IMG/VR virus record: IMGVR_UViG_3300025131_000006
Length of the DNA stretch: 64,000 nt
Direction: 5' to 3' (one strand)
Origin: a virus
Shown here: one piece after another, positions 1 through 64,000 of the stretch
How the letters are laid out: every line of letters begins with the position of its first letter
How positions within the stretch are numbered: position 1 is the stretch's first letter
Notes under the pieces: model-generated
The model's input: only the letters and a program-made list of their open reading frames with translations
What the model was told of the DNA's origin: nothing
Databases searched by the model: none
Made by a program: the position numbers and the translations under genes

Positions 1-345
1 ATGGCACCGGAGGAGCATGTTCGGGCGTATGGGTTCGTGTCGATCGATTGGGACCACGTGGAGGCTTGCAAGGCGGTCGGGAACAAAGAGAGGAGGGTGC
101 CGAGAGAGTGGACGAAGCGGGAGGTGTCTTTGATCGAGTGGTTTCGGGCTGTTCGGTTAGAGGGAGTGTTGCCGACGAAGCCGTTCTGGTTGAATGCTTG
201 CAGTTGGCTATCAGAGCCGAGCAAGTATTACGAATGGATGGAGTCCAGGATACGCCGAGGCCCGATGTCCAAGAGGTTTGACAGATTGTTGGATAAGTTG
301 GAGGAGTTGCGTCGGGCAGCGAAGAGGATACGAGGAACAGGGTAG
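1..345 (+). CDS. Hypothetical protein (possibly truncated by window edge)
   Basis: ORF from position 1; no recognisable motif. Confidence 0.5.
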   Translation: MAPEEHVRAYGFVSIDWDHVEACKAVGNKERRVPREWTKREVSLIEWFRAVRLEGVLPTKPFWLNACSWLSEPSKYYEWMESRIRRGPMSKRFDRLLDKLEELRRAAKRIRGTG

Positions 346-360
346 ATATTTTGGGGGAGG

Positions 361-393
361 TGTCTCGTTTGGTTGTCGATGTGTATATATATA
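361..393 (+). promoter_or_regulatory. Putative phage promoter TGTC-N19-21-TATAT(A/G); also at 4819, 5128, 8399, 11070, 15295, 58974
   Basis: Same two boxes with 19-21 nt spacer recur in AT-rich intergenic gaps upstream of gene starts. Confidence 0.5.
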
Positions 394-446
394 TTGCGGA
401 AAAGATGGCAGCAACGCATACTTGATTGGGTAACAAAGAGGTAGTC

Positions 447-1373
447 ATGAGCTTTATAGACAAGCCGATTCAATGGGACATGTCGAAAGACGACGCGGCA
501 AAATCAATCCACGAGAGGTTCCGCAATCGTCAGTTTTGGTTGGAGGTTGTGTGTGAGACGCCCTTAGAAGGGGCGGACTACCCGAAGATGCTTGATGTTG
601 CCCGTGACAAGGCACGTCGAGTGGACGTGCCACGATCGTCGGATGAGTTTCTTGATGAGATTCGCACTTCTCGACCCCGTAAGCTCTGCGTGTTCAAGGG
701 TTTCAAGAAAGGCCCGTACACGTGGTGGGCGGCGATCGTGGAGTTCGGCGATCCGACGATTCGAAGAATGCTTCGTTCGCGAGTCGAAAAGTCCGAAGAC
801 GATTTGGTTCCGGGGGTTGAAGAGCGTCGGGTTTACGCACTCTTTAACGGTTGGACGTCAAGGCGTGGCACGGAGGCTGTCTTGGTGGATTACTCTGGTT
901 CGAGCGAGATTATGGGAAAAACCCATACGGTGACGGATGCCCGCGAGTTCATGCAGTACATGCTGGATGCTCGCGTGGGAGACCGCGTGACGGACGGTTA
1001 CGGACCATCTTTTGAGTTGGAAGACATTGATCTTGGCTCGTCGGAGTTGCCTCGCATCGAGGGATTGCCTCCGGTTGTTCCGAGAGAACGTAAGCCGACA
1101 GGACGCAAGTCTTGGGAAGAGGAGCATCGACCGTGGGAGGACGAAGAGGAAGACGATGACGACATGGAAGTCTTGTCTCGACGCCCCCGAACGGAGTCGA
1201 GATCCGATAGAGAAGAGAGCAGCGGGTTCGAAGAACACAAACGTCGAAAAGCGACGGAAGATTCGAAGGGATCGGATTTTTGGGGTCGCACCGAGCCAGA
1301 GGGTGCCCCTGATGCGGGAGTTACCGACCTGGAAAAAGCGGCTCGTAATCGCAGAAAGTCTTCGGATTGGTAA
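447..1373 (+). CDS. Hypothetical protein with acidic disordered tail and C-terminal RRKSSDW tag
   Basis: GAGGT RBS before ATG 447; ends LEKAARNRRKSSDW*. Confidence 0.8.
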   Translation: MSFIDKPIQWDMSKDDAAKSIHERFRNRQFWLEVVCETPLEGADYPKMLDVARDKARRVDVPRSSDEFLDEIRTSRPRKLCVFKGFKKGPYTWWAAIVEFGDPTIRRMLRSRVEKSEDDLVPGVEERRVYALFNGWTSRRGTEAVLVDYSGSSEIMGKTHTVTDAREFMQYMLDARVGDRVTDGYGPSFELEDIDLGSSELPRIEGLPPVVPRERKPTGRKSWEEEHRPWEDEEEDDDDMEVLSRRPRTESRSDREESSGFEEHKRRKATEDSKGSDFWGRTEPEGAPDAGVTDLEKAARNRRKSSDW

Positions 1374-1390
1374 GCTAGATACGGGAGGAT

Positions 1391-3529
1391 GTGTTGCGGG
1401 AACAGATGAGTCTGCCCCTTATGCCCCCAAAGGGACGTCAAGATGAAGCAGTGGTGGAGATTGGGGCTTTGCCCCGGCTCCCGCCTGCGGGTCGTAGTGA
1501 CTTGGAGTTGGTGGAGGAGGAGCCGAAGTCGTCTGTGCGGGTTCGGTTCCGGGGTGCGTACTTTTACGTCCATCCTGCGAGTCAGTTGAGCATAGAGGTT
1601 GAGCGTTCTATCTCTTTTCAACGCAAAGGATTCGAGAAGACTTTTACTTACCAAAAGGGTAAGTGGGATGGGTACACTTCGTTGTTCAAGCGTGTCCGAG
1701 GGGAGGACACCTTGGAGGTTCCGATTGGGATGTATCCGCAGTTTGCGGCGGGGTGCGATCTGCACGGCGTCAGCGTCGTGGTTGACAATAGTCGAATGCG
1801 TCCGATGTCTGTGGTGCCTCCGAACTTGGAGTGGTGGAGGCTCCAGGGGAAAGACGGGGAGATTGAGCTATACGATTATCAGTTGGACACGGTGGGGCAT
1901 ACGACCTACGATGAGGACGTGTATAAGCTCTCCCCGGAGAAAGCAGAAGAGTTGTCGAGTGGCCTTGGGTTGTTGACGCGATACAGGGTCAATGGTTGCG
2001 GTATTTGGCGATCGGCGACGGGATCAGGGAAGACGACAGCCGTGGCGGGATTGATCCAAAAGCTTGGTGTCCGCGTTGTTTTTGTGGTGTACGGTACAGA
2101 GTTAGTGGAACAAACGGCGGAGAGGTTTAAGCAGATGTTGGCTCCGTGGCTTGAGCGTCACGGGTTGGATGTGGAAGACGCGATCCGTGTGTGCAACAAG
2201 AAAAGCACGGAGTTTGGGCTCATTACAGTTGCGGGGTCGTCGCTCTTGGCGGCAGCACTCAATAGGCCGGAAGCTGTGAAGCGAGAGGCAGGTCGCTTGT
2301 CAAGTGCTGCGATGGATCTGCTTGATCCTGCATTGTTTCGATCGGATGAAGAAAAGGAGGCGATCGAGAAGATGCGGGACTTCGTCTCGAAGTGGTTTCG
2401 TGTGTGCAGGAAAGAGAGCTACGATAAGGCAATTCGGGACTTCGGGGATGATTGGAAGGGGTTGTCGGAAGACGTGTTAGATGAGCCATTCCGATTGGTG
2501 GGTGGTACGTTTTTGATGCGTCAGTCTTCTGGCGACCTTACAGAGGAGACGCAGACGGAGTTCTATGAGAGGTTGTCGAAGGTTTTTCTCTCGATGCACA
2601 CTCTCCCAAGGAGGGCGAAAAAAGCACTCTCTCGAAGAGATCAGGTTGCTTCGGGGCTACAGAGAGCAGGTTTGTTGATCGGCGACGAGGTCCACCTGGC
2701 AGGCGGCAAGGGTTATCACGAGGTGTTGATGGCTTGCCCGGCGTATTATCGCGTAGGGATGTCAGGAACGCCATTAGAGCGGACGGATGGCCAGAACATT
2801 AGGGTGATCGCTGGATTCGGCGAGATCTTGTCGCATGTTTCCAACAAGGACATGCAAGAGGCGGATGTTGTCCCGAACGTCAACATCAACTTTGTCTCGA
2901 CCAAAGGGGGTCCATCGATCAAATTGTCAAAGGGGTGGCTTTGGAATGACGTAGTGGATCTCGGAATATCTGGGTATTCATTGAGAAACGACATCATTTC
3001 GTTCTTGGTGCATCGTGCATACCTCGCGAACAAGCAGTCATTGGTGCTGTTCCGGTCTCGTGTTCATGGAGAGAACTTGTCCGTGTTTTTGGATGTATGG
3101 GGAGTTCCCCACACTAAGTTGGACGGTCGCTCACCAATGGAAGATCGTTTGGCGGCATTGGATAGGTTTCGTAGCGGTACGGAGTTGGCGTTGGTCGCGA
3201 GCGATATTTTTGGGACAGGTATCGACATCCCCGATGGTTTTGATCTTTTGATTAACGCAGGGGGTGGGAAGGGAAGATCGAAGGACGACGATCGCGGCGG
3301 GATAAAGATTTTGCAGCGATTGGGTAGAGGTTTGCGTGGAGATTCGGACCATACTTTGGAGTTTTGGGACTTCTACGACGACCATTTGTGGAGATTGGCT
3401 CAACATGGAGAGAGCCGATTCAAATTGTATGAAGAGCAAGATTGTTTTACGATGCAAGATGTTTCGTGGAGGGATTTGCTCCCTCCCGAAGTGATTGCTC
3501 GGTATGAACCAGAAGGGAGTTTGTTGTGA
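1391..3529 (+). CDS. Superfamily 2 DExH DNA helicase (UvsW-like)
   Basis: SATGSGKT (Walker A), DEVH, MSGTP (motif III), QRLGRGLR (motif VI). Confidence 0.9.
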   Translation: MLREQMSLPLMPPKGRQDEAVVEIGALPRLPPAGRSDLELVEEEPKSSVRVRFRGAYFYVHPASQLSIEVERSISFQRKGFEKTFTYQKGKWDGYTSLFKRVRGEDTLEVPIGMYPQFAAGCDLHGVSVVVDNSRMRPMSVVPPNLEWWRLQGKDGEIELYDYQLDTVGHTTYDEDVYKLSPEKAEELSSGLGLLTRYRVNGCGIWRSATGSGKTTAVAGLIQKLGVRVVFVVYGTELVEQTAERFKQMLAPWLERHGLDVEDAIRVCNKKSTEFGLITVAGSSLLAAALNRPEAVKREAGRLSSAAMDLLDPALFRSDEEKEAIEKMRDFVSKWFRVCRKESYDKAIRDFGDDWKGLSEDVLDEPFRLVGGTFLMRQSSGDLTEETQTEFYERLSKVFLSMHTLPRRAKKALSRRDQVASGLQRAGLLIGDEVHLAGGKGYHEVLMACPAYYRVGMSGTPLERTDGQNIRVIAGFGEILSHVSNKDMQEADVVPNVNINFVSTKGGPSIKLSKGWLWNDVVDLGISGYSLRNDIISFLVHRAYLANKQSLVLFRSRVHGENLSVFLDVWGVPHTKLDGRSPMEDRLAALDRFRSGTELALVASDIFGTGIDIPDGFDLLINAGGGKGRSKDDDRGGIKILQRLGRGLRGDSDHTLEFWDFYDDHLWRLAQHGESRFKLYEEQDCFTMQDVSWRDLLPPEVIARYEPEGSLL

Positions 3530-4053
3530 GCCAAAAAAATGGTGACGCGAAAGTTGTGTCTGTGGTTGAAGAGCCGATGCGAGATCCGATAGTTTATGTC
3601 GAGGGGGTGGGGTCTGTTCCTCCTGAGATTGCCAAGCAATTGGTGTATGCGTGGAGGGCATTGTTGATGTCTTTGCGGGCCGAGGGGAAGTTCGAGGGAG
3701 ATGTTCCGCGAGCCTTTACAGCTAAGATGTCACCGAATGGATCGGTGTCCTTGGAGCCGTTTCATATGCCCACAGGGGTGGTGATAGGTGGCGAGGAGGT
3801 GAGCTTGGACGGTCCATTGGAGCATATGTTCCGACCGGCACCTCGTCTAGACGCTTCCTTGGCTCCGACTCTCCCTCGCAATGGATTGGGGTCTTCGCCG
3901 ACGCACTTGGACATGGAGATGGAGTCTCGTAGGTCGGCTCGACGTCGTCGTGCTGTTGGTGGTGCTGAGTTGGTGGGCTCCAAGGTTCCCGATGCTTCGG
4001 GTCAACATCGTGCGTTGGTCTCTGATGGTGGAGAGGTAGAGGTTGTCTCATGA
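3526..4053 (+). CDS. Hypothetical protein
   Basis: GTGA/ATGA overlaps with both neighbours. Confidence 0.65.
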   Translation: MSQKNGDAKVVSVVEEPMRDPIVYVEGVGSVPPEIAKQLVYAWRALLMSLRAEGKFEGDVPRAFTAKMSPNGSVSLEPFHMPTGVVIGGEEVSLDGPLEHMFRPAPRLDASLAPTLPRNGLGSSPTHLDMEMESRRSARRRRAVGGAELVGSKVPDASGQHRALVSDGGEVEVVS

Positions 4054-4769
4054 GCGGGGTGAGAGACTTGTTCAAGGTGGCTTTGCCTGTGAAGCTCGCC
4101 AGGAAAGAGATCAAGAGAGAGGTTAGAGGTCTCAATTTGGGACGTGGCCGCAGGAAGAAGGAGAAGAGAGCCACCAGGACGGAGATGATTCGCAGGACAC
4201 ACGAGGGTCGTATTCTGGTGCCAGATCGTCGAGATCGAGAGGCACGGATGGAGGCGGCTCGTGTAGCCCAAGCTTTCGCAGAGAAGCACGCCAGGTACTT
4301 CGGCAGTCGCCAATGCGATTGGCAGAGGATGATGGAGAATCCCGGTGCGGTGGGGTGCTTCTCTCGTGCTGCCGCATATGCGTCCGAGTTGACTTGTTCG
4401 GCTTCGGATTTTGTGGAGGCACAGTTTTGGTATTTTGATAAATACGTGGGCCAGGTTCCCGACATAAAGAATTTGGCGGCACCAGATGCTGTCTCCCGGT
4501 ATAGTATTTGGAAGGAGTCTAGAGAGTCGGGTGAGGCGCCGGATGCGACGGTTTATCCGGCAGTGGGAGGGAGGGTCGCAAAATTAACAGATGACGAAAT
4601 GCGGGGCTATGAGGAGTCTTCCTTGCGTCGAATGGTCTCTCGATGGGGTTCGGAAGATAAAGTGTGGGAGTTGTTTGGACAGGAGGACGATGTTTTCTCT
4701 TTGGCTTTTCGGGAGAGCCGGGGGTCTTGGCAGCGTATGTACGGAACAGGAGACCTTGAAAAAGTTTAG
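4050..4769 (+). CDS. Hypothetical protein (replication block)
   Basis: Translationally coupled ORF; its stop lies inside the dispersed palindrome. Confidence 0.7.
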   Translation: MSGVRDLFKVALPVKLARKEIKREVRGLNLGRGRRKKEKRATRTEMIRRTHEGRILVPDRRDREARMEAARVAQAFAEKHARYFGSRQCDWQRMMENPGAVGCFSRAAAYASELTCSASDFVEAQFWYFDKYVGQVPDIKNLAAPDAVSRYSIWKESRESGEAPDATVYPAVGGRVAKLTDDEMRGYEESSLRRMVSRWGSEDKVWELFGQEDDVFSLAFRESRGSWQRMYGTGDLEKV

Positions 4770-4778
4770 TCACTGAAC
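4764..4778. repeat. Dispersed palindrome copy 1 (GTTTAGTCACTGAAC)
   Basis: Matches RTTYAGYNRCTRAAY; contains the TAG stop of 4050..4769. Confidence 0.9.
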
Positions 4779-4888
4779 GCACAGGTGCTTCTCTTGCTGT
4801 GCTCTTGTGTTCTTCACATGTCGCTATATCCGTATTTTATTGTATATATAGAGCGACAGTACAACGTTCGAGAGTAGAGGTTGAGATC

Positions 4889-5119
4889 ATGATTAAAGTA
4901 TCGACATTGGCAATCAAAGGACACCAGGCATTGGTGATGACCCCGACAGGAAGATTGATTGTTTTGAAGTTCGACAAGCCCCTGCCGGATGGGTATGAAG
5001 TCAAGATGTTGGATGAGGAGCCTCCGGAGGCTGACGTGTGGCACGGAGGGGAAGACTTGGTTGTGCCTGTTTTTCCTGCATTTGAAGCGTCTGATATGCC
5101 GGACATGCCGAGCGTTTAA
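4889..5119 (+). CDS. Small hypothetical protein
   Basis: GAGGT RBS, downstream of a TATATA promoter box. Confidence 0.65.
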   Translation: MIKVSTLAIKGHQALVMTPTGRLIVLKFDKPLPDGYEVKMLDEEPPEADVWHGGEDLVVPVFPAFEASDMPDMPSV

Positions 5120-5221
5120 TAAAAAAATGTCGAGGTGTTGTCATCTGTGGGTATATGACAATAGGTCACATAGAAGATCGGATCATATGCACCACACGAT
5201 TCGCTGTGCGCGATAGGAGGG

Positions 5222-6607
5222 TTGATGGTAACACCGGGAGTTGCGGGTCCAGAGGCGTTTGAGAAATTTGCCTTTGGCGACGGTATGCAGAAAGACGTGC
5301 TGCGATTGATGGCACGAGAGCAGTTGTTTTCGGAGGCTTCGGTTCATTGGATTGAGCCGAAGTACTTCGGGACAGGGGCACAGAGATGGATGGCCAAGGC
5401 CCAAATCCGTTTCTTTGAAAGATACATGATGCCGCCAACAAAGAGCGAAGTGTTGGAGGTTTTGCGCAAGTCACAGGTGTTGGGCGAGGTAACCGATGTC
5501 TTGGTTTCGGACATCTCTCGCTTGACGGGGGAGATATACGACGAGCCGTTGTCGGGGTCTCGCGAGTTTACATTGGACTCCGTCAGGGGGTTTGCTCGCA
5601 AAAGAGCGTGGCAGTCGGCCATATTGGAGGCTCTGCCTTATTTGGAGATGGGAGATGCCGATCGGGTTGATCTGATCATGGAGCGAGCCAAGTCGTCCGT
5701 GTATGATTTGGAAGCGGGCGGGTATTGGCTGTTCGAGACTGTAGAGGAGAGAGCCCGGCGAAGGGCAATGGACGAGGAGACCGGGGGGGATGTGTTTCCT
5801 TTGGGGATACCTCCGCTAGACCTGGCTTTACGCCGGGGCGGCATTGGTCCTGGGGAAGTCGTTATGTGGATCGCGGAGAAAGGGGGCGGGAAATCAATTG
5901 CCTTGTGCCATACGGCTCGACACGCTGTCTTCTCCCATGGTCGCGTCGCGATATTTTCGTTCGAGATGGCCGAGGAGCAGATCGCAGATCGCTTGGATGC
6001 GGGATTCGGTGGCGTCAGCATGTGGAGTATGGTCGCCGAGCAAGAGAAAATGATGGAGAACTTGCGGTTTTTAACAGGCAGGTTCCCGCGCAGCGTCTTT
6101 ATTCGCCGTTACCCCACCAAGGGAGCAACCATATCGGACATAAAAAGATGCTTGGACTCTCTGCGGAGGCAGCACAGTTGGACGCCTCACGTTATCGTTT
6201 TGGACTATTCTTCGATCGTCCGTCCTTCTCGATCGCGAGAGAGAAAGAACGAGGAGCTTCAGGAAGTCGTCGAGGATTTTCGTGGATTGTGTGTTGAGGT
6301 GGGTGCTGCGGGCTACACAGCAGCGCAACTGAATCGGATGGGAGCAGCACGTCGTGTCGCAGATGGAACGCATGCAGCGGGTTCTTGGGACCAACTTGCT
6401 ACGGTCGATTACTCATATATTATCAATCAAACATTGGAGGAGCGGGAGCGAAACATGATTCGTATCTTGATAGAGAAAGCTCGCGATGGCCTCTCCAAGT
6501 TAGAGATTGGGCCTCTGGAGACTGAATGGGCCAAGATGAGATTTATCGCTCCCATCCACGCACCTCCGTGGGAGATCCGTGAAAAGTACGGCATTTACTT
6601 CAAGTAG
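5222..6607 (+). CDS. dnaB: DnaB-like replicative helicase
   Basis: AEKGGGKS Walker A, FSFEM, VLDY Walker B, AAQLNR motif. Confidence 0.9.
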   Translation: MMVTPGVAGPEAFEKFAFGDGMQKDVLRLMAREQLFSEASVHWIEPKYFGTGAQRWMAKAQIRFFERYMMPPTKSEVLEVLRKSQVLGEVTDVLVSDISRLTGEIYDEPLSGSREFTLDSVRGFARKRAWQSAILEALPYLEMGDADRVDLIMERAKSSVYDLEAGGYWLFETVEERARRRAMDEETGGDVFPLGIPPLDLALRRGGIGPGEVVMWIAEKGGGKSIALCHTARHAVFSHGRVAIFSFEMAEEQIADRLDAGFGGVSMWSMVAEQEKMMENLRFLTGRFPRSVFIRRYPTKGATISDIKRCLDSLRRQHSWTPHVIVLDYSSIVRPSRSRERKNEELQEVVEDFRGLCVEVGAAGYTAAQLNRMGAARRVADGTHAAGSWDQLATVDYSYIINQTLEERERNMIRILIEKARDGLSKLEIGPLETEWAKMRFIAPIHAPPWEIREKYGIYFK

Positions 6608-6622
6608 AGGCAGGCGACGAAC

Positions 6623-7765
6623 ATGTCTGATATTGGGAGTCTTCGGTTCGAAGATCACGAGATAGAAAGAGTTCGCCATGCTGCGAATGTGGTGGAGCTT
6701 GTGGGGTCTGTGGTTAAGTTGACTCGTGCGGGGTCTTCTTTCAAGGGTTGCTGTCCTTTCCACCAGGAGAAGACCCCATCGTTTTTTGTTGAACCCGAAA
6801 AGAAGGTGTATTACTGCTTTGGTTGCGGTGCGAGAGGAGATGCTATCACGTTCATGCAGGAGATGTTCTCCCTGTCTTTTGCGGATGCTATTCGCGAGCT
6901 TGCTCACCGGCACAGCATCTCTTTGGGGGATGGTGCGTTTAGGGACTTTACTGCCAAGGTGATGCGGGCTCTTCACCCACCAGCTACGACGTGGGCAGTG
7001 CCAGGCCGAAGTGATTGCCGAGATGAGGGGGTTCGGGTTGAATCTATCGCCAAGGTTATGTCGCACCACAGGATTGACGCTCCCGCAGGGATGGCTCGTT
7101 TGGGTCATCCGATGATTTGCGAGATCAACGATTACGTGGAGGGTCGCGGTTTTTCGGTGGAGGATTTGGCCACCAAGGGGTATGGCGGTTTTGTTTTTGG
7201 TCCGCACGGCGGGAGGCTTTTTATCCCGTGTGTGATGGACGGTGACTTGGTTTTCTGGCAGACACGTTCGATTGTCGATCGCCAGGATATGTACGGAAGG
7301 GTTCCACCAAAGTACCTGAGTGCGCCGGATGTGACGTCGGGGATATGTATCTATAATTTGGATGTGGCCAAGAAGTTTCCGCTTGTTCATGTGGTGGAGG
7401 GTGCGTTTGACGCGGAGACTGTAGGGGATGACGCCATATCGATGTTTGGGTGTCGAGTCACGGCGGCACAGGCTCGCGTATTGGCTTTGCGAGGGTTTCG
7501 AGAGTTAAACTTGTGCTTTGACCCCGATGCTTGGAAAAAAGAACACAAGGGCAGTATCGACCGGGAGCCTCCTGTGTTGGCGGCAGGTCGGGCTATTTTG
7601 GAAGAGGGTATGGCCTTGCGTGTTTCTATCTTGGAAGGGAGAGACCCCAACGAGATGGGGAGAGATGCAGTGCGAGAGGTATTGGGACGTTCTAAGTCTG
7701 TTGCAGATGTGGTATTTTTAGAGAGTCTTGTTGCGCGTGTCGGGGGTATGTTGTCTTCGTCTTAG
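6623..7765 (+). CDS. dnaG: DNA primase (CHC2 zinc finger + TOPRIM)
   Basis: CPFHQEKTPSF...CFGC zinc finger; VVEGAFD and CFDPD TOPRIM motifs. Confidence 0.92.
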   Translation: MSDIGSLRFEDHEIERVRHAANVVELVGSVVKLTRAGSSFKGCCPFHQEKTPSFFVEPEKKVYYCFGCGARGDAITFMQEMFSLSFADAIRELAHRHSISLGDGAFRDFTAKVMRALHPPATTWAVPGRSDCRDEGVRVESIAKVMSHHRIDAPAGMARLGHPMICEINDYVEGRGFSVEDLATKGYGGFVFGPHGGRLFIPCVMDGDLVFWQTRSIVDRQDMYGRVPPKYLSAPDVTSGICIYNLDVAKKFPLVHVVEGAFDAETVGDDAISMFGCRVTAAQARVLALRGFRELNLCFDPDAWKKEHKGSIDREPPVLAAGRAILEEGMALRVSILEGRDPNEMGRDAVREVLGRSKSVADVVFLESLVARVGGMLSSS

Positions 7766-7784
7766 TTTTTCAAGGGAGAGTCGC

Positions 7785-8294
7785 ATGAGTAATTTGTCTG
7801 TTTGTCCGTTCTGTGGGGGCAGTGCAACCAGCTTGCCGGGTCGGGGGGGTGGACGGTCTCATGCTTTGCGAGATTTGTTGTCAGACATCGGACAGACGTG
7901 TTTTTGTAAAGTCCCTGGGGGGCAGTTGGAGCAGATGCTCCAAGAGCACGAAAAGAAATGGGAGGCGTTGGTTAAGCAGTACTTCCCGGATTGCATGTCG
8001 ATGGAGGATGTGATGTCCGAGCTTCGAGGGATGGATCGTTCGGATGTGCTGTATGTGACGATGGTAAAGAGGTTTGATTATCTTCGGCTTATGAGGGACG
8101 CATTGAAGCGGAAGATAAAGGAGAGGGAGAAGATGGCTTCTGATCTCGATCGGGACAATGAGGGTGTTCGAACTGTCTTCCGCGATTTTTCGTCAGAGGA
8201 AGCCAAGCAGCAAACTATTTCGGTGCCGCGCAGGATGCCAAAGGTCGAGGGGGGGTCTCTCCGCGATTGGATGAGAGACGCCGAAGACAACTAG
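7785..8294 (+). CDS. Hypothetical protein with N-terminal CxxC
   Basis: GGAG RBS; CPFC motif; coiled coil. Confidence 0.65.
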   Translation: MSNLSVCPFCGGSATSLPGRGGGRSHALRDLLSDIGQTCFCKVPGGQLEQMLQEHEKKWEALVKQYFPDCMSMEDVMSELRGMDRSDVLYVTMVKRFDYLRLMRDALKRKIKEREKMASDLDRDNEGVRTVFRDFSSEEAKQQTISVPRRMPKVEGGSLRDWMRDAEDN

Positions 8295-8296
8295 AA

Positions 8297-8311
8297 GTTC
8301 AGTGACTGAAC
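8297..8311. repeat. Dispersed palindrome copy 2 (GTTCAGTGACTGAAC)
   Basis: Just after the stop of 7785..8294. Confidence 0.9.
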
Positions 8312-8454
8312 TTTTTTCAGATTTGCACCGCAAAATAGAACGGGAAGAAAGACATTACAGGGCGAAGTGCGAGAAAATGGGATGAATCGAAAATTCCATG
8401 TCGTGTTTCGTCACGATTTAGCTATATGTTTTTTAGAAGAAACAGGGTGCCAAG

Positions 8455-9060
8455 ATGCCAAGAACAAAGACGCCGCACCTCGAAAGTCACATTTACGGTG
8501 TTCAAAAGATGGGAGCCAGGGAAGGTATGGATATTGAACGCATGAGAGTTCTGGGGTATTCGGTTCATCCCGGTGCCATTATGCAGCTTCACAACAAAGG
8601 AAAGCCGTGGAGGATTTACTTGACTTGCACGACGGGTGGGTCAAATAAGTTTTGGGAGGCGTGGTGGGAGGGAGTCGGGTTTACGCCGAAGAGTCGGTAT
8701 GGAGCCATCGGAACGAATGGTCGGACTTCGGAAAGAGCGGCTCTTTGGTGTGCCCGAAAGGCTCAAGAGAAAGCAACGAGTGTACGGTCACAGTACGTGA
8801 GACCGGAAGGAAGCCTCTCTTCTAGGGGTGCTATCAAGTGGCTAGAAGACCATTTGGACCCGTTAGGTGCGATGAGGTTATCCACGCCGGGATCGACAAC
8901 TCCGGAAGCCCCTCCAACGGAGACCGATACGACCGCTGAGACTAAGACCGCACCGCGACGAAAGACTCGGCGTAAAAAATCCCCTCGCCCCAAGGTGAAG
9001 TCAAAGCCTAAGAGCTTGTCTGAAATCGCCCAAGCGAGAAGAAAAAGCAGCGATTGGTAG
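8455..9060 (+). CDS. WGR-domain-like protein with C-terminal RRKSSDW tag
   Basis: YLTCTTGGSNKFWEA...RYGAIGTNG matches the WGR pattern; basic linker; ends LSEIAQARRKSSDW*. Confidence 0.7.
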   Translation: MPRTKTPHLESHIYGVQKMGAREGMDIERMRVLGYSVHPGAIMQLHNKGKPWRIYLTCTTGGSNKFWEAWWEGVGFTPKSRYGAIGTNGRTSERAALWCARKAQEKATSVRSQYVRPEGSLSSRGAIKWLEDHLDPLGAMRLSTPGSTTPEAPPTETDTTAETKTAPRRKTRRKKSPRPKVKSKPKSLSEIAQARRKSSDW

Positions 9061-9061
9061 A

Positions 9062-9592
9062 ATGTTTACAAAAAGCCCACAATGTCTGGACTCCTTTGAA
9101 GATGCATTGGAGTCAATGCGGAATTATAGAGCGTGGCGGGTGCGTCTTGAGAAAGATGGTCTTGTTATTGAGTTTTGGGCGTACCCTTCGGCCTTTAATA
9201 ATGTGTATCTTCGGAAGTGCGAAGTGTTGGAACTCAGGGACTGTAGAGAGTGTACCTCTGTTACCCTGAATTATATGTTGGATCGCGTTCCGGGGTACTT
9301 GGATGCAGGGTTCCTCATCTGTAGATCTCCAGGAGTTTTGGAAGCTCCATCGAATGCGGACTTCTCGTGGTCGGAGTCGGTGATGATTCCGACAAAATAC
9401 AGAGGGCATCCTCCTGTGGCCCCTTTTCCTTCGGCTATCAGGAGACCGAGAGTGCCATCGAGTAAAGCCTCTTATCGAAGTAAGAGGGCTCCTCGGAAAA
9501 AGAAGAAAGTGGATAATAGTAGCCAGATCACCATTGAAGAGCATGGATTGGCAAGTATCGCTGCCAAGCGGAAAAAGAATAGCGATTGGTAG
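9062..9592 (+). CDS. Hypothetical protein with C-terminal RKKNSDW tag
   Basis: Coupled ORF; ends LASIAAKRKKNSDW*. Confidence 0.75.
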   Translation: MFTKSPQCLDSFEDALESMRNYRAWRVRLEKDGLVIEFWAYPSAFNNVYLRKCEVLELRDCRECTSVTLNYMLDRVPGYLDAGFLICRSPGVLEAPSNADFSWSESVMIPTKYRGHPPVAPFPSAIRRPRVPSSKASYRSKRAPRKKKKVDNSSQITIEEHGLASIAAKRKKNSDW

Positions 9593-9684
9593 AAAAGCGA
9601 AAAAAGATAGTCTGGATAGGACGCCTAGCAATTTATATATAAGGCGTCACTACAGACAACAACCAAACATCCAGGAGTCAAGAG

Positions 9685-10953
9685 ATGTCTGAATTCGAGA
9701 GTATCCCTGCCCCTTCCGAATTGATTGCCCCTGCTACTGCTGAAACGGTGGAGGCTCCCCCGGTCCTTCCGCCTGTTGTCACCGAGCCGATCTTGTCGGC
9801 GGAAGAGCGGGCCGAGTCTGCGGCTTCTCGTCGCGGTGGTGCTGGCCTCCAAAAATACGACACCGACGGAAATCCGGTCTGCCGTCTTTGCGGTCGCGGC
9901 GTCGAAGACATGGCGAAGCACGTCCAAGAAGCTCACGGTGTCAATATCACCGAATACGCCAAAGAGTATCCCGGTTGGCCTTTGGTCTCCAAGAAGGTCA
10001 AGGGGCTCGGCGACGGACTCTCGTACTTGGAACGAGAGAAGAAAAAATTCTCGGTGTTTGAAACGTTCGGTTTTCATTGGCCTGAAAAGCCCGACAAAAC
10101 CGTCGATGGATACGCCGAAAGAGGCCCCCTGTGCCCCACGGTCGATCCCTTCTACGTGTTCGATCCCGAAGTCACGATGGATGCCCTCATGGCTATGCAC
10201 CTCGGCGACAAAGTCCTGACCGTTGGTCCCACCGGATCGGGCAAATCTTCCCTGTGGCAGCAAATCGCGGCTCGCCTTGGTATGAACTTTCTCCGCATCA
10301 ACTTCGATGCCGGTGTCACCCGACCCGATCTCGTCGGTCAGTTCGTGGTCAAGGGTCGAGAGATGGAGTTCGCCTACGGTGCCCTGCCTCGCGGTATGGC
10401 TCTGCCCGGCACGATCATCTGCTTCGACGAGTGGGATGCTGTCTCGGAAGAGTGTGCTTTCGTTCTCCAACGCCCCTTGGAGGAAGACTCCCAACTGATG
10501 ATTCTGGAGATCGGAGATCAAGTGGTCTCCCTGCACCCGGACAATATCATCGTTGCCACGTCGAACACCACCGGACTCGGTGACGATTCGGGCCTCTACT
10601 CCTCCGGTACCCGCATCCAGAACTACGCCACTGTCAACCGCTTCTCTATGACGATCAAGTTGGACTACCTTGCGAAAGAGCAAGAGGAGCAGATCCTGCT
10701 CCGTCGGTTCGAAGACCTCTCCGAAATGGAAGCTCGTGCTCTGGTCAAGATCGTCAACGCGACCCGCTCCTCCTCCGAGAAAGGTGAGATCGCCGCTCCC
10801 CTGAGTACTCGCGATCTCGTGAATTGGTGCCAGAAGTACATCTTGACGGGTGATGTCGAAAAGGCCGCGAAGCTCGCCTTTATCCACCGCTCGCCTCGCG
10901 AAGATCAAGATGTCCTGCGCGGCATCGTCCGTCGCGGATGGCGTGGAGAGTAA
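9685..10953 (+). CDS. CobS/MoxR-family AAA+ ATPase with N-terminal C2H2 zinc finger
   Basis: GPTGSGKS, DLVG, FDEWD, ATSNT, NRF, STRDL; N-terminal CRLC...H...H. Confidence 0.88.
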   Translation: MSEFESIPAPSELIAPATAETVEAPPVLPPVVTEPILSAEERAESAASRRGGAGLQKYDTDGNPVCRLCGRGVEDMAKHVQEAHGVNITEYAKEYPGWPLVSKKVKGLGDGLSYLEREKKKFSVFETFGFHWPEKPDKTVDGYAERGPLCPTVDPFYVFDPEVTMDALMAMHLGDKVLTVGPTGSGKSSLWQQIAARLGMNFLRINFDAGVTRPDLVGQFVVKGREMEFAYGALPRGMALPGTIICFDEWDAVSEECAFVLQRPLEEDSQLMILEIGDQVVSLHPDNIIVATSNTTGLGDDSGLYSSGTRIQNYATVNRFSMTIKLDYLAKEQEEQILLRRFEDLSEMEARALVKIVNATRSSSEKGEIAAPLSTRDLVNWCQKYILTGDVEKAAKLAFIHRSPREDQDVLRGIVRRGWRGE

Positions 10954-11041
10954 TCTCCGTACTCCCTGCCCCCAAGTTTTCTTGGGGGTTTCCCATGTGC
11001 GGTTTCTTGGCTAGCTCTTGGCTCATGCGTAATGCATAGGA

Positions 11042-11056
11042 ATTTAGTCACTAAAC
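11042..11056. repeat. Dispersed palindrome copy 3 (ATTTAGTCACTAAAC)
   Basis: Intergenic between AAA and VWA genes. Confidence 0.85.
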
Positions 11057-11149
11057 CGCACATTTTCTGTGTCTGCTTTGCTCTCTTGTTTGTATATATA
11101 TAGGCATGAGTCAGAACAGGTAAGCCAAGAGCAACGGAGAAAAGAGAAA

Positions 11150-13090
11150 ATGATGAGAAGACCAGGAAGAGCGGCACGAGACTCTTTAAATAGTTCCTTG
11201 GAAAGGATTGCGCGAGTCATCAGCGACAGGTACGACATTAACGTTGTCTTTCATAAAGACGACTGCTACACGGACGGTAGGACTATCGTTCTTCCTTCTG
11301 TTCCCGCCTCGGCAGATGCCGACTTCCTGCAAGCCCTTGAAGGCAAGTTGGATCACGAAGCCGGACACATCATTTTCACCGATTGGGATGCCGTGAACCG
11401 CTCCGCTGAACACCCTCAATTGAAGTGGTGGACGAACGTTTTGGAAGATGCTCGTATCGAGGCGTGTATCTGCGAAGCGTGGCCGGGTTGTCGGGCGAAC
11501 TTGGAGTTCACTCAACGGTGGCTCTTGGAAAAAGATCTCGATGAGTGGCACTCCTTTGATAAGGAGAACAAAGAGGCCAAACTCGCGATTCTGTACGCTA
11601 AGGGCTATGGCAGTTGGTTTTTGGAGATCCCCGATGCCGAATCGATGTTCAAAGAAGCGTGGGAAGACATCCTCCCTGCTCTGGGTTTGGCGGCGAAGCA
11701 AGAGTCCGCTTTTCACTCCCTCGCCTTGGCCATTTGGGTCATGGATACGATCGATCCCGATTGGCGTGAGGCCGGTCGCGAAGGTCTCGCTCCGTTCGTG
11801 CGTTCGAGCGAGGAGTTGGACGAGCTTTTGCGTACCCTCGCAGGAGCCGAGCGAGAGTTGGCCCGTATCGGTCGTGGTGGCAAAGTCATCGAAGGCGAAG
11901 GTGGTTCCGGCAGCACCGATCGATTCTCCGAAGCTTCTCGTCGTGCCCGAATCGAGGAAGAGGCGGGAGAGAGATACGGACACGGTATTACCCGGTCTTT
12001 TCTGGAAAAGTACGACGGCACCGACAGAGAAGAGAGGAAGCGTCGATCTCTGGCTCGAACGGGGGGCATGGGGGGGCGCCCTGCGGAGCATGGTCCTCGC
12101 TCCACGGATGACTTCGGTTCCAAGGCTCTGTCCGGGGTAGCAGGAGACATTCGACATCGCATCGGTGTTCCCGGCTCCGAACACTATGTTCCGGCGACAA
12201 CCGAAGACGACGTGATCCAATTGCAGTGGGACGGAAACTTGCATTGGTTCCAAACGAACCTCCAGGAGGTTCGAAAGATGTCGGGTGCCATGTCTCGCAG
12301 ACTCCGTATGGTCATGATGTCTAAGGCATACCCAAGCACGGAATACGAAAAGCACTCTGGACGTCTGAATGTCCGGTCTCTCCCTCGGTTCCTGATGACC
12401 GGCAACCCTCGCTGTTTCAAGCAGCGGTCAAGAGGCGAGGAGTTGTGTGCGAGAGCAACGCTGTTGGTCGATGAGTCCGGTTCCATGCATGGCACTCGTA
12501 TCCAAGAAGCTCGGCGTGCTGCGATTCTGTTTGGTGAGTTTTGTGAGCAGTTGGGTATCCCCTTCGAGATTTTGGGTTTCTCCACGACCTCGACAGGCCA
12601 CGAGCAAAAGAGATACGATCGTGCTGCTCCCGAAGACAAGTCGTACTACACGCGGTGGGGGAATCACCTTCTGTTGGTGTACAAGCGATTCGATGAGCAG
12701 TGGCGTCGTGTGGGTCATCGCATTCAACACATGTCGGGTCGCGACCAGAACTACGATGGTGAGTCTGTGCAGATCGCAGCCCAACGCTTGCTCATGGCGG
12801 CACAGCCCGGTGAGCGAAAGCTCCTGTTTGTCTTCTCCGACGGCTCTCCCGTTCAAAGCATCTACGAACACGCGGATGCCCACCAAGAGTATCTTCGCAC
12901 GGTCACGGGGTATCTTCCGGAAGTCGGTATCGAGGCCATTGGTATTGGCATCTGCACCGAAGCTGTGAAACACTACTACCCGAATTGGGTTGTGATCAAC
13001 GATCCCCGTCAATTGTCCGGTGCCCAAATGTCGAAGCTGCGAGAAGTCTTTTTGGAGTCCAAAAAGCCGAAGCGTCGGCGAGCAAGATAG
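11150..13090 (+). CDS. CobT-like protein (HExxH domain + C-terminal VWA)
   Basis: HEAGH and NVLEDARIE; VWA MIDAS VDESGSM and FSDG; adjacent to MoxR ATPase. Confidence 0.88.
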   Translation: MMRRPGRAARDSLNSSLERIARVISDRYDINVVFHKDDCYTDGRTIVLPSVPASADADFLQALEGKLDHEAGHIIFTDWDAVNRSAEHPQLKWWTNVLEDARIEACICEAWPGCRANLEFTQRWLLEKDLDEWHSFDKENKEAKLAILYAKGYGSWFLEIPDAESMFKEAWEDILPALGLAAKQESAFHSLALAIWVMDTIDPDWREAGREGLAPFVRSSEELDELLRTLAGAERELARIGRGGKVIEGEGGSGSTDRFSEASRRARIEEEAGERYGHGITRSFLEKYDGTDREERKRRSLARTGGMGGRPAEHGPRSTDDFGSKALSGVAGDIRHRIGVPGSEHYVPATTEDDVIQLQWDGNLHWFQTNLQEVRKMSGAMSRRLRMVMMSKAYPSTEYEKHSGRLNVRSLPRFLMTGNPRCFKQRSRGEELCARATLLVDESGSMHGTRIQEARRAAILFGEFCEQLGIPFEILGFSTTSTGHEQKRYDRAAPEDKSYYTRWGNHLLLVYKRFDEQWRRVGHRIQHMSGRDQNYDGESVQIAAQRLLMAAQPGERKLLFVFSDGSPVQSIYEHADAHQEYLRTVTGYLPEVGIEAIGIGICTEAVKHYYPNWVVINDPRQLSGAQMSKLREVFLESKKPKRRRAR

Positions 13091-13255
13091 ACGGCATTGT
13101 CGATATACAGGGGGTGCACCTCAAAATAGATTGACAAGAAAGACATTACAGAGTGAATGTATGCGGAGCCCGGAAGACCGGGCTCCGTTTTTGTGCATCG
13201 TGACAAAATTGGTCACGAAAGCCACACAGATCAAAACAAAACAGAGGTAACGGGC

Positions 13256-13918
13256 ATGAACAGAAATTGGCACTACAATGATTTCCTGAAAAATTACGAA
13301 GGCTTTCTGCACAACCAGGCGAAGATTCTCGCGACTTGCCCCGGTGTCGATCTCGATGATGCCGCACAAGATGTTAGGATGTTTGCGTGGGAGGCCGTGA
13401 CACACGAACGTTTCAACAGTTGGTCTGAGTCTCCGTCGGCTTGGATCTTTCAGCGGGTCGTGTGGGGTGTGCAGCGAAAGATCTCTGTGTATCGTCGATC
13501 CTATCTGGAGGTGCCTGCGAGTGCTTCACTGCAAAATAGGTGGTGTGTTTCTGAGTTCGGGTCGTGGAGGGTGCGGTGGTTGGACAATTTGGGGGAGTCG
13601 GATGTTACTTATTCGGATGTGTTCAGGGGTCGATTCTATGACATAGAGAATCAAGTGGAGGCTCGTATCGCGTTGGAGCGGATTGAGAGATTCGCTGAGA
13701 CATCGCTTCCGGAAGGGCAGCGGAGACCTATTTTGGCAGTGTTGCAACGCACGGAGGAGGTCATTGAACACTCGCAGAAGTCGAAAGGGGGTCGTGCGGG
13801 TGTGGCGACTTACGAGGTTGCGTCGGGTCCAAACCTGTCCACTTTCTTGAACCACCCGTGGGCCGCAAAAATGATGGAGCGGGCACAGAACAAAATCATC
13901 GAAGAGTTCAGTGACTAA
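13256..13918 (+). CDS. Sigma-70/ECF-like RNA polymerase sigma factor
   Basis: DLDDAAQDVRMFAWEA...F...SAWIFQRV resembles sigma region 2; GAGGT RBS. Confidence 0.6.
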   Translation: MNRNWHYNDFLKNYEGFLHNQAKILATCPGVDLDDAAQDVRMFAWEAVTHERFNSWSESPSAWIFQRVVWGVQRKISVYRRSYLEVPASASLQNRWCVSEFGSWRVRWLDNLGESDVTYSDVFRGRFYDIENQVEARIALERIERFAETSLPEGQRRPILAVLQRTEEVIEHSQKSKGGRAGVATYEVASGPNLSTFLNHPWAAKMMERAQNKIIEEFSD

Positions 13919-13920
13919 AC
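13906..13920. repeat. Dispersed palindrome copy 4 (GTTCAGTGACTAAAC)
   Basis: Contains the TAA stop of the sigma-like gene. Confidence 0.9.
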
Positions 13921-13934
13921 TTTTTTTGAGGTGA

Positions 13935-14648
13935 GTGTTGCCAAAGGACACAACAGCGTATCGTCGAAATAAGCGTATCTTTGAGAAAGTGCCGCGAGTT
14001 AGAGGCACAGGCATGCAGCATCGACGGTGCAATGTGTGCCAAGGGTGGTTCACCGCACAAGATGTCGAACAGGGCCTCTTTCCCCGACCGGGATTGGGGT
14101 CTTCTTGCGTTCGGTGTTTTGTGGTGGAGGTAGAGAAGAGGGGTGAGGTGTCCCTGCCGGATTGTTTCGGGGTGGGGTTCCAGGGGTCGTCGATGTTATG
14201 TCGGCAGCGGTGTGTGGTGTCGTCGGCTTGCATGATTGAGTTTACTGACAAGGTGTTCGACAGAACGGCGAGGGAGGTGGATCGGCGTCCATCCAAGACG
14301 CTCCTGATGGAGCGAATCTTACGGGCATCCGGTCGCCCTGTTCATGTTTTGGATTTGGGACCAACAGCAGCAAGGATAGCAAAGATAGAGGGGTTAGAGT
14401 CTCGACGTAGAGTCAATTGGGTGAGCGGTTTGCATGTTCTACTAGGGGAGAGCCCGCACGTTGTGAACTTGGGGGGTGGATTTTATGTGTATAAAGACTT
14501 CTGGGATTTAGAGAGGGATGGTGGTACACTTGGTGTCCACAGGGCTCCCCGGTTGGAGCCTGTAGGAACCATTTTATCTCGATTGGAGAAAGAAAGTGAG
14601 TGCATTCAGGATCACCATGAGGGGAACGCCGACCCGGAAGATTCGTGA
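13935..14648 (+). CDS. Cys-rich hypothetical protein (possible zinc/HTH DNA binder)
   Basis: CNVC...CVRC, CFG...CRQRC motifs; GAGGTG RBS. Confidence 0.6.
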   Translation: MLPKDTTAYRRNKRIFEKVPRVRGTGMQHRRCNVCQGWFTAQDVEQGLFPRPGLGSSCVRCFVVEVEKRGEVSLPDCFGVGFQGSSMLCRQRCVVSSACMIEFTDKVFDRTAREVDRRPSKTLLMERILRASGRPVHVLDLGPTAARIAKIEGLESRRRVNWVSGLHVLLGESPHVVNLGGGFYVYKDFWDLERDGGTLGVHRAPRLEPVGTILSRLEKESECIQDHHEGNADPEDS

Positions 14649-15027
14649 GTTCTGCTGTGAGTTGTGCGAGTTGGTGTGGGAGGCTCGCGTGTATGACTCT
14701 GAAAGAGAGAGTCAGGTTTGCGAGTCGTGCGAACAACCAGCGGTGGAGAAGGTGACGTCTCCCACTTTCTGGGATGGCTCTCCGGAGGCCGAGAAAGAGA
14801 AGTTGAAGCGTCGATCTCGTGATCACATGGATTGGTGTCGGCGAACGGGGAATCATCCAAGTAGCACAGGTGATCGGAATCCAAGATCGCGTGCTCGGAA
14901 TACCTCTACGACGACGATCGCCGAGCACAAGCACACGTGGAAGAAGTGGAAGAGGGAAGCTGAGAATAACACAGATCAAGCGACCGAGGTTGTGACGCGA
15001 ACACCTGGCAAGGTCATCACGTCATGA
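14596..15027 (+). CDS. FmdB-like zinc-ribbon protein
   Basis: EFCCELC...CESCEQPAVEKVTS pattern. Confidence 0.6.
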   Translation: MSAFRITMRGTPTRKIREFCCELCELVWEARVYDSERESQVCESCEQPAVEKVTSPTFWDGSPEAEKEKLKRRSRDHMDWCRRTGNHPSSTGDRNPRSRARNTSTTTIAEHKHTWKKWKREAENNTDQATEVVTRTPGKVITS

Positions 15028-15302
15028 GCTGGGAAGTGGAGGTCAAAGCATTGCCGCGACTCCGCGACACAAGTCGTCCCAAGCTCATGTCTGTGGACGG
15101 TAAGGGGTATAGTGGCAAGGTGGAGGAGTTCTCGTACCTGAGTTTGATCTCTGACCGAAACAAGTCTCTCGCGACCCTGCTCGCTGAGAGGGGATACAAA
15201 CGACCTCATATTGTGGGAAGGTTGGCAGTTTTGGGTCCAAGCATCAGGCTCCAAGTGATAGAGAAAGAGAGAGTTCGTAAAAAAAAATCTCCTGTGTCGT
15301 GA
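15024..15302 (+). CDS. Hypothetical protein
   Basis: ATGA-coupled ORF. Confidence 0.55.
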   Translation: MSWEVEVKALPRLRDTSRPKLMSVDGKGYSGKVEEFSYLSLISDRNKSLATLLAERGYKRPHIVGRLAVLGPSIRLQVIEKERVRKKKSPVS

Positions 15303-15390
15303 TACGTCACGGATTTGATATATGTTGTCTATGTGCCAGCCACGCAGAAAACATTCTGTCAAACATCCAGTACCTGTCTAAGGAGATTCC

Positions 15391-15897
15391 ATGAGAAGTA
15401 TTCGAGAAGACCTGCGCATATCGGACGATCTCGATCAAGAGTTCGCCACTCATCCAGAGGCTGTTGAGCATTGGGGAAGAGAGGCCGCTGACGCGGAGGT
15501 TGCTTTTCTGTACGCTCGCCAACGTTACAAAAAAAAGCAGGCCGAGGTTATGATGGAGAAGCGTCGTGCTGCTGCCATCAGCGGAGACCCCAAGAAGTCG
15601 ATCAAGCTTCTGGAGCAAGAAGTCCTGCTGGACTCGCGGGTGGACGGAGCTTTCAACGAGATGGTTGAAGCTCAACGGCGACAAGGGTATGCTGCCGCAG
15701 CGTACAAGTCTATCTTGGAGAAGTCCTCCTCGTTGATCTCTATGGGTGCCAAAGAGAGAAGGGGCATGGGACACGCTCCGAGTGTTTCGACCTCTCCTTC
15801 CCCTTTTGGAGGTGACAGCACGTCACCCCCTTCCTCCACGCATTTTTCTCGCGAGGATTTCATGCCTCGCGGTGAAGCTCCCCCTCACGGGAGATAA
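15391..15897 (+). CDS. UvsY-like recombination mediator
   Basis: Helical DLRISDDLDQEF...W pattern; directly upstream of SSB and RecA. Confidence 0.55.
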   Translation: MRSIREDLRISDDLDQEFATHPEAVEHWGREAADAEVAFLYARQRYKKKQAEVMMEKRRAAAISGDPKKSIKLLEQEVLLDSRVDGAFNEMVEAQRRQGYAAAAYKSILEKSSSLISMGAKERRGMGHAPSVSTSPSPFGGDSTSPPSSTHFSREDFMPRGEAPPHGR

Positions 15898-15957
15898 TCG
15901 GTCCTTTGCGACCCTGTTTAAGGCTTCTTACAGCCGAGTTTTCAAGTAGGAGAAAAC

Positions 15958-17226
15958 ATGACCTTTTTCGAAGTTGACATTGATGCGGGGAAAGCCCGTG
16001 CGGACAAATGGACCTCCGATTCGTCTTCCGACGGTGGTGGTGGTGGTGGTGGTGACTTTACCCCCACGATCTGGGTGAAATTGGGCGACGGGCAAACGTT
16101 GGAGATGCGTGTGATGCCTCCGTGGACGGATAAAGGCCCGAATGGTTTGGTTCCGTACTGCGAGAGCTTCACGCATTGGAAGTGCGGCCCGGACGGAAAC
16201 AAACAGTGCATCTGCCCCCGCAAGCTGCGTCGGGCACAGAACGACATCGTGTCCGAGATGTCAGAAGATCGCAAAGCTCGCTTGGGCCTCTCGGACTATG
16301 ACGTCACGCAGGAAGATCCGTGCTATATCTGCGAGGAGTTGGACAAGAAGTTCGCGACAGGAGCCAAAGCTGACAAGGACTTCGCGATGCGTCGCATCGG
16401 AAAGCGCGGCCTCTTGTTTCAAGTGCTGGACCTGCAAGACCCCGTGTGGACCGGCTCTGAGCCGCAACTTTCGGATAAGCCGGAGAAGGCGGAAGAGCTT
16501 CGCGGCAAGCCCAAGATCAAGATGCTTCGGTTGTCGCCGCATAACGGCGGCATGCGTTTGGTCAACATCTTGAACGACCCCGGCACGTATGGTCTCGTGA
16601 CTCACCCGTACGAGGGCACCGGACTCAAGCTCTCTCGCACCGGCTCCGGATTCAACGACACCGAGTACCACGTTGAGCCCCTGCTGCGGGATCTCGCTGT
16701 GGTGCGTGGACCCCTCTTTTCCACGCCTTCGGGTGAGCCCGATAAGGAGCGAATCATCCAAGCGTTGGAGGCGATGGTGGACATCGACTCTCATCCGTTT
16801 TTTCGCTCGGTGAGCTACGAGTACACTCGTGCCATTTGGATGGGTATCGACCCCAAGACCTTGGAGGAAGGCAAGGGCTCCGGTGGCTCTTCCGGTGGCT
16901 CTGGGCATGGTCGTGCCGCATCCCCCGCATCCCCCGATGGCTCCTTCGCTGCGTGGAAAGAGTACGGTGAGCGACACCGTAGTTTGACCGCTTCGGAGCT
17001 TGCCAACGAGAGCGGATGGCAGGAGTCTCAGGTGCCGAAGTGTTACAGCAACCGACCCGATCACAACATCCAAGACTGCCGTGAGTGCCCCATTCGCGGG
17101 TTCTGCGCGGCTCGTCATAAGTCCACTTCGGGCAAGTGGTCCCTGAGTGAGCCCACTCCGTCGGCTCCGTCCGTTCCGATGGGGCGATCGGCACCTCCTC
17201 CGACAGACGAAGACATTCCGTTCTAG
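15958..17226 (+). CDS. gp32-type single-stranded DNA-binding protein with DIPF tail
   Basis: MRVMPP, H..., CP...PCYICE zinc motif, LSRTGSGFNDTEYHV; ends TDEDIPF*. Confidence 0.75.
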   Translation: MTFFEVDIDAGKARADKWTSDSSSDGGGGGGGDFTPTIWVKLGDGQTLEMRVMPPWTDKGPNGLVPYCESFTHWKCGPDGNKQCICPRKLRRAQNDIVSEMSEDRKARLGLSDYDVTQEDPCYICEELDKKFATGAKADKDFAMRRIGKRGLLFQVLDLQDPVWTGSEPQLSDKPEKAEELRGKPKIKMLRLSPHNGGMRLVNILNDPGTYGLVTHPYEGTGLKLSRTGSGFNDTEYHVEPLLRDLAVVRGPLFSTPSGEPDKERIIQALEAMVDIDSHPFFRSVSYEYTRAIWMGIDPKTLEEGKGSGGSSGGSGHGRAASPASPDGSFAAWKEYGERHRSLTASELANESGWQESQVPKCYSNRPDHNIQDCRECPIRGFCAARHKSTSGKWSLSEPTPSAPSVPMGRSAPPPTDEDIPF

Positions 17227-17253
17227 GTGCGATTGCAACGCTTGAGTTGCTGT

Positions 17254-17284
17254 GGGGAGTGGCCATGTGTCACTCCCCTTTTTT
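17254..17284 (+). terminator. Intrinsic terminator after SSB
   Basis: GGGGAGTGGC/GTCACTCCCC stem followed by a T-run. Confidence 0.7.
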
Positions 17285-17301
17285 GTGTGAGGAGGTGATG
17301 T

Positions 17302-18189
17302 GTGGGAAAAGATGATCCATTGGGGAGAATGAGAAGCCGAGAAGACCTGCTCCCTGCGATCCCAACGGGGGTTTCTTATGGAGAAGATTCAGGAAGCATA
17401 GAAGAGACCGTGCGTCGATTACAAGAGGAGTTGGGTGGCGATGTGGTGTCTAGGGTCTCGGACTTGGCAAAATTGCGTCCTGACGGCTTCTCTACGGGTC
17501 ACGCGGGGCTTGACGCAACCTTGGGGGTGAATGGGTATCCCAGGGGTCGTATTGTTGAGATATTTGGTACGGAAGGGTCGGGCAAGACTACATTGGCCTT
17601 GCATGGCGTCGTCAGTGCTCAGTCGGAGGGCAAGGATGCGGCCTTTGTGGACATGGAACACTCTTTGGATCTGCTTTACGCAGAGCAGGTCGGTGTTCAA
17701 GTCAGCGACTTAGTGTTTTCGCAGCCAGATAACGGGGAGCAGGCTTTGCATGTGGTGGAGTCGATGGCGAGATGCGAGACCGTCGGGGTGGTTGTCTTGG
17801 ACTCCGTCGCAGCGTTGGTGACGCGAGCGGAGTTATCGGGTCGTATTGGGGATGACTTTTCCGGGGAGCAGGCTCGATTGATGAGCCAGGCCATGCGACG
17901 TTTGGCCACAGTGGCGAGCAGGCACTCCACGACGATCTTGTTTTTGAATCAGGTGAGATACAAGACAGGGGTGCTATACGGAGATCCAGAGTTTTCTCCA
18001 GGTGGCGTGGCTTTGAAGCATTATGCGAGTCTGCGTATGCACGTCCGACGTTTATCTACTTGGGAGGAGGCGGGTTCTCCCGTTGGGATAGAGAGCTTGG
18101 TCCGGGTCGTGAAAAATAAGCTTGGACCCCCGACGAGCGAGACCAAGATAAAGATACGTCACAGCGTGGGCGTCTGTTCGACCGAATAA
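17302..18189 (+). CDS. recA: RecA recombinase (C-terminally short)
   Basis: GRIVEIFGTEGSGKTT, SQPDNGEQAL, LDSVAAL, QARLMSQAMR, VVKNK. Confidence 0.95.
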   Translation: MGKDDPLGRMRSREDLLPAIPTGVSYGEDSGSIEETVRRLQEELGGDVVSRVSDLAKLRPDGFSTGHAGLDATLGVNGYPRGRIVEIFGTEGSGKTTLALHGVVSAQSEGKDAAFVDMEHSLDLLYAEQVGVQVSDLVFSQPDNGEQALHVVESMARCETVGVVVLDSVAALVTRAELSGRIGDDFSGEQARLMSQAMRRLATVASRHSTTILFLNQVRYKTGVLYGDPEFSPGGVALKHYASLRMHVRRLSTWEEAGSPVGIESLVRVVKNKLGPPTSETKIKIRHSVGVCSTE

Positions 18190-18204
18190 GTTCAGTTACT
18201 AAAC
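18190..18204. repeat. Dispersed palindrome copy 5 (GTTCAGTTACTAAAC)
   Basis: Immediately after the recA stop. Confidence 0.9.
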
Positions 18205-18226
18205 TTTTACCAGGAGCCGATACCTG

Positions 18227-21200
18227 ATGAGCAACCGAGTTCTCGTTTTTTCCGACTTGCAAGCACACACGCATCATGCGTACGCAAGGTCATTGCCGAA
18301 TGGCCGGAATACCCGACTCAAGGCAGCGACGGACTGCTTGAAGTATATCATCGACTTTGCAAGGGAGAACCGGATTCGGGATGTGGTCTTCTGCGGGGAT
18401 CTCTTCGAGACCAAGAATCGAATCCCGATGGTTGTTCTCCAAGAAGTGTGCGAATTGATCGTTGATTCGGTGGTTCACGGGTTGCGTTGGTTTATGATCC
18501 CAGGGAACCATGACTATGCAGTGCGTAACGGAGAGGTCCACGCCTTGGCGTTATTGCGTGGGCACGAGGACATTTACATTTTTGATGAGGATTGGTCGCG
18601 TGTTCCATTTCATAACTTTGGGGCATCCTTGGACAGTTCCATGTCCGCACGAGGGGGCGTGCCGACCTTGATCCACACGGTCAAATATGCAGAGAAATTA
18701 CCAGTAGAGGTGTTCGATGTGGAGCCGGACGAGGGCTCTCTGCGGGTATTGTTGGCTCATGGTTATGTGGAGGGCATGTGCGACTTCCCCCACGACTTCC
18801 CGGAAGACGAGATGGCCCAAGACGGGGAGTGGATACGAAGAGCGTGGCTCCGAGGCTTCGACGCGGCTCTGGTGGGTCACTACCACAAGCCAATGGTTGA
18901 GAACATTCACGGGTGCCAGGTTATTGTTCCGGGTTGCCCGTATCAAGAGAAGTCCGACGCTATGGGCCAAGAGCGAGGGTTCTTTGTTTGGGACTTGGAC
19001 AGTCGGGAGGCAACGAAGCATGTGATCCCGGAGAGCGTGGCACCGAGATTTGTGAAAGTGTCCATTGGGGCCGATGGTGTTGTGGAAGAGGAGGTCGCGT
19101 CCAACAGCATTGTATTATTGGAGCCTGCGGTAAGAGGGGTGCCTGCGGATGTGATTAAGCAAGCTCGTCAGAGCCTGATGGCTTCGGGTGCCTCGTACGT
19201 AGAGCCCCTGACGTTGCCACGCACTCCGGTCGTCCGGGTGGAGCGTCCAGCGATCGAGGTCGGCACCCGAAGTACACCGTTGAGTGTGTTAAAGCGTGTC
19301 CTTCGTTCGGATGCTATCGACCTGCGGGGGTGTTCTCTGCGTGAGTTGGAGCGAAAGGCTTCGGCTATTATCGCGGAGCATGGGCTCTTGCGAAAAGGGG
19401 CAAAGGGTGGATCTCCTGTGGTGGAGATGTATTTGAGTGCGCGAGATGCGTTTGCATTCGGTCGGGTTGATGTGGAGTTGACCGACCAGGGCTTGCTTGG
19501 AGTGGGGGGTGTCAACATGGAGACTTCTCAGGCGAGCAGCAATGGTGCGGGGAAGTCCACGCTTCCGGATGTGGTGTCGTTAGTCTTGTTTGGGAAGTCT
19601 CTGCGAAATGTGCGGGCAGATGAAACGATCCGCCGGGGAGCACGATCGTATCGAGGCATGATTCGGTTTGCGACATCCGATGGCAAGCGATACGAGATCT
19701 TTCGTTGCAGAAAAGACAAAGAGTTCGGGGGCGGGCTGTTCTTCCGGAAGGGATGGGGTGAGTACGACTTGGAGGAATTTGAACTTCCAGGAAAAGACGT
19801 CGATATGCGCGGAGGAGAGGGGAAGGAGACGCAGGATCATATCTCAGCGTCGCTCAGTATGGGGTTCGGGTTGTTCCGTGCCTTAGTTCTGTTGGGAGAA
19901 GGTGGAGACTTTCGGTTTGCAGCGTTGGGAGATTCGGCAAAAAAAGATGTCTTGTCAGATATTCTGGGGGTGTCGTTCTATGATGATCTCGCCAAAAACG
20001 CTCGGTCTCTTGCGAACACTCTGAGCGACGAGCAGGACAAATTGGAAGCAGAAGCAGGAGTACTGCTTTCGGAGAAGGAGGACGCAAACCGCGAGTGGCA
20101 TGTCGTGCAAGAGTCATTGGTGCGTTGGGAGAGAAAGCACCTGTATGAGATCCAAGGTGCCGAGGAGACTTTGGTTGCCGCACAAAAGGTTTTGCGACTC
20201 GCAGACGAAAAAATCATTGCACCGGCAGCGGGAAGTTCAGTGACTGAACTGAAAGATACGCGGGTTCGTGTTCTGGAATTCCGGGAATTGCTCGAACAAG
20301 CCAGAGAGGACCATGCAGGTCTCTTGGAGGAAGCGAACGAGAGTGCTCTTGCTTCTCAATCCAAGGTTGTCGGCCTGTTGTCGGATGTTCGATCGGTCGA
20401 GGCCCAATTGAAAGATCGGCGTGACTTGATCGCTCGTGGGAGGTGCGGAGAGTGCGGGCAAATCGTGACGGAAGATGTCTGCGAAGGCAAACTCTCCGAG
20501 TTAGAGGGACGCTTGGCAGAGTTGCAGGAAGATCTCCATGTTGCCAAAGGTCGAAAGTCCAGTTTGTCCGCGATCTACAACGATAGGCTTGTCTCCAGCA
20601 CAGGGGATACCTCAGAATTGGAAGAGACCTTGGGAGGGTTTCGGGCGAGAGTCGAGGAATTGGAGGCCGACGGTTTGTTGATCGCACAGGCGAAAGACCG
20701 GCGTGCTCAAGCTGCTCGCTTGCACGGGATACGCAGAGATGAGGTCGAGCGTTTGAAAGCCGAGGCGAATCCACACACAGGAGAGAGCGAAAGGCTCGTA
20801 GGGAGATCGGCCCGGTTGGTGACCGAGCGGGACATAAAGTTGCGAGAGCAGGCGTCGAAGCACTTGGACATGCTGCACTACAAAGTCCTCGCGGATGCGT
20901 TCGGACCCAAAGGGGCTCGATCAATGCTGTTTGACGAACTGATGCCGCAGTTGAACGATCGTTTGGAGTTATACTCCGACCTTTTTTGCGGGGGGTATAT
21001 TCGAATATCGGTGCAGTCGCAGTCTGAAACTGCCAGGGGAAAGGTGCAAGAGAAGATTGGGCTTGTGGTGGACTTCCCATCCGGTTCGTGTTCTTATGGC
21101 TCATGCAGTGCAGGAGAGAAGAGGCGAGTGGATTTGCCTGTTCTGTTTGCTCTCCAAGACGTCGCTGCTGCTTACGGTGTGGGGTTGGGCTTCTGCTTTT

Positions 21201-21421
21201 TGGACGAAGCGTTCGAGAATGTGGACGCAGCGGGCAAGGTTGGACTGATGGACCTGCTCTCCGAGGTGTCGGGTCGATCGCACACTTCCACGGTCTTTGT
21301 CGTCACTCACGATGAGGACTTGTTGGGATTGTTCGATCCGGTGATGTGGTGTTATCGTGTAGGCGGGCGAACGAGCTTGTTTTTCGGAACATCGACTGCC
21401 CCAACAGAAGTGCCTGCTTGA
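18227..21421 (+). CDS. Fused SbcD(Mre11)-SbcC(Rad50) nuclease/ATPase
   Basis: Phosphoesterase SDLQ, CGD, GNHD, GHYH; then NGAGKS Walker A, coiled coil with CGEC hook, CSAGE signature, FLDE, VVTH in one ORF. Confidence 0.9.
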   Translation: MSNRVLVFSDLQAHTHHAYARSLPNGRNTRLKAATDCLKYIIDFARENRIRDVVFCGDLFETKNRIPMVVLQEVCELIVDSVVHGLRWFMIPGNHDYAVRNGEVHALALLRGHEDIYIFDEDWSRVPFHNFGASLDSSMSARGGVPTLIHTVKYAEKLPVEVFDVEPDEGSLRVLLAHGYVEGMCDFPHDFPEDEMAQDGEWIRRAWLRGFDAALVGHYHKPMVENIHGCQVIVPGCPYQEKSDAMGQERGFFVWDLDSREATKHVIPESVAPRFVKVSIGADGVVEEEVASNSIVLLEPAVRGVPADVIKQARQSLMASGASYVEPLTLPRTPVVRVERPAIEVGTRSTPLSVLKRVLRSDAIDLRGCSLRELERKASAIIAEHGLLRKGAKGGSPVVEMYLSARDAFAFGRVDVELTDQGLLGVGGVNMETSQASSNGAGKSTLPDVVSLVLFGKSLRNVRADETIRRGARSYRGMIRFATSDGKRYEIFRCRKDKEFGGGLFFRKGWGEYDLEEFELPGKDVDMRGGEGKETQDHISASLSMGFGLFRALVLLGEGGDFRFAALGDSAKKDVLSDILGVSFYDDLAKNARSLANTLSDEQDKLEAEAGVLLSEKEDANREWHVVQESLVRWERKHLYEIQGAEETLVAAQKVLRLADEKIIAPAAGSSVTELKDTRVRVLEFRELLEQAREDHAGLLEEANESALASQSKVVGLLSDVRSVEAQLKDRRDLIARGRCGECGQIVTEDVCEGKLSELEGRLAELQEDLHVAKGRKSSLSAIYNDRLVSSTGDTSELEETLGGFRARVEELEADGLLIAQAKDRRAQAARLHGIRRDEVERLKAEANPHTGESERLVGRSARLVTERDIKLREQASKHLDMLHYKVLADAFGPKGARSMLFDELMPQLNDRLELYSDLFCGGYIRISVQSQSETARGKVQEKIGLVVDFPSGSCSYGSCSAGEKRRVDLPVLFALQDVAAAYGVGLGFCFLDEAFENVDAAGKVGLMDLLSEVSGRSHTSTVFVVTHDEDLLGLFDPVMWCYRVGGRTSLFFGTSTAPTEVPA
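20235..20249. repeat. Dispersed palindrome copy 6 (intragenic, GTTCAGTGACTGAAC)
   Basis: Encodes SSVTE in the SbcC coiled-coil region. Confidence 0.85.
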
Positions 21422-21451
21422 GAACGAGAGCCAAAGGGAGAACGGACGAAG

Positions 21452-21913
21452 ATGGGAATGATCAAAATCACAGACATCCTCTGTATTATGGAAATACCTG
21501 CTCTGACTAAAAAGGGGGATGAGTGGACCTTGCATGGGTCTGACTTCTCAGAGGGTTCGATGGGTCGGGTAGAAGAGGTCTTGGGGCGAACAGGAGGCAA
21601 GACACGTGTTCGCATGATTGTCTTGAAGGGTTCTGTTTTGTACCAGAATACAGCAGAGGACCAGATGGTGTTGGAGAGAAGTGAGGGGGCGGACGGGTAT
21701 CGTCAGTTGGCTCGCGATGCGATGGCTGTACGATCCGAGATGGCTCGCGAGGCTCCTCCTCAGTCGTCGGGCTCATCGTCCGCTCCAGCTACGGGTGCAG
21801 CGGTCCTTCAGAATTTGGGGATGCTGGATCAGCAGGGGAATGTTGTTCCTGATGGCTCCAGGAGAAGTATGGGGGTTATGTCAAAGTCCCAATACAACAA
21901 GGGTCGGCAATAA
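21452..21913 (+). CDS. Hypothetical protein
   Basis: ORF with RBS in operon context. Confidence 0.65.
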   Translation: MGMIKITDILCIMEIPALTKKGDEWTLHGSDFSEGSMGRVEEVLGRTGGKTRVRMIVLKGSVLYQNTAEDQMVLERSEGADGYRQLARDAMAVRSEMAREAPPQSSGSSSAPATGAAVLQNLGMLDQQGNVVPDGSRRSMGVMSKSQYNKGRQ

Positions 21914-21969
21914 TTATTCCCTAAGTGGGTTCGTCCGTGGTACTATTTGTTCTTTTTGAGGAGGAGTGA

Positions 21970-22533
21970 ATGGGACTGTTCCGACGATCGTCGCAACCTA
22001 TCGTGCGATTGGATATTCCAATTACGCCGATCCCCAAAGGAAGACCTCGTTTCTCCAGGAGGGGTTCGCGGACATACACACCCGCTCGAACTTTGGATTA
22101 TGAGAAGGCTCTTCGTGCAGAGGTTGTAAAGGGCTTGTCAGACCAGGCGGATGAGTTCCCGGTGTATCCAAAAGGGGTGCATGTTCGAATCATGGTGGAT
22201 TTTATCTTCGAGAGGCCAAAAACGAAGTCTCGAAAGAAAGACCCTGACGGGTTATTGTGGCGTATCGGGAGAGAGGATGGGGATAATCTTGAAAAAGCGG
22301 TCCTCGACGCCCTAAAAGGCGTTCTGTGGCATGATGACAACCAAGTTGTCTCTGTGACATGGCGAAAGATGTACGCACCCAAAAGAACTCCATGCTCTGA
22401 GCATGGAACTTTAATGGGGGAGGCTCGCGGTCCTCGTGTTTGCATATACACGCGGGCTGTGACAGAATGTCCTGTGCAACGCACCTGTAGTTTCGGTGCT
22501 TTACTCCCGTTCGAGGATTATGAAGATGAGTAA
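21970..22533 (+). CDS. rusA: RusA-family Holliday junction resolvase
   Basis: PIPKGRPRF; DGDNLEKAVLDALKGVLWHDDNQV. Confidence 0.88.
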   Translation: MGLFRRSSQPIVRLDIPITPIPKGRPRFSRRGSRTYTPARTLDYEKALRAEVVKGLSDQADEFPVYPKGVHVRIMVDFIFERPKTKSRKKDPDGLLWRIGREDGDNLEKAVLDALKGVLWHDDNQVVSVTWRKMYAPKRTPCSEHGTLMGEARGPRVCIYTRAVTECPVQRTCSFGALLPFEDYEDE

Positions 22534-22694
22534 AAAGCAGGAGCCGTCCGCAGACAGACCTGTGATAGTGGAGTCCACTCCTGATCCCGGATACAAGGCC
22601 CCTGCGGGTCCAATGATACCCAAGTGCACCAAGTGTCGTCGTCAACTGACAGACTGTGAGTGCAGTTACAATAGCCTGAAAAAATAGAGACAGG

Positions 22695-24416
22695 TTGATG
22701 AGTGACGCACGTAAAATTATTGCACCTACCCCGGATATTATCGCAGGAGCACGGGATGTCTCCGAGCGTTGGTATCTGAACTTGGCTCTTTGGTCACAGT
22801 ATTCGGGGCTGCGTGTAGACGGTCACCCTTTCTCGTTCGATCGACATCTTTATTTGCTGCCTATCTACATGGATCGCAGCTTGGATATTGTGGTGATGAA
22901 GTCGGCACAGATGGGGCTGACCATTGCGGAGTTGCTTCGCTGTTTTCACCAAGCCCTCCACCACGAGGCATGGGGTTATCCGTACCCAATTAAGATTGGT
23001 TTTTACTTCCCGGACAAGTCGGGTGTTTTGGATGTTGTTCGAGATCGCGTCGAGCCATTGTTGGCGTCGAGCCCTGAGTTACAACCCTACTCGACGCAAC
23101 CGACCAAGCTCTTGAAGCGAATCGGGCCAAGTTCTGTGTACTTTCGGTATATGGCCGGTAAATCGACAAAGGATTCGATTCCGCTGATGTCCTTGTTCTT
23201 CGATGAGGTTCGACTGATGTCGCCTCGTGATGTCTTTCAGGCATACGAACGTGTCTCTGCCGCCGAGATTAAGTACAAGTTTCACGCTTCAACAGCGGGC
23301 GTGCCCGACACCGATATTCATGGTCTCTTCTTGGAGTCAGACCAAAAGTGGTTCTACACGAGATGCACGCGCTGCCAGTACGAGCAGTGCCTGCCTCTGG
23401 AGTTTCCGGACTGTATCGCCGAGCACACGATCGGGACAGAGAAAGGGAAGATATACTACATCTGTAAGAGTTGTCGGCTCCCGCTCGAAGATAATCAACG
23501 GGGTCGGTATATTCCACATGGAGATCCGCTTCACGAGGTCTCCGGCTACCAATTCAGCCAGTTGGTTTCCAAGAAGATTACGGCTCGCGAGATCTGGAGA
23601 ATGTTCCAGACAACGGACAATATCCCGGAGTTCTGGAACGCAAAGCTTGGAATGCCCTATGTGGACGAGGAGAACAGGCCCGTGCACATGGGTGGCTTAG
23701 TTGATAACGAATACCAGAACATCAGCACATTGGCCGAGTGGGGGCAGTACACAGGGCAGACGTATATGGGCGTAGACCAGATGATGAATCTGAACTACGT
23801 GACGATTATCGAGGTGCGAGGAGAAGAGAGGCGTCTTGTCTGGTTCGAGATCATCGAAGACCGAGATCCTTTTGCCCGACTGTACCAACTTATGGAAGAT
23901 TACAGTGTATCTGTGTGTGTGTGTGACAGTGAGCCCAATACAAATGACGCTTTAAAGTTCGCCAGGGCATTCAATCGCCGGGTGTTTCTCGCGAAGTACG
24001 GGTTGTATCCGGACTTAGTCAGGTGGGATGACCATTGGCGGCCCAAGCGGGCTCACAAAAAGGCTGCACAGGAAGAGTTTTACCAATATCGGGTGTTTCT
24101 GGACAAGTACCAAAGTATCGGTCGAACCTTGGAGTGGATTCGTCGGGGTCGAGTGCAGTGGCCGAATCCGGAGAGGCTTGTACAAGAAGCTCTTCCTTTG
24201 GGAGGTGGCGCCAGGATGCCGTATCCTGTGATGAAAACACACGCCTTTCACCATTATTCCAGCCCTATCCGAATCAAGATCATGGAAAACGAGGAAGAGC
24301 AGAGATACAGGTTCGCGTGGAAGTTCACGATGGGAGATCCGCATGCTTTGGATTCTTTGAACTACGCGATCACGGCTTCCTTGAGGCGCCGTTCGATCGC
24401 GGGTTGGTGGTCGTAA
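22695..24416 (+). CDS. terL: Terminase large subunit (GpA-like)
   Basis: KSAQMGLT Walker A, FFDEV Walker B, ASTA, CxxC pairs, nuclease MGVD and PHALDS. Confidence 0.85.
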   Translation: MMSDARKIIAPTPDIIAGARDVSERWYLNLALWSQYSGLRVDGHPFSFDRHLYLLPIYMDRSLDIVVMKSAQMGLTIAELLRCFHQALHHEAWGYPYPIKIGFYFPDKSGVLDVVRDRVEPLLASSPELQPYSTQPTKLLKRIGPSSVYFRYMAGKSTKDSIPLMSLFFDEVRLMSPRDVFQAYERVSAAEIKYKFHASTAGVPDTDIHGLFLESDQKWFYTRCTRCQYEQCLPLEFPDCIAEHTIGTEKGKIYYICKSCRLPLEDNQRGRYIPHGDPLHEVSGYQFSQLVSKKITAREIWRMFQTTDNIPEFWNAKLGMPYVDEENRPVHMGGLVDNEYQNISTLAEWGQYTGQTYMGVDQMMNLNYVTIIEVRGEERRLVWFEIIEDRDPFARLYQLMEDYSVSVCVCDSEPNTNDALKFARAFNRRVFLAKYGLYPDLVRWDDHWRPKRAHKKAAQEEFYQYRVFLDKYQSIGRTLEWIRRGRVQWPNPERLVQEALPLGGGARMPYPVMKTHAFHHYSSPIRIKIMENEEEQRYRFAWKFTMGDPHALDSLNYAITASLRRRSIAGWWS

Positions 24417-24418
24417 AA

Positions 24419-24433
24419 GTTCAGTGACTGAAC
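24419..24433. repeat. Dispersed palindrome copy 7 (GTTCAGTGACTGAAC)
   Basis: Just after the terL stop. Confidence 0.9.
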
Positions 24434-24448
24434 GCGGGAGTTGGGTTC

Positions 24449-24784
24449 TTGCTATTATCTGGTTCGGCTTATTACACGGCTCAAGCATTACTGACGCGCC
24501 GTATTTTACGCATCCTTTGCTGCGGGCACCCCATGTTTCAAGAGGACATCTTTTCGCACCTTCCGCATGCGGAGACGACGGATTCGACATCGAAGCCTTT
24601 TGGGTTTAGCGAAATTCATCTATTCTGTGGCTCTTGTGGTCACGAGATTCGATTGGATTGTCTGATCTCAGGCACAGCAGACCAGGCGTGGCCTTACGTT
24701 GAAGCTGATCATTTTGCGAACGCCGTGTCTCGCAAGCGAAACAAGAAAGACAGAGAGGAAGGAGAAGCCGATGCCGATTTATGA
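24449..24784 (+). CDS. Hypothetical zinc-ribbon protein (start uncertain)
   Basis: CCGH...CGSCGH. Confidence 0.5.
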   Translation: MLLSGSAYYTAQALLTRRILRILCCGHPMFQEDIFSHLPHAETTDSTSKPFGFSEIHLFCGSCGHEIRLDCLISGTADQAWPYVEADHFANAVSRKRNKKDREEGEADADL

Positions 24785-25064
24785 GAGGTCTCCCGTGGGA
24801 CTCACCGGAGCAGAGTACAATTCGTTCAACGAAGAGACCGGAGAGTCTGTGTTTATCGCGGTGCAGCCGGAGGACGTCTTGGGGCACCTTGCTCGCGGAT
24901 GCACGATCGCTGAGATCCAGAAATCGATTCAAGCTCCCCGCGAGGTCATTGAGCATGTGATCATGCAGATTCCTGTGATGGTTGCATGGAGAGAGCAGCA
25001 GGCCGAGCAAGCGTCGAATGTTCAAAGGTTGCCGGAAGTTTCTTCTGTGCCAATGGGGGAGTAA
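24771..25064 (+). CDS. Hypothetical protein
   Basis: GGAG RBS before ATG. Confidence 0.6.
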   Translation: MPIYERSPVGLTGAEYNSFNEETGESVFIAVQPEDVLGHLARGCTIAEIQKSIQAPREVIEHVIMQIPVMVAWREQQAEQASNVQRLPEVSSVPMGE

Positions 25065-25074
25065 CGTGTCTCGC

Positions 25075-25539
25075 ATGGGAATAAGTCAAGCACGGGTCGC
25101 TTTGTTGGGGTCTGGTCCTTCGGAGTGGAGGGAGATGTTGATCCATCAGATCAACAGTACGTATATACGGGAGTATTCATCCGGAGACGATGTCAGCCCG
25201 GTGATGTTTTTGTTACCGACCCATCCTTCTCGGATGGAAAAATTCCCGTCAGATATGGACGATCGGTACCAAGAGGCGATTGTTGGCCAGGAGCAGCTTT
25301 TGGCAGCACGATCTGATTTGGTCGTGTTTGCAAATGACGGGTCTTGGAATCAAACCAAACATCGGCACTTGGATCGATTACTGCGCCAAGTAGGGGGCGT
25401 GATAATCTGGAATCCACCGGGCGTAGAGGACGCACCTCCGTCGGAGACAAAGCCAGGTGTTGTGACGGTTTCCGGTGGAGTTCCGAGCTTGGTGTATACC
25501 ATTTTCTACCTGCTCTTGGTTCAGGCTCGTTCGTCGTAG
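25075..25539 (+). CDS. Hypothetical protein (start uncertain)
   Basis: ORF in operon context. Confidence 0.55.
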   Translation: MGISQARVALLGSGPSEWREMLIHQINSTYIREYSSGDDVSPVMFLLPTHPSRMEKFPSDMDDRYQEAIVGQEQLLAARSDLVVFANDGSWNQTKHRHLDRLLRQVGGVIIWNPPGVEDAPPSETKPGVVTVSGGVPSLVYTIFYLLLVQARSS

Positions 25540-25618
25540 TTGTTTGGGGCTGTGCTTATATATGGGAGGAAACCAACCATATAGGTGCAATCGATGAAGG
25601 ACGAAAAGAAAAGAGAGA

Positions 25619-26521
25619 GTGACCTTTCCCATGCCCCCCGTTCGAGCCAGGCCAGGAGCAGCCGCTGCTGCGTTTGGTGCAATGCGTGGCGTGTCTGTTG
25701 AAGAGATGGAGAGGATGATCACAGAGGAAGACCTCGACGAGATAGAACGGAAGTCCGTCTCTAGACGATCAGCCCCTTATGCTCCAAGGACTTATCCGAC
25801 CTTTAAGTCGGTCAAACCAAGAAGTCCGGAGACAGGATTGCGGCGATTGAGAGAGGCCGAGATTGGTTCGGAAACAACGAGAGTTCTAGGAGCGGCAAAA
25901 GAAGATCTCTCGGAGATGATTTCGATTCACTTTCCAGTAAAGGGTGCTTCGACTATTGGCGGTATCTCATCTCCGGATGCACCTTGGTCTATCGAGATAG
26001 AGGCATCTACGATGCACGACTTTGAGTTGCGGGTCGTAATGCCTGTGTCTCAAGCATTCTTTGCGGATGGGCGGGTGATCCCGTGGACCCTGCGTGGGCT
26101 TCATTCGTGGAGTTCTTTGGGTTCTTTGCCGGAAGGCGTCCCAATCCCGGCGAGACAGTTTTATTGTAGATCTCTCGCTCACCCACGCGATTTGTTTTCG
26201 TCATGGGGGATGGATGCGGAGATGAGCTTGGGCTTAATGCCAGGGGAGTTTTGGATCTCAAATGGCGGAGTTTGGGTGTGGATATATAGTGCTTGGGTTC
26301 GTCTTTTGGATGTGGGGTCGTCTGATCTAAATGCACTTCGTCACAAAATAGGAGGGGCCGAACGAAGAGCCGTTCATGCTATGTCGTCAACAGATATGCC
26401 TATGTCGAGCCTGGAGTTTGAGCCTATCGTTATGGGTCGTGGTATAGTAGTCGAGAGTGACGTGGACACAGAGGCGTTGGAGAGAGCATCTTCTCAGCGA
26501 AAAAAAGAGAGTGATTGGTGA
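25619..26521 (+). CDS. Hypothetical protein with C-terminal RKKESDW tag
   Basis: Ends LERASSQRKKESDW*. Confidence 0.75.
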   Translation: MTFPMPPVRARPGAAAAAFGAMRGVSVEEMERMITEEDLDEIERKSVSRRSAPYAPRTYPTFKSVKPRSPETGLRRLREAEIGSETTRVLGAAKEDLSEMISIHFPVKGASTIGGISSPDAPWSIEIEASTMHDFELRVVMPVSQAFFADGRVIPWTLRGLHSWSSLGSLPEGVPIPARQFYCRSLAHPRDLFSSWGMDAEMSLGLMPGEFWISNGGVWVWIYSAWVRLLDVGSSDLNALRHKIGGAERRAVHAMSSTDMPMSSLEFEPIVMGRGIVVESDVDTEALERASSQRKKESDW

Positions 26522-27189
26522 TGGCTAAGAAGAAAAAAGAAAAAGAGTCAAAGAAAGTTGTTGAAACCCCTCAAGTACAGATTGCTTTGCGACAGCCACC
26601 GGAGACGCACCAAGAGCGTGTTGATAAAATAATCAAGTGGGTTGTCGCCTGTATGGTGAAAGCAGCCGAGCAGGTTCCCCACAGCGATGTGTTTTCTTTG
26701 CCTGTTATCCAAGACTACTTGTCGGATCGTCAGTCAGGGATTCCTGTATCTTTGGTGCCGCACGAGGTGTACGAGATCCTGATGTCAGGAGGGGAGTCTG
26801 ATTCGCCGGGGTGGGAGTCTTGTTTGTCTATGGCTGTCTATCAACTTTCTTGTTTACCGGTGTCTCCATCAGATTTTCGAGTGGGAGAGGCCCGGTGGGG
26901 TGCTGTGCGTCAGTTTGTGGAAGACTTTCGGCATCTGGGCATGTTGTCCCACACGGCAAATGCTGCAATGGAGATCGTGGAGCATCTTGGCGTCGGGGTC
27001 TCAGGTGGCAAAGCCAACCCAGGAGGAGGATGGGAGAACGTGTCCGATCCCACAGACATGTACGACTTTATGGCGCATTGCGAGGAGTTGTATCGAGTTA
27101 TCGTGGAGAACGTCGATGAGTCTTTTGCGGAAGATGGGAATAGAGAAGGAGATCCCACCCCAATCTCCGGAGAAAAAGAGGAAGAGTGA
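26521..27189 (+). CDS. Hypothetical protein
   Basis: TGATG-coupled ORF. Confidence 0.7.
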   Translation: MAKKKKEKESKKVVETPQVQIALRQPPETHQERVDKIIKWVVACMVKAAEQVPHSDVFSLPVIQDYLSDRQSGIPVSLVPHEVYEILMSGGESDSPGWESCLSMAVYQLSCLPVSPSDFRVGEARWGAVRQFVEDFRHLGMLSHTANAAMEIVEHLGVGVSGGKANPGGGWENVSDPTDMYDFMAHCEELYRVIVENVDESFAEDGNREGDPTPISGEKEEE

Positions 27190-27568
27190 GTCCGGGGGGT
27201 TGGTCTACTTTATCGAGGAGGTGGCTAAGCCCGGAGAAGAGGGGGCGATGAAGATTGGATACTCCGCGACGCCACCGCGACGACGCCAACTGCTACAGAC
27301 CGGAAACTCGCAGAGGTTGGTGATCTGGGGAACTGTTCCAGGGACGAAAGAGGACGAGGCGAGGCTTCATGGGCACCTGCGAGAGGATTGGATTCATTTG
27401 GAGTGGTTCCGCCTTACACCCCAAGTGGAGGCAAATGTCCGAATGTGCCTGCGTGTTGGGTCTGTTCCAGGGGAACTGCTGTTAGGACAGGAAGTTGGCT
27501 CTCATGCGAATGATGGCTATGTTGCAGTTCAGGCTTTGCTGCGGGGGTCGTCTCCAGGAGAAGAATGA
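27134..27568 (+). CDS. GIY-YIG (T5orf172/MUG113-like) nuclease-family protein (start uncertain)
   Basis: VYFI...KIGYS...RRQLLQTGN...EARLH...EWF. Confidence 0.75.
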   Translation: MGIEKEIPPQSPEKKRKSESGGLVYFIEEVAKPGEEGAMKIGYSATPPRRRQLLQTGNSQRLVIWGTVPGTKEDEARLHGHLREDWIHLEWFRLTPQVEANVRMCLRVGSVPGELLLGQEVGSHANDGYVAVQALLRGSSPGEE

Positions 27569-27671
27569 ATGGAGAATCGACGAAACATGTCTAGATTGTT
27601 TGTTGTTTTGCTTATCTTGTTGTTGTGCTACTACATAGCAGAGGCAATTCACATTCATCGTATGGTGCTGA

Positions 27672-28217
27672 ATGCACCAGGAGAAGGTTATGGACGGATC
27701 GAGAATCAAAGACACCCTGACGGAAGTTCCTCCTATCGTTGTAAGTAACGAGGTAAGTGACGAGGACGCAGCAGCGATCGATAAGCTGAGAGAGGCAAAG
27801 ACTCTTCGAGAGAATCTGCTTGGTTTGTCTTCGGATTGGGCATGGGATTATTTTCCCGATCTAGCGGACCTCCCTGAGAATTGGAGGCCGATCGACCAAT
27901 GCGAAGGCGGGTTCCGAGCGGTGGTCTTGAATAAGAAGGGACTCCCCCATCTTGCTGTAATCGCCAGTTGTGGTGTCGAGCAGGACGGAAATAAGTGGAT
28001 GCACTTGTCGGTGTCGCGACGCAAACATCTCCCGACATGGGGTGAACTCGTGATGGTGCGAGACGCTATTATTGGAACAGATTATTTCGCGTATCAGGTG
28101 ATCCCCCCTCGGTCTGAACACGTTGACATCGCGGATGTCCTTCACATGTGGATCTTGCTCGACGATGATAAAGGCCAAGTCTTCCCCGACTTCACCGAAG
28201 GCACAGGTCTTATCTGA
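27672..28217 (+). CDS. Conserved phage hypothetical protein
   Basis: WMHLSVS...PTWGEL...QVIPPRSEHV...LHMW pattern common in phage proteins. Confidence 0.7.
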   Translation: MHQEKVMDGSRIKDTLTEVPPIVVSNEVSDEDAAAIDKLREAKTLRENLLGLSSDWAWDYFPDLADLPENWRPIDQCEGGFRAVVLNKKGLPHLAVIASCGVEQDGNKWMHLSVSRRKHLPTWGELVMVRDAIIGTDYFAYQVIPPRSEHVDIADVLHMWILLDDDKGQVFPDFTEGTGLI

Positions 28218-28219
28218 AA

Positions 28220-28234
28220 GTTCAGTGACTGAAC
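28220..28234. repeat. Dispersed palindrome copy 8 (GTTCAGTGACTGAAC)
   Basis: Between convergent genes. Confidence 0.9.
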
Positions 28235-28276
28235 TTTATCCCCTCCCTTTGAGTACCCCCTCTTTCTTTTACCTCC

Positions 28277-30145
28277 TCAGATCTCGCACACTCCACCAGC
28301 ACAAGCCTGTGTTTGACGGACTTCCGTGCCATCCTCCCACTCTTTGACGTCCGATACTTTCATTTTGTGGACGTTTGCGGCCAGTCTCTCCCATTCTTCG
28401 TCGGGTATTTGTTGGTACACTAGCTGCTCGAAGTCGGTGTCGTCTTGTTGCGGGAAGACACTGATCGCCGTGTAGCTGTCGCGGTGTTCCCACATCCACT
28501 CGCCGACATCGTCCCACTCGTTTTGCCCCACATAGACGGTGGCAGACACATTGTTTTGGTTGTCGCCTTCGCGGTGGCCGGGTTCGATCCAATCTTGGTG
28601 GAACCGACGGATTCGCTCCAACAGGTCGATGGGGGATTCGGTGCTGCGGCTACTGCCGCTGCCGCTGTGGACCAAGGGGATATTGATGAATGCCTCTCTG
28701 TCAGGGACATACACGGAGTCTTCCACGAGTTCTGGTGCGACTGCCATGGCATGTTCATAGATTGCACTGCCCTTATTCAGGGTCAGGCGTCGAATGTACC
28801 GACCGTGACGCTCCGGGCTATGGATGCCACATGGGACGCCTCCCAATCGCAAGGAGGAGGTTCCTTCGGGCTTCAGCAAGGTTGTGCGCTTGGCCGGATT
28901 GATTCCCAAGATTTTGGCCATGCGTGCGTTCTCCTCCAGCACGACGCGGGCGGCAGCTTGCAGATCCAATCTTTCGACGTTGCCTGCGGTGATGCCCGTC
29001 ATGGAGATGCCAATGAGGGCGTCTTCGTCGGTGCGCTCTTTCCATTCAGGTCGCAGCAGGTGAAAGTCGGTGTAGGTGGCCTGGATCGTGGCAATCCGTG
29101 CAGCCATTCGTGCTCTGTGTTCCAGATCAGATTGACATTCAATGGTGGATGCGTTTATCGTGGCAAGGTTACAAAACGTATAGAAACGGAGGCTTGCCTC
29201 AAGGCATGGATTAAATAACCAATCCAGGTTATGGGTCCAAAAGATGGCGGGCTCGCCGTATTTGGATTGAGCGATAATCTCCCAGTATTTCCAGAAGGAG
29301 GACTCGTCGTGCTCCGAGCGGAGGAGGGCAGCATCTATATTGGCCATGCGGCGCCAAGGGTGGGTTTCGGTCCAATTGCCTGCTTTGTAGTGGAGCATGC
29401 GAGGATCGTCGTGGGAGAAGATGCAAACATAAGAGGAACGGCGAACACCACCAGACAGGACCGCTTCCGCGAAGTGACACATGATGTCGGAGGCTTCATC
29501 GGTTTCCAACTGTTGGCCCGGTTTCTTGTCGGCCAGGATGCTCTCGACTCGTTGGAGGGCGTCGAGTAGGGGGTTGGGTCCGGGGGCTCGACCTCCTGTT
29601 GTGCTCAGGAAAGATCCTGCCGGTCGGACGTCGGAGGGATCGAATCGAGGCCTGGGGTCGCCGCAGAAGTAAGCGCAGAGGAGGGCGTCGAGCGCTTCGG
29701 CCCATCCTTCGATGGTGTCCACGATCAGGTATCTGCGATCGAGTCGTGGTCTTTGGATAGGGGGGAGTTGGGCGACGTGTTGGCGTTGAACGGAGTATCC
29801 GACACCGCATCCGCTCAGGAGGAGAAAAAATGCCTCAGTGAAGGCTCGCGGGTGGATAATGGCAGTCGCCGAGCAGTTGTACAAGCGGGCCGGATTCTTG
29901 ATGATCGGGTCGCCGCCGTACTGAAGAGAGCGCATAGAGGGGAGAACTTTATCGTCGTAGACCAATTGAAACGCTTCGCGGATCGGATCGGCCAAATGGG
30001 GCAGCTTCCGAATGTGCATGGTTTCGGTGCGAGATACATTCTCTCTAGGGGTCTCCCTTCGATGCAGTTCCTTCAAGTATTTTGCGTACTTGTCGAAGTG
30101 GATTAGTTGTTTGAGTAAGGTGCGGGCATTAGCGTCTTGACTCAT
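28277..30145 (-). CDS. nrdJ: Class II (B12-dependent) ribonucleotide reductase
   Basis: LYNC, GCGVG, GGVRRS, NPCLE, CNL, KPEGT, C-terminal CAGGVCEI. Confidence 0.9.
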   Translation of the reverse strand: MSQDANARTLLKQLIHFDKYAKYLKELHRRETPRENVSRTETMHIRKLPHLADPIREAFQLVYDDKVLPSMRSLQYGGDPIIKNPARLYNCSATAIIHPRAFTEAFFLLLSGCGVGYSVQRQHVAQLPPIQRPRLDRRYLIVDTIEGWAEALDALLCAYFCGDPRPRFDPSDVRPAGSFLSTTGGRAPGPNPLLDALQRVESILADKKPGQQLETDEASDIMCHFAEAVLSGGVRRSSYVCIFSHDDPRMLHYKAGNWTETHPWRRMANIDAALLRSEHDESSFWKYWEIIAQSKYGEPAIFWTHNLDWLFNPCLEASLRFYTFCNLATINASTIECQSDLEHRARMAARIATIQATYTDFHLLRPEWKERTDEDALIGISMTGITAGNVERLDLQAAARVVLEENARMAKILGINPAKRTTLLKPEGTSSLRLGGVPCGIHSPERHGRYIRRLTLNKGSAIYEHAMAVAPELVEDSVYVPDREAFINIPLVHSGSGSSRSTESPIDLLERIRRFHQDWIEPGHREGDNQNNVSATVYVGQNEWDDVGEWMWEHRDSYTAISVFPQQDDTDFEQLVYQQIPDEEWERLAANVHKMKVSDVKEWEDGTEVRQTQACAGGVCEI

Positions 30146-30243
30146 GCACTTTCTCCGTTGAATTGTCTTGTGATTTTAAGAGGATAAGGTGTGTTTCATG
30201 CGAGCCGAATCTCTGGGAGAAGAACATGAACCACAGACCTACC

Positions 30244-30273
30244 ATGCTATCCAATTTTATTGGGTCATGTCAA
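30244..30273 (-). promoter_or_regulatory. Sigma70-type promoter for nrdJ
   Basis: Minus strand TTGACA-18 nt-TAGCAT. Confidence 0.5.
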
Positions 30274-30424
30274 TTTGTTTTGGGTGGGTTGAGGCTCCTT
30301 GTGAACACTCGAATCCCTTGACAATCCTGCGTTATTGAGGAATAAAAAAAACTGGTAGAAGCCCCCGTGTATAGACTTCTGTTCGGAGTTGCATAGACTT
30401 CGTGAATCCAAAGAGAGAACTCAT

Positions 30425-30703
30425 ATGCCGCTGTATTTGAATGGGAAAGAAGTTTCTGGACACGCTCTTGACGTTGAGGGGTTTGAGCCAGGGGTAAACG
30501 ATCCTGCTGAGTTGCACTTGGTGGATGGGTTCAAAGACAAGGATCTCGTCTATGTCGAGTCTCTGGATCGTCTCTTTCGGTACGAGGACACATCGACGGC
30601 ATCGGATGACGGAGGTGGTGTCCTCGAAGAGGAGGAGGAAATGAGCGAACTCGAAAGACTTCGTCTCCGTGTTGCAGAGCTTGAGTCCGGTGATAAAGTT
30701 TAG
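30425..30703 (+). CDS. Small hypothetical (possibly virion) protein
   Basis: ORF; stop lies inside the palindrome. Confidence 0.6.
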   Translation: MPLYLNGKEVSGHALDVEGFEPGVNDPAELHLVDGFKDKDLVYVESLDRLFRYEDTSTASDDGGGVLEEEEEMSELERLRLRVAELESGDKV

Positions 30704-30712
30704 CGACTGAAC
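30698..30712. repeat. Dispersed palindrome copy 9 (GTTTAGCGACTGAAC)
   Basis: Contains a TAG stop. Confidence 0.85.
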
Positions 30713-30745
30713 AATTTTAGAAAATAACGGGCAGGAAGATATGAG

Positions 30746-31414
30746 GTGAGAGTCTTGTTCTTTTTGTCCGCGATGCCGCCAGAGCACGCCAAGTGGATTC
30801 AACTGACCATCTTGGTTTTGATTGTTTGTATGGCGATCGGTCGTGTGTTGATCGCTGCCAAAGATGGCCAGGGCAACACGAGTTCTTCGTTGACGGGGAT
30901 GCAGATCACAACGTTTGTGATTTTTGCTGTCGTGATGATTGATACATTTAACGATCGATCTTTCCGGGATTTCGATGCATCTTCCATTGTGGGGAAGGTT
31001 ACAGGTAAGCGAGGGAGGCGGGGCCGGGTGGCCAGGGCGTCGGGGGTTCGGACGGAGCGATCCACCTCACGTTCTGTGATCAAGGAGAAGTATTGGCTCT
31101 TGGCTATGGTCTTCTTGGCTTACTGCGTACTGTTTTTGTTATCCCATCGGAAGAAAGACATGAGGGATTGGACAGTAAAGGGAGCGATGGCGATAAGGGG
31201 GAACGACCCGTACGAGCATATCGTTGATGAGACGTTGGTTGCTATTCTCAGGGATAGTCCGGACGATCCGGACATCCAAGACTTTTTCATTCGGGGGATG
31301 TTGGCCAAGAAGGGGCAGGCGGTCGCGGCGGGGGGAGAGTCGGGGGAGAGCCAGAAGAAAGAAGATCCTCCTCCCTTTAAGCCTCCTTCGACTCCATTTT
31401 TGGATGACAAGTGA
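30746..31414 (+). CDS. Membrane protein (about 3 TM helices)
   Basis: Three long hydrophobic segments. Confidence 0.65.
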   Translation: MRVLFFLSAMPPEHAKWIQLTILVLIVCMAIGRVLIAAKDGQGNTSSSLTGMQITTFVIFAVVMIDTFNDRSFRDFDASSIVGKVTGKRGRRGRVARASGVRTERSTSRSVIKEKYWLLAMVFLAYCVLFLLSHRKKDMRDWTVKGAMAIRGNDPYEHIVDETLVAILRDSPDDPDIQDFFIRGMLAKKGQAVAAGGESGESQKKEDPPPFKPPSTPFLDDK

Positions 31415-31418
31415 GCGA

Positions 31419-32189
31419 CTAGGGGTTTTGGCGGGCTCGATAGACGATGTGGGTGATAGAGACAGACATCTCTATAGTGGCACTGTCGGTGGTGGCTTTG
31501 ATAGCATCGCCAGGGTTGATGAGGAAGTGGTCTGTCAGGGTGGCGTCATCAGTCGTGTTGTTGAGGGGGATAACGCGCTGCTCGCTTCCGTCTCGCCTCA
31601 CGATATAGATGCCGCTTGTTGCGCCGCGAGCACCAGGCTCGACGCCTCCGTGATTCCGGAAGTGTATAGAGGTGACGGTGACAGGGTAGTTGAATGACCA
31701 ATATCCACCTCTTGTGGGGATAGTGGGAGGAGCGGCAGATCCAGGGTCTCCTTGGATGTCTTGATCGGGGGTTCCGCCAAGGAAGTCGTTTCCAGCCGCG
31801 ATGCGTTGTGTGTCGGTGCGTCCGGTCATCGATGCAGGCAAGGGCTGATTTCTCTGGTTGACCAGCTTGCCCTCTTGGCGCCGGATGCCAGCCCCTTCTT
31901 TAAATAACGTCAGGGTCATAGCCTTGGACTTTCGACCGTCCGATGGATTTGTGACTATGACGGGCTTGTCGCCGACGCCCATTGTGTTGGTCAAGACGAT
32001 CTTGAGTTCGTTGGCGGAGTTGAAGGTTGTTGTGAGCGGTGCGATACCGTCCACGGTCACAGTGCTGCCAGACTCAAAGTTTTCGCCTTGCACCAATATG
32101 GTTGCCGAGGTGAGTTGGGGAGCGGTGGGGTGCCGCAGGCTGTGGATAATAGGGAAAACAGGTCTACTCATGATCGATGTCCTCGGCAT
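31419..32189 (-). CDS. IPT/TIG (Ig-like) domain protein
   Basis: ILVQGENFESGSTVTVDG...VIVTNPSDG. Confidence 0.7.
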   Translation of the reverse strand: MPRTSIMSRPVFPIIHSLRHPTAPQLTSATILVQGENFESGSTVTVDGIAPLTTTFNSANELKIVLTNTMGVGDKPVIVTNPSDGRKSKAMTLTLFKEGAGIRRQEGKLVNQRNQPLPASMTGRTDTQRIAAGNDFLGGTPDQDIQGDPGSAAPPTIPTRGGYWSFNYPVTVTSIHFRNHGGVEPGARGATSGIYIVRRDGSEQRVIPLNNTTDDATLTDHFLINPGDAIKATTDSATIEMSVSITHIVYRARQNP

Positions 32190-32859
32190 CTATGATTTCG
32201 GAAGTTCTGCCCGAAAAGTCGGAGAGGTCAAGCTCTCCGGCTTCGTCTGTCAGGGGTTGCAACTCAGGGGTTGGCTCATTCACCTCAGTGGGAATCAGGC
32301 TTAAGGTGTCTGCTGTGATGGGCGGCAGGCTGTGGTAGTTTTTGTCTGTGGGCATCATGTCCATGAGTTCTTCTGCGGGAACCCCCATGCGTTGACTTAG
32401 CACATCAAAGGTCATGGCGTCCAATGCAGCGACGTTGAATTCAGCACTCATGAAGACAGACGGACCTCCACCGAGAGAGTGTTTGTGATCGTATTGCTTG
32501 GGTTCGACGTGCAGCATTCCACGATCGCTCAGGAAGCTGGCCTCGTCTTTGTTGATTTGTAGCATCAGCTTCATGGCACGTGCTTTGTCGGATGGAGTAT
32601 GGGAGGTCCGGTACATCGACCAGGTCTCTTCGCGGAGAGCCCTGAACCGGGACATTGCGATGGCGACATAGTCTTCGTTTTGGATCGCGGATATGGCGGT
32701 TTTGGCCTCTTCAGCGAACTCCGTCAGGTATCCACGCACTGTTGATACGTTGAGGCCCATGATCATCGCGATCTCGGCTTCTGATATGCCGCGTACGCTC
32801 ATGGCAAAGGCTTGTCTTTTTCTTTCTTCGGATTCCATGGACATAGGTTTTCTCCGCAA
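32164..32859 (-). CDS. Putative terminase small subunit / HTH protein
   Basis: N-terminal HTH (ISEAEIAMIMGLNVSTVRGYL) followed by a helical oligomerisation-like region. Confidence 0.55.
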   Translation of the reverse strand: MRRKPMSMESEERKRQAFAMSVRGISEAEIAMIMGLNVSTVRGYLTEFAEEAKTAISAIQNEDYVAIAMSRFRALREETWSMYRTSHTPSDKARAMKLMLQINKDEASFLSDRGMLHVEPKQYDHKHSLGGGPSVFMSAEFNVAALDAMTFDVLSQRMGVPAEELMDMMPTDKNYHSLPPITADTLSLIPTEVNEPTPELQPLTDEAGELDLSDFSGRTSEIIDAEDIDHE

Positions 32860-32919
32860 TGCAGTCTGGGTGAATGTTACTCTGCTCCAGAAAATATCTC
32901 AACCAACGCATGTGAAAAA

Positions 32920-32934
32920 ATTTAGTCACTAAAC
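32920..32934. repeat. Dispersed palindrome copy 10 (ATTTAGTCACTAAAC)
   Basis: In the divergent promoter region upstream of the ParB-like gene. Confidence 0.85.
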
Positions 32935-33031
32935 GTTCAGATAGGAAATCAGCGTGTATATATATACTGCGAACGAAGACAAGCGTCGTTGATGTTGTGT
33001 CAACACAAACAGTCCTGTGTCAGGAGCGGAT

Positions 33032-34114
33032 ATGTCGAAAAAGAAAGCCGAAGAGTCTGTGGCCCCGTCGGGGTTGATGACAGACGCCGATGTTTTGTAC
33101 CTCCCGAAAGTGGATGGTCAGTCCTTTACGCAAGCACAGATCCCGTGGGTTCGCATTGAGCAGCACCCGGACTTTCCCAATTCTCGCGAAAGCTTGGGTG
33201 ATGTCCGGGGGTTGGAGGCCGGGATTGACGAGTTGGGGTTAGAGAGCCCGATCGTCGTGTGGCGGCAAGTCGAGGAGGGAGAGCCCGATCGCTTCTTTCT
33301 GATCAGTGGGTTCCGACGTCACCACGCTCTGCAAAACCTCGCAGCGGAAGATCCTGTTGGTTTCAACAATGTGTTTCCGCGAATCCCTGTGCATATCTTC
33401 GAGGGAAAGGTGGACGATGCGATGTTCCACAACTTGAGCGAAAACTCGAATCGCTCTAACCCTAACATGGTCGAGTTTGGGTTGTACGTCGATCGCTTGA
33501 TCGCACGAGGGCACAGGCAGGCTGAGATCGCCGAGCGAGTGGGTCGATCCAAGGGATGGGTGAGCGGTTGCCGAAAGTTCGCGACCTCCAAAGAAGTCCA
33601 CCCGGACACACGGATGGCGATTCGAAACGGAGTGATCGATTACAATATGGGGTATCGTCTGTCGCGAAAGCCGCTCAAGGATCAGCAGGCTTTCATCAGC
33701 GAGCTTACGGCACTGATCAAGGAGTTCGGAGAGGACGCACCAGAGGTTCGCGAGAAGAAAAAGTCGGCCAAGGCTGCTGCGACTACTACGAAGCCGCGTG
33801 GTCGATTGGCATTGCGGCGTCAGTTGGCCTTGATCTCCGAAATGGACTTGTCGGAACACGACAGGGCCTTGGATACGCTGTGGGACGGGTTGGACAAGGA
33901 TGACCGATCCCTGCTGGCTCTGGTCATGGAAATGGTTCACTATTTTGGTGTGATCAAGGGACTCACGTACGCCGACGGTTTCGACATCGATTGGGAGAAG
34001 TCAAGACCTCCGTTTGTGATCGAACCGGATGCCTTGGACATCACGACTGTGGTGAGTGAGGATGGAGCGACGAGTACACCGTATGTTCCCCCGAAGGAGG
34101 CGAAAGAAGCCTAA
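33032..34114 (+). CDS. ParB/Spo0J-like protein
   Basis: NSR, GLESPIVV, LISGFRRH (ParB box II), SENSNR, HTH RQAEIAERVGRSKGWVS. Confidence 0.85.
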   Translation: MSKKKAEESVAPSGLMTDADVLYLPKVDGQSFTQAQIPWVRIEQHPDFPNSRESLGDVRGLEAGIDELGLESPIVVWRQVEEGEPDRFFLISGFRRHHALQNLAAEDPVGFNNVFPRIPVHIFEGKVDDAMFHNLSENSNRSNPNMVEFGLYVDRLIARGHRQAEIAERVGRSKGWVSGCRKFATSKEVHPDTRMAIRNGVIDYNMGYRLSRKPLKDQQAFISELTALIKEFGEDAPEVREKKKSAKAAATTTKPRGRLALRRQLALISEMDLSEHDRALDTLWDGLDKDDRSLLALVMEMVHYFGVIKGLTYADGFDIDWEKSRPPFVIEPDALDITTVVSEDGATSTPYVPPKEAKEA

Positions 34115-34506
34115 TGGCAGAGCAAGGCAAGGCTGTCGCAGCGGTTATCCCTGTGACAGATGCGTGGAATGCTGTCGTGTTGGAAGACGGAAACGTTTTA
34201 ATGCAGCACCGAATGGCATTTATCCAAGGCACCCCGGACTATGTGGATTTGAGTGACCCAAGTGAGCATGACCAACTTGTATTGGAGGAGCTTCAAAAGA
34301 TGGACTCCGAGCGAGTGTTGGTTCGATGTCTGTACTTGGGAGAGGATGGTTCGGTATCTTACGATGTTCACGGGGTCTCGCCTATGGGGATTCCGGTAGA
34401 TCCGTTCACGGCGTTGGGCTCAGCAGGACCAAGTGCGGGTCGGTATATCCGGCGAGAGCAGCGTAATTTTGAGACATCTCATGTCATGGTGCCAGATTCA
34501 ACGTAG
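34114..34506 (+). CDS. Hypothetical protein
   Basis: TAATG-coupled ORF. Confidence 0.6.
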   Translation: MAEQGKAVAAVIPVTDAWNAVVLEDGNVLMQHRMAFIQGTPDYVDLSDPSEHDQLVLEELQKMDSERVLVRCLYLGEDGSVSYDVHGVSPMGIPVDPFTALGSAGPSAGRYIRREQRNFETSHVMVPDST

Positions 34507-34626
34507 AGGTGTAGGTTTCCCCAAGAGAGGGGGTCTCTTGGGGATAACTCTTGTTGAATTCGTGGTTTTCGTGTACGCTTCTGTGTAAAAGGAGCCCGTT
34601 TTATCAGGGCAGCACAGGAGAGCATT

Positions 34627-35328
34627 ATGCGAAAAAGCCAATTAGCTTCAAAACAAGGTCTTCCTCCCGGAGCGGGGATTGCCCCGCCTGCCGCGTTGCA
34701 GGCGGTTCGCGAGTTCATGCCAGGGCATGACGCCGTTGCGGTTCAATCGAACAACCAAGACGCCACTTTGGCGAATGCGATTGACAATATGCCGGGTCGG
34801 CAGATGAGTCGAGAAGACCGAATGGACCGTCGAGCAGAAGGTGTTCGTCAAGACGCAGCACATTTGCGTCGTGAGACGAACACGGGTGCGACGCATCGCC
34901 GCAGTCGATACAAAGGTCGAACTGCCGAGTATGGGACCGCAGCGGAGCGATTTGCTCGCCGTGCGGCCCAAAATCAATCAACACTCGATACCCACCAGGC
35001 GTTCTACGAAGGCGGCGAAGTCGAGGAGGTCGAACAGGGTTCGGTGGATATGGTTCCGTTTGTGTCGGGCGAGGTCACGGCAGAGCAGCAGCAAAACCTG
35101 CAAGATGAAGCCGCTTCTCTGAATATCTCGGCGGCCGATCGGTTTGCGAGTCGGGTGAAGTCGAAAGACTCTCTTGGTTCTCGGCGTCGTCGGAATCGCG
35201 ATGCACTGCGGGCCGAGATGGAAGCGGATGGACTTTTGGAACCGGAAGCGTCTTCCGGAGAGTCCTCCTCTGAGTCGAACTCTGAGATCGCGGGCCAAGA
35301 GTTGAAGGCAATACCTTCCTTGCTTTAG
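34627..35328 (+). CDS. Hypothetical low-complexity protein (putative virion)
   Basis: GGAG RBS; located in the head module. Confidence 0.65.
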   Translation: MRKSQLASKQGLPPGAGIAPPAALQAVREFMPGHDAVAVQSNNQDATLANAIDNMPGRQMSREDRMDRRAEGVRQDAAHLRRETNTGATHRRSRYKGRTAEYGTAAERFARRAAQNQSTLDTHQAFYEGGEVEEVEQGSVDMVPFVSGEVTAEQQQNLQDEAASLNISAADRFASRVKSKDSLGSRRRRNRDALRAEMEADGLLEPEASSGESSSESNSEIAGQELKAIPSLL

Positions 35329-35334
35329 GGTTGT

Positions 35335-35349
35335 GTTCAGTCACTAAAC
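35335..35349. repeat. Dispersed palindrome copy 11 (GTTCAGTCACTAAAC)
   Basis: Intergenic. Confidence 0.9.
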
Positions 35350-35402
35350 TCTTTCGGCAGATTTGATTTCTCTGACTTCTCTTTGTTCCAAGGGGCACTC
35401 CG

Positions 35403-36197
35403 ATGTCAAAGCAGGGGCAGCAGGCATTCCCGGTCGTTCGGGATCGCGAAACATCGGGCAATAGCACAGGTGGTGTTGCACCTCCGGGGTACGGAGCGCA
35501 CGACAAAGAAGATCATTTGTGGATTATTCCCAAGTTCGCGATCCACCCGATCACAAAGAGGTTGGAGGCCACGGCAGGGTTGTTTTATCGAATGTGGCCA
35601 GAGCATGTCTCTGCGTTGTTGGAGATGCGTGACGAGGGATGGCCGCACATTGAGATTGTTCGAGTTGCCAAGGAGTTCTGGGGTCGTCAACAAGAGGCGT
35701 ATCAGAAAGATGAAGCCTTGGTGCAGCAGTACAAAGAGCAGTCTCACTCGCAGCGAATGCAGGAAGGGCAGAATTTGCAGGCGGGTGCAGCAGGTCTGTT
35801 GCCACCGGAAGTGGCACAGCAGATGGAGCAGGGACAGGAAGATCCCGAATTGCAACGCAGCTTATCTTTAATGCCGACGTCGGAGTATCGTCGGGCGTTG
35901 GCAGAGTATAAAGATAAGCATAGCCAGGGTCGTCGGCACGGTCGGCGTCCGCCATTTACACGAAGTCAGCGAGGTTCTGCCATGGAAACGATGACACGAA
36001 GACAGCACCGTTCATGGGGGAGGGGTGGTGGTTTCGCTGTTCTGACCAAAGCAGATGTCACCGGGGAAGAGGTCGATACGCCGAAAAGATTGCGCGATAA
36101 GCGCGAGATGTCTTTTACGCGAAAAGATACAGGCGTGGCGAATGCTGCGTTCTCGGCACCGTCTGACTCAAATGTTGATCATCGAGGTACGTCGTGA
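35403..36197 (+). CDS. Hypothetical protein (putative head-associated)
   Basis: Directly upstream of portal; GGFAVLTKA motif. Confidence 0.65.
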   Translation: MSKQGQQAFPVVRDRETSGNSTGGVAPPGYGAHDKEDHLWIIPKFAIHPITKRLEATAGLFYRMWPEHVSALLEMRDEGWPHIEIVRVAKEFWGRQQEAYQKDEALVQQYKEQSHSQRMQEGQNLQAGAAGLLPPEVAQQMEQGQEDPELQRSLSLMPTSEYRRALAEYKDKHSQGRRHGRRPPFTRSQRGSAMETMTRRQHRSWGRGGGFAVLTKADVTGEEVDTPKRLRDKREMSFTRKDTGVANAAFSAPSDSNVDHRGTS

Positions 36198-39100
36198 GTC
36201 TGTCGAGTTTCTATACGAATTCGGGAAAAGCACAGACGATGACGGAGGCTCCTGTCAGGAGAGCTTCTATTGTTGCTCCAGGGTTGCCGGTTGTGTCGGG
36301 TGGCAGTAAGGGGCAACCCATTGTTAATGATGGACTCCGTTTAGTTGGAGGGTTGGATGTGTTGTCTACGAATTTGGGTATGGAGCCCGGATTCAAGGCT
36401 GCTAAGAGCCATGGAGCTTCGCAACAACTCAAGCGTCTCCCCGCAACAACAGACCTCACAGCGGCTCGCGGCCCGCGAGCACGCTTCTTTGACCCTCTTT
36501 CCTTGGTCTATGCTTCAGGGTATCGCGATCGTCGCTTCAGCTTGACCTATGACACGATACGCCGAACGGTGTATCAGTTGTCATTATTGGGCTCTATTAT
36601 CCTGACGCGGATCTACCAGGTTGCTTCGTTTGCACAGCCGTATCGCGAGAACCAACAGATTGGCTTCAAAATTGGCTACAAGGACGACACGTATATTCCG
36701 CGAGAAGAGCAGCGTCGCGAGATAGTCGAGCTGGAGAGGATGGTTATGGCGTGTGGGTTTGATCGGAACCCACACAACACGGAGCCTCGCGATGACTTTG
36801 AGACATTCTTGAAGAAAATCACCCGCGACTCTTTGCAGTTTGATCAGATGTGTGCCGTTAAAGGCACTTGGGTTGAGCTTGCTGATGGTACAGGAGTTCC
36901 CGTTGAGTGTATTGAATCTGGAATGGTGGTGCGCTCTCACAATGGGGTGGAGCGAGAAGTTATCCATCCCACCTCACGGCTCTATTCAGGTGAGATGGTT
37001 GAGATTCAGGTGCGAGGACAACGGTTAAATGTGACCACAGGCCATCCTTTGTTGGTGGCAAAGAGGTCTTCGGTTGATGGAAACGCGGTGGCTTTCAAAG
37101 AGCCTGAGTGGATCGCCGCTGGCGAAGTGACAGATCGGGATTACGCACTCTACCCAAGACCGCTCTTGGGCAGAGAAGATATATCCTTGGATGTATTCGC
37201 CCAAGAGCCAAGGAAATTCCCTGTTGGCCCAATGGATCGTTTAGTGGAGTTGGCTGATTGTCATCCAAAAACGGCCAGAGATATTCTTTCGGGAACGTAC
37301 AAGAAGAATGGGCTACTTGTTGCCGAGGTGAAGGCACTTGCCAAAGAGCTTGGTGTCTCTATGGAGTACAAGAGAACTTGGCAACCTAAGACGGAATTGA
37401 CGACTGCTTGGGGAAGGTTTCTTGGGTTGTATTGTGCTGAAGGGCATGTGCAGGGTACATCGGTACGTTTGACATTCCATGAAGACGAAGCGGGTCTCGT
37501 TGAATTCGTCCGAAGCTTTGGTTCACTGTATGGTATCGAAAGTTCAGTCACTGAATATCTTGACCGTGCAGGAGTAACGGTTATTCTTTACTCTTCTGCA
37601 CTCGCTGAGTTTTTGAAAAATCATTGTGGTACAGGCTCCAGCGAAAAGAGAGTCCCATCATTCATACTTGGTGCTCAGAAGATGGTGAAGGAGCATTTTC
37701 TTTTGGGTTACTTGGAGGGTGATGGTCATCTCAAAAAGACAACAGCCCACTTCACCACGACCTCACGCAATTTGTTTACAGGTCTTCGCCTTCTCTTTGC
37801 GGATCAGGGCATCTATGTTGCAGAGGTGAAAGTACCCTCTGCAAGAGAACAGTGGGACGAACAATATGCTGGTTCGTTGTCAGGCCCGGCTTATCGAACG
37901 TTGGCTCGGAGTTTGGGTTTACCTGTGGAGGAACCCAGTAAAGAGCGCAAGTCGTACCATGTGGGAGAGAAGTTCTTTTATGTGAAGGTCTCTGCTGTTC
38001 GCAAGTACGAAGTGGAGAACTTGCGTGTCTTCAATATGGAGGTGGAGGAAGACCACAGCTACGTGGCAGAGGGAATTGTCAACCACAATTGTTTTGAGAT
38101 CGTGCCCGATTCGAAGGGCCGACCTGCTGAGTTCCACGCAGTAGACGCAGCAACGATCCGCTTGGCGGCAACGTACGACAACCACAAACCAGGTAAGGCT
38201 CCTCGCAAGTTTCATTCGGCAGAGTTCTCCGAAGATTGGAAGCAAGAGCGGGACTTGGGCGAAGACTTTGTGGTGCAAGATGACCAGATTCAGACGGTCC
38301 AGGTCATTCACGGGAAGATCGAAAACATCTTCACTGCCGGAGACATGGCGTTTGGGATTCGCAATCCGAGGTCGGATCTGTGGGTCAACGGATATGGTTT
38401 CTCCGAGACAGAGATGTGCTTGAGCACGGTTTTGCGAATGCTGTGGTCCGAAGAGTATAACGCTCGAAACTTCCGCCAGGGGAACATGAGCGGTGGCTTC
38501 TTGAACCTGAAAGGGGAGACGTACGATCCCGGAACCATCGAGACTTTTAAGCGGGTCATTCGTGCGAATGCATTGGGGTGGGAGAACGCACACCGCGTGC
38601 CTATCTTGCAGATCCCTGAAGGCATCGAGTTCGTCAATCTCCAGCGAGGCAATCGCGAGATGGAGTATGGTCGTTGGCAAGAGTATTTGCTGAAGATCAT
38701 CTCTGGCGTTTACCAAATCGACCCGGCTGAGATCAACTTTGATATTGGGAAAGCAAGCTCCCAAGGCCAGCCGATGTTCGAGAACAAGGCTGAATGGAAA
38801 ATCAAGTATTCGAAAGACAAGGGATTGCGACCGCTTTTGCGTTTCTTGGCTCGGCAGATTTCGAAGTACATCATTGAGCCCCTGAACCCCGATCTGTATT
38901 TCGATTTCGTGGGCTTGGACAAGATGAGCGAGCCGGAAAGGATCGATCTTTTGACGCGACAGGTTACGACGTATTTGACGATCAACGAAGGTCGCGAGAA
39001 AGAGGGTCGAGACCCGGTTGTCGGCGGCGACGTGATCTTGAATCCTGTTTATTTTCAAGCCAAGGCTCAAGCGGAGCAGGTTCCGATCAAGGCAGACAAT

Positions 39101-39337
39101 CCGATGGCACCGTGGGCGACATCTGGAGACGGAGACCCCTTGGAGCACGGAACGGCACCCGCTATTCCTCTTTATTTTCAGGAGGGAGGTGAGGACTTTG
39201 ATCCAGCACCACCTCCGATGGACCCCGGTGGGATGCCTCCGGGGATGGAGCCTCCGGGGGGTGGGGCGGGCATGCCAATACCCGGCATGATCGGTAGTCC
39301 CGGAGGACCAGGGCCAGGAACACCAGGGGCTATCTAA
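36194..39337 (+). CDS. Portal protein interrupted by an intein
   Basis: Exteins: FETFLKKITRDSLQFDQM|CFEIVPD...FHAVDAATIR...RNPRSD...YGFSE...N.REMEY...YQIDPAEINF...KGLRPLL...LTINEGR. Confidence 0.9.
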   Translation: MSLSSFYTNSGKAQTMTEAPVRRASIVAPGLPVVSGGSKGQPIVNDGLRLVGGLDVLSTNLGMEPGFKAAKSHGASQQLKRLPATTDLTAARGPRARFFDPLSLVYASGYRDRRFSLTYDTIRRTVYQLSLLGSIILTRIYQVASFAQPYRENQQIGFKIGYKDDTYIPREEQRREIVELERMVMACGFDRNPHNTEPRDDFETFLKKITRDSLQFDQMCAVKGTWVELADGTGVPVECIESGMVVRSHNGVEREVIHPTSRLYSGEMVEIQVRGQRLNVTTGHPLLVAKRSSVDGNAVAFKEPEWIAAGEVTDRDYALYPRPLLGREDISLDVFAQEPRKFPVGPMDRLVELADCHPKTARDILSGTYKKNGLLVAEVKALAKELGVSMEYKRTWQPKTELTTAWGRFLGLYCAEGHVQGTSVRLTFHEDEAGLVEFVRSFGSLYGIESSVTEYLDRAGVTVILYSSALAEFLKNHCGTGSSEKRVPSFILGAQKMVKEHFLLGYLEGDGHLKKTTAHFTTTSRNLFTGLRLLFADQGIYVAEVKVPSAREQWDEQYAGSLSGPAYRTLARSLGLPVEEPSKERKSYHVGEKFFYVKVSAVRKYEVENLRVFNMEVEEDHSYVAEGIVNHNCFEIVPDSKGRPAEFHAVDAATIRLAATYDNHKPGKAPRKFHSAEFSEDWKQERDLGEDFVVQDDQIQTVQVIHGKIENIFTAGDMAFGIRNPRSDLWVNGYGFSETEMCLSTVLRMLWSEEYNARNFRQGNMSGGFLNLKGETYDPGTIETFKRVIRANALGWENAHRVPILQIPEGIEFVNLQRGNREMEYGRWQEYLLKIISGVYQIDPAEINFDIGKASSQGQPMFENKAEWKIKYSKDKGLRPLLRFLARQISKYIIEPLNPDLYFDFVGLDKMSEPERIDLLTRQVTTYLTINEGREKEGRDPVVGGDVILNPVYFQAKAQAEQVPIKADNPMAPWATSGDGDPLEHGTAPAIPLYFQEGGEDFDPAPPPMDPGGMPPGMEPPGGGAGMPIPGMIGSPGGPGPGTPGAI
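36851..38089 (+). mobile_element. Intein with LAGLIDADG homing endonuclease (413 aa) in portal
   Basis: Starts CAVKGTWV; TTGHP block B; FLGLYCAEG and LLGYLEGDG; ends VEEDHSYVAEGIVNHN followed by Cys. Confidence 0.92.
37542..37556. repeat. Dispersed palindrome copy 12 (inside intein, GTTCAGTCACTGAAT)
   Basis: Encodes SSVTE. Confidence 0.8.
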
Positions 39338-39380
39338 TGTGGGCTGATTTGTGATATAGAACAAATGGGTCCAGCGGATT

Positions 39381-39395
39381 GTTCAGTAGCTGAAC
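39381..39395. repeat. Dispersed palindrome copy 13 (GTTCAGTAGCTGAAC)
   Basis: Intergenic after portal. Confidence 0.85.
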
Positions 39396-39416
39396 TTTTT
39401 TTGCCGGGAGTGTGGC

Positions 39417-42400
39417 ATGTCGTCGAAGTTGCAAAAGTCGTTATTGGCGAATCAGGTAGCCAACATGGTGGGGCGTCGTCGCTCTGTAGGAGTGTTGCAA
39501 GAGCAGACTCCCCAATGGGGTACTCCTTTTGCGGGTTCGGACGAAAATCAACCAAAGGGTCGATTTTTTGGCACAGACGGATGGCGACAAAGTCACAAGA
39601 TAACGGACGAAGAGCTTCGGAAGGCGAGTGATGATTCCGGGTTCGGTGATCCAAGGGAGGCTCCTGGGCAACAAGCTCAGGATAACCGTTCTCCCGAAGA
39701 GAGGTTAGCTGGAGCCAAGGCCAATATTCGCAGTAGAGGGGTCTCTGCTGTTGTGGGGGCAGCCCAGCGAGGAAAAGAATTGGGCCAAAAGATGGCCACC
39801 GCTTTGATGGATACGAGTGGTTCTGGGTTAGCAAGTGTCGCGACAGGAGCTTTACCGGGTGCGGTGAGTTCTTTGGCTGGCACGGCGTCGCGGGCTTCCC
39901 AAAGAAAACAAGCGGACATCTCCGACGCTGCGACGATACGAAGGCTGAAGCCTCGACATTCGTCTCCGCAGGGAGCACAGGCAGATGGCAGCAAGCCTCG
40001 ACATTCGTCTCCGCAGGGAGCACAGGCAGATGGCAGCAAGCCTTCTGGCGGGTTTGGCCTTACGGTGACCAGGGGGGAGATGCCTCGTGAGAGTGGACTC
40101 ACGATTCCGAGTATCCCGGCAGTTCCCGATCCAAATTGGGGTGGCGGGACTTCTCTGGAGGGTATGGGCTCTGGATTTGGAGTCGTATCCAAGTCAAAAA
40201 AAAAAAGCCTAGATTTGCTGGATGAGTGTGGTTTCGGGTTGCTCTGTTCTTACGAGTACGACGTCCCATTCTTGATTAAAAGTCAGCAGGATGACCCGTC
40301 TGCGCCTGTTCCCAAGGTTGCAGGCCATTTTTTGACAGGGGCACCGAATCCGTATTCGGGAGACGAGGAGCACTTTCACCCGCGTCGTGAGCATTTCGAT
40401 AGTATGATCTCCCACGCAGCAGTGGGCAGGAGAGACGAGGCAGAGTCGTTAGCTCGTCGGCACGTGGCGGACCATAGTGCTGATTTCTCTCCAGAACAAC
40501 GTGACCACTCCTCGCAATCCCATCACAGGCACGCACAGAAGCTGCGTTCAGAGATTGGGGATTATCACCCCGGAGAGCACGGTCCTATTGATCCCAACGA
40601 TGATCAGTTTAAGAAGTGGTCATTGATGCATTTTCACGGAACGGCGGCTCGCGAGCATCACGATCAGGCGTATCACGAGAGACGTGCAAAAAGAATCGCA
40701 GGAGACGCTGAACGTCGCGGTGAGGTGTTGGATAACGAGGGTTTGTTACGTCGCTTGGAAGATGAGATCCACTCACTGTCTCACAGTGCGACAGGAAATC
40801 TTCATGGAGCGGTGGGGCTCTTGCGCGATGCGATGGAACACGCTGGCTCCTTAATGACAGGGAGAACGGACAGCGCGGGTGCTGATATGTTGGTGCGGCT
40901 CCGACAGTCGATGGGAGCCTTGGCAGAGCACATGGGCCTCAAGAGAAAGTTGCCGGATGATCTAGACTTGCTGCTGCATTCAGATGACAAGCATTGGGAT
41001 CGTCTTGTCAAAGAGATTAAGTCGAGCACGCCGAACACGTTGGGCTTACCACACAGGCGAGGACTTAATGCGATCAACTTGTTGACCGAGGGTCAGTTTG
41101 CAGCCGTTCGAGACCCCCGGAACTATTCGTCGGAGCACGCAGCCAAGCCGCTGCGTGGATTGCATTTAGCGGGGGGCTCTCGGTACAAGCCTGATGCGTC
41201 CAGAGGGGCATACGAGGATGCTCATCGTGTTTGTGTGGGGTTGGCCCGCCGGGACTATCAGGGACATATTTCGCGCGGCCTGCGTCTCCCGCAGGATGTT
41301 ATAGGGGCGATGGCCGAGGGAGAGACGGTTCCCTTGAATGCTGTATCCTCGTGGACGGACGATCATCACATCGCTTGGGGGTTTGCGGATCGTCCTGCTC
41401 GCAGAGACGGAAGTGGACGGATGACTTCAGAGGAGGCCGACGCGATCGGCCCGCGTGTTGTCTTGCGTATCCCGGAGGCACGGTGGGGAACACCCATTTC
41501 TGACTTGAGCACTTGGAAGAACACAGAGCGGGAGATATTGTCGGGTGGAGAGGCGACGATTCGATCGGTAGAGAAGAAAGACCACGCGACGGGAGAATAT
41601 TACGAGATTGTGTTGGACCACTCCAAGAGACCGCAAGTTCTGGAGGAGTTCCGAGACAGTCCTTTCTCGACTCGTGCTCGCGTTCAACACTTGAGGTTGG
41701 ATGAGTTACCCGAAGACGGTCGCCGTTTGCGAGTTGCCGGTGACAAGCCTGGTGGTGCTCATAAAGGGGCTGTTGTGGAGCATCCAGATATGCCCAACCG
41801 CTCTTTCTTGTTGAAGCCTGTTCGGAGTGCTCCAAAGGCATTGGGAGAGGTTGCAGGATCGCAGATTGCGGCTCGCATATTGGGAGAGCATGCTGTCCCG
41901 GCCAAGCTGATCTCCACGCAAGAGTCCCATAAGAAGATTCGTCGATTGGGTTACAAAGGGGCACCGCCCGTATCCGTGATCCAAGAGATGGTAAAGAACG
42001 GTGGAGCACTGCCAAAAGATAAAAAGGGCATTGTTTCGTTGCCGAGTGGTATTCATACGGACCTTCTTGCTTCCATGGTGGCGAATTGGGTGATCGGTGA
42101 CCATGATGCCCACGGTGCTCAGTATTTAATGTCTCCGGGTGGGGATAGCGCGGTTCGGGTGGACTTCGGGCAGAGCTATAAGCACTTGCATTCTGATAGG
42201 CTGGACACACACTACCATCCAAATGCAGCGTACGGAGAGTCGAAGCCAGCACCCATGTTGCTGTTGGAGGCATTCCGAGATGGAGAGGTGGATTTAGACT
42301 TTGGGCACCCCAAGATTGAGGCAGCCATTTCGCGGGCCGAGCGTATTTCGGATGTGGAGTTGAGCGAAATGATCAAGGATTACGCAGAGGCGGTCTCTCA

Positions 42401-43079
42401 AGTGACGGGCGTTTCCGCCAAGTCGATTGTTCACGCTGCCTTGGATCGTAAAAACAACGTGCGAGAGGACATGGAAGCATTCTTTGAGGATGTTCAGAGA
42501 GAGCGAGAGGGAGACCACCACAGACCCGAAGGGTTTGACGATCCCGGAGAGTCTGTCGAGTTTCGACCGGGGAATTCGAACAGGTATGTTGGGATGGAGT
42601 TGAACGGTGTGCCGTTCACAAAGCCAGAGGAGCACGATTGGTCGTCTGTTCCTGATGCATCCATCGACGAGCCACCCATGCCGAAAAAGAGAGGGTATCG
42701 AGCGGCAGCGGGATTGGTGATGATGGAGGACGATGGCAGGGTGTGGTTGGTTGAGCCAACTAATCATTTTGCAGGGACAGAGAGAACGTTCCCGAAGGGA
42801 GGCCAAGAGCGTGGTCTGACATTGCAACAATCAGCTTTGAAAGAGGCGTACGAAGAGTCGGGCTTCAACGCGGAGATTGTTGGGTACTTGGGAGACTCGC
42901 AACGAACGCAATCAATGAGTCGGTACTATTTGGCTCGTCGTACGGGCGGGAATCCAGGCGCTGCTCATTGGGAGACACAGGCTGTTCACTTGGTGACACC
43001 AGAGGAAGCCCGCCGTACACTCAATGTGCGATCGGATCATACTATCTTAGGAAGCGCAGTGGGGTCGGATGATGAGTAA
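39417..43079 (+). CDS. Polyvalent protein: ADP-ribosyltransferase + PI3/4K/HipA-like kinase + Nudix hydrolase
   Basis: ART R-S-E motifs (SRGL, VSSWT, TEREIL); kinase (LLKP, GE, IGDHDAH, VDFG); Nudix box (PKGGQE...LKEAYEESG). Confidence 0.8.
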   Translation: MSSKLQKSLLANQVANMVGRRRSVGVLQEQTPQWGTPFAGSDENQPKGRFFGTDGWRQSHKITDEELRKASDDSGFGDPREAPGQQAQDNRSPEERLAGAKANIRSRGVSAVVGAAQRGKELGQKMATALMDTSGSGLASVATGALPGAVSSLAGTASRASQRKQADISDAATIRRLKPRHSSPQGAQADGSKPRHSSPQGAQADGSKPSGGFGLTVTRGEMPRESGLTIPSIPAVPDPNWGGGTSLEGMGSGFGVVSKSKKKSLDLLDECGFGLLCSYEYDVPFLIKSQQDDPSAPVPKVAGHFLTGAPNPYSGDEEHFHPRREHFDSMISHAAVGRRDEAESLARRHVADHSADFSPEQRDHSSQSHHRHAQKLRSEIGDYHPGEHGPIDPNDDQFKKWSLMHFHGTAAREHHDQAYHERRAKRIAGDAERRGEVLDNEGLLRRLEDEIHSLSHSATGNLHGAVGLLRDAMEHAGSLMTGRTDSAGADMLVRLRQSMGALAEHMGLKRKLPDDLDLLLHSDDKHWDRLVKEIKSSTPNTLGLPHRRGLNAINLLTEGQFAAVRDPRNYSSEHAAKPLRGLHLAGGSRYKPDASRGAYEDAHRVCVGLARRDYQGHISRGLRLPQDVIGAMAEGETVPLNAVSSWTDDHHIAWGFADRPARRDGSGRMTSEEADAIGPRVVLRIPEARWGTPISDLSTWKNTEREILSGGEATIRSVEKKDHATGEYYEIVLDHSKRPQVLEEFRDSPFSTRARVQHLRLDELPEDGRRLRVAGDKPGGAHKGAVVEHPDMPNRSFLLKPVRSAPKALGEVAGSQIAARILGEHAVPAKLISTQESHKKIRRLGYKGAPPVSVIQEMVKNGGALPKDKKGIVSLPSGIHTDLLASMVANWVIGDHDAHGAQYLMSPGGDSAVRVDFGQSYKHLHSDRLDTHYHPNAAYGESKPAPMLLLEAFRDGEVDLDFGHPKIEAAISRAERISDVELSEMIKDYAEAVSQVTGVSAKSIVHAALDRKNNVREDMEAFFEDVQREREGDHHRPEGFDDPGESVEFRPGNSNRYVGMELNGVPFTKPEEHDWSSVPDASIDEPPMPKKRGYRAAAGLVMMEDDGRVWLVEPTNHFAGTERTFPKGGQERGLTLQQSALKEAYEESGFNAEIVGYLGDSQRTQSMSRYYLARRTGGNPGAAHWETQAVHLVTPEEARRTLNVRSDHTILGSAVGSDDE
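39948..40043 (+). repeat. Perfect 45-bp in-frame tandem duplication (KPRHSSPQGAQADGS x2)
   Basis: Identical units at 39948-39992 and 39993-40037. Confidence 0.95.
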
Positions 43080-43602
43080 CGATTGGAAGAAAGAGTTTGC
43101 CTCGGCCTTAGAGGCCCCCATGCGCTCTGACGAAGACCGTGCTGAAGTTGATGTCCACCACGACGCCCATGACGAGCAGCACTTGGAGACCGGCCTACAG
43201 GAGGCTATTTCTGAGGTTGAAAAGGCTCTTGAGCAGGAAGGGTCACGGGAGATCCAAGAGGCTGTGGACTTTTGCAAGGCTGCCCGCGATGAATTCTGGG
43301 ATGTGGTGAAGCAGCGACAATCGCAGCATGACAACAAGCATCGCACTATTCGACAGCAGCACGAAGAGACGCGACAGCGGCAAGATCAAGAGTTTCGCCA
43401 GGTCAGCGAGCGTTACCAACGCATTCCTCAACGCATCGCACCGAAACAGACACCTCGCAAAACAGACGGTGGGATGCGAGTGATGCGACGAGACCACAAG
43501 ATGCCAGGGAGGCTTTCCCAAGAGCAGGAAGGTCTTGGGGAACGCCGTGTTATGCTAGGTCGTATGTTGGGTAAGTCCGACTCGGATGGTGGCAAAAACT
43601 GA
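43069..43602 (+). CDS. Hypothetical coiled-coil protein
   Basis: Coupled ORF in head module. Confidence 0.65.
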   Translation: MMSNDWKKEFASALEAPMRSDEDRAEVDVHHDAHDEQHLETGLQEAISEVEKALEQEGSREIQEAVDFCKAARDEFWDVVKQRQSQHDNKHRTIRQQHEETRQRQDQEFRQVSERYQRIPQRIAPKQTPRKTDGGMRVMRRDHKMPGRLSQEQEGLGERRVMLGRMLGKSDSDGGKN

Positions 43603-43657
43603 AAGTCGGGTGTATAGTGAGCGTGGGGTTCCGATCATCTGTGGATAGGAGTTTGAT

Positions 43658-44698
43658 ATGTTTGGGTTTGCTGGCGTTGGTCGTCGTTCAAGAGAGTATT
43701 CTTGCTCTCCGTTTTATGCACGTGCTTTGCGCTTGGATGCAGAAACGGCCTCTTTGGTAGCGGATTCTCCTGATTATTTGTCTCCGTTCCCAGAGAGGTT
43801 GTCTCCCAAGGAAAGGAAAGAGCGAGAGGAACATGTCAGGAATCAGTCGAAGCTGGAAAGAAAGTGGAAGGAGTTGGAGGCTGAGTACTTGCGTTGGCAG
43901 GCTGACGAGGTAGCGGAGAACGACCCCATGCAAAAAGGTTTTGGTGTCCTGTATAAAGCAGGTGAAGAGGGAGAAGGCGGAAGAGCGTCTGTTGCAGATC
44001 TGCGTCCACCTTCTGTTGCGGCCAACCCCAAGCCCTCTCATCCTCAGTATACGGACTATAGTTCGGCGAGAGTGACGGAGACAGGCCACGATCATCCGGA
44101 TATTCAACGCCTCGATAAGAATCGCCCCCCTGTGTACACCATATTTCCTCACCAGGAAGGGTACGATCGGAATGAGGCGTCAAGGTCTTATGCGACACGG
44201 CGAGAGTATGACACGAGAAGACAGCAGGAGAATATTCGCCAAGCACACAGCAGGTGGGAGCAGCAGCGGGTGAGACCACCGTCGCGTGGTCCGAATTACT
44301 CGGAAAGAATGGTACACAAAGAAAAGATGGATGCTTGGCACCAGCGAGAGGGGGCACGTTACCAACAATCTATGGACGATGCTCTTTCACAAATGGATGA
44401 GAGAATGAGTGGCGGGGGGGCTGAAGATTATCGCGATCAGCGATCTTGGTGGGGTCGCCTGAAAGATGGAATCCGAGGAGTGAACGATTCATTCAAGGGT
44501 GTGGATTCGGGTTTCGGTGTGGTGGCCAAGGGAAAGGATAAGCCAACAGACTCTTATCGCAATGCGCAGGGCACCCGTCGCCGAGGTGAAGCCGATGTGC
44601 CATATCCGGGATCGGAGTACAAGGCGGTTGACGAAGAGGAGTCCAGTTTGAAGAAAACGTGTGGTTTCGGGGTTTCAAAGAACGGAGATGACTCATGA
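43658..44698 (+). CDS. Putative head-internal protein with three GFGV..K motifs
   Basis: KGFGVLYKAG, SGFGVVAKG, CGFGVSKNG. Confidence 0.65.
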   Translation: MFGFAGVGRRSREYSCSPFYARALRLDAETASLVADSPDYLSPFPERLSPKERKEREEHVRNQSKLERKWKELEAEYLRWQADEVAENDPMQKGFGVLYKAGEEGEGGRASVADLRPPSVAANPKPSHPQYTDYSSARVTETGHDHPDIQRLDKNRPPVYTIFPHQEGYDRNEASRSYATRREYDTRRQQENIRQAHSRWEQQRVRPPSRGPNYSERMVHKEKMDAWHQREGARYQQSMDDALSQMDERMSGGGAEDYRDQRSWWGRLKDGIRGVNDSFKGVDSGFGVVAKGKDKPTDSYRNAQGTRRRGEADVPYPGSEYKAVDEEESSLKKTCGFGVSKNGDDS

Positions 44699-45261
44699 TC
44701 AGTATCGGCACGGGAAGTATCAGCAAGGCTCGTCGTCAAGCTCAATTGAGGGGTCGATCTCACGTTCGCAGTCAGTCGCGGGATAATTCTCCGCAGGGCG
44801 TGTTGGGAACAGAGGGTCCGCTACGACAGGGCGACACGGACTACCAGGCCCCGGAAGATCTGTCAAAGATCCCGATGAAGATCCGACATCGTCACCGGGG
44901 AACGACATGGCCGGTCAAGCCGTGGCAGATGGATCGGAGAGAGATGCCGGAGAGCAGGAATATTGCCAGTCGCATTTGGCGCCGGTTCCCGGATGGAGAG
45001 TTGGCGTACGACGACAATATGGGAATATTGGAGCGTGCGGTGCAAAAGTGGAACGATTCTTCCCAAGTTCCATTGAGCGAGTACGAAAAGTTGGCGTTGT
45101 GTGCGGTTTTTCCTGAGTTGTCTGTCTCGGATGTGGAGAAAGACCAGGTGCGTCGCCACGCTTTCTTGACGGCACAGGAGCGAGGAGAGTTAAAGCGTCG
45201 CGTCCGCGAGTTGCCGCATGAGGTAGGAACCAAATTGGGCTTCGAGCCCAAAGCTTCCTAG
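44695..45261 (+). CDS. Hypothetical protein
   Basis: ATGA-coupled ORF. Confidence 0.6.
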   Translation: MISIGTGSISKARRQAQLRGRSHVRSQSRDNSPQGVLGTEGPLRQGDTDYQAPEDLSKIPMKIRHRHRGTTWPVKPWQMDRREMPESRNIASRIWRRFPDGELAYDDNMGILERAVQKWNDSSQVPLSEYEKLALCAVFPELSVSDVEKDQVRRHAFLTAQERGELKRRVRELPHEVGTKLGFEPKAS

Positions 45262-45266
45262 TTCGA

Positions 45267-45281
45267 GTTCAGTTACTAAAC
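45267..45281. repeat. Dispersed palindrome copy 14 (GTTCAGTTACTAAAC)
   Basis: Intergenic. Confidence 0.9.
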
Positions 45282-45299
45282 GTTTTTGGGGGAATTGTT

Positions 45300-45767
45300 G
45301 TGCCGGGCAGCGAATCTGTAGACAAGAAAACAGAAGCCTCTTTCTCTGACGAGTTGGGGTTTATTGACAATGCTCATGAGATCTTGGCCGAGTGGCGAGG
45401 CAAGGATCGAGGTGTCGTTACGTTCCCAATGTTGGACAATGTTGCATTGTGCAACTTGGTGGTGGCGTGGGCACAGGCCACAGTTGTGTGGATGCCGATG
45501 CCAGAGGAAGACCCATGTTTGTTACCGGAAGACCAACAATGGGAGTGGATGTGGGAGTGGAGTTCACACAAGACATATGAGTTGTCTCTGCTGTCAGGGT
45601 TGACGCCCGCCGAGGTCGCGCTTCAGTTCGCTCGCGCGAAGGGTCTCCGGTTGATTTTTCCAGACGGGAGCATTTGCCCGTCAGCAGAAGATGTGGTCGA
45701 GCGGATGATCCGGCAGCGGATGCATGGATCGGAGTTAAAGAAACCAAGCGGTGGGTTTTCAGCGTGA
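45300..45767 (+). CDS. Hypothetical protein
   Basis: ORF in operon context. Confidence 0.6.
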   Translation: MPGSESVDKKTEASFSDELGFIDNAHEILAEWRGKDRGVVTFPMLDNVALCNLVVAWAQATVVWMPMPEEDPCLLPEDQQWEWMWEWSSHKTYELSLLSGLTPAEVALQFARAKGLRLIFPDGSICPSAEDVVERMIRQRMHGSELKKPSGGFSA

Positions 45768-45796
45768 GTCGTCTTCAGGTTCAGGAGAAAGGCAAT

Positions 45797-46234
45797 ATGG
45801 TGTGGCAAGTTGGGAAAGACAAGGCAACGGATTGGTGGTCGCGTCGTTCTGGTTGGGCCAGAGGGTTCATGATTACAACGGGTGTTTTGCTGTTGGTCTT
45901 GCTCGTTGCGGGGTCAGTCGCCGCATATACGATCTCAAAGAGGAACCGTGTGATTCGAGACCAGGCTCGCGTGATGGAGAGGCAGCAGGCAAAAATTGCT
46001 GTGTTGGAGTTGGAGAACAAAAAGAAAGACGAGCAGATCAAGATCAATAAGGCTCGCCAAGGAGACACACAGGCAGCGGCCAAGATCAAGGAGAGCCGAA
46101 AGCGTCTCAAGAGCTTGGGTGGGAAGCTGGACAAGGCTCGCTTGGTGTACAAGAAGCGTCTCAAGGACTCGAAGGGGATGAGCGCGGCAGATCAGGTTAA
46201 ACGCTCAAAGAGCTTGTTACAAGATTGGCTATAG
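45797..46234 (+). CDS. N-terminal TM + basic coiled-coil protein (i-spanin-like topology)
   Basis: Single TM helix followed by coiled coil; AGGAG RBS. Confidence 0.45.
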   Translation: MVWQVGKDKATDWWSRRSGWARGFMITTGVLLLVLLVAGSVAAYTISKRNRVIRDQARVMERQQAKIAVLELENKKKDEQIKINKARQGDTQAAAKIKESRKRLKSLGGKLDKARLVYKKRLKDSKGMSAADQVKRSKSLLQDWL

Positions 46235-46243
46235 GAGCAGGCG

Positions 46244-46810
46244 ATGCAGTTCATATTCTTAGCAGTGACCGTGATGTTTTCGGGTGGGCCGCGAGTGGTT
46301 CCTTGCTCCAATAGCAAAGAAGCCAAGTGTATAGAGTACGATAACGAGACCCACAAAGCGGTAGTTCGAGGGCTGGAGTCGGCGAAGGCGTTCCGCGATC
46401 AGGTTCGTCTCTACCAAGGGAAGGTCAAGGAGTTGGAGTCGGTCGATCGTTTGTGGAAGAAACGATCGTTGTTCTGGAAGCAAGAGAGGGCTTCCATGAA
46501 GCGCATCCAGGAGTATACAGCGGAGCAGAACAAGGTTTACGCCAAGCGGGTGTCCAAACTGGAGTCCGACAATAAGAAATTGCGTGACAGTATGAACTCG
46601 GTCTGGCGCCACCCGGCTCTGTGGGCGAGTATTGGTTTGGTCGTTGGTGTTATTGTGGCGGTTGTTGTGATTCAGACCATCAGGCCCATTGGGGGTTCTA
46701 GTAATACGGTGAGCCTGCGACCATCTCTTTGGAGGCCAACGGTCAGGTTTCTTCCCAAGCAGGTGCAGCATAGTCCGAGTCAAACAATGCTGTTGTACCG
46801 AGTAAAATAG
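46244..46810 (+). CDS. Signal peptide + coiled coil + C-terminal TM protein
   Basis: Hydrophobic N-terminus; ALWASIGLVVGVIVAVVVI TM. Confidence 0.6.
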   Translation: MQFIFLAVTVMFSGGPRVVPCSNSKEAKCIEYDNETHKAVVRGLESAKAFRDQVRLYQGKVKELESVDRLWKKRSLFWKQERASMKRIQEYTAEQNKVYAKRVSKLESDNKKLRDSMNSVWRHPALWASIGLVVGVIVAVVVIQTIRPIGGSSNTVSLRPSLWRPTVRFLPKQVQHSPSQTMLLYRVK

Positions 46811-46824
46811 TTCAGTGACTGAAC
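46810..46824. repeat. Dispersed palindrome copy 15 (GTTCAGTGACTGAAC)
   Basis: Overlaps a TAG stop. Confidence 0.9.
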
Positions 46825-46831
46825 TCAACCC

Positions 46832-46857
46832 AAAGGCGTCGGATTGACGCCTTTTTT
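46832..46857 (+). terminator. Intrinsic terminator
   Basis: AGGCGTC/GACGCCT stem followed by a T-run. Confidence 0.7.
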
Positions 46858-46920
46858 GTTTTATGTCATGGTGAGACCGAAGAAAACGGACGGGCAGACA
46901 ATCAGAAGTAGAGGTAAGAA

Positions 46921-49900
46921 ATGGCCGCCCAGGACAAAACAGATGTGACGGGAGTGATCTTCATTGAATTCCGGGGCGACAAGGCAACGGTCAAGAAGAT
47001 GGAAGGTCATCTCCCACCGGGTACACAGCAGCATGTACAAGAACTGATGGGGTGGTTGGGAAGCCAAAGGTCTGACTCGGAGCCACGCGGGAACGTAACG
47101 GATGATCCGGGAGATGGTCGATCTTCTAATGAATTGGGAGAGACGGAGGCGCCTACGCAAATCATCTCTCAACCGGATGCACAGTCGCGTCCAGGCGTCC
47201 TTCACGAGGACGCAGGTGGTGCCTCAAATCCCCCGACTCCTACGGTTCGCAACTTCCCCCCGCACATGCACGGACATCCAGGGGCATCCGATACAGATTC
47301 GTCTTTGACGAGTGGTCCTCATGCCGGGTACATGAAGATGGATCAAGGCGGCCACGTCGATCCGGACGCTGGTTTGGAGCATCCAATCTCTGAGGATTTG
47401 GACTTAGAGGGAGATGACAGCGGCGTGGGAGATCCGGAGAACGAGGGAGAACTCTCTGATGTTCCTGTGGGCGGAGAAGATGGTCGCATTCATCCAGAGC
47501 ATCGAACAGACCCGGAGGAAGATCCAACGTCTCACGTTGATCCTCAACTCCAGGCTGCACTAGAGGAGTTGGATGAAAAAGCTCGTGCATTGAAAGAGGA
47601 AGCTCACGAGGCAGCCAGTCGTCATGACCACGAGAGAATTCACGAAATCCACGAAGAGTATCGCAAGCTGAAAGCAGAATTCATGGAGTTGGCGAAGCAG
47701 TCGGGTGAGGAGGAAGATCCCGACGAGCGTGTTCGACCGGAGCATTTTGGAGAGGGGGAGCCTCCGGGCGGCATGCCTCCAGAGGAAGAGCCACCGGAGA
47801 ATGAAGAGTTGGGAAAGCCGTCGGCGGGGCTGCCAAGAAACAGCATCCCCGCCAGAAGCGTCGAAAAAAGCGGAAACGAAAGAAGCACAAAAAGTGACCT
47901 GGACGGGTGGCGTTGGTGGCTCCTCGATGTAGAGAAGTCTGCTCGGTTCGGGAGCACTCCGGTTCGTCATTCAGCGAAGCACCACTCTGATCACAGTGGG
48001 GGTCCGAGAGCAGGACACAAGTACATCCGCCGATGGTATGATCTGAAGAGTCACCGTTGGCGCTATGAGTACACTGACGAGAAGGAAGAGCGGCATGGAG
48101 CGGGGAAGGAGGCGATCCATGCGGCGGCTCATGGTATTCCTCATACGATTGAGAGTCATCCGGGGATAGCCTCCGGCGAGGTGACGACACCGCTGCGCAA
48201 GAAAAAGAAGATTAAAGACGCGGCTCATGCATACCGGGTAACCATTCAGGCTTGGAATGATGGCATTTGGGGTTTAAAGAAAGATCCGTCGCGCGTGACA
48301 TGGGTGGATACAGACCAACACGGACACCATCATGTGATGCGACAGCATCACAATAAAACGTATGAAGTCATGCATCATCCGGCAGGATCTCAGGCTCCAG
48401 AGGACTCTCACGCCATGGAGATGGGAGACAACCATCGACAGACATTGCGTGGGTACGTGGAACATCATCATCTCCACGCTGACGAGAAGGTGGAGTCGCA
48501 AAGAGATTCGGATGGGAAGCCGTGGCTGTCTTTGCGTCCGGACACGAGAAAGCGTGCTGGAAAAAGTGCGGACGGTTGGACTATTCACGAATCCAAGAGG
48601 AATGCGAAAGATTTCCATGGCGGGGGATGGGACGGCGTATTCTTGCAGTCGAGAGAGCAGGCGGACAGGGTTGTCGCGTTCATGGTTGCCTTCGAGGAAG
48701 CTCATAACAAAGGAGAATCGGGTCCGGTCTTTCAAGATCTGGGGAAGGATGACTCTGAACATGGGCCAATGACCTTGCCAGGGAAGTTGGAACGTGGGGC
48801 ACTTCACTATGAGGCTGAGTTTGGAACGGACACGATTCGAGTCAGTGGATCTCACGGCGGAGACGTGGTCTCGGCCAAGGTTTTGCGCTTGCGTCCCAAA
48901 GTGTCAGACGAAGAGTTGGGCGCTTACTTGGATAGCGAAGAGTTCAAGAGCATCGTGGGGGCCGCTATCGGTCGCGCGGGGTTGGCGAATGTTGTGCGAC
49001 ACAACGGCTCCAAACTGACGCCTCATCAGCGAAAGCACTTGGAGTCTGTGGCACGCAGTAAGGCAATAGAGCTGATGTCCATGGAGTATGTGGAGCGGAA
49101 GTCGGCGGTGTGGCCGCGTGGATTCGTGCCAGGCTCCGGATGGTGGAATGGGTATTTGGCGAATCATTTGGCGAATACCGGGAATGGTGGCGGTGCTTTC
49201 TTGGAGGAGTTGACCTCGACGGCAACCACCAAAGACGTAGATGGCGTCGCACAGGCTCCGTCGGGCTCTGCCGATGCCGCATTGGCATCAGAGTTTCACG
49301 GGATGGACGATGTCCTTGACACGTTGCGTGATATTCACGGCATCCAAGATAACGAGACCCTGATCGATAAATTGATGTCTGACTTTGGGGAAGCCTTTGA
49401 CTCCAAACAAGAAATGATGGATTTCTTGAAGGAGCAACTTTTGGCGAAGAAAGCAATGAGTCAGTTGGGTCGCTTGTCCGAGTTGGTCAAGTCTCTGGAG
49501 GAGGCCGCGAGCCAAGGGGTTATCGAGAGAGATGATCTGGAAGATGACTCGGTCTATCAGAAGGCGGTGTCGTTCTTGGTGCGTGCACAGCACGCACGCA
49601 TCCTGTCTCGTGTGGTTGATAACGTGGCCCAAGATCTGTGGGAGCACGACTTCCTGTCGAGCGTCGCGAAGTCGGTGGCGACTCATGATCGAGATGTGTT
49701 GTTGGATCGCGTCGCCGAGCACGGGAGGGTTTACGCTCAAGAGTTCGGGTGCTCTGATGGGGAGGCTCGCGAGCACATGCTGTCATCGTTCTCCCGCTTC
49801 CGCAGTAACCATCTATTTAAAGGGTGTTGTCAGATGGTGATGGCGGCAGAGTGGGGCGGCGAGGAATCAATTGCCTTGGTGGCATTGGGTCGAGATTCGA

Positions 49901-49953
49901 TCACAAGGGGTCTGTTGGAGCTAGGAAGTTCAGCCACTGAACCTTCGGCTTGA
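46921..49953 (+). CDS. Large putative head-internal protein (acidic N-terminus, His-rich core)
   Basis: 1010 aa; several VEKS/LVKS/VAKS sites; HKYIRR...WRYEY motif; upstream of the protease. Confidence 0.65.
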   Translation: MAAQDKTDVTGVIFIEFRGDKATVKKMEGHLPPGTQQHVQELMGWLGSQRSDSEPRGNVTDDPGDGRSSNELGETEAPTQIISQPDAQSRPGVLHEDAGGASNPPTPTVRNFPPHMHGHPGASDTDSSLTSGPHAGYMKMDQGGHVDPDAGLEHPISEDLDLEGDDSGVGDPENEGELSDVPVGGEDGRIHPEHRTDPEEDPTSHVDPQLQAALEELDEKARALKEEAHEAASRHDHERIHEIHEEYRKLKAEFMELAKQSGEEEDPDERVRPEHFGEGEPPGGMPPEEEPPENEELGKPSAGLPRNSIPARSVEKSGNERSTKSDLDGWRWWLLDVEKSARFGSTPVRHSAKHHSDHSGGPRAGHKYIRRWYDLKSHRWRYEYTDEKEERHGAGKEAIHAAAHGIPHTIESHPGIASGEVTTPLRKKKKIKDAAHAYRVTIQAWNDGIWGLKKDPSRVTWVDTDQHGHHHVMRQHHNKTYEVMHHPAGSQAPEDSHAMEMGDNHRQTLRGYVEHHHLHADEKVESQRDSDGKPWLSLRPDTRKRAGKSADGWTIHESKRNAKDFHGGGWDGVFLQSREQADRVVAFMVAFEEAHNKGESGPVFQDLGKDDSEHGPMTLPGKLERGALHYEAEFGTDTIRVSGSHGGDVVSAKVLRLRPKVSDEELGAYLDSEEFKSIVGAAIGRAGLANVVRHNGSKLTPHQRKHLESVARSKAIELMSMEYVERKSAVWPRGFVPGSGWWNGYLANHLANTGNGGGAFLEELTSTATTKDVDGVAQAPSGSADAALASEFHGMDDVLDTLRDIHGIQDNETLIDKLMSDFGEAFDSKQEMMDFLKEQLLAKKAMSQLGRLSELVKSLEEAASQGVIERDDLEDDSVYQKAVSFLVRAQHARILSRVVDNVAQDLWEHDFLSSVAKSVATHDRDVLLDRVAEHGRVYAQEFGCSDGEAREHMLSSFSRFRSNHLFKGCCQMVMAAEWGGEESIALVALGRDSITRGLLELGSSATEPSA
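49928..49942. repeat. Dispersed palindrome copy 16 (GTTCAGCCACTGAAC)
   Basis: In the last codons (SSATE) of 46921..49953. Confidence 0.85.
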
Positions 49954-50315
49954 GGTGCGTTGTGTTTCAAGATATAAAGTGCCAAAGTCGCCAATGTCGT
50001 AATAAAATTTTGCGCTTAAGTGGAGATGGTCATCTCCGTTTCAGTATAAAGGCTTTGATCGCAAAAGGGGAGAACGCGCAGTTGACAGCGGTTTGTAGGG
50101 ATTGCGGGGAGGAAAATGTTCTTCCGTATGCGTTATCTCCTGTTGCCCCCGTGAGTTCAGACGACAAAGAGACGGTCCAGAAGTCGAAGCCGAGGCGTGT
50201 CGCGTGCGAGGTGACCAAGGGGGGGTCGTCTGATCAAGGAGGGTTCTTGGTCATTCGAAAGTCGGTCACGAAGCCTGTTCCTTTTGTGCCTCCTGAAGAG
50301 AAAGGGGTTGACTAA
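49950..50315 (+). CDS. Zinc-ribbon hypothetical protein
   Basis: CQSRQC...CRDC. Confidence 0.6.
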   Translation: MRCVVFQDIKCQSRQCRNKILRLSGDGHLRFSIKALIAKGENAQLTAVCRDCGEENVLPYALSPVAPVSSDDKETVQKSKPRRVACEVTKGGSSDQGGFLVIRKSVTKPVPFVPPEEKGVD

Positions 50316-50427
50316 ACAAGTCTAGATGCCTTATAGCTAAGTATAGCCAATTTGGGATGGCGCCGAACAAGACCGCTTGAACGGTTGGCACAACCCAGTA
50401 CACAACTGAATGAAATTGTTTACTCCT

Positions 50428-50461
50428 ACGGGGAGGCCGCCCAGCCTCCCCGTTTTTTTTT
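50428..50461 (+). terminator. Intrinsic terminator/attenuator immediately upstream of the prohead protease
   Basis: ACGGGGAGGC/GCCTCCCCGT stem + T9. Confidence 0.7.
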
Positions 50462-50481
50462 GCCCAACAGGTGTCGAGTCA

Positions 50482-51405
50482 ATGAGAATTCTGAATCCAT
50501 GGTCGCTACTGAGCAAAGCTGTCCCAGACAGCCGCGTTCGCGACTTTCGGTTTGGAATGGACTTGGAGACGATCAAGTCTCAGTCCCAACAAGGACGCCG
50601 GGGTGTTCGAGGAGTGGGGTCTACGGAGAAGTTGGACATACAAAAAGAGTCCGTGCTTCAGCGCGGCATGGACTTGCGGTATTTTCTTCGACACGGATAT
50701 TATAACGACGACCACAAGCCAGGCGCTGCCAATAAGGTTGGGCAGCCGACCGTTGCCGAGATTCGCAAAGCAAAGAATCGAGACGGCAAGGAAGTTTTGG
50801 CGTTGTGGACCGAGGGGTATTTGTGGAAAGCGGGCCTGCACGAGGGCGCCGATCGTTTGTGGGAGTTGACTAGAGCAATGGAGGAGAGCCAAGCAACGCG
50901 CCGTATGGGCTTTTCAATCCAGGGAAAGGTGCTAGAGCGATCGGGGAACAAGATCGTTCGAGCTTGGGTCCAAGATATTGCGATCACTCCCAGCCCTATT
51001 AACACAGACACATGGTTGGAGTTGACAGACGAACTCTCCAAGTCTGTGTGGGTTTCAGACTCTGAGTTGTTGGACATTCATCAATCATTGACGGCTCATG
51101 GATTTATGGATTCTGAGCTTGTCGATTCCGAAGATTGGATTGAGGTAGACGATGTGGTGAAGAGCCTGTCTGCCGCAAGTGCAGTCTCTGCCGGTTTAGG
51201 TACGGAGTCATTGGAGTCCAATTTGAAAGTCTTGCCAGAGCACGGCTCTGGTGTTGAGAAGTGTGAGGGGAGCAGAGATCCCTCGAAATCCGAGATGCTT
51301 AAGGCTTTGGCTTGGGTGTACGAAGAGGCACGAAATCGAGGACACAGTCCCGCGATGTCTCGGAGTATGGCTTTGGCCACATGGGCTCGCATCTCATTGT
51401 CTTAG
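50482..51405 (+). CDS. Prohead (capsid maturation) protease
   Basis: GVGSTEKLDIQKESV, GYYNDDH, GFSIQG, IAITPSPIN; position before scaffold and capsid. Confidence 0.85.
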   Translation: MRILNPWSLLSKAVPDSRVRDFRFGMDLETIKSQSQQGRRGVRGVGSTEKLDIQKESVLQRGMDLRYFLRHGYYNDDHKPGAANKVGQPTVAEIRKAKNRDGKEVLALWTEGYLWKAGLHEGADRLWELTRAMEESQATRRMGFSIQGKVLERSGNKIVRAWVQDIAITPSPINTDTWLELTDELSKSVWVSDSELLDIHQSLTAHGFMDSELVDSEDWIEVDDVVKSLSAASAVSAGLGTESLESNLKVLPEHGSGVEKCEGSRDPSKSEMLKALAWVYEEARNRGHSPAMSRSMALATWARISLS

Positions 51406-51450
51406 TCGTGTCAATGAGTCACGACGCAGTTTGAACCAGGAGTATGGACG

Positions 51451-52749
51451 ATGCAATTGACGAAAGCGGAAGTCCGAGATCATCTCGACGAAATCGAGAC
51501 GATTTTGAGTAAGGCTCAGATCGTGGGCGGCAGCGGCTCTCGCGAGAGTGTCGATCGCAAGGGATGGGCAGGTTCTTCGTGGGAGGGGGAGGAAGCTCCT
51601 CAGTCTACGCCGAACGGAACCGACTACGTGCCCAAACGTAAACCCAAACGCCGTGTGGTGAAAAGCTCTTTGCGTGAGGTCAGCGTCGATGCGTTGGAGC
51701 GCGAGTTGGAGTTCCGCAAGAGCGGTATCCCCAACCCGGTTGCCGCCGAAGCTGAGATCATGCAAACCGTTCCGGGTGTGGAGAAGGGCATCTGCCCCGA
51801 TTGCGAAGGCAACTCCATGCAAAAAGGAACGTGGTGTGGTCAGTGCCGCAACTTCGGATTTGTTTTCCTCGTGGACGAGGCCAATGAGGCGGAAGCCAAT
51901 TCCATGATCAAATCGATCCAAGCGAAGTATCGCGTCGATGAGATCACGGAAGCGTTCTACAAATCGCAGCGTGCCAAGCACGGCGAGAACGTTGTCGATG
52001 CCGACGAAGACGCCACGACGACTCCTCCTCAAAATCGCGGTGCCCCGGTTTTCTGCGAAGAGGACCGCAAGGGCAAGAAGGCTCGGAAGAGCCAACAACT
52101 CCGAGGCGAGTTGGCTAAGGCCGCCGAAGAGTTGGAAGGTCTCCCCGACCTGGAAGAGGATGAGCGAGACGAAGAACGAGACGAAGAGCGAGACGAGAAA
52201 GATGAAGAGGGCCTGGACGCTCTCCTTATGGGCAAGTCGCTCACCGCTCTCCGACGCTCTCAGCAAGTCGTTCTGAAGTCCCTGGCCGCGCTCCTCGAAC
52301 AACAAGGTGCTCTCCTGACGACGCAATCCCTGCAAGCGGGGATGATCGCTGACCAAGGAACTGCCTTGGTCGAGTTGGGCGAAGACCTGGATCTCGTGAT
52401 GCACAAGAGTGAGTCGGTGGCCAAGAGTCTGGAGGCTGCTACAGCACCCTCCAACCAAGACACCAACGATCGCGCTCCCTCGCGAGGTCGTCGCTCCCAA
52501 AGCCAACAAGTCCAAGTGATCCAGAAGGGTTTCGTGGACCAGGCTCCTGCGAACGACAGCACACAACGATACGATTTCGGAGACATCCAAAAGGCTGCCG
52601 CCGAGATGACGATCCTGAAAGGAGCGAACGACCAACCTCTGTTGGCCCGCCGCACCGCGATTGCGATTAACTCCGGCTATCTGCCGGAAGACGCCGTGCT
52701 CGCCAAGATCGAAACATGGCTGGACGCAAACGGCGTCCCGCAGTCGTAA
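51451..52749 (+). CDS. Putative scaffolding/core protein
   Basis: Between protease and capsid; acidic, helical; about 15 hydrophobic-x-K-(S/A/G) sites. Confidence 0.7.
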   Translation: MQLTKAEVRDHLDEIETILSKAQIVGGSGSRESVDRKGWAGSSWEGEEAPQSTPNGTDYVPKRKPKRRVVKSSLREVSVDALERELEFRKSGIPNPVAAEAEIMQTVPGVEKGICPDCEGNSMQKGTWCGQCRNFGFVFLVDEANEAEANSMIKSIQAKYRVDEITEAFYKSQRAKHGENVVDADEDATTTPPQNRGAPVFCEEDRKGKKARKSQQLRGELAKAAEELEGLPDLEEDERDEERDEERDEKDEEGLDALLMGKSLTALRRSQQVVLKSLAALLEQQGALLTTQSLQAGMIADQGTALVELGEDLDLVMHKSESVAKSLEAATAPSNQDTNDRAPSRGRRSQSQQVQVIQKGFVDQAPANDSTQRYDFGDIQKAAAEMTILKGANDQPLLARRTAIAINSGYLPEDAVLAKIETWLDANGVPQS

Positions 52750-52855
52750 TTTCACAGTAATTCACATACTGGGAGGATAGTTCCTCCCAGTTCCCCTCTG
52801 GGAATCGCCTCTTGGGGGTATCCCCAGAAACATAGGTCACATAGGAGAGTTACCC

Positions 52856-54337
52856 ATGAGCATGGTCGGCCTGCGGCATTATGAAGGTCTGGGGATTGAC
52901 GGCTTTGGCTTGGGTTCCATTCAAAAGGTTCAGCAACTGAACAAGGCGTTGGAGGCTGGTTATGAAACCAACCCCGCGCTGATGTCCGGTGGCGCCGCCC
53001 ACAAGGTGGAATCTTTGGAAGGAAACCTCAAGATCCTCACACACACCGATCGCCATTTGGTCTTTTGGAGAGACATCTTTAAGAGCCCGGCATACTCCAC
53101 CTCGGAAGAGTACGGAGTGCAAGAGTCCTACGGTGATAACGGCTACGGCGCCTTCTACAAGGAAGGCGAATTGCCCTTGGAAAATGACAGCGTCTACCGT
53201 CGGAAGACGGCGCTCGTCAAGTACATGGGCACCGTCCGTAAAATTTCACACCCTGCGACTCTGATCCACCCGGCCTTTGGCGACTTGATCGCCAAAGAGA
53301 ACGAGAGTGGCATCATGTGGCTGTTGCGCCAAGTGGAGGAGTATCTCTTCCGTGGCAACAGTCGCCTCGTCTTCCAAGGCGAAGGCGAGCAGTTCGATGG
53401 ACTGCGCCACCTGATCGATCCCACGATGGTGCTGGATCTGGAAGGCAACGCCCTCCAAGAGGCGGACTTCGAGGAGTCCTCCAACCTGTTGGCATCGGCA
53501 GGTTTCGCGTATCCTACGGATGCGTACCTCGGATACTACCCCCTGAGCGATCTCGTGAAGACGATGTATCCCCGTCATCGCGTCTCCCTCCCTGCTCCTA
53601 CCGATGGTCGTATCGGCCAAGCGGTCAACGAAATCACCACCCAAGCTGGTATCATCAATCTGAAAGCCACGCGCTTTCTGGAGCGACCCGATACGGCTCC
53701 CACGGTGGCGAGTGGTCCTGCGACTCACGTCCCGACTCCTCCCAAGCGCATGTTGGCCCCGACGATCGGTGCCACGGCGACGACCGGCGAGTTCGACAAG
53801 AGCCAAGGCAAGTTGGACGCCAAGTACGCATACGTGGCTTCCTTCGCGAACCGCTTCGGTGAGTCCGCTGCGACGGCTCCGGTTGTCAGCCCCACGATGG
53901 TGGGTGCCGATGCGATCAAGGGGCGCGACATCGTGCTCCAGGTCGAAGGTGCCGATAACACCCAGATCCCCCCCGAATATATCCGTATCTATCGGACGGC
54001 GGCTCTGGATGTCAACGACGCGACTCCGACGGACATGGCAGCGTACTCGCTGGTCATGGAGATCCCGGTCGAGTCTCAGTCGAACAACGGCATCACCCCG
54101 CAAGTGGCTGGCACGCTGACCGACAAAAACATCACGATGCCCTTCATGGAAGAACTGTACCTCGGCGAGATGACTCCCGAAGTCCTGACCTTCCGCCAAC
54201 TGGCCCCGCTGATGAAGATGGAACTCGCGGTCAACGGCCCCGCCTACACCTGGATGATCATGCTGTACGGCGTGCCCATCTTGTACGGACCCAAAAAGTG
54301 GATGCGCATCACGAACATCGGTCGTCTCGGTCTCTAG
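52856..54337 (+). CDS. Major capsid protein (SPO1/Twort-like)
   Basis: LNKALEAGY...KVESLE.NLKILT, VKYMG, FDGL, LAPLMKMELA...LYG...PKKW. Confidence 0.88.
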   Translation: MSMVGLRHYEGLGIDGFGLGSIQKVQQLNKALEAGYETNPALMSGGAAHKVESLEGNLKILTHTDRHLVFWRDIFKSPAYSTSEEYGVQESYGDNGYGAFYKEGELPLENDSVYRRKTALVKYMGTVRKISHPATLIHPAFGDLIAKENESGIMWLLRQVEEYLFRGNSRLVFQGEGEQFDGLRHLIDPTMVLDLEGNALQEADFEESSNLLASAGFAYPTDAYLGYYPLSDLVKTMYPRHRVSLPAPTDGRIGQAVNEITTQAGIINLKATRFLERPDTAPTVASGPATHVPTPPKRMLAPTIGATATTGEFDKSQGKLDAKYAYVASFANRFGESAATAPVVSPTMVGADAIKGRDIVLQVEGADNTQIPPEYIRIYRTAALDVNDATPTDMAAYSLVMEIPVESQSNNGITPQVAGTLTDKNITMPFMEELYLGEMTPEVLTFRQLAPLMKMELAVNGPAYTWMIMLYGVPILYGPKKWMRITNIGRLGL

Positions 54338-54389
54338 AAAGACCTGCGGCGCCTGTTCCGATGAGAGTTCGCGGCGTTGGGGTGGTCTT

Positions 54390-54404
54390 GTTCAGTAACT
54401 GAAC
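54390..54404. repeat. Dispersed palindrome copy 17 (GTTCAGTAACTGAAC)
   Basis: Intergenic after capsid gene. Confidence 0.9.
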
Positions 54405-54531
54405 TTTTTTAGCCTGACCGGGCCACCCTTTGCATTCGGGGCAACCCGCACAGTGCCGCGTCCAGAAGGCGCGGCTTTTGTGTATGGGGTCCGTGATTTT
54501 GAATTTCAAAAGAAAACAGGAGGCATGAAAA

Positions 54532-55134
54532 ATGCCCAGACCACGAAATGTCCAGGGTGCGGCCAAGAAGGTTCGGTTGATCGACGACTTGGGAAGCGCC
54601 GTTGTCCACGAGGTGGTGGAGCAGTTGAACCAGAGCGAGATCTCTGTTTCGATCACACTGAGCGCTCCCCAAGGCCAGGTCTCTCGCGGTGTGTTGGGGC
54701 GTTGGCGCCACGACGCATTCGTGAAGGACATCTCTGTCACGAACGCACAGACCGACGACTTCAGCGGTGCCGCGACGGAGATCGCTCTCCGGCATGTCGC
54801 GCCGACCGACGCCGACTTGGCGGGTGCTCCCGCGAATGCGACCACGCTTTTGGCGTTGTCGGGCTTCAACGGGAATGTCTTCGCAGGCCCCAATTCCCTT
54901 TGGGAGGAGGAGTTTGTCGCGGGCACGAACGTCACGGCGCGAACGGGCGGTTCTTCCAAGAAGGTCAAGGCGGGCGATCTGCTCTATGCTGAGTTCTCCA
55001 ATGGAGAGCTTGGACCTCGCGTTGTCGAGGTCACCTTGACGTTGGCTCTCATCGATGAGTTGGCTTTGCAGCCCAATGGAATGGGGAACAAGTGGCACCA
55101 GCGCGTACGTGGCCTTGGCCGCTCCAACCGCTAG
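54532..55134 (+). CDS. Putative capsid decoration/virion protein
   Basis: Beta-rich; follows capsid gene; AGGAGG RBS. Confidence 0.55.
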   Translation: MPRPRNVQGAAKKVRLIDDLGSAVVHEVVEQLNQSEISVSITLSAPQGQVSRGVLGRWRHDAFVKDISVTNAQTDDFSGAATEIALRHVAPTDADLAGAPANATTLLALSGFNGNVFAGPNSLWEEEFVAGTNVTARTGGSSKKVKAGDLLYAEFSNGELGPRVVEVTLTLALIDELALQPNGMGNKWHQRVRGLGRSNR

Positions 55135-55198
55135 GTTCTTGCTCTCTACCTTTCACTAGACAGATAATCGGCCCACGCGGGTCAAGGAGATTGGGATA

Positions 55199-56104
55199 AT
55201 GGTTGGTTTCCCTTACCCCGGAGTGGGGCAGGAAGCGATTTCGGCGCTGGATACGCGACTGGAGGCGGCTCGCCTGGCTCCGATCGCGGACATTGCTGGA
55301 ACATACAACGCGACAGCAAAAACGATCACGGCGGCCGGGAACGGAGCCCTTGCTGCTCAAGACGGCGTCGCGGTTGTGAAAGATGACCGATTGGCTCTGA
55401 TGAACCAAGCGACGGCGACGTTGAACGGTGTTTGGGTGGCGACGGACTTGGGTTCGGCGACGTCCAAATATGTTCTCACTCGTGCGGCGGACTTCGACAC
55501 GACTGCTGAGATCGTGAACGGTCTTCAGATCGAGGTCGAGGAAGGCACCGTCAATGGCGGGAAGATCTTCGAGGTCACGGCAGCGACGATCATCCTGGAC
55601 ACCGACGACCCACTCTTTGTTGAGGTCATGCCGAAGTCCAGCCTTGCTACGTTGGTTGACTCGTCGGTCTATGCAGCAACGTCGGATGGCGCGTTTGATA
55701 CGACGCTGACGATCCCTGGGAATGTTTTGTCCCAAGGTTCATATGTGAAGTGTCGCGCTGTGGTTCGTCGGACGATCGAAGACCAACTGGCTCACACCAT
55801 GACTTTGAAGGGTCTGGTTGGACAGAGCGAGTGTGTTGTGTCTGCGCCCATCTCGGTTCCGAATCTGGAGACGGTTGTTCTGGAGTTCTGGTTGCTCGTT
55901 CGCGGCGCAATTGGTGCGACGGCGGCTGTCGTCGGCGGTGGAACGGTCAACGCGGCTTTTGCTGGACTGACATTGGCTGTCACATTGCCCTCGGGCCAGA
56001 CTGCTGACACCACGGGTCCGCTGACGATCGGCGTCAACTGCCAATGGAGTGACGCTGCGAACGGCGCCACTCTGGAGTTGCTGATCGCCGAGATCATCAA
56101 GTAG
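55199..56104 (+). CDS. Virion fibre-like structural protein
   Basis: DRLALMNQATATLNGVW...LTRAADFD...VEEGT motif typical of phage fibre N-terminal domains. Confidence 0.65.
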   Translation: MVGFPYPGVGQEAISALDTRLEAARLAPIADIAGTYNATAKTITAAGNGALAAQDGVAVVKDDRLALMNQATATLNGVWVATDLGSATSKYVLTRAADFDTTAEIVNGLQIEVEEGTVNGGKIFEVTAATIILDTDDPLFVEVMPKSSLATLVDSSVYAATSDGAFDTTLTIPGNVLSQGSYVKCRAVVRRTIEDQLAHTMTLKGLVGQSECVVSAPISVPNLETVVLEFWLLVRGAIGATAAVVGGGTVNAAFAGLTLAVTLPSGQTADTTGPLTIGVNCQWSDAANGATLELLIAEIIK

Positions 56105-56252
56105 GTCCGCTCATACAACGGCTAGAAGGGTTCGCCCTTCCCCGACTCTTCGTCAGCTTGCCTGTATTGGCTCGCCACTGGACCCCCAGGCGAAGGGTGC
56201 AAGGCCCCGATCAGTACTGCCCGTCTGATTCGGGGTTTTGCGTATATGGAGT

Positions 56253-56267
56253 GTTCAGTGACTAAAC
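56253..56267. repeat. Dispersed palindrome copy 18 (GTTCAGTGACTAAAC)
   Basis: Intergenic. Confidence 0.9.
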
Positions 56268-56294
56268 AAGTGCGTGTGCGGTGCGGAGGCAATC

Positions 56295-58934
56295 ATGGGT
56301 TGGCGTCCTAAGTTTTCAGAGTTGGCTTTATATAAAGCAGGCGATGGGGATGGAGAGGCATTTAGCTTGGAGGCTCCGTCGCCGGAGGCCAAGCCGAGCG
56401 AGGCACAGCAGCCAGCCAGGCCGCCGACGTCGAAGTTGGCGAACCGCGAGACGCAACCAAGCACAGAGACGGTGGCCCCGCACGAGAACGCATCCAGCCC
56501 GCAGAGCAATTCGCTGTTGCAAGATTATCGGAGGCAGTGGCAAGAGATGGGTTTGGGGCGCCAGACCATCAGCCGTTTGCGCTTCGACGGCATCGAGCAG
56601 ACAAGCCAGGGGGGAGACCCGTCCGAGGTGTGGGCTGATATTCATCGCCGAGCGGAGGGGATGGCCCACGATTACCAGATCCACGATATTGCTTCGAAGC
56701 ATGATTTGGAGATGGAGCACCGCGATCATTTACTCCAGATCGACAGTTCGTTGGAGGGTGCGGGGAAGAATCGGGCCGAGCGTATCCGAGAGTTGCGCTC
56801 TATGGCGGAGGGGATGGCTCAACTACGAGACGGAACAGCGGGTGTCGCGGATTGGGCAAGTGAGTATTTCTCTGGCTCTGAAGATATAGACGTGGATGAG
56901 TTGGACGACGGTCAGTTGGATGTCTTGCGCGGCGAGATGATCGCGATGTCTCGCGGGTACGGTCCAGATTCGGTTCGGATGCTGTTGGAGCAGATGGCGG
57001 AAAGGATGCTCGACAAGAATCGTCATGGGGGAGAGGACGACGAGGATGCAACGGGGTGGGGGAGTGATGGTGATGACGACGAGGAAAAGGTGGACCGGGA
57101 GGAGGCATTACGCCAGAGGTATCCCGACTTGAACCATGCTCAGATGGAACAGTTGCTGTTTATGGAGTTCTCAAGAGAGAGAGATGGGAGCCCGATCGCG
57201 GACAGAGATGCCTTTTTGCAAAACATAGCGGGTACATACAGAAGGTTCAACGAGAGGCAGTCGTGGACACCGACGGAGCGCGGTGAGAGAATTATCTCGG
57301 ATATGATGTCGGAGCATAAGTTCTTGGGAGAGGAGGATGCTCGACGGCTGGCATTGTGGGATGAGAGGTCTAAGCAAGCGGGTCGTTCGGAGCCTTGGCG
57401 GGATAGCCAGATTGCCTCGCGAGCCGAGAAGTTGCACCTTCGGAGTTTTGGTGAAGAGGTTGGGATTGGGGAGGAGGATTTGACTCCCTATGAGTTAGAG
57501 GAGTTGTTTGACGAGTGGGAATTTGTTATTGGGGAAGGGCTTTCGCGAGAGGCAGCGGGACAGCAGGTACGAGAGAGCTTGGAAGCGATTCTTCCTCCGG
57601 AGAGACCGTCTTTTTCAGAGACTCAAGAAGATTGGAGGGATGGGACGGCGGACAGTCGAAGTCGCTTGGGGGCTCCGAATATTCCGCACCATGCTGTGCG
57701 TGAGTACGCCGACAGAGATCATTCGTGGATGCATCCGTTGTTGGTAGATGCGAATAATCCGAGGGATGCGATCAGGCAGTTGGTGCAGAATCCTGTGTTT
57801 GCCAGTCTGGCGACAGTTGGTGGGTTAGAGGCACAGTTGGAGGAGCGCTTTGAGTATGGTTCGTTTCATGCGGAAGGACGCCTCACGTTGGGGGGGAGGA
57901 GTGCAGGAACGATAACACGAGAGATCACGGATGCCGGAGGATATTTGGTTCTGGGAAATGAACTGTTGAAGGTGGAGCCTATTGCCAGGGGGCGGGATTA
58001 TTCGTTGCAGTTTTATGCTCGGCAGGAAGATTTCTTGCGCGGGCTGACGGATCATTGGGATGACGATACCAAGAGGAAGACGAAGGTTTCTATTTCGACG
58101 GCATGGGTCGGCAAGTACCATTGGATGTCGCAAGGGTTCAGGTACTCCTCTCCAGGGGAGAGAAAGGATCATCTTCGAGGAATGATGGTGGCCTTGGATA
58201 GGTTGAGCCGCACGGGTGGGTATCTCGCTACAAGAGATGTGTCTCGTGAAGATGCAGTGAGTGCGGTTGGCCAATCAAAGAGGTTGGGAGATATTGGTTT
58301 TTCGGACAGCGATTTGGCGGGAGTGCGGTCTCAGCTAGAGGAGTGCATCGACACAGAGGCCGAGCCGTGGGACGTCTTAGAGTTGGATGTCGGCCCTGAT
58401 TTCTGGATGGGTGCCAGTGGGTCTGGATCTATTCACACAGCGGTGGCGGGTAATTTGATCAAGCTCTTGGCCTTGGCGGGCCAAGGTTGGTCTGGGGTGA
58501 AGCGGGTGCATGGGATGCGAGAGAAGGATGCGGAGGGTATTGCCTATGCCGACAGGCGTCGGCATGCGGCGGCAGAGCGTGCTCGTGAAGAGGGTCGTTC
58601 TTGGGGGTGGATGGGGCAGCGGGACAAGGCTGAAAAGGGCTTCGTTGTCAAATCAGGACGGGTTCCCGGTTATATGTATCATGATGAGTCTCCTCATAAA
58701 GATAGAGGCTTTCGAGTCCACCAAAGAGAACCGGAGCATATAGATATGAAGAGAAAAGACGATAAGTCCAGGCACAAAGAAGGAAACGACGGTTGGTTTT
58801 GGGAGGACTTGGGCGGCGAGGTAGTCCGGGCCAAAGAGCCAGATGACGGAATCGATCGAATGGTCTCGGATGACGACGCCGCAACAACAGCAGGATTCGG
58901 TGTTGTCAAGAAAGGCGATATGGACATGGACTAG
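56295..58934 (+). CDS. Large putative ejected protein with GNAT-like acetyltransferase domain
   Basis: LLKVEPIARGRDYS...VGKYHWMSQGF GNAT-like pattern; LYKAG, GFVVKSG and GFGVVKKG sites. Confidence 0.6.
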   Translation: MGWRPKFSELALYKAGDGDGEAFSLEAPSPEAKPSEAQQPARPPTSKLANRETQPSTETVAPHENASSPQSNSLLQDYRRQWQEMGLGRQTISRLRFDGIEQTSQGGDPSEVWADIHRRAEGMAHDYQIHDIASKHDLEMEHRDHLLQIDSSLEGAGKNRAERIRELRSMAEGMAQLRDGTAGVADWASEYFSGSEDIDVDELDDGQLDVLRGEMIAMSRGYGPDSVRMLLEQMAERMLDKNRHGGEDDEDATGWGSDGDDDEEKVDREEALRQRYPDLNHAQMEQLLFMEFSRERDGSPIADRDAFLQNIAGTYRRFNERQSWTPTERGERIISDMMSEHKFLGEEDARRLALWDERSKQAGRSEPWRDSQIASRAEKLHLRSFGEEVGIGEEDLTPYELEELFDEWEFVIGEGLSREAAGQQVRESLEAILPPERPSFSETQEDWRDGTADSRSRLGAPNIPHHAVREYADRDHSWMHPLLVDANNPRDAIRQLVQNPVFASLATVGGLEAQLEERFEYGSFHAEGRLTLGGRSAGTITREITDAGGYLVLGNELLKVEPIARGRDYSLQFYARQEDFLRGLTDHWDDDTKRKTKVSISTAWVGKYHWMSQGFRYSSPGERKDHLRGMMVALDRLSRTGGYLATRDVSREDAVSAVGQSKRLGDIGFSDSDLAGVRSQLEECIDTEAEPWDVLELDVGPDFWMGASGSGSIHTAVAGNLIKLLALAGQGWSGVKRVHGMREKDAEGIAYADRRRHAAAERAREEGRSWGWMGQRDKAEKGFVVKSGRVPGYMYHDESPHKDRGFRVHQREPEHIDMKRKDDKSRHKEGNDGWFWEDLGGEVVRAKEPDDGIDRMVSDDDAATTAGFGVVKKGDMDMD

Positions 58935-59019
58935 GGGGCACCGGGGGCAGGTCAATTTTTTTTTGCTCCAAGGTGTCCAAACAATGAACCTCTTTGTGTA
59001 TATGTAAGCGTGACAGATC

Positions 59020-59100
59020 GCCAAGGTGGTGGAATGGCAGACACGCCGGATTCAAAATCCGGTGCCTCACGGCGTGAGGGTTCGAATCCCTCTCTTGGCA
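59020..59100 (+). tRNA. tRNA-Leu(CAA)
   Basis: GCCAAGG/TCTTGGC acceptor; CCGGA-TTCAAAA-TCCGG; long variable arm; TTCGAAT. Confidence 0.92.
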
Positions 59101-59105
59101 TAGTC

Positions 59106-59159
59106 AACACTCGACATTCTCGTGGAACGGGACTGTCCACAGACGGAGTGTCGAGTGTT
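59106..59159 (+). other. Long inter-tRNA hairpin
   Basis: AACACTCGACA / TGTCGAGTGTT inverted repeat. Confidence 0.6.
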
Positions 59160-59180
59160 TCTACTTAGTGTTTCTATTTA

Positions 59181-59253
59181 GGGTGTGTAGCTGAATGGGT
59201 TAGCGGGAGTCTTTAAAACTCTGTCCAAGTGGGTTCAATTCCCACCATGCCCG
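59181..59253 (+). tRNA. tRNA with UUA anticodon (ochre-suppressor type)
   Basis: GGGTGTG/CATGCCC acceptor; GGAGT-CTTTAAA-ACTCT; GTGGG-TTCAATT-CCCAC. Confidence 0.8.
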
Positions 59254-59266
59254 TGAGAGCAATTAT

Positions 59267-59575
59267 GTGGAAGTTATGGCAAAAAACGCAGACGAGTTGA
59301 GTCAAGCTGAAAAGGATCATTTTTACGAATTCTTAGTTGCCCATACGGGTGACTTTCTATGCTCTTGTTGTGGCCGAGATAAATGGCAAATTATGCCTGT
59401 CCGAGCACATCTACCGTCTTTGAATTTCAGGGATGGTGTCGGAACACATATGGTCCCTGTATATATGGTTTATTGTTCGAACTGTGCCAAGTTCGAGACT
59501 TTTCACGCAGCGGTTGTGCGAGAGTGGGAAAGCCAGCTTCCTCCACCAGCAGAGACATCGAACTTGGACGTCTAG
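59267..59575 (+). CDS. Small zinc-ribbon protein
   Basis: CSCCG...CSNC. Confidence 0.6.
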   Translation: MEVMAKNADELSQAEKDHFYEFLVAHTGDFLCSCCGRDKWQIMPVRAHLPSLNFRDGVGTHMVPVYMVYCSNCAKFETFHAAVVREWESQLPPPAETSNLDV

Positions 59576-59627
59576 CGAACGTTTGTGTTAGTGTTGATCT
59601 TTCAAAATAGAATAGAAAACATCTGAT

Positions 59628-59725
59628 GGATGGGTAGCTTATTTGGATAAAGCACTCTGTTTCTTTCAAACCGCCCGTTTCAAGGCCACAGAGAGATGTA
59701 GGTTCGACTCCTGCCCCATTCACCA
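59628..59725 (+). tRNA. tRNA-Arg-like with 29-nt expanded anticodon loop
   Basis: GGATGGG/CCCATTC-A-CCA; D-loop GGATA (A20); CTCTG/CAGAG stem encloses 29 nt. Confidence 0.75.
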
Positions 59726-59735
59726 TTTTATTTTT

Positions 59736-60083
59736 GAGTTTTGCGCTGTGGTTGGAAGACACAGCGGCTTCGCGGGATCGTAATGTTCGCGGGGTCGATA
59801 GAATCGAGGTCGTAAGCTCGATAGATTGGGTGGAGCCGAAAGGTCGTAATTCGTTTAGTTCCGTGGGGAGATGCCGCTCTTTAGAAAATTTACCCTTGGG
59901 AGGGTCATTTTCGAGAGGGACGCATGTTAAGCACCGTTCGCAAACGTAGAGCTTCGGCGATGAGCGAGAACGACTCGCCTCCAACGAGATTGTGGATCTC
60001 TCACGGGTGACCGCGAGAACCAAGTAAGAGCAATCGAGTTGGTTTCAATCTAGGATTGTGGGTTCGAACCCCACCAAAACTCA
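59736..60083 (+). ncRNA. About 350-nt structured RNA with tRNA-like acceptor stem and T-arm
   Basis: GAGTTTTG/CAAAACTC-A; GTGGG-TTCGAAC-CCCAC; many tetraloop hairpins inside. Confidence 0.65.
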
Positions 60084-60112
60084 CTGTTTATCAAGTCGTG
60101 CCCTTAAGTGTT

Positions 60113-60314
60113 GGTGCAGACCGGAGCAAAATGGGAAAAGACTCCGTGCCCTTGAACAATATGCCCTTATTGGGGGTGCGGTGGGGCCTTTTCGAGAGAG
60201 AGGGTTCTTCCGTGCACATGGCCATGGCAGCTTGGCGGGAAACCGAACAAGTGTCTCATATTGTGGGGTGTTCCTAGAAACCGAAACACTCACGTACCTT
60301 GAAAGAGGTGCACC
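60113..60314 (+). ncRNA. About 200-nt structured RNA
   Basis: Closed by GGTGCA/TGCACC; GAAA and GAGA hairpins; abuts the next tRNA-like gene. Confidence 0.45.
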
Positions 60315-60382
60315 GGGATCATAGATCGGGAGATCGCTCGCAGATACGGCGGGAGGTGCAGGTTCGACTCCTGCTGGTTCCA
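60315..60382 (+). tRNA. Atypical tRNA with Ala identity (G3.U70, A73), 4-nt D-loop and non-canonical anticodon loop
   Basis: GGGATCA/TGGTTCC-A; GATC-GGGA-GATC; CTCGC-AGATACG-GCGGG; GCAGG-TTCGACT-CCTGC. Confidence 0.65.
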
Positions 60383-60437
60383 CCCTTCTTGGTGCTTTTA
60401 CTCCTCCTGTTCCTGGGGTGATAACATCGAGAAGCTT

Positions 60438-60508
60438 GCTGCATTCGTCTAGTGGTAAGACGCCACCCTGTCACGGTGGAATCAGGAGTTCGATTCTCCT
60501 ATGTGGCG
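60438..60508 (+). tRNA. tRNA-Asp(GTC)
   Basis: CCACC-CTGTCAC-GGTGG; full cloverleaf. Confidence 0.9.
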
Positions 60509-60513
60509 TGATT

Positions 60514-60586
60514 GCCAACGTAGCTCACTTGGTAGAGCAGTTGATTCGTAATCAACAGGTACGCGGTTCGATCCCGCGCGTTGGCT
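60514..60586 (+). tRNA. tRNA-Thr(CGT)
   Basis: GTTGA-TTCGTAA-TCAAC; full cloverleaf. Confidence 0.92.
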
Positions 60587-60676
60587 CTTTTCTTTCTCGC
60601 ACTGTCGGGTCTGCTGGTGGTTTGTAGGTTATTTCGTCAGTGTCTTCTCGTCTGGTGTGGGAAAGAAATCTTTATG

Positions 60677-60691
60677 GTTCAGTCACTGAAC
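60677..60691. repeat. Dispersed palindrome copy 19 (GTTCAGTCACTGAAC)
   Basis: Just upstream of tRNA-Glu. Confidence 0.9.
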
Positions 60692-60696
60692 TTTTT

Positions 60697-60770
60697 GGCT
60701 CCATCGTCTAACTGGCCAGGATACCGGGCTTTCATCTCGGAAATCATGGGTTCGAGACCCTGTGGAGTCG
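60697..60770 (+). tRNA. tRNA-Glu(TTC)
   Basis: CCGGG-CTTTCAT-CTCGG; GGCTCCA/TGGAGTC. Confidence 0.85.
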
Positions 60771-60878
60771 CTGTTCGGGAGACCGCAAGGTGCGGTAGGG
60801 AGAACAGAAAGCTTGTCTTTCACAATTACAGTTGTCCACTATTCCTGTGGGAGGGTTCCCCGCCTCTCGAATAATTTT

Positions 60879-61064
60879 GCAGAGTTATCCAAATTGGAAA
60901 AGGGAATCCCTGAACAGGGATGGTTCATCGAAGAGATCGCTGATCGACGTGCCTCACTATGGGACAAAAGCGTTGTATTCGACGCATACAAACGGCAGCG
61001 AAATACCGGGGCAATCGTGGACGCACGAGATTGAGCTTTGGGGGTTCGAATCCCTCACTCTGCA
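60879..61064 (+). ncRNA. tRNA-like RNA with about 118-nt structured insert in the variable arm
   Basis: GCAGAGT/ACTCTGC-A; D-loop AAATTGGAAA; ATCCC-TGAACA-GGGAT; GGGGG-TTCGAAT-CCCTC. Confidence 0.65.
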
Positions 61065-61097
61065 TTCTGCATTCCCAAGAGATAGGAGATCCAGGAT

Positions 61098-61358
61098 ATG
61101 AAAGTTTATGTTGTGATGGTGGATGCTTATGGCATTGAAACGACTATCCAAGGCCCGGCTTTTCGCGATCCGGAGAAAGCGATTGAGAATGCTCGCGAGC
61201 TTGTGATGGATCATTGGGATGGAGAGCATGAGAGAGAGGTCCGGAGGGCTGACCCGTCGGAAGAGGAGCGTCTTTCGGCACAGGGATACCCCATCTTCTC
61301 TGAGACCTACAATTATGAGAACGACGCAGTGAAGGTTTTTGCTGTCGAGTTACAGTAA
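61098..61358 (+). CDS. Small hypothetical protein
   Basis: AGGAG RBS; TAATG coupling. Confidence 0.65.
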   Translation: MKVYVVMVDAYGIETTIQGPAFRDPEKAIENARELVMDHWDGEHEREVRRADPSEEERLSAQGYPIFSETYNYENDAVKVFAVELQ

Positions 61359-61615
61359 TGGCCATCGACGACGCTATGTTGTGGCTCAAGGGTCTCACTT
61401 ATTCCCAGCGAGACAAGGTCAAAGATTGGATTAAGGAGACTTTCGGCGGAGGCAGCTTGCCCATTTTAGTCGAGCAAGCATTCTTACACATGCCACCCGA
61501 AGTGATCGGCGGCGTATACCAAGGCATCCCAGAATTTGAAGAGAGAAGCCGGGAGTTCTCGGAGAGAGAGATTCTTCGGTTTAAAGAAGAACACTATCCA
61601 CAAAAAACAAAATAG
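61358..61615 (+). CDS. Small hypothetical protein
   Basis: Coupled ORF. Confidence 0.6.
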   Translation: MAIDDAMLWLKGLTYSQRDKVKDWIKETFGGGSLPILVEQAFLHMPPEVIGGVYQGIPEFEERSREFSEREILRFKEEHYPQKTK

Positions 61616-61634
61616 GAGGAATGGTTTCCAGTGC

Positions 61635-62051
61635 GGGGGTGAACAGGTTTTCGATCATCCAAGTACGCTCATAGATAGCACGCCGAGGATTCAGGTGGCC
61701 TCGTAAAAAACCTGAAAACCAAGCAACTGCCAACAGCAATTACTACGCCGACAAGGTTTGGAGCTTCGGAGTCGCTTGCGACGTCGCTGCACCCTGCCAC
61801 GTTAGCAACCAAGAAGTCGCCCTCTTCGCGTAAGAGGTCGCCCCTGCGTCACCTTTCCTGTGGGTGATGTGGGGAACTAAGCAGGATAGCGGTGGAGCAG
61901 TGGTCATGCCTGCCTGTGAAAAAAGACCGTTCGCCGGGACGTCCTTTTCTCTTTGTGGATGCCCGGATGAACTGAGAGCAAGGAGATAAGCGTGTAGAAG
62001 TCTGGAGTTGTCTTGAGGTGAGACGCGGGTTCGATTCCCGCCACCTCCACC
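61635..62051 (+). ncRNA. ssrA: tmRNA
   Basis: GGGGGTG...TTCGA 5' end, PK1-like region, tag ORF 61729-61833 starting ANSN and ending ALFA*, 3' GCGGG-TTCGATT-CCCGC-CACCTCC-A. Confidence 0.9.
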
Positions 62052-62330
62052 GGCACTGTGAGCGTTGGCTTGCTGTTTGGGTTCAAAGGCTCAGGCAGTG
62101 ACCCACGCTGGAACTTGCGACAAAATTCATTTACTTTGACCCTGAACGTTTTTTTGTTGCGAGGTGTGTCTGAAATATGACCACAGTGCTTGTTACTTGT
62201 GCGGGAACACATGGGTGTTCAAGGGGTCCGAAAGACCCTGGCCTCGTTGCAAGGTCAATACTCGTCGTGAAGAGCGGCGATAGTCCATGTAAGAGCATCG
62301 TGTGCAACCGCGATGTCGTTCCCGCTCCCT

Positions 62331-62400
62331 GTGGGTGTAGCTCAGTTGGTAGAGCGAGGGTCGCTCCCTGTCGGTGGTTCGAATCCACCTGCCCACACCA
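62331..62400 (+). tRNA. tRNA-like gene with shortened anticodon arm (anticodon undetermined)
   Basis: GTGGGTG/TGCCCAC-A-CCA; canonical D and T arms; AGGG-TCGCT-CCCT arm. Confidence 0.7.
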
Positions 62401-62492
62401 TTTGCTATGGAAGATGTTCGCGGGTTGTGTGTGCAGCCCACTTCCGGATATGCTATTCAAAACTTGGGTCTTCGCGAGGAGTAGTTTAGAGG

Positions 62493-62651
62493 ATGAAAGT
62501 TAGTGTCGATAGAGTGAAGAACGCTCTGAATAGATTGGAGATTGTTGCTCTCCGGGAAAGCAAGCGTCGTCGTCGCAAGTGGCTTGTGAGGACGTTTGTT
62601 ATGGGTGTTCTCTTCTTTTTCTTTGTGTTAGTGGTAACTCTTCTCCTGTAG
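62493..62651 (+). CDS. Small membrane protein (52 aa) whose end overlaps the 5' end of tRNA-Asn
   Basis: MKVSVDRV...KRRRRKWLVRTFVMGVLFFFFVLVVTLLL*. Confidence 0.45.
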   Translation: MKVSVDRVKNALNRLEIVALRESKRRRRKWLVRTFVMGVLFFFFVLVVTLLL

Positions 62652-62714
62652 CTCGATTGGCAGAGCGGCGGACTGTTAATCCGTAGGTTGTGGGTTCGAG
62701 TCCCACCAGGAGAG
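62642..62714 (+). tRNA. tRNA-Asn(GTT)
   Basis: GCGGA-CTGTTAA-TCCGT; full cloverleaf. Confidence 0.92.
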
Positions 62715-62809
62715 CAATTGCCCCTTTTGATCTGTTCGTTGGTCGGATTAAAGGGGGCATTTTTGTATATATGGTCAAAGCCTGTTTTGTCTTGAATAGG
62801 AGAGGAGCC

Positions 62810-63568
62810 ATGTGGATACGCGGGTGGGATGCCCTGACTGATATAGAGAAAAAACTCTGTCGTATTTACTTTGAACGGAGAGCTTGGTGCTATGCTCCGC
62901 GTCATTCCCGGTACGGAAAGTATGGCCACAAGGGTGTCAAGTTCGCACGGAAGTGGCACAAGGTGGAGAACTTTCTGACTTGGGCGATCCCTCGATACAA
63001 AGCGGGGTGGTGGTTGATCCGCTTGGATTTATCCAAAGGGTATGGTCCAGAGAATTGCGATTTCATTGATCCGAAGCAGGCGATCCGGCAACGTCAAAAC
63101 CACAAGCTCACGCAGTTGACGGCATTTGGTGTGTCGAAGTCACTGTCGGAGTGGGCAGAAGACGACCGAGTGATTCATCCTGCGACGACGCTATCGACAC
63201 GAGTGGGTGCTTTGCGAAAAGCTCTGGCTCTGAGCTTGGACGATCCGATCGGCGTGGAAGATGCCGAGTACTTGCTGGTGGCCCCGCGTCGCCAAGGCGT
63301 CAGGTTGGACTTTCCGAGTCTTCGGGAGAGTGAGGCGTTTGCAAGCGAAGCGATATGGACTGCCGAGCAGGAAGCTTTGGCAGTGGAGAAGCACTTGCCG
63401 GTGGTTGGGATTGTGGCTCCGGAGCCACCGACTCCGGAGCCAGAGTTAGATCTTTCAGAACATCTGATGCGCGAACTCGATGTGATTGAGATTGCCTTGT
63501 CGGCGGTTGAGGAAGAGGGTCATCTTTACAGCGTGCTCCGAGGAGGTTTGGGGGTTCTCCTCAAGTAA
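62810..63568 (+). CDS. Degenerate phage HNH-type endonuclease-like protein
   Basis: CYAP...YGHKGV...W..VENFLTWA...IRLDLSKGYGPENC...AFGVSKSLSEWAE. Confidence 0.65.
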   Translation: MWIRGWDALTDIEKKLCRIYFERRAWCYAPRHSRYGKYGHKGVKFARKWHKVENFLTWAIPRYKAGWWLIRLDLSKGYGPENCDFIDPKQAIRQRQNHKLTQLTAFGVSKSLSEWAEDDRVIHPATTLSTRVGALRKALALSLDDPIGVEDAEYLLVAPRRQGVRLDFPSLRESEAFASEAIWTAEQEALAVEKHLPVVGIVAPEPPTPEPELDLSEHLMRELDVIEIALSAVEEEGHLYSVLRGGLGVLLK

Positions 63569-63712
63569 ACAAGGACTCGACGTATTACAATGCATCTGTG
63601 GCCTTGAATGTGGCGGTCAAGGCGATCTCCCGGATGATGCCAAGGTATGTGGTAGAGTATGTGGAGGAGAACTTGCCAGGTGTTTTGGACGATTTCACTC
63701 AGAGGTTGAAAG

Positions 63713-63910
63713 ATGAGTAAGCTCAGTGAGACTATTGCTCGGTACTGCCTTGAGGAAGGGAGTATTGTGGACTGCGAGGTGTTCGAGGATTGGATTGCGG
63801 CAGCAAGAGAGCAGGAGCGAACGATCGAGGAGATCGTCCAACAGAGCATGGAGCTTCGGGCAGAGTTGGAGACCGTCAAGCAGCTTGGTCGAAATGGGAT
63901 TGTGTCGTGA
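63713..63910 (+). CDS. Small hypothetical protein
   Basis: GAGGT RBS; short helical ORF. Confidence 0.5.
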   Translation: MSKLSETIARYCLEEGSIVDCEVFEDWIAAAREQERTIEEIVQQSMELRAELETVKQLGRNGIVS

Positions 63911-64000
63911 TGTGCGATCGCAGCGATTATGTGGTGAATCGGGCTTTGATCTTGGTCGAAGCAGTGGACAGTTTGAAGGTTCTCAAGTACGAGCTTTGCC

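Follow-up and report, generated by a model that had tools for sequence, protein, structure and literature searches.

A large uncultured marine-type phage encodes at least five unrelated proteins that end in a common 14-residue peptide. This tag is in all probability a docking motif that its carriers share. That it docks on the phage's own CobS and CobT proteins is a more tentative proposal, plausible rather than probable.

The tag came to light in a 64,000-nucleotide stretch (the window) of the phage's 104.6-kb record, G000, where four open reading frames, all on the plus strand, close with it. Protein 1 (447..1373; 308 amino acids, no known family) ends in LEKAARNRRKSSDW followed by TAA (1329-1373), and its gene lies directly upstream of that for a SNF2/ResIII (UvsW-like) helicase (1391-3529). 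Protein 2 (8455..9060; 201 amino acids) ends in LSEIAQARRKSSDW and TAG (9016-9060). Protein 3 (9062..9592; 176 amino acids), an orphan encoded immediately upstream of cobS, ends in LASIAAKRKKNSDW and TAG (9548-9592), and protein 4 (25619..26521), an orphan encoded downstream of the large terminase gene, ends in LERASSQRKKESDW and TGA (26477-26521); the latter has 300 amino acids if it starts at GTG 25619 or 296 if at ATG 25631. These are exactly the four tails, at exactly the positions, that an earlier note on this DNA had claimed. A degenerate DNA pattern (L-x2-[AI]-x3-R-[RK]-K-x-S-D-W-stop) matches the window at the four tag sites only and matches nothing in 100 shuffles, while residue frequencies lead one to expect about 9e-7 such C-termini by chance among 120 ORFs. 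Searching the full record with a tag profile yields exactly five carriers. The fifth (G000:C1 2185-2763, minus strand; 192 amino acids) lies outside the window and ends in LAKIEKDRKEASDW. No internal copy of the motif occurs in the six frames of the record.

It is the peptide that is conserved and not the DNA. Pairwise DNA identity of the tags is 45-64%, identical tag residues have the same codon in 24 cases out of 61, and the flanks (60 nt upstream and 40 nt downstream) are 15-35% identical, i.e. random. Selection therefore acts on the tag at the protein level, as codons and flanks diverge; the earlier note had already pointed to the difference in codons. It had also held that the protein bodies are dissimilar, and indeed, once the tag is removed from the five, the best non-self BLASTP match has an E-value of 0.03. 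The bodies are unrelated, so the carriers are not paralogues. A short conserved peptide in a disordered context (as judged by the AF2 linker and helix described below), found on five non-homologous proteins and kept by orthologues while the flanks diverge, has the makings of a SLiM.

How the tag may be presented is suggested by the AF2 model of protein 2, which comprises a WGR-like domain (residues ~39-115), a disordered basic linker rich in S/T/P/K, and the tag. The core is modelled at pLDDT 85-94, the linker is predicted to be disordered, and residues 188-198 form a helix (pLDDT 80-86), after which the final three residues are non-helical, leaving S-D-W free. The model is consistent with the structure sketched in the earlier note: linker, short helix, basic patch and free terminal Trp. 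The assignment of the domain as WGR-like draws on both its sequence signature and its predicted alpha+beta fold. Pfam matches to WGR are sub-threshold (E 0.068 in G000 and E 0.0016 in the relative G008), the family alignment has the pattern ...NKFWE...[WY]GRIG...KGY, and the best PDB fold match is 2ra8 (probability 0.99, E 0.014), with the WGR domains of PARP1/2 as lower-probability matches (0.3-0.5). The protein at the homologous position in the cultured Rhizobium phage RHph_X66 is annotated WGR.

That the same tag is kept in related phages makes a docking signal very likely. At least 11 tagged proteins are encoded by a 144-kb relative and three by a 54-kb fragment. A gapless alignment of 24 tags from six genomes gives the consensus [L]1-x3-[MIA]5-[KR]2-[RK]8-x3-S12-[DES]13-W14-COOH, in which W14 and R/K8 are found in 24/24, S12 in 22/24 and L1 in 17/24, and 22 of the 24 end in S-[DES]-W-COOH. 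Had the motif been absent from orthologues, its function would have been in question; instead, orthologues keep it at body identities of 23-39%, and relatives have further tagged proteins besides. The syntenic counterparts of protein 1 in G008 and G001, upstream of the helicase, are tagged with bodies just 23-26% identical. At three loci (L006, L007 and L011) the two genes before cobS end in ...RKRASTW, ...RQRKSEW, ...RRKKSSW, ...RKRDSSW, ...RKRQSSW and ...RKNKSDW. When C-terminal 8-mers are clustered without bias, the largest clusters number 5 in G000, 8 in G008, 6 in G004, 4 and 3 in G006, and 3 in G007, where internal windows, serving as control, give clusters of 3 or fewer, so that the cluster in G007 stands at the ceiling of the control. 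Judged from these sequences, the core idea of the earlier note, that unrelated proteins share a C-terminal peptide for docking or addressing which is conserved at the protein level, is well supported.

The tag also varies by lineage. In G008 it has E-E-E where the basic patch otherwise stands, and distant relatives carry variants of their own: ...A[LI]WNF, ...KAxW, PW[KI]I[DE], ...PWAL, ...AKWRL and ...[YF]GxF. In RHph_X66 the terminus is [YF]G[RA]F, and it is borne by the annotated WGR protein. Termini that are lineage-specific suggest a reader that co-evolves with them and is hence probably encoded by the phage.

The window contains a candidate. CobS (9685..10953, plus strand; 422 amino acids) is a CobS-like MoxR AAA+ ATPase, as judged by Pfam (AAA_5, CbbQ_C), its homologues and an AF2 model, and may form part of the reader. 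Its N-terminal extension contains a C2H2-type zinc-finger-like module (CRLCG...H-x4-H; 9880..9939, plus strand), present in all CobS proteins of the S-x-W tag clade. The module is absent from CobS proteins of phages with other tag types, so it cannot be a universal reader. The main candidate is the CobT-like protein (11069..13090, plus strand, probable start ATG 11150; Pfam CobT and CobT_C), laid out as an M48C/zincin-like N-domain, an acidic linker and a VWA domain, and matching CobT in PDB 9uka over its full length (E 7e-76). Its zincin motif HEAGH (11354..11368, plus strand) is followed by a conserved E-D-A-R-I-E. HExxH is present in 35 of 42 phage CobT rows (26 of 30 distinct sequences), whereas Brucella CobT lacks it and has D-S-M-A-L instead. 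The MIDAS motif of the VWA domain, DESGS (DxSxS; 12470..12484, plus strand), is intact, the D-x-S-G-S columns being invariant in a 30-sequence CobT alignment.

Then there is the distribution of the tags, which track a primase-WGR-cobS-cobT module. In many CobST phages the family of protein 2 follows the primase, precedes cobS or does both, and before cobS it extends down to 34% CobS identity, its end always basic plus hydrophobic or aromatic. Genes immediately upstream of cobS have Trp in their last five residues in 15 of 34 cases, compared with 75 of 708 other ORFs (11%; Fisher p 1.6e-6 over 34 non-redundant loci, kinship ignored). Among the 15 are members of another protein family, whose ending is [ST][DE]WD[IL]x, and in the cultured Roseobacter phage CRP-810 the gene upstream of cobS ends DDWSLLEA, its Trp six from the end. 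Four CobS-negative TerL relatives (G035, G037, G038 and G041) have no tag family, and CobS and CobT are the only G000 proteins encoded in all tag-bearing genomes yet absent from these four. Genes for candidate clients thus co-occur with the MoxR/VWA pair and are syntenic with it, in a sampling that is partly circular: the tag-positive genomes were found via CobS, so the non-circular evidence consists of the upstream-gene statistic and of the four relatives that have neither tag nor CobS, both phylogenetically non-independent. Against the link, most of the tagged genes in G008, that for the WGR protein included, lie far from cobS; the complete, CobS-positive genome G029 is without a tag family, and those in G013, G018 and G036 are small. 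The earlier note had named the MoxR AAA+/VWA pair as a natural candidate receptor. The adjacency of the two genes stands, by Pfam and the PDB match to CobT, and the claim has gained synteny, a phyletic pattern and a precedent in the literature on CobN and CobT; the pair stays the best candidate for the reader, and a candidate.

I propose that the tag is a short linear docking motif, carried on a flexible linker by unrelated, mostly orphan, non-structural phage proteins, and that it would bring all of them to a single common partner. It would consist of an amphipathic basic helix of two to three turns (L1, M/I/A5, R8) and then S12-[D/E]13-W14 with its free carboxylate. The most likely partner may be the phage's own CobS/CobT machine (MoxR-VWA-zincin), an identification that comparison of the genomes makes plausible and that I offer tentatively. 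CobS would provide a MoxR-class AAA+ ring and CobT both a VWA adaptor domain, with its MIDAS intact, and an M48-like zincin domain, with the HExxH that phages have retained, so that clients might be remodelled by the ATPase or processed by the zincin. The ancestral client would have been the WGR-like DNA-binding protein, from which the tag later spread to at least 10 genes. About 35% of the genome lies outside the part that was read, and an unseen gene for a hub is therefore possible.

All carriers are encoded in the replication, recombination or early region, near genes for helicase, primase, terminase and thymidine kinase, as one would expect if the tag tethered accessory proteins of replication and recombination to a sliding clamp (that of the host, beta, or an unrecognised one of the phage) or to another replisome hub, such as a gp32-like SSB, RecA/UvsX or the helicase-primase. 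A hydrophobic or aromatic C-terminal tail common to unrelated proteins is a hallmark of clamp clients, some tails of distant lineages (PLVLI, AKFEF, A[LI]WNF, L[YF]G[RA]F) resemble clamp-binding motifs, and in G001 a gene for a DnaN-like protein separates primase from the WGR gene. However, S-[DE]-W-COOH after a basic helix does not offer the two or three hydrophobic positions of QL[SD]LF or QLxLxL: the consensus of 24 tags has a single terminal Trp, not spaced hydrophobic or aromatic residues. No T4-type clamp (PF02916) was found in five genomes, and PF00712 is in G001 only, in a gene that has no equivalent either in G008 (89% complete, at least 11 tags) or in any other genome checked. Helicase, DnaB, SSB, RecA and Mre11-Rad50 are all present in tag-free G035, along with TerL, portal and a portal-adjacent 493-aa protein. 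The strong variation between lineages, moreover, is a poor fit to a conserved host clamp, and I consider a hub of this kind unlikely. That termini differ so sharply among related phages also speaks against a degron or adaptor signal through which an AAA+ protease or unfoldase of the host would remove early proteins on schedule. It is true that the R-[RK]-K core resembles the C-motif-2 (C-M2) class of MuA and ClpX, said to have been described by Flynn et al. in 2003, in which MuA reportedly ends ...RRKKAI; one G004 tail is ...RRKKAWI, and the removal of small orphans from the early and replication region is plausible. But a conserved span of 14 residues that includes a helix and an invariant Ser and ends in Trp has no equivalent in C-M2, and the idea is improbable.

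It is more improbable still that the tag addresses proteins to the virion, whether by loading them into the procapsid, in the manner of encapsulin cargo-loading peptides or of T4's capsid-targeting sequence, or by handing them to an assembly chaperone. Linker-borne C-terminal cargo tags are known for HK97-fold encapsulins, and according to a proposal of Iyer et al. (PMC7824862) the phage MoxR-vWA-peptidase pair helps to assemble virions, but no carrier is encoded in the structural module (portal, 36194-39337, and beyond); in G000 all five lie amid replication genes, within the record's first 34 kb. Furthermore, G000 has its structural genes in common with G004 and G035, not G008, while the S-x-W tag goes with the replication module, which G000 has in common with G008 and G001. 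There remains the case in which no protein partner is needed, the basic helix and terminal Trp binding DNA, RNA or membrane directly. In favour are the strong basicity of the tag, the SPKK-like linkers of proteins 2 and 3, and the WGR domain of protein 2, a domain that binds nucleic acids. Non-specific binding to polyanions or lipid, though, explains neither the near-invariant Ser at -2 and the very terminal Trp nor the strictly C-terminal, never internal, position and the discrete variants of lineages, and in G008 tags E-E-E stands where the basic patch would be. I consider this reading very unlikely.

A docking motif for CobS/CobT would have company. MIM-MIT, PTS1-Pex5, EEVD-TPR, PDZ ligands, encapsulin cargo peptides and SspB/MuA-ClpX likewise involve SLiMs at the extreme C-terminus, which often present a short helix or a free carboxylate at the end of a flexible linker and are met by one dedicated reader domain. 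The tag sequence matches none of the MIM, PTS1, EEVD, encapsulin cargo-loading and SspB/MuA motifs, and its profile found no match in the PDB. S-D-W-COOH formally fits class I PDZ ligands (S/T-x-hydrophobic-COOH); PDZ_2 and Peptidase_S41 are absent from G000, G008, G004, G006 and G001. The only MIT-like Pfam match, below threshold (25.8 bits vs a cut-off of 30), is to a head-module protein of 177 aa (43069-43599) that is helical and highly charged. In T4, gp43, gp33 and gp55 dock on the clamp gp45 by their C-terminal tails, and there, as in RB69, a short C-terminal docking handle with an aromatic end is common to several unrelated proteins of the phage. Those handles and beta-clamp motifs are hydrophobic, of the L-x-F type, whereas here there is a basic helix with S-D-W and no conserved clamp gene.

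Among the closest known systems are MoxR/VWA pairs in general (CbbQ-CbbO, NorQ-NorD). In jumbo phages, a MoxR AAA+ is accompanied by a protein whose vWA domain is joined to an N-terminal metallopeptidase (Iyer, Anantharaman, Krishnan, Burroughs, Aravind 2021, PMC7824862). The pair described here is built in the same way (HExxH plus VWA, with a MoxR partner). Those authors propose that the machine assembles and processes virions, and they describe no client tag; the proteins associated with the present pair are non-structural and share a C-terminal tag. The CobS-CobT-CobN cobaltochelatase has the same two proteins, phage CobS also being a MoxR AAA+. In the CobSTN holoenzyme, CobN lies between CobT_N (M48C-like) and CobT_C, and its last two helices adjoin the CobT MIDAS (bioRxiv 10.64898/2026.07.21.739949). 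No CobN is seen in the annotated part of the phage genome. Where the cobaltochelatase engages one large subunit through a broad interface, the phage machine would, as I propose, engage many small unrelated proteins through a portable 14-residue tail.

Four open reading frames on the plus strand, at 447-1373, 8455-9060, 9062-9592 and 25619-26521 (tagged proteins 1 to 4), end in variants of one 14-residue tag: LEKAARNRRKSSDW, LSEIAQARRKSSDW, LASIAAKRKKNSDW and LERASSQRKKESDW, each followed directly by a stop. A degenerate DNA pattern of the tag matches the window at those four ends only, just where the earlier note had placed them, and not once in 100 shuffles. Given the residue composition of this phage, chance would produce about 9e-7 such ends among 120 ORFs. 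The window corresponds to 7695-71694 in an IMG/VR record of 104,653 bp, whose completeness is about 65%. Searched as a whole, the record has five copies of the motif, every one of them at a C-terminus and none internal. The additional carrier, a protein of 192 aa, is encoded on the minus strand (2185-2763 in the numbering of the record), ends LAKIEKDRKEASDW and lies two genes from a thymidine kinase gene. The same tagged proteins are present on a 160,757-bp contig too.

It is the peptide that has been conserved, not a DNA repeat. The tags are 45-64% identical pairwise at the DNA level, the same codon is used at only 24 of 61 identical residues, all three stop codons occur, and the flanks (60 nt before the tags, 40 nt after) are 15-35% identical. 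Stripped of their tags, the five proteins have no significant similarity to one another (best E-value 0.03), so that they are not full-length paralogues. On both points, selection at the protein level and unrelated bodies, the earlier note was right, as it was in describing a disordered linker, a short helix and a free tryptophan end, at least as judged by the AF2 prediction for protein 2, for which nine family members were aligned. The model has a WGR-like core (pLDDT 85-94; best PDB fold matches 2ra8 and the WGR domains of PARP1/2), a disordered linker of about 60 residues, helical tag residues 188-198 (pLDDT 80-86), and three free residues at the end. The Pfam match of protein 2 to WGR is sub-threshold. 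Apart from such weak WGR matches, none of the five carriers, nor ten carriers from the related phage G008, belongs significantly to a Pfam or PHROG family, and a search of the ESM Atlas with the carriers gave no usable matches.

The carriers lie in a replication and recombination module. It includes an SNF2/ResIII helicase (1391-3529), a DnaB-like helicase (5222-6607), a DnaG-type primase (6623-7765), a CobS-like MoxR AAA+ ATPase (9685-10953), a CobT-like VWA protein (11069-13090), a sigma-70-like protein (13157-13918), a 422-aa gp32-like SSB (15958-17226), RecA (17302-18189), a Mre11-Rad50 fusion in a single 1064-aa ORF (18227-21421) and RusA (21970-22533), with a gpA-type large terminase at 22695-24416 and a class II ribonucleotide reductase on the minus strand at 28277-30145. 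The SSB ends ...PPPTDEDIPF, whose DEDIPF is the classic bacterial SSB C-terminal tip, which gives this module a second, different kind of docking tail; the orthologous SSBs at two related loci end DDDVPF (L006) and DDNDIPF (L007). Mre11, a metallophosphatase, and Rad50, an SbcC-type ATPase, are encoded by separate genes in Rhizobium phage RHph_X66 and E. coli phage Cyrano.

The structural module, which contains no tags, begins around the portal gene (36194-39337). That gene carries an intein with a LAGLIDADG homing endonuclease (Pfam Intein_splicing, LAGLIDADG_3 and Hom_end); inteins in relatives sit elsewhere, in RecA (L006, L007), in DNA polymerase A (L008) and in some CobS homologues. Directly after the portal, a 1220-aa protein (39417-43079) has a C-terminal NUDIX hydrolase domain (residues 1094-1203), a fusion unusual for a head module and possibly an ejected or internal protein. 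Past the end of the window, two minus-strand ORFs at 74629-75294 and 76534-77160 of the record (66935-67600 and 68840-69466 in window numbering) end ...RPSTPCPW and ...KRTPCPW, and their opposite-strand neighbors end ...CLCAAVPR[HY]QLSH, as if a unit of two genes had been duplicated locally.

Relatives emerged only by way of CobS homologues and alignments. No close relative was found by nucleotide or exact peptide (megablast and tblastn against cultured phages; IMG/VR with protein P0002 or CobS alone), and P0002 has no word-sharing homologue. CobS homologues of 52-64% identity form a clade with the same gene order, and in every member the genes preceding cobS carry the terminal tag: ...LRELMRKRKRASTW and ...LKKKMRERQRKSEW at locus L006, ...ISEMISERRKKSSW and ...MAKAMSRRKRDSSW at L007, ...LKDRMKARKRQSSW and ...LHDRMEKRKNKSDW at L011, and ...LRRKMKKKQRASEW at L010 (phage G001). 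The whole 144-kb genome of G008 has at least 11 carriers (e.g., ...LKESMRRREEESDW), and the 54-kb fragment of G001 has three. In both, the gene upstream of the helicase that corresponds to protein 1 also carries the tag, at a body identity of only 23-26%. A gap-free alignment of 24 tags from six genomes gives the consensus [L]1-x3-[M/I/A/L]5-[K/R]6-[K/R]7-[R/K]8-x3-S12-[D/E/S/K]13-W14, in which W14 and the basic residue at position 8 are invariant (24/24), S12 and a hydrophobic residue at position 5 are nearly so (22/24 each), and L1 is found in 17 of 24. Profile searches are underpowered for a motif of 14 residues: one with five tails against 5.8 billion proteins recovered its own five only, and the 24-tag profile found one irrelevant 3385-aa protein among 1.84 billion representatives and nothing in the PDB.

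Outside this clade the tag varies from lineage to lineage. When all called proteins are clustered by their last eight residues (BLOSUM62 score of at least 19), internal control windows give clusters no larger than three, and the largest C-terminal clusters have five members in the source genome, eight in G008, six in G004, four and three in G006, and three, the control ceiling, in G007. The dialects read ...[RK]xA[LI]WNF in G004, ...KAxW and ...PW[KI]I[DE] in G006, ...PWAL in G007, ...A[KR]WR[LY]x in G018, and ...xEW or ...SYW on three genes before cobS in G036. Rhizobium phage RHph_X66, a cultured phage, has ...[LN][YF]G[RA]F at the end of three proteins, one of them annotated as the WGR protein. 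Three further proteins of this phage (13392-13949, 35334-35666 and 35666-35974) share ...TGDLAAA[IL][NS]..., so it has two tag families. E. coli phage Cyrano (SSU5-like) offers a single candidate tail, ...ISWGSW, in the 42 kb inspected.

The tag is associated with cobS and cobT. The WGR-like family of protein 2 is found after the primase, directly before cobS, or both, down to 34% CobS identity, and its members always end in a basic stretch and a hydrophobic or aromatic C-terminus (...RRKKEAKFEF, ...RKPLVLI, ...RKAMITI). In other lineages a different small protein family precedes cobS, ending ...[ST][DE]WD[IL]x, and in the cultured Roseobacter phage CRP-810 the gene before cobS ends ...DDWSLLEA, with the tryptophan six residues from the end. 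Over 34 non-redundant loci, tryptophan lies within the last five residues of 15 of the 34 genes immediately upstream of cobS vs. 75 of 708 other same-strand ORFs (one-sided Fisher p 1.6e-6, kinship ignored). Sampling by large terminase instead of CobS yielded four CobS-negative relatives, G035 (148 kb, 86% complete) and the complete genomes G037, G038 and G041, and none of the four has a tag family. The contig of G034 begins inside cobT, so its apparent lack of CobS is uninformative and it was left out. A table of genes against genomes singles out CobS and CobT: no other gene is both shared by all tag-bearing genomes and missing from the tag-free ones. The proviso is that CobS was the route to the tag-positive genomes, and none of the association counts is phylogenetically independent. 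Of the replication and packaging genes, the tag-free G035 also has the helicase, DnaB, SSB, RecA, Mre11-Rad50, TerL, the portal and a 493-aa protein beside the portal.

I propose that the tag is a portable docking peptide, a shared motif that very probably has this role, and, with somewhat less than even confidence, that its reader is CobS/CobT. The helix and the S-[DE]-W carboxylate end would bind the VWA/MIDAS face of CobT, possibly assisted by CobT_N or the N-terminal module of CobS, and in doing so would mimic the C-terminal helices of CobN, of which none was found in the annotated part of the genome. ATP-driven motion of the MoxR ring would then be passed on to the client, which the zincin may go on to process. 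What the comparisons show is that the tag exists, is under selection, is conserved, sits on many proteins, varies with lineage and is associated with cobS/cobT; that it binds a partner, which protein reads it and what becomes of the client are inferred. As to the candidate reader, the phage CobT is a full-length homologue of the solved CobT (PDB 9uka, E 7e-76). Its VWA domain has an intact MIDAS, DESGS, whose D-x-S-G-S columns are invariant in a 30-sequence alignment. Its N-domain has HEAGH (11354-11368) and, about 25 residues on, a conserved E-D-A-R-I-E; HExxH is found in 35 of 42 phage CobT rows (26 of 30 distinct sequences; orthologues from loci L006-L055), whereas the solved Brucella CobT has D-S-M-A-L in its place. 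Since the phage protein keeps the zincin signature (HExxH plus E-D-x-R-I-E) and the Brucella protein has lost HExxH, phage CobT may, judging from these motifs, work as a metallopeptidase and not as part of a chelatase. CobT_N has been described as a peptidase-M48C-like domain (2026 preprint, bioRxiv 10.64898/2026.07.21.739949), a motor cycle is set out in a second preprint (10.64898/2026.10.09.757910), and pairs of MoxR and vWA-metallopeptidase in jumbo phages have been proposed to act in virion assembly (Iyer et al. 2021, PMC7824862). CobS of the phages with the S-x-W form of the tag has an extra N-terminal C2H2-like zinc-finger module (residues 66-84) that may tune recognition; since CobS of phages with other dialects lacks this module, it cannot be the universal reader. 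A complex prediction limited to CobT_C, CobT_N and Mg with an alignment of 40-residue tails scored 0.01, below the mark, and counts neither for nor against binding.

Other readers are conceivable. That the host beta clamp or another replisome hub reads the tag is unlikely: some distant dialects are clamp-like, but the S-x-W end is not, and no T4-type clamp (in five genomes) or conserved phage clamp was found. G001 does encode a 424-aa DnaN-like protein (31935-33209 of its contig), between the primase and the WGR gene, with no counterpart in the source genome, G008 or the other genomes checked. It is less probable still that the tag is a degron for a host ClpX-type protease. An address for virion cargo is very improbable, for the tag goes with the replication module and not the structural one, where there are no carriers at all. 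Direct binding of nucleic acid or membrane by the tag I consider hardly credible. Among phage proteins, no PDZ or S41 protease was found in five genomes. A weak further candidate for reading C-terminal helices is a 177-aa protein (43069-43599) with a sub-threshold Pfam MIT match (25.8 bits, cut-off 30). The protein is highly charged, helical and, by position, scaffold-like, and I take the match to be probably compositional.

To return to CobS/CobT as reader, the fullest version of the idea is speculative and, on balance, doubtful. It would make cobS and cobT not auxiliary metabolic genes of cobalamin synthesis but genes for a tag-reading AAA+ machine, in which a MoxR ring works with a VWA/MIDAS adaptor and an M48-like zincin that is still active. 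C-terminal tryptophan or aromatic tags would be a recruitment or degron code, directing at least ten early non-structural proteins to ATP-driven remodeling or proteolysis. The WGR DNA-binding protein would be the ancestral client, and each lineage would have its own co-evolved dialect.

Few unexplained genes are as widespread in marine, rhizobial and enterobacterial phages and in phage-plasmids as cobS and cobT, which are usually annotated as genes of cobalamin synthesis. A tag that tracks them would supply the machine with a set of clients and give a dozen orphan proteins per genome a common handle. The cultured relatives RHph_X66 (...[YF]G[RA]F) and CRP-810 (...DDWSLLEA upstream of cobS) make the hypothesis testable. 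Should the reader be some other hub, the tag would still be a new addressing code by which orphan proteins of the phage with linked functions can be grouped, and it could serve as a modular recruitment tag. The earlier note knew of no description of it, and searches of the literature and the PDB yielded neither one nor a client code of any kind for phage CobS/CobT. Docking tails shared at the C-terminus are already known from clamp clients, MIM-MIT, PTS1 and encapsulin cargo peptides; what is new is this variant of them and a testable hypothesis on a widespread, unexplained pair of phage genes.

What the first reader, a model, noticed from the sequence alone, without database searches (positions are those of the whole stretch)
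4764..60691. Genome-wide lattice of a 15-bp palindrome (RTTYAGYNRCTRAAY), at least 19 copies about 3 kb apart
Seen: copies start at 4764, 8297, 11042, 13906, 18190, 20235, 24419, 28220, 30698, 32920, 35335, 37542, 39381, 45267, 46810, 49928, 54390, 56253 and 60677. Gaps are 1.5-5.9 kb (mean about 3.1 kb). The core TTYAGYNRCTRAA would be expected about 0.06 times in 64 kb at equal base frequencies. Most copies overlap or abut a stop codon or lie in short intergenic gaps, whatever the gene function (replication, head, tRNA). The three fully intragenic copies all read SS(V/A)TE. Variation at the degenerate positions does not preserve pairing between arms, which fits a dimeric protein binding dsDNA better than an RNA hairpin. 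Inference: even spacing across all modules is unlike an ordinary operator regulon. It suggests a genome-organising system, such as dispersed parS/matS-like sites (a ParB-like gene lies just downstream of copy 10) or roadblock sites analogous to mycobacteriophage L5 stoperators.
Basis: partly seen in the sequence, partly recalled or inferred. Interest (0 to 1): 0.88.

Follow-up and report, generated by a model that had tools for sequence, protein, structure and literature searches.

The report
Evenly spaced palindrome lattice in phage
A large uncultured phage carries the same 15-base palindrome about every 3 kb along its whole chromosome, most likely as loading sites for its own ParB/KorB-type DNA clamp, which would be an unusual way for a virus to mark or control all of its DNA at once.

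Summary
It occurs 34 times in the 104.6-kb virus record. Spacing is far more even than chance (CV 0.43 against about 0.9; P<2e-4). All 29 departures from GTTCAGTNACTGAAC are transitions, the two arms vary independently, and the RNA hairpin is weak. This points to a double-stranded DNA site for a dimeric protein.

The ORF at 33017-34114 is a real ParB/Noc/KorB-type protein (CTPase fold plus HTH) with no ParA. Nine relatives' loci carry this gene. Each has a palindrome of its own just upstream of it. In seven, that palindrome recurs elsewhere in the locus, in four of them at kb-scale spacing. Half-sites resemble the KorB and KorA operators of plasmid RK2.

Evidence against the ParB reading: an 89%-complete cousin has its own 29-site lattice but no detectable ParB. 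An unrelated 67% GC actinophage and a bacterial contig carry the identical 15-mer without one.

Verdict: a real protein-binding lattice, with the ParB-like clamp as reader at about 50%. The scan had already noted this lattice on adjacent windows of the same genome. I confirmed that each relative has its own version. It is a new variant of a known kind.

The parts
4764..4778 (.). lattice site GTTTAGTCACTGAAC; overlaps the stop of ORF 4050-4769; 77 nt upstream of a TGTATATATA promoter-like box
8297..8311 (.). lattice site, perfect consensus, 2 nt after a stop codon, followed by a T-run
11042..11056 (.). lattice site, variant ATTTAGTCACTAAAC; 12 nt before the CobT gene; 49 nt upstream of TGTATATATA
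13906..13920 (.). lattice site overlapping the stop of ORF 13157-13918
18190..18204 (.). lattice site directly after the recA stop; the cousin G004 also has a site at its recA stop
20235..20249 (.). intragenic lattice site in the Mre11-Rad50 fusion gene, read SSVTE
24419..24433 (.). lattice site 2 nt after the terminase large subunit stop; G004 has a site 49 nt after its TerL stop
28220..28234 (.). lattice site 2 nt after a stop, in the convergent gap before the minus-strand RNR gene
30698..30712 (.). lattice site GTTTAGCGACTGAAC overlapping a stop codon
32920..32934 (.). lattice site, variant ATTTAGTCACTAAAC, in the divergent gap between the TerS-like HTH gene and the ParB-like gene; 35 nt upstream of TGTATATATA
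35335..35349 (.). lattice site 6 nt after the stop of ORF 34627-35328
37542..37556 (.). intragenic lattice site inside the intein part of the portal gene, read SSVTE
39381..39395 (.). lattice site just after the portal gene; the position is conserved in relatives L135, L138 and L141
45267..45281 (.). lattice site 5 nt after a stop codon
46810..46824 (.). lattice site overlapping a stop codon
49928..49942 (.). lattice site 11 nt before the stop of the 1010-aa ORF, read SSATE
54390..54404 (.). lattice site 52 nt after a stop, followed by a T-run
56253..56267 (.). lattice site 6 nt before the start of the 886-aa ORF
60677..60691 (.). lattice site inside the tRNA cluster, between tRNA-Thr and tRNA-Glu
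33017..34114 (+). orphan ParB/Noc/KorB-type protein (P0001): CTPase-fold N-domain with GxRR and ENxxR boxes plus an HTH domain; the candidate reader of the lattice
34114..34506 (+). conserved partner ORF of about 125-130 aa whose start overlaps the ParB-like stop; present behind every ParB-like gene examined; fold unknown
32164..32859 (-). HTH protein transcribed divergently from the ParB-like gene; N-terminal HTH plus a helical core, small-terminase-like; an alternative candidate reader
32955..32964 (+). promoter-like extended -10 box TGTATATATA; other perfect copies at 382, 4841 and 11091; three of the four have a lattice site 35-77 nt upstream

Best explanation
The 15-bp palindrome (A)GTTCAGTNACTGAAC(T) is a double-stranded DNA binding site for a symmetric protein dimer. 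It is kept at roughly 3-kb intervals along the whole phage chromosome. The most likely reader is the phage's own orphan ParB/KorB-type protein (33017-34114). The proposed mechanism is inferred by analogy with KorB of plasmid RK2 and with Noc. The dimer recognises the palindrome through its HTH domain. It binds CTP, closes into a clamp and slides away from the site. With a loading site every 3 kb, every base pair lies within about 1.5 kb of a site, which is the reach reported for KorB. The whole genome can therefore be occupied. Sites 35-77 nt upstream of the TGTATATATA promoter-like boxes, including the one before the ParB-like gene itself, would act as operators for repression or timing. The other sites would keep the chromosome coated or organised. 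Shown here: the lattice, its regularity, its symmetry, the ParB fold, and the link between ParB-like genes and lineage-specific palindromes. Inferred: binding, CTP dependence, sliding and the biological purpose.
For: Sites and statistics: 20 in the window and 34 in the record against 0.01 expected, with CV 0.43 and P<2e-4.

DNA rather than RNA: half-sites vary independently, all 29 changes are transitions, the central base is unbiased (G15 C14 A3 T2), the flanks are symmetric (A before, T after), and folding gives only -4.3 kcal/mol, or -1.1 for the cousin's 13-mer. Isolated half-sites are not enriched.

The protein: 676 homologues were found. In a 40-sequence alignment, 30 hit HTH_ParB, 27 hit ParB_N and 9 hit KorB. 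G98 and R101 are invariant; E142, N143 and R146 are conserved. The AF2 model has pLDDT 87, and its best PDB matches are ParB-CTPgammaS, Noc, Spo0J and KorB. No ParA was found.

Association: in all nine relatives' loci with a homologue, a lineage-specific palindrome lies within about 250 nt upstream of the gene. In seven it recurs elsewhere in the locus. L135 has GTTTATTCAGTAAAC x7 in 21 kb. L138 has GTTGAnnnnnTCAAC, 8 exact copies and one near copy in 20 kb. L274 has AARTTGCGCRACTY x4 at 2.6-3.6 kb. L141, L266 and L268 have TTAG..CTAA types clustered around the operon, and L267 has two adjacent copies upstream. L273 (2.1 kb) has one copy and L275 is ambiguous. Six distant TerL relatives have no repeated palindrome.

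Half-sites resemble KorB OB TTTAGC(C/G)GCTAAA and KorA OA GTTTAGCTAAAC (PMC2680271). KorB-CTP slides up to 1.5 kb (PMC11790492). Three of the four perfect promoter-like boxes have a site 35-77 nt upstream.
Against: G004 shares the replication and terminase module (TerL 50% identical) and is rated 89% complete. It has 28 exact and 1 near copies of GTTAGGWCCTAAC. No ParB-like protein was found in it by protein search, two Pfam models, phmmer, a family profile or a motif regex.

The identical 15-mer occurs 44 times in an unrelated 67-68% GC actinophage. Its only ParB_N protein has no recognisable HTH. The 15-mer also occurs 7 times on a 32.6-kb bacterial MAG contig with no ParB-family hit.

The ParB-bearing loci all belong to one syntenic phage group, so any co-inherited gene, such as the divergent TerS-like HTH protein, would show the same association. 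In the actinophage's early region sites are only 150-600 bp apart, before nearly every small gene. That looks like ordinary operators, not a spacing lattice.

No binding or CTP data exist.
Confidence: 0.5

Rival explanations
1. The lattice is a protein-binding array, but its reader is not the ParB-like protein. It could be another phage protein not yet recognised, for example one from the replication/terminase module shared with G004, or the TerS-like HTH protein. It could also be a DNA-binding protein of the host, whose specificity differs between hosts.
For: G004 and G003 have lattices of the same style, with sites at orthologous places (after recA, after TerL, at the primase stop), but no detectable ParB. 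The identical 15-17-mer occurs in an unrelated actinophage and in a bacterial contig that share no detectable protein with this phage. A host factor would explain both the shared motif in unrelated elements and the different motifs in relatives with different GC content.
Against: No candidate was found. The shared unknown ORFs have no DNA-binding Pfam or PHROG hit. The truncated scan of bacterial genomes gave only single hits apart from one contig, so no host genome enriched in the motif turned up. The repeated motif is always the palindrome that sits directly upstream of the ParB-like gene, and sites cluster around that operon in L141, L266 and L268.
Confidence: 0.32
2. The motif is a host-determined self-marker read on DNA ends. 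It would be Chi-like, protecting against a host RecBCD/AddAB-type nuclease, with two half-sites in opposite orientation so that it works from either side.
For: The 7-8-nt half-site has the length I recall for Chi sequences. Even spacing, and copies forced into long genes, suit a protective signal needed everywhere. Host dependence would explain the same motif in unrelated phages. The phage is rich in recombination genes: RecA, Mre11-Rad50 and RusA.
Against: Isolated half-sites are not enriched. The two arms are always paired with exactly one base between them. No Chi that I know of is a 15-bp palindrome. In the actinophage's early region sites lie 150-600 bp apart before each gene. No host genome enriched in the half-site was found.
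Confidence: 0.08
3. The motif works in RNA, as a short hairpin at cistron boundaries. It could be an intrinsic or factor-dependent terminator, an RNase processing site or a 3' stabiliser.
For: Most copies lie between a stop codon and the next ribosome-binding site. Nine of 26 intergenic copies are followed by a run of four or more T.
Against: The stem is weak (-4.3 kcal/mol; -1.1 for G004's motif). Eight C..A and six T..G combinations fit independent half-sites, so pairing is not preserved. The A-rich upstream and T-rich downstream flanks are symmetric. The central base shows no strand bias although all flanking genes are on one strand. Copies inside genes keep the sequence. G+C-rich actinophage copies have no T-run.
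Confidence: 0.05
4. The copies are footprints of a mobile or recombinational process, such as targets or scars of a site-specific nuclease or recombinase, or recombination hotspots that shuffle modules. They would have no organising role.
For: In Cluster O mycobacteriophages, recombination between the 17-bp repeats appears to have made insertions and deletions (PMC4351075). One copy lies inside the portal intein.
Against: Scars would not be evenly spaced, with a minimum gap of 1.3 kb and P<2e-4. They would not change in concert to a new sequence in each lineage while keeping their positions. There is no flanking repeat structure beyond 17 bp.
Confidence: 0.03

Closest known systems
KorB and its OB operators on IncP-1 plasmid RK2 (with KorA and its OA operators)
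   Same: KorB is a ParB-family CTPase with an HTH domain. It reads an odd-length palindrome with a free central base, TTTAGC(C/G)GCTAAA. KorA's OA is GTTTAGCTAAAC (PMC2680271). The sites are dispersed over the replicon, some beside promoters and some far from any (my memory: 12 OB sites on about 60 kb). The clamp slides up to 1.5 kb (PMC11790492). The degenerate motif as written (RTTYAGYNRCTRAAY) would accept OB's 13-bp core TTTAGCNGCTAAA. One observed left arm (30698, GTTTAGC) matches OB's arm. The cousins' motifs TTTAGAnTCTAAA and GTTAGGWCCTAAC differ from OB at one and two half-site positions. KorB is among the structural matches of the phage protein.
   Different: This is a phage, not a plasmid. 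It has about three times as many sites, at about 3 kb and evenly spaced, including inside genes. No ParA/IncC was found and no KorA homologue was seen. The partner is an unrelated protein of about 125 aa. Sequence similarity to KorB is weak (E 0.004-0.025). Binding has not been shown.
[quoted passage not shown]
   Same: Noc is an orphan ParB paralogue that reads a palindrome dispersed over the chromosome rather than clustered at the origin, and spreads with CTP (my memory: about 70 sites of 14 bp). Noc is the second-best structural match.
   Different: Noc's sites are roughly 50 kb apart, not 3 kb. Noc has a membrane-targeting N-terminal helix, whereas the phage family has Lys-rich disordered N-termini. 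Noc is a cell-division function of a host, not of a virus.
17-bp dyad repeats of Cluster O mycobacteriophages (Corndog), TGTTCGGNNNCCGAACA
   Same: There are 34 invariant palindromes in a 70-kb phage, both between and inside genes. The centre is free with no orientation bias. Most are not near promoters and the motif is absent from the host. The authors suggested a dimeric protein, reader unknown (PMC4351075). Both motifs are GTTC-N7-GAAC.
   Different: No even spacing was reported; Corndog's intergenic sites concentrate in one arm. The phage group, host and inner half-site are different. No ParB link was proposed there.
Stoperators of mycobacteriophage L5 and Cluster A (repressor gp71)
   Same: Dozens of copies of one short site lie in small intergenic gaps over the whole phage genome, read by one phage protein (my memory).
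   Different: Stoperators are 13-bp asymmetric sites oriented with transcription, and they act in lysogeny. The sites here are symmetric and unoriented. No integrase or repressor was seen in the ORFs I scanned.
parS/ParABS centromeres, including the dispersed SopB sites of phage-plasmid N15
   Same: A ParB-family reader binds a palindromic site. N15 has four dispersed centromere palindromes (my memory).
   Different: There is no ParA. There are tens of sites rather than a few. The sites are evenly spread rather than clustered near an origin.

Membership tests
ParB/KorB-type CTPase clamp with dispersed operators | Reader protein has the ParB N-terminal CTPase fold with GxRR and ENxxR boxes | tested here: met
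   G98 and R101 are invariant; R100, E142, N143 and R146 are conserved in the family alignments. 27 of 40 family members hit ParB_N. The AF2 model's top matches are ParB-CTPgammaS, Noc and KorB.
ParB/KorB-type CTPase clamp with dispersed operators | Central HTH DNA-binding domain of ParB/KorB type | tested here: met
   KorB domain hit at residues 165-215, E 0.004, below Pfam's cut-off. 30 of 40 relatives hit HTH_ParB. The structural alignments span both domains.
ParB/KorB-type CTPase clamp with dispersed operators | The protein binds the palindrome specifically | not testable with these tools
   The evidence is indirect only. The repeated motif of each lineage is the palindrome just upstream of its ParB-like gene.
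ParB/KorB-type CTPase clamp with dispersed operators | CTP binding, clamp closure and sliding from the site | not testable with these tools
   The motif residues are present. No biochemistry is available.
   G004 (89% complete, 29 sites) and the actinophage G001/G002 (44 sites) have no ParB protein with an HTH domain detectable by profile, Pfam or regex searches. Both records are incomplete, so this test is not final.
ParABS partition system | ParA ATPase partner, with centromere sites clustered near the par operon or origin | tested here: not met
   No AAA_31/ParA hit in the 104.6-kb record, while the control genomes all gave hits. The sites are evenly dispersed.
L5-type stoperators | Asymmetric site with fixed orientation relative to transcription | tested here: not met
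   The consensus is a perfect palindrome. The central base is G15, C14, A3, T2 although all flanking genes are on one strand.
Intrinsic terminator or structured RNA element | Stable stem, compensatory changes that keep pairing, and a U-tract on one side only | tested here: not met
   Folding gives -4.3 kcal/mol. Half-site changes are independent, with 8 C..A mismatches. The A and T flanks are symmetric.
Cluster O-type phage dyad-repeat arrays | More than 30 copies of one invariant-arm palindrome throughout a phage genome, between and within genes, unoriented and absent from the host | tested here: inconclusive
   Copy number, symmetry, location and lack of orientation are met. The host is unknown, so absence from the host could not be tested. 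The class has no defined mechanism.

The most novel reading that the evidence does not exclude
A group of large phages uses an orphan ParB-CTPase clamp, loaded at co-evolving palindromes about every 3 kb, to coat the whole viral chromosome. This would be a virus-encoded mark of self on DNA that times transcription and organises or shields the genome. Because an unrelated actinophage and a bacterial element carry exactly the same 15-17-bp code, such codes may be shared or copied between competing mobile elements, or set by a common host factor.
Probability: 0.25. Interest if true: 0.85.

Novelty: new variant of a known kind. Interest (0 to 1): 0.7.

Why it matters
Dispersed operator arrays read by ParB-family clamps are known from one plasmid (KorB on RK2) and one host chromosome (Noc). 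Phage palindrome arrays such as those of Cluster O have been described for over a decade with no reader assigned. This case links the two. A regular, genome-wide, co-evolving lattice in large uncultured phages is tied by synteny and site position to a well-folded ParB-type protein. That gives a directly testable candidate for how a phage can address its entire chromosome with one protein. The about 3-kb spacing also offers a natural measure of clamp reach. The identical motif in unrelated elements, and a lattice in a cousin without ParB, are unexplained. Either could overturn the simple model.

Tried and rejected
- **Close relatives among cultured phages.** DNA search of 'phages' with the portal-to-1220-aa ORF stretch (36194-43079) found nothing. 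TerL is at most 31% identical to any cultured phage, so no host could be inferred.
- **ParB-like homologue in IMG/VR by pattern.** None found.
- **ParB in G004/G003.** Protein search, ParB_N, KorB and HTH_ParB models, phmmer, the family profile and a GxRR..ENxxR regex were all negative. The HTH_ParB model also missed the phage's own protein, so that one test is uninformative. The regex hit was a PolA intein. A weak profile hit (g4_44370) lay in a low-complexity tail.
- **KorA model.** Only a generic HTH/sigma-r4 protein in G004.
- **Proteins shared between G0 and the actinophage or the MAG contig.** None by blastp or phmmer.
- **RHH proteins next to sites** in the actinophage and the MAG contig. 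They are unrelated to each other.
- **Unknown ORFs shared with G004.** No DNA-binding family in Pfam or PHROGs. The small conserved post-TerL ORFs look like a zinc ribbon and an acidic helical protein.
- **5mC-deamination explanation for the C-to-T changes.** No C5-methyltransferase in the record.
- **ParB-activated thymine dioxygenases** (PMC13229309). Those ParBs lack a DNA-binding domain, and I found no dioxygenase hit in the neighbouring ORFs.
- **Partner protein fold.** pLDDT 56, not usable.
- **Complex prediction.** Not run: it cannot model DNA, and a ParB homodimer would pass by likeness to solved structures.

Full report
**1. The observation**

The pattern RTTYAGYNRCTRAAY has 20 exact matches in the window. 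Shuffles gave 0.01 expected. Allowing one mismatch in the 13-bp core adds nothing, so the family is sharply bounded.

The window is bases 7695-71694 of a 104,653-bp IMG/VR virus record rated 65% complete. The record holds 33 strict copies and one near copy. A protein of this genome also lies on a 160.7-kb contig elsewhere. Nearly all genes are on the + strand, and GC skew is strong.

**2. Anatomy of the sites**

The consensus is GTTCAGTNACTGAAC, and 13 of the 34 copies are perfect. All 29 departures are transitions. The central base is G15, C14, A3, T2, with no strand bias. Positions 4 and 12 combine as C..G 18, C..A 8, T..G 6 and T..A 2, which is what independent half-sites predict.

The flanks are symmetric: A-rich at -1 to -3 and T-rich at +1 to +3. 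Isolated half-sites are not enriched. As RNA the site folds at only -4.3 kcal/mol. These features fit a symmetric dimer on duplex DNA. They do not fit a hairpin, a promoter or an oriented signal.

**3. Placement**

By my gene calls, 26 copies lie between genes, often 0-6 nt after or overlapping a stop codon and 12-40 nt before the next start. Eight lie inside genes, mostly long ones. Seven of these eight sit in the same codon phase and read SS(V/A)T(E/K), six of them as SSVTE. With a central G the other two + strand frames contain TGA.

Spacing is strikingly even. The mean gap is 3065 bp, CV 0.43, minimum 1282 and maximum 6205. Nulls gave a CV of about 0.9 to 0.96, both for uniform placement and for random choice among gene boundaries (P<2e-4 for CV and minimum gap; P about 2-6e-4 for maximum gap).

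**4. The candidate reader**

The ORF at 33017-34114 lies 82 nt downstream of site 32920. It has weak but specific similarity to Spo0J and KorB. An exhaustive HMMER search found 676 homologues. In a 40-member alignment, 30 hit HTH_ParB, 27 hit ParB_N and 9 hit KorB. The GxRR and ENxxR boxes are conserved.

An AF2 model has pLDDT 87. Its best PDB matches are ParB-CTPgammaS, Noc, Spo0J and KorB. No ParA is encoded in the record. The protein is therefore an orphan ParB of the KorB/Noc kind.

**5. Relatives that carry the ParB-like gene**

The contigs with the closest homologues keep this gene order: [TIG protein][HTH protein], then divergently [ParB-like][about 125-aa partner][two ORFs][portal]. 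Shorter contigs hold only the ParB-like gene and its partner.

Each has its own palindrome directly upstream of the ParB-like gene. In seven of the nine loci that palindrome recurs elsewhere in the locus:

| Locus | Motif | Copies |
|---|---|---|
| L135 | GTTTATTCAGTAAAC | 7 in 21 kb |
| L138 | GTTGAnnnnnTCAAC | 8 exact + 1 near in 20 kb |
| L274 | AARTTGCGCRACTY | 4, gaps 2.6-3.6 kb, variants again by transitions |
| L141 | TTTAGCnnGCTAAA | 8, clustered |
| L266 | TATTAGTnnACTAATA | 4 in 3 kb |
| L268 | TATTAGnnnCTAATA | 4 in 16 kb |
| L267 | TTCAAACGTTTGAA | 2, both upstream |
| L273 (2.1 kb) | 7+1+7 palindrome | 1, upstream |
| L275 | ambiguous | - |

Some positions are conserved, such as the site after the portal gene and the site upstream of the ParB-like gene. 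The recognition helix differs among the homologues. Six distant TerL relatives show no repeated palindrome.

**6. Likeness to KorB**

KorB's operator is TTTAGC(C/G)GCTAAA and KorA's is GTTTAGCTAAAC (PMC2680271). Like the sites here, OB is an odd-length palindrome with a free centre and TTAG/CTAA-type arms. KorB is a CTP clamp that slides up to 1.5 kb to reach promoters (PMC11790492). That is half the lattice period here.

A promoter-like extended -10 box, TGTATATATA, occurs perfectly four times in the window. Three of those copies have a lattice site 35-77 nt upstream, including the one before the ParB-like gene.

**7. Evidence against the simple model**

- TerL relatives G003 and G004 (about 50% identity) have their own lattices. 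G003 has TTTAGAnTCTAAA. G004 has GTTAGGWCCTAAC, 28 exact and 1 near copies over 131 kb, CV 0.47, with sites after recA, after TerL and at the primase stop, as in this phage.
- G004 shares only the replication, terminase and RNR module with this phage. No search found a ParB-like gene in its 144 kb. It is rated 89% complete, so the gene could lie in the missing part. A homologue, P0008, sits after the CobS-like AAA ATPase and CobT genes in another phage of this kind.
- A full scan of IMG/VR found the identical 15-mer 44 times in two overlapping contigs of a 67-68% GC siphovirus. Its portal is 37-38% identical to those of Arthrobacter phages. It has no DNA or protein similarity to this phage and no ParB with an HTH domain. 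In its structural arm nearly all copies (at least 8 of 9) have the same A...T flanks and about 3.2-kb spacing. In its early region the sites precede nearly every small gene.
- A 32.6-kb contig of a bacterial MAG has seven copies, one pair next to an RHH gene, again with no ParB.

**8. Weighing the evidence**

I hold the lattice to be a protein-binding array on duplex DNA at about 0.85. The ParB-like clamp as its reader in this phage stands at about 0.5. An unidentified phage or host reader stands at about 0.3. Chi-like, RNA-level and recombination-scar readings are minor. They fail on pairing, symmetry, half-site enrichment or spacing.

**9. Relation to earlier notes of this scan**

An earlier follow-up on an adjacent window (e1-5644114) reported the lattice and stated that each relative has its own version. 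It named the Cluster O repeats as the closest known case. I confirmed the own-version claim independently and read that paper. New in this report are:

- the ParB-family assignment by fold;
- its link to lineage-specific palindromes across ten loci (this phage plus nine relatives);
- the KorB/KorA half-site likeness;
- the promoter-proximal subset of sites;
- the counter-examples: a cousin without ParB, and the same motif in unrelated elements.

Noticed in passing
L106-L109 (IMGVR_UViG_3300037193_000597 and _000179): An unrelated 67-68% GC actinophage (two contigs overlapping by 141 bp) carries 44 perfect copies of the same palindrome. They lie about every 0.3-0.6 kb before small early genes and about every 3 kb in the structural arm. 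Three copies surround a divergent regulatory gap next to a 96-aa RHH-like ORF.
   Followed up: partly
L262-L263 (G005 contig C58, MAG contig CAZVXA010000058.1): A 32.6-kb, 46% GC bacterial contig rich in STAND NTPase, caspase and pentapeptide genes has seven copies of the same 15-mer, in two close pairs. One pair lies directly after a CopG-like RHH gene.
   Followed up: partly
window 59181-59253: ARAGORN calls a tRNA with anticodon TTA (it would read the UAA stop) inside the 8-gene tRNA cluster. ORFs are long under table 11, so it may be a suppressor rather than a sign of recoding.
   Followed up: no
window 382-391, 4841-4850, 11091-11100, 32955-32964: A strand-specific TGTATATATA box, like an extended -10 element, occurs far above chance (19 matches with up to 1 mismatch, counting overlaps and both strands, against 0.19 expected). 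It probably marks host-type promoters.
   Followed up: partly
window 36194-39337: The portal gene is interrupted by an intein with a LAGLIDADG endonuclease. Portals of relatives L135 and L141 also carry inteins, and G004's PolA has one.
   Followed up: no
window 426-1373, 8455-9060; L126 (G004 44370-44798); partner ORFs of L141, L266, L268: Many unrelated proteins end in ...R[RK]xxS[DE]W or ...K[GT]DW.
   Followed up: partly
window 13157-13918: By eye, this 253-aa ORF has an ECF-sigma region-2-like stretch (DLDDAAQDVRMFAWEA). It ends inside a lattice site. It may be a phage sigma factor.
   Followed up: no
L130-L131 (G004 131.5-143.9 kb): The cousin's lattice stops for the last 12.4 kb of the contig, which is filled by three giant genes (785, 1834 and 1163 aa). 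Unlike this phage, it almost never places sites inside genes.
   Followed up: no
window 9685-13090, 17302-21421, 21970-22533: The replication and recombination module includes a CobS-like AAA ATPase plus CobT, RecA, a fused Mre11-Rad50 and RusA. This suggests recombination-dependent replication.
   Followed up: no

Follow-up and report, generated by a model that had tools for sequence, protein, structure and literature searches.

A 186-nt tRNA-like gene with a 118-nt variable arm in the RNA cluster of a marine phage: probably a tRNA mimic that does not decode, or else a disabled tRNA

The window, that is, the whole 64,000-nt stretch of DNA analysed here, belongs to an IMG/VR virus record (G000) of 104.6 kb that is about 65% complete. 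A 160.6-kb ENA contig, ERZ27249081 k141_190584, is identical to the phage record, and the genome measures roughly 160 kb. It was recovered from marine metagenomes and has genes for a terminase, a portal and a major capsid protein of the SU10 type. The nearest relatives, as judged by the capsid protein, are only 55–65% identical.

Stable RNA genes are gathered in a cluster of 3.7 kb (59020–62715), in which ARAGORN calls eight tRNA genes, with two small ORFs among them. Rfam adds a tmRNA at 61635–62052 and one further tRNA-like match. A scan of the + strand of the 64-kb window for the strict T-arm motif gave 11 occurrences, every one of them within the array (59076–62706) and provided with a pairing acceptor. 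Neither Rfam nor the strict T-arm motif scan brought to light any orphan T arm or partly decayed tRNA in the array. By our own count, five of the tRNA-like genes in it are aberrant, at 59628, 59737, 60315, 60879 and 62331. The one described here is the fourth, which occupies 60879–61064 on the + strand.

Several other features of this region and of related phages were recorded along the way. The tmRNA (RF00023, 132.7 bits) received no ARAGORN call, and its alignment to the Rfam model shows a long insertion in the tag region. An ochre-type suppressor tRNA (UUA) lies at 59181–59253 of the window. A CUA anticodon was read by eye at L004:12373–12446, directly 3′ of the capsid gene cluster in a phage with a 63% identical capsid protein, and the relative G016 has a tRNA with a CUA anticodon (L110:6247–6319), which ARAGORN labels Pyl. 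Suppressor-type tRNAs recur in this phage group. Two proteins, one of 886 aa encoded 5′ of the cluster (56274–58934) and one of 86 aa encoded within it (61098–61358), had no relatives among 5.8 billion proteins except the phage's own copies. Beyond the window, a protein of 1811 aa (L121:10302–15737, equivalent to G000:C1:80301–85736) combines an inorganic pyrophosphatase (InPase) domain with a C-terminal kinase-like (APH/RIO) signature, and a giant homologue of it sits downstream of the capsid module in L004.

The element and its flanks are made up as follows.

60848–60878, + strand: terminator-like hairpin and U-run, directly 5′ of the element and abutting its first base
60879–60885, + strand: 5′ strand of the acceptor stem, GCAGAGT, 7/7 Watson-Crick with 61057–61063
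60886–60905, + strand: U8, A9 and D arm, with a 3-bp stem TCC/GGA and a 12-nt loop AAATTGGAAAAG, A14 and G18G19 (seen in the ARAGORN drawing)
60906–60921, + strand: hairpin at the anticodon position, ATCCC-TGAACA-GGGAT, with a loop of 6 nt, or of 4 nt if U·A closes
60922–61037, + strand: variable-arm insert of 116 nt, closed by GGTTCA (60922–60927) and TGAGCT (61032–61037)
61040–61056, + strand: T arm GGGGG-TTCGAAT-CCCTC, a strict T-arm motif
61057–61064, + strand: 3′ strand of the acceptor stem, ACTCTGC, and discriminator A61064 (read from the sequence)
61098–61615, + strand: two small coding-like ORFs of 86 and 85 aa, with coding scores of 0.29 and 0.12

Every outer part of a long-armed tRNA is thus kept in the 186 nt. 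A sequence-only reading of this DNA had described a 7-bp acceptor followed by A73, a type II-like D loop, an anticodon arm with a 6-nt loop, and a T arm. Each was found in its place: the acceptor pairs at 7/7 positions, the D loop is long and comes with U8, A14 and G18G19, ATCCC-TGAACA-GGGAT is present at 60906–60921, and the T arm is canonical. The CCA is not encoded at the 3′ end of the element. T60878 can pair with A61064 as an optional eighth acceptor pair. For a perfect 7-mer complement to occur within 40–420 nt upstream, the probability by chance is about 0.023, and the tRNA scaffold taken as a whole is far beyond chance. A tandem 7-nt duplication, CTGCATT CTGCATT, spans 61060–61073, running from the final four bases of the acceptor through the discriminator into the 3′ trailer.

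The same reading had expected tRNA finders to miss the gene or to make a pseudo call, and ARAGORN at default settings indeed made no call on the full element. Nor did Rfam give any match over the full element, RF00005 included, even at E≤10. Once the insert was trimmed away, ARAGORN called a tRNA at default thresholds. A covariance model built from the element (R1) was then run with filters off over the tRNA arrays of four related phages. Its best match was a tRNA-Ser(GGA) with 29.8 bits, followed by the Ser(UGA), Tyr(GUA) and Leu(UAA) tRNAs of these phages. In the R1 alignments, the 9–17-nt variable arms of the relatives' class II tRNAs align to the element's 114–116-nt insert. The element and the tRNA-Ser(UGA) of G016 have the D-loop word AAATTGG in common, and their T arms are nearly identical too. 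In addition, the T arm and acceptor of the element are 85% identical over 27 nt to those of the window's tRNA-Leu(CAA) (family D7). These sequence likenesses indicate that the body of the element derives from a class II tRNA, of the long-armed Ser, Tyr or Leu type. A73, a possible A15-U48 pair and G18G19 fit the anticodon-independent identity elements known for E. coli LeuRS. Folding agrees with a tRNA shape, since the tRNA-constrained structure (−58 to −59.5 kcal/mol) comes close to the unconstrained optimum (−62.9 kcal/mol). The fold of the whole element has a z of −2.84 against shuffles.

The hairpin at the anticodon position has a computed energy of −5.5 kcal/mol with the 6-nt loop and of −6.7 kcal/mol with the 4-nt loop, versus +2.6 kcal/mol in the 7-nt tRNA register. 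In this alternative register the loop reads CUGAACA, with U33, the anticodon GAA and C37; the stem carries an A28·A42 mismatch and a G-U pair. Because the decoding register is about 8–9 kcal/mol worse than the short-loop hairpins, and has an A·A mismatch and a pyrimidine at position 37, normal decoding by the element is unlikely. ARAGORN does read GAA (Phe) in the trimmed element, by shifting the stem by one place. With a relaxed threshold and introns allowed, the full element is called as well, its position 38 being followed by an intron of 111 nt. This intron model turns a perfect local stem into one of 4 bp plus a C·A mismatch and leaves a variable loop of 7 nt. Its boundaries, C/A...C/G, are unlike group I splice sites.

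The insert occupies precisely the variable-arm position of class II tRNAs. Its closing helix has 6 bp, two of them G-U, and encloses 104 nt; UU at 61038–61039 brings the variable region to 118 nt, about five times the class II norm. The arm had been proposed with these same limits (60922–61039) and the same closing strands, and as far exceeding normal long variable arms, and we agree on both points. It had also been drawn as a set of nested hairpins. All of them exist as complementarities, and the optimal fold retains two. The third, TGTAT/ATACA, gives way to GCGTTG/CGACGC, which the minimum-energy fold uses instead. Folded alone, the insert reached −32.2 kcal/mol, against −29.7 ± 3.2 kcal/mol for 200 dinucleotide shuffles (z −0.78; 39 of the 200 were as good). 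It is therefore no more structured than shuffled sequence, unlike what is expected of a selected RNA domain.

Other searches of the insert were equally unproductive. No Rfam match was obtained over it at E≤10. Similarity to tRNAs was below shuffle level, 98 of 100 shuffles scoring as well. The best antisense target in the phage genome was a 13-nt match with an E of 0.14, at chance level. The sequence-only reading had seen in this gene a tRNA-scaffolded RNA that carries a cargo and probably does not decode. The first half of this proposal holds up: the element is tRNA-shaped and probably does not decode, as the ARAGORN and RF00005 misses, the loop energies and the oversized arm indicate. The second half does not, for an insert with no above-chance fold, homologue, Rfam match or tRNA similarity gives no support to a functional “cargo” module. 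Some smaller features were noted in the insert. A 9-nt word, GTGCCTCAC, is common to it and to the variable arm of the window's tRNA-Leu, and was taken as chance in view of the 98/100 shuffles. Remnants of a nested tRNA or T loop, suggested by two UCGACG words, found no support in Rfam or in the tRNA-similarity test. A possible pseudoknot, UGCCUC (60950–60955) with GGGGCA (61008–61013), was spotted by eye.

On the 5′ side, a 107-nt spacer (60772–60878) separates the element from tRNA-Glu. It folds better than most shuffles (z −2.67; 2/200 as good) and ends in the terminator-like hairpin. No sigma-70-like promoter was found. On the 3′ side, the 86-aa ORF starts 34 nt after the element, behind an AGGAG ribosome-binding site. 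The element is also overlapped by an ORF of 90 aa (60762–61034), whose frame stays open across the whole insert to a TGA at 61032–61034. Translation of the stretch from this or an overlapping ORF, the outcome that would have spoken against an RNA gene, is nevertheless effectively refuted. The coding score of the ORF, based on codon usage, is −0.004, while the 5th percentile of real genes is 0.094. Moreover, it starts inside tRNA-Glu and runs through the terminator-like hairpin, it has no Pfam match, and the only similar entry among 1.84 billion representative proteins is the phage's own copy.

Homologues were sought in several collections. A blastn comparison of 60600–61400 with 50,697 phage records returned nothing useful. 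Exact-word scans of IMG/VR with three words matched only an ordinary tRNA-Gly with the same T arm and acceptor, and those of JGI metagenomes with two words gave no homologue. In 40 related virus records, as in the unfiltered run on the four related arrays, model R1 matched normal tRNAs only. When the element, the insert and the upstream spacer were compared by blastn with all the loci retrieved, T arms alone were matched. Phages with a 63–65% identical major capsid protein are not syntenic at this locus, and an apparent 262-nt shell in L004 turned out to be chance pairing around a normal tRNA. The element is thus a singleton with no homologue in the collections searched, and this is why it offers no evidence from covariation or conservation. 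Nor is there a homologue to show the insert missing or spliced out, the other outcome that would have spoken against the sequence-only reading. Similarly, it was found in three marine metagenome DNA runs with zero differences, so that there is no population variation to read; no RNA run is listed as containing it.

What does recur is the general design, an intact outside around an altered middle, which we observed in five genes here and in related phages. In the same window, 59737–60082 forms a shell of 345 nt with a perfect 7-bp acceptor, AGTTTTG/CAAAACT, a T arm GTGGG-TTCGAAC-CCCAC and an interior of about 270 nt that has no Rfam match; it is the first tRNA-scaffolded RNA implied when the sequence-only reading counted the present element as a second. 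An Arg-like gene of the window has 25 extra nt in its anticodon loop. In the IMG/VR record G001, whose capsid protein is 55% identical, a tRNA-like gene of 143 nt (L113:2096–2238), missed by ARAGORN, is normal in its acceptor, D arm and T arm. It has a Glu-like 7-nt loop GUUUCCA with anticodon UUC and C37, and a hairpin of about 75 nt in its variable region. An 8-nt direct repeat, TTTCAGAT, occurs inside that insert and again at its 3′ edge. Four more shells with intact acceptor and T arms were also missed by ARAGORN: L110:7456–7560, with an insert in the D loop, L110:10918–11040, of 123 nt, L111:8025–8125(−), of 101 nt, and L111:3295–3380(−), with a 17-nt anticodon loop. The inserts of these L110 and L111 shells sit in the D loop or the anticodon region. 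No long-insert shell was present in four further related arrays. As all shells were found by means of their intact acceptor and T arms, the uniformity of the design is partly ascertainment bias.

The element is probably either a non-decoding tRNA mimic or a disabled tRNA. We lean towards a processed, non-decoding tRNA mimic, by analogy with T4 species 1 RNA and with oversized phage tRNA genes, and give this reading a probability of about 0.45. It is the acceptor/T-arm half of a tRNA that RNase P, the 3′ trimming activities and the CCA-adding enzyme recognise. For this reason the transcript would be expected to be cut at G60879 and, along the known route of tRNA maturation, to yield a stable RNA about 186 nt long, to which CCA is added. 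Such an RNA would enter the cell's tRNA-handling machinery, and would not be a routine decoder. The mechanism to which we commit is that of a tRNA mimic occupying tRNA-binding proteins. The same analogy would place it in one group with T4 species 1 RNA, the ‘enigmatic intron’ tRNAs of Lak phages and the four other aberrant shells of the array. In favour of this reading are the intact scaffold, the restriction of T arms to the array, the ARAGORN call on the trimmed element, the class II matches of R1, the near-optimal tRNA-constrained fold, the disfavoured decoding register, the non-coding nature of the region, and the existence of analogues. Against it stand the missing homologues and population variation, the chance-level fold of the insert, the four related arrays without a long-insert shell, the ascertainment bias, and the upstream terminator-like hairpin with no sigma-70-like promoter.

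The mimic reading can be taken further, to a matured, possibly aminoacylated class II body whose 118-nt arm would act off the ribosome, as a nuclease decoy or inhibitor or as a handle for a phage protein, and which would be one of five such mimics. This extended version is improbable. Its decoy part is speculative: we see about one chance in eight that the element serves as a decoy, or as a resistant substitute, for nucleases that cut class II variable loops, such as Septu and retron-Eco7 PtuAB.

The main competitor of the mimic reading is a disabled class II tRNA gene, which would have suffered an insertion or stepwise expansion in the variable arm and a lesion in the anticodon loop, and would persist as a neutral remnant not yet decayed further. 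We hold this to be possible, with clearly lower odds. Such a history would explain a singleton with no conserved relatives, an insert that folds at chance level, a defective anticodon hairpin and a CCA that is not encoded. The array itself also looks like one in decay, with five aberrant genes and long spacers, versus 13–39 ARAGORN tRNAs per array in relatives (n=8). Several observations speak against it. All 12 pairs of the acceptor/T minihelix and all elbow nucleotides are intact, and the helix that closes the insert lies precisely where a variable arm belongs. Furthermore, no orphan T arms or partly decayed tRNAs accompany it in the array, phage genomes are compact, and the pattern of intact shell and altered middle is found in five genes here and in relatives.

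Less probable again is a working decoder, that is, a GAA tRNA for UUY codons, which would receive its amino acid from PheRS or from a class II synthetase that ignores the anticodon. The ribosome would tolerate its insert, or the insert would be removed as an unconventional intron or intervening sequence. The trimmed element is read as tRNA-Phe(GAA) by ARAGORN and the relaxed search offers its 111-nt intron; U33 and A73 are present, and no other Phe tRNA was found in the phage. The gene at L113:2096–2238 keeps a 7-nt loop beside its own variable-region insert, and Lak phage tRNAs with unexplained introns have been published (PMC6784885). The GAA register is nevertheless the costly one, with its A·A mismatch and a pyrimidine at 37. 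At 111–118 nt the insert is too short for self-splicing by a group I intron, which takes about 200 nt or more; no Rfam family, RF00028 included, matched at E≤10; the exon/intron boundaries are not U/...G; and a search of the 104.6 kb (about 65% of the genome) for RtcB, an RNA ligase and a CCA-adding enzyme found none of them. If positions 44–159 were excised, a variable loop of only 2 nt would be left. Finally, the closing helix GGUUCA/UUGAGCU has a superficial likeness to the Ro-binding helix of Y RNAs (GGUCCGA/UUGACC), which raised the idea that the element, wired in tRNA order, partners a Ro60/Rsr protein in the manner of Y RNAs. This idea is largely refuted, given that neither RF02553 (YrlA) nor RF00019 (Y RNA) matched the element at E≤10 and that no TROVE/Ro60 gene (PF05731) turned up in the 104.6 kb (about 65% of the genome), even at E≤0.1.

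Recent work shows that phages use their tRNAs as weapons against tRNA-cleaving host nucleases, some of which attack class II variable loops. A decoy, or a mimic acting away from the ribosome, would be expected to combine a tRNA body that keeps all that processing enzymes see with a blunted anticodon loop and a variable arm of excessive size. Should shells of this kind prove to be selected, they would constitute a class of phage RNAs, for counter-defence or regulation, that has gone unrecognised. The element adds to them a further example, a distinct variant known as a singleton, and this copy does not by itself demonstrate a mechanism.

Compared with the class II tRNAs (tRNA-Ser, -Tyr and -Leu, RF00005), the element has the same 7-bp acceptor, the same T arm of 5 bp and a UUCGAAU loop, a D stem of 3 bp, a long D loop with A14 and G18G19, and an extra arm between the anticodon arm and the T arm. 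It differs in the size of that arm: class II variable regions are put at 10 nt or more (PMC7609411), and the relatives' aligned tRNAs have 9–17 nt where it has 118 nt. It departs from canonical tRNAs in that it is matched neither by RF00005 nor by default ARAGORN and lacks a stable 7-nt loop in which U33 is accompanied by a purine at position 37. Instead, it has a loop of 6 or 4 nt, or else a mismatched stem with C37. Nor is it a tmRNA, as its third acceptor pair is A3-U70 and not G3·U70, and RF00023 matches only 61635–62052.

Lak megaphages have tRNA genes that carry ‘enigmatic’ introns (Devoto et al. 2019, PMC6784885). These too are oversized phage tRNA genes, with inserts that fit no known intron class and are identical across the samples that have them. 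The models of the Lak genes, made by tRNAscan in eukaryote mode, place the insert in the anticodon loop (PMC6784885), whereas the best-paired model of our element has it in the variable arm and leaves a defective anticodon loop. The variable loop is also the site at which Septu and retron-Eco7 cut, and phage variants of tRNA-Tyr evade them (PMC13096335, PMC11555353). Since these systems act on the class II variable loop, a class II body with an altered arm would make a plausible decoy, although this is something that we infer. As in the element, the evading tRNA-Tyr is a phage class II body with a variable loop that differs from the host's; unlike it, it is of normal size and decodes. The link between the two is conjectural.

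The closest described analogue of the element is rnaC, the gene for T4 species 1 RNA. Stable RNAs that are not tRNAs, such as T4 species 1 and species 2, have been known in phage tRNA clusters for fifty years, and to our knowledge neither of these two has an assigned function. Both genes, rnaC for species 1 and rnaD for species 2, code for stable RNAs amid phage tRNA genes, and our element would be a candidate gene of the same type. When we folded the 139 nt of rnaC from its GenBank record, it showed a canonical T arm, CCGGG-UUCGAAU-CCCGG, beside 5′ and 3′ ends that pair and enclose hairpins amounting to about 100 nt. Tracts of tRNA-like paired ends and a T arm around a non-tRNA interior are thus common to both. 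They differ in that rnaC has no recognisable D arm or anticodon hairpin and has two U·U mismatches in its acceptor-like stem, whereas the element keeps the full cloverleaf and carries all of its extra RNA in the variable arm. The likeness described here is one of architecture.
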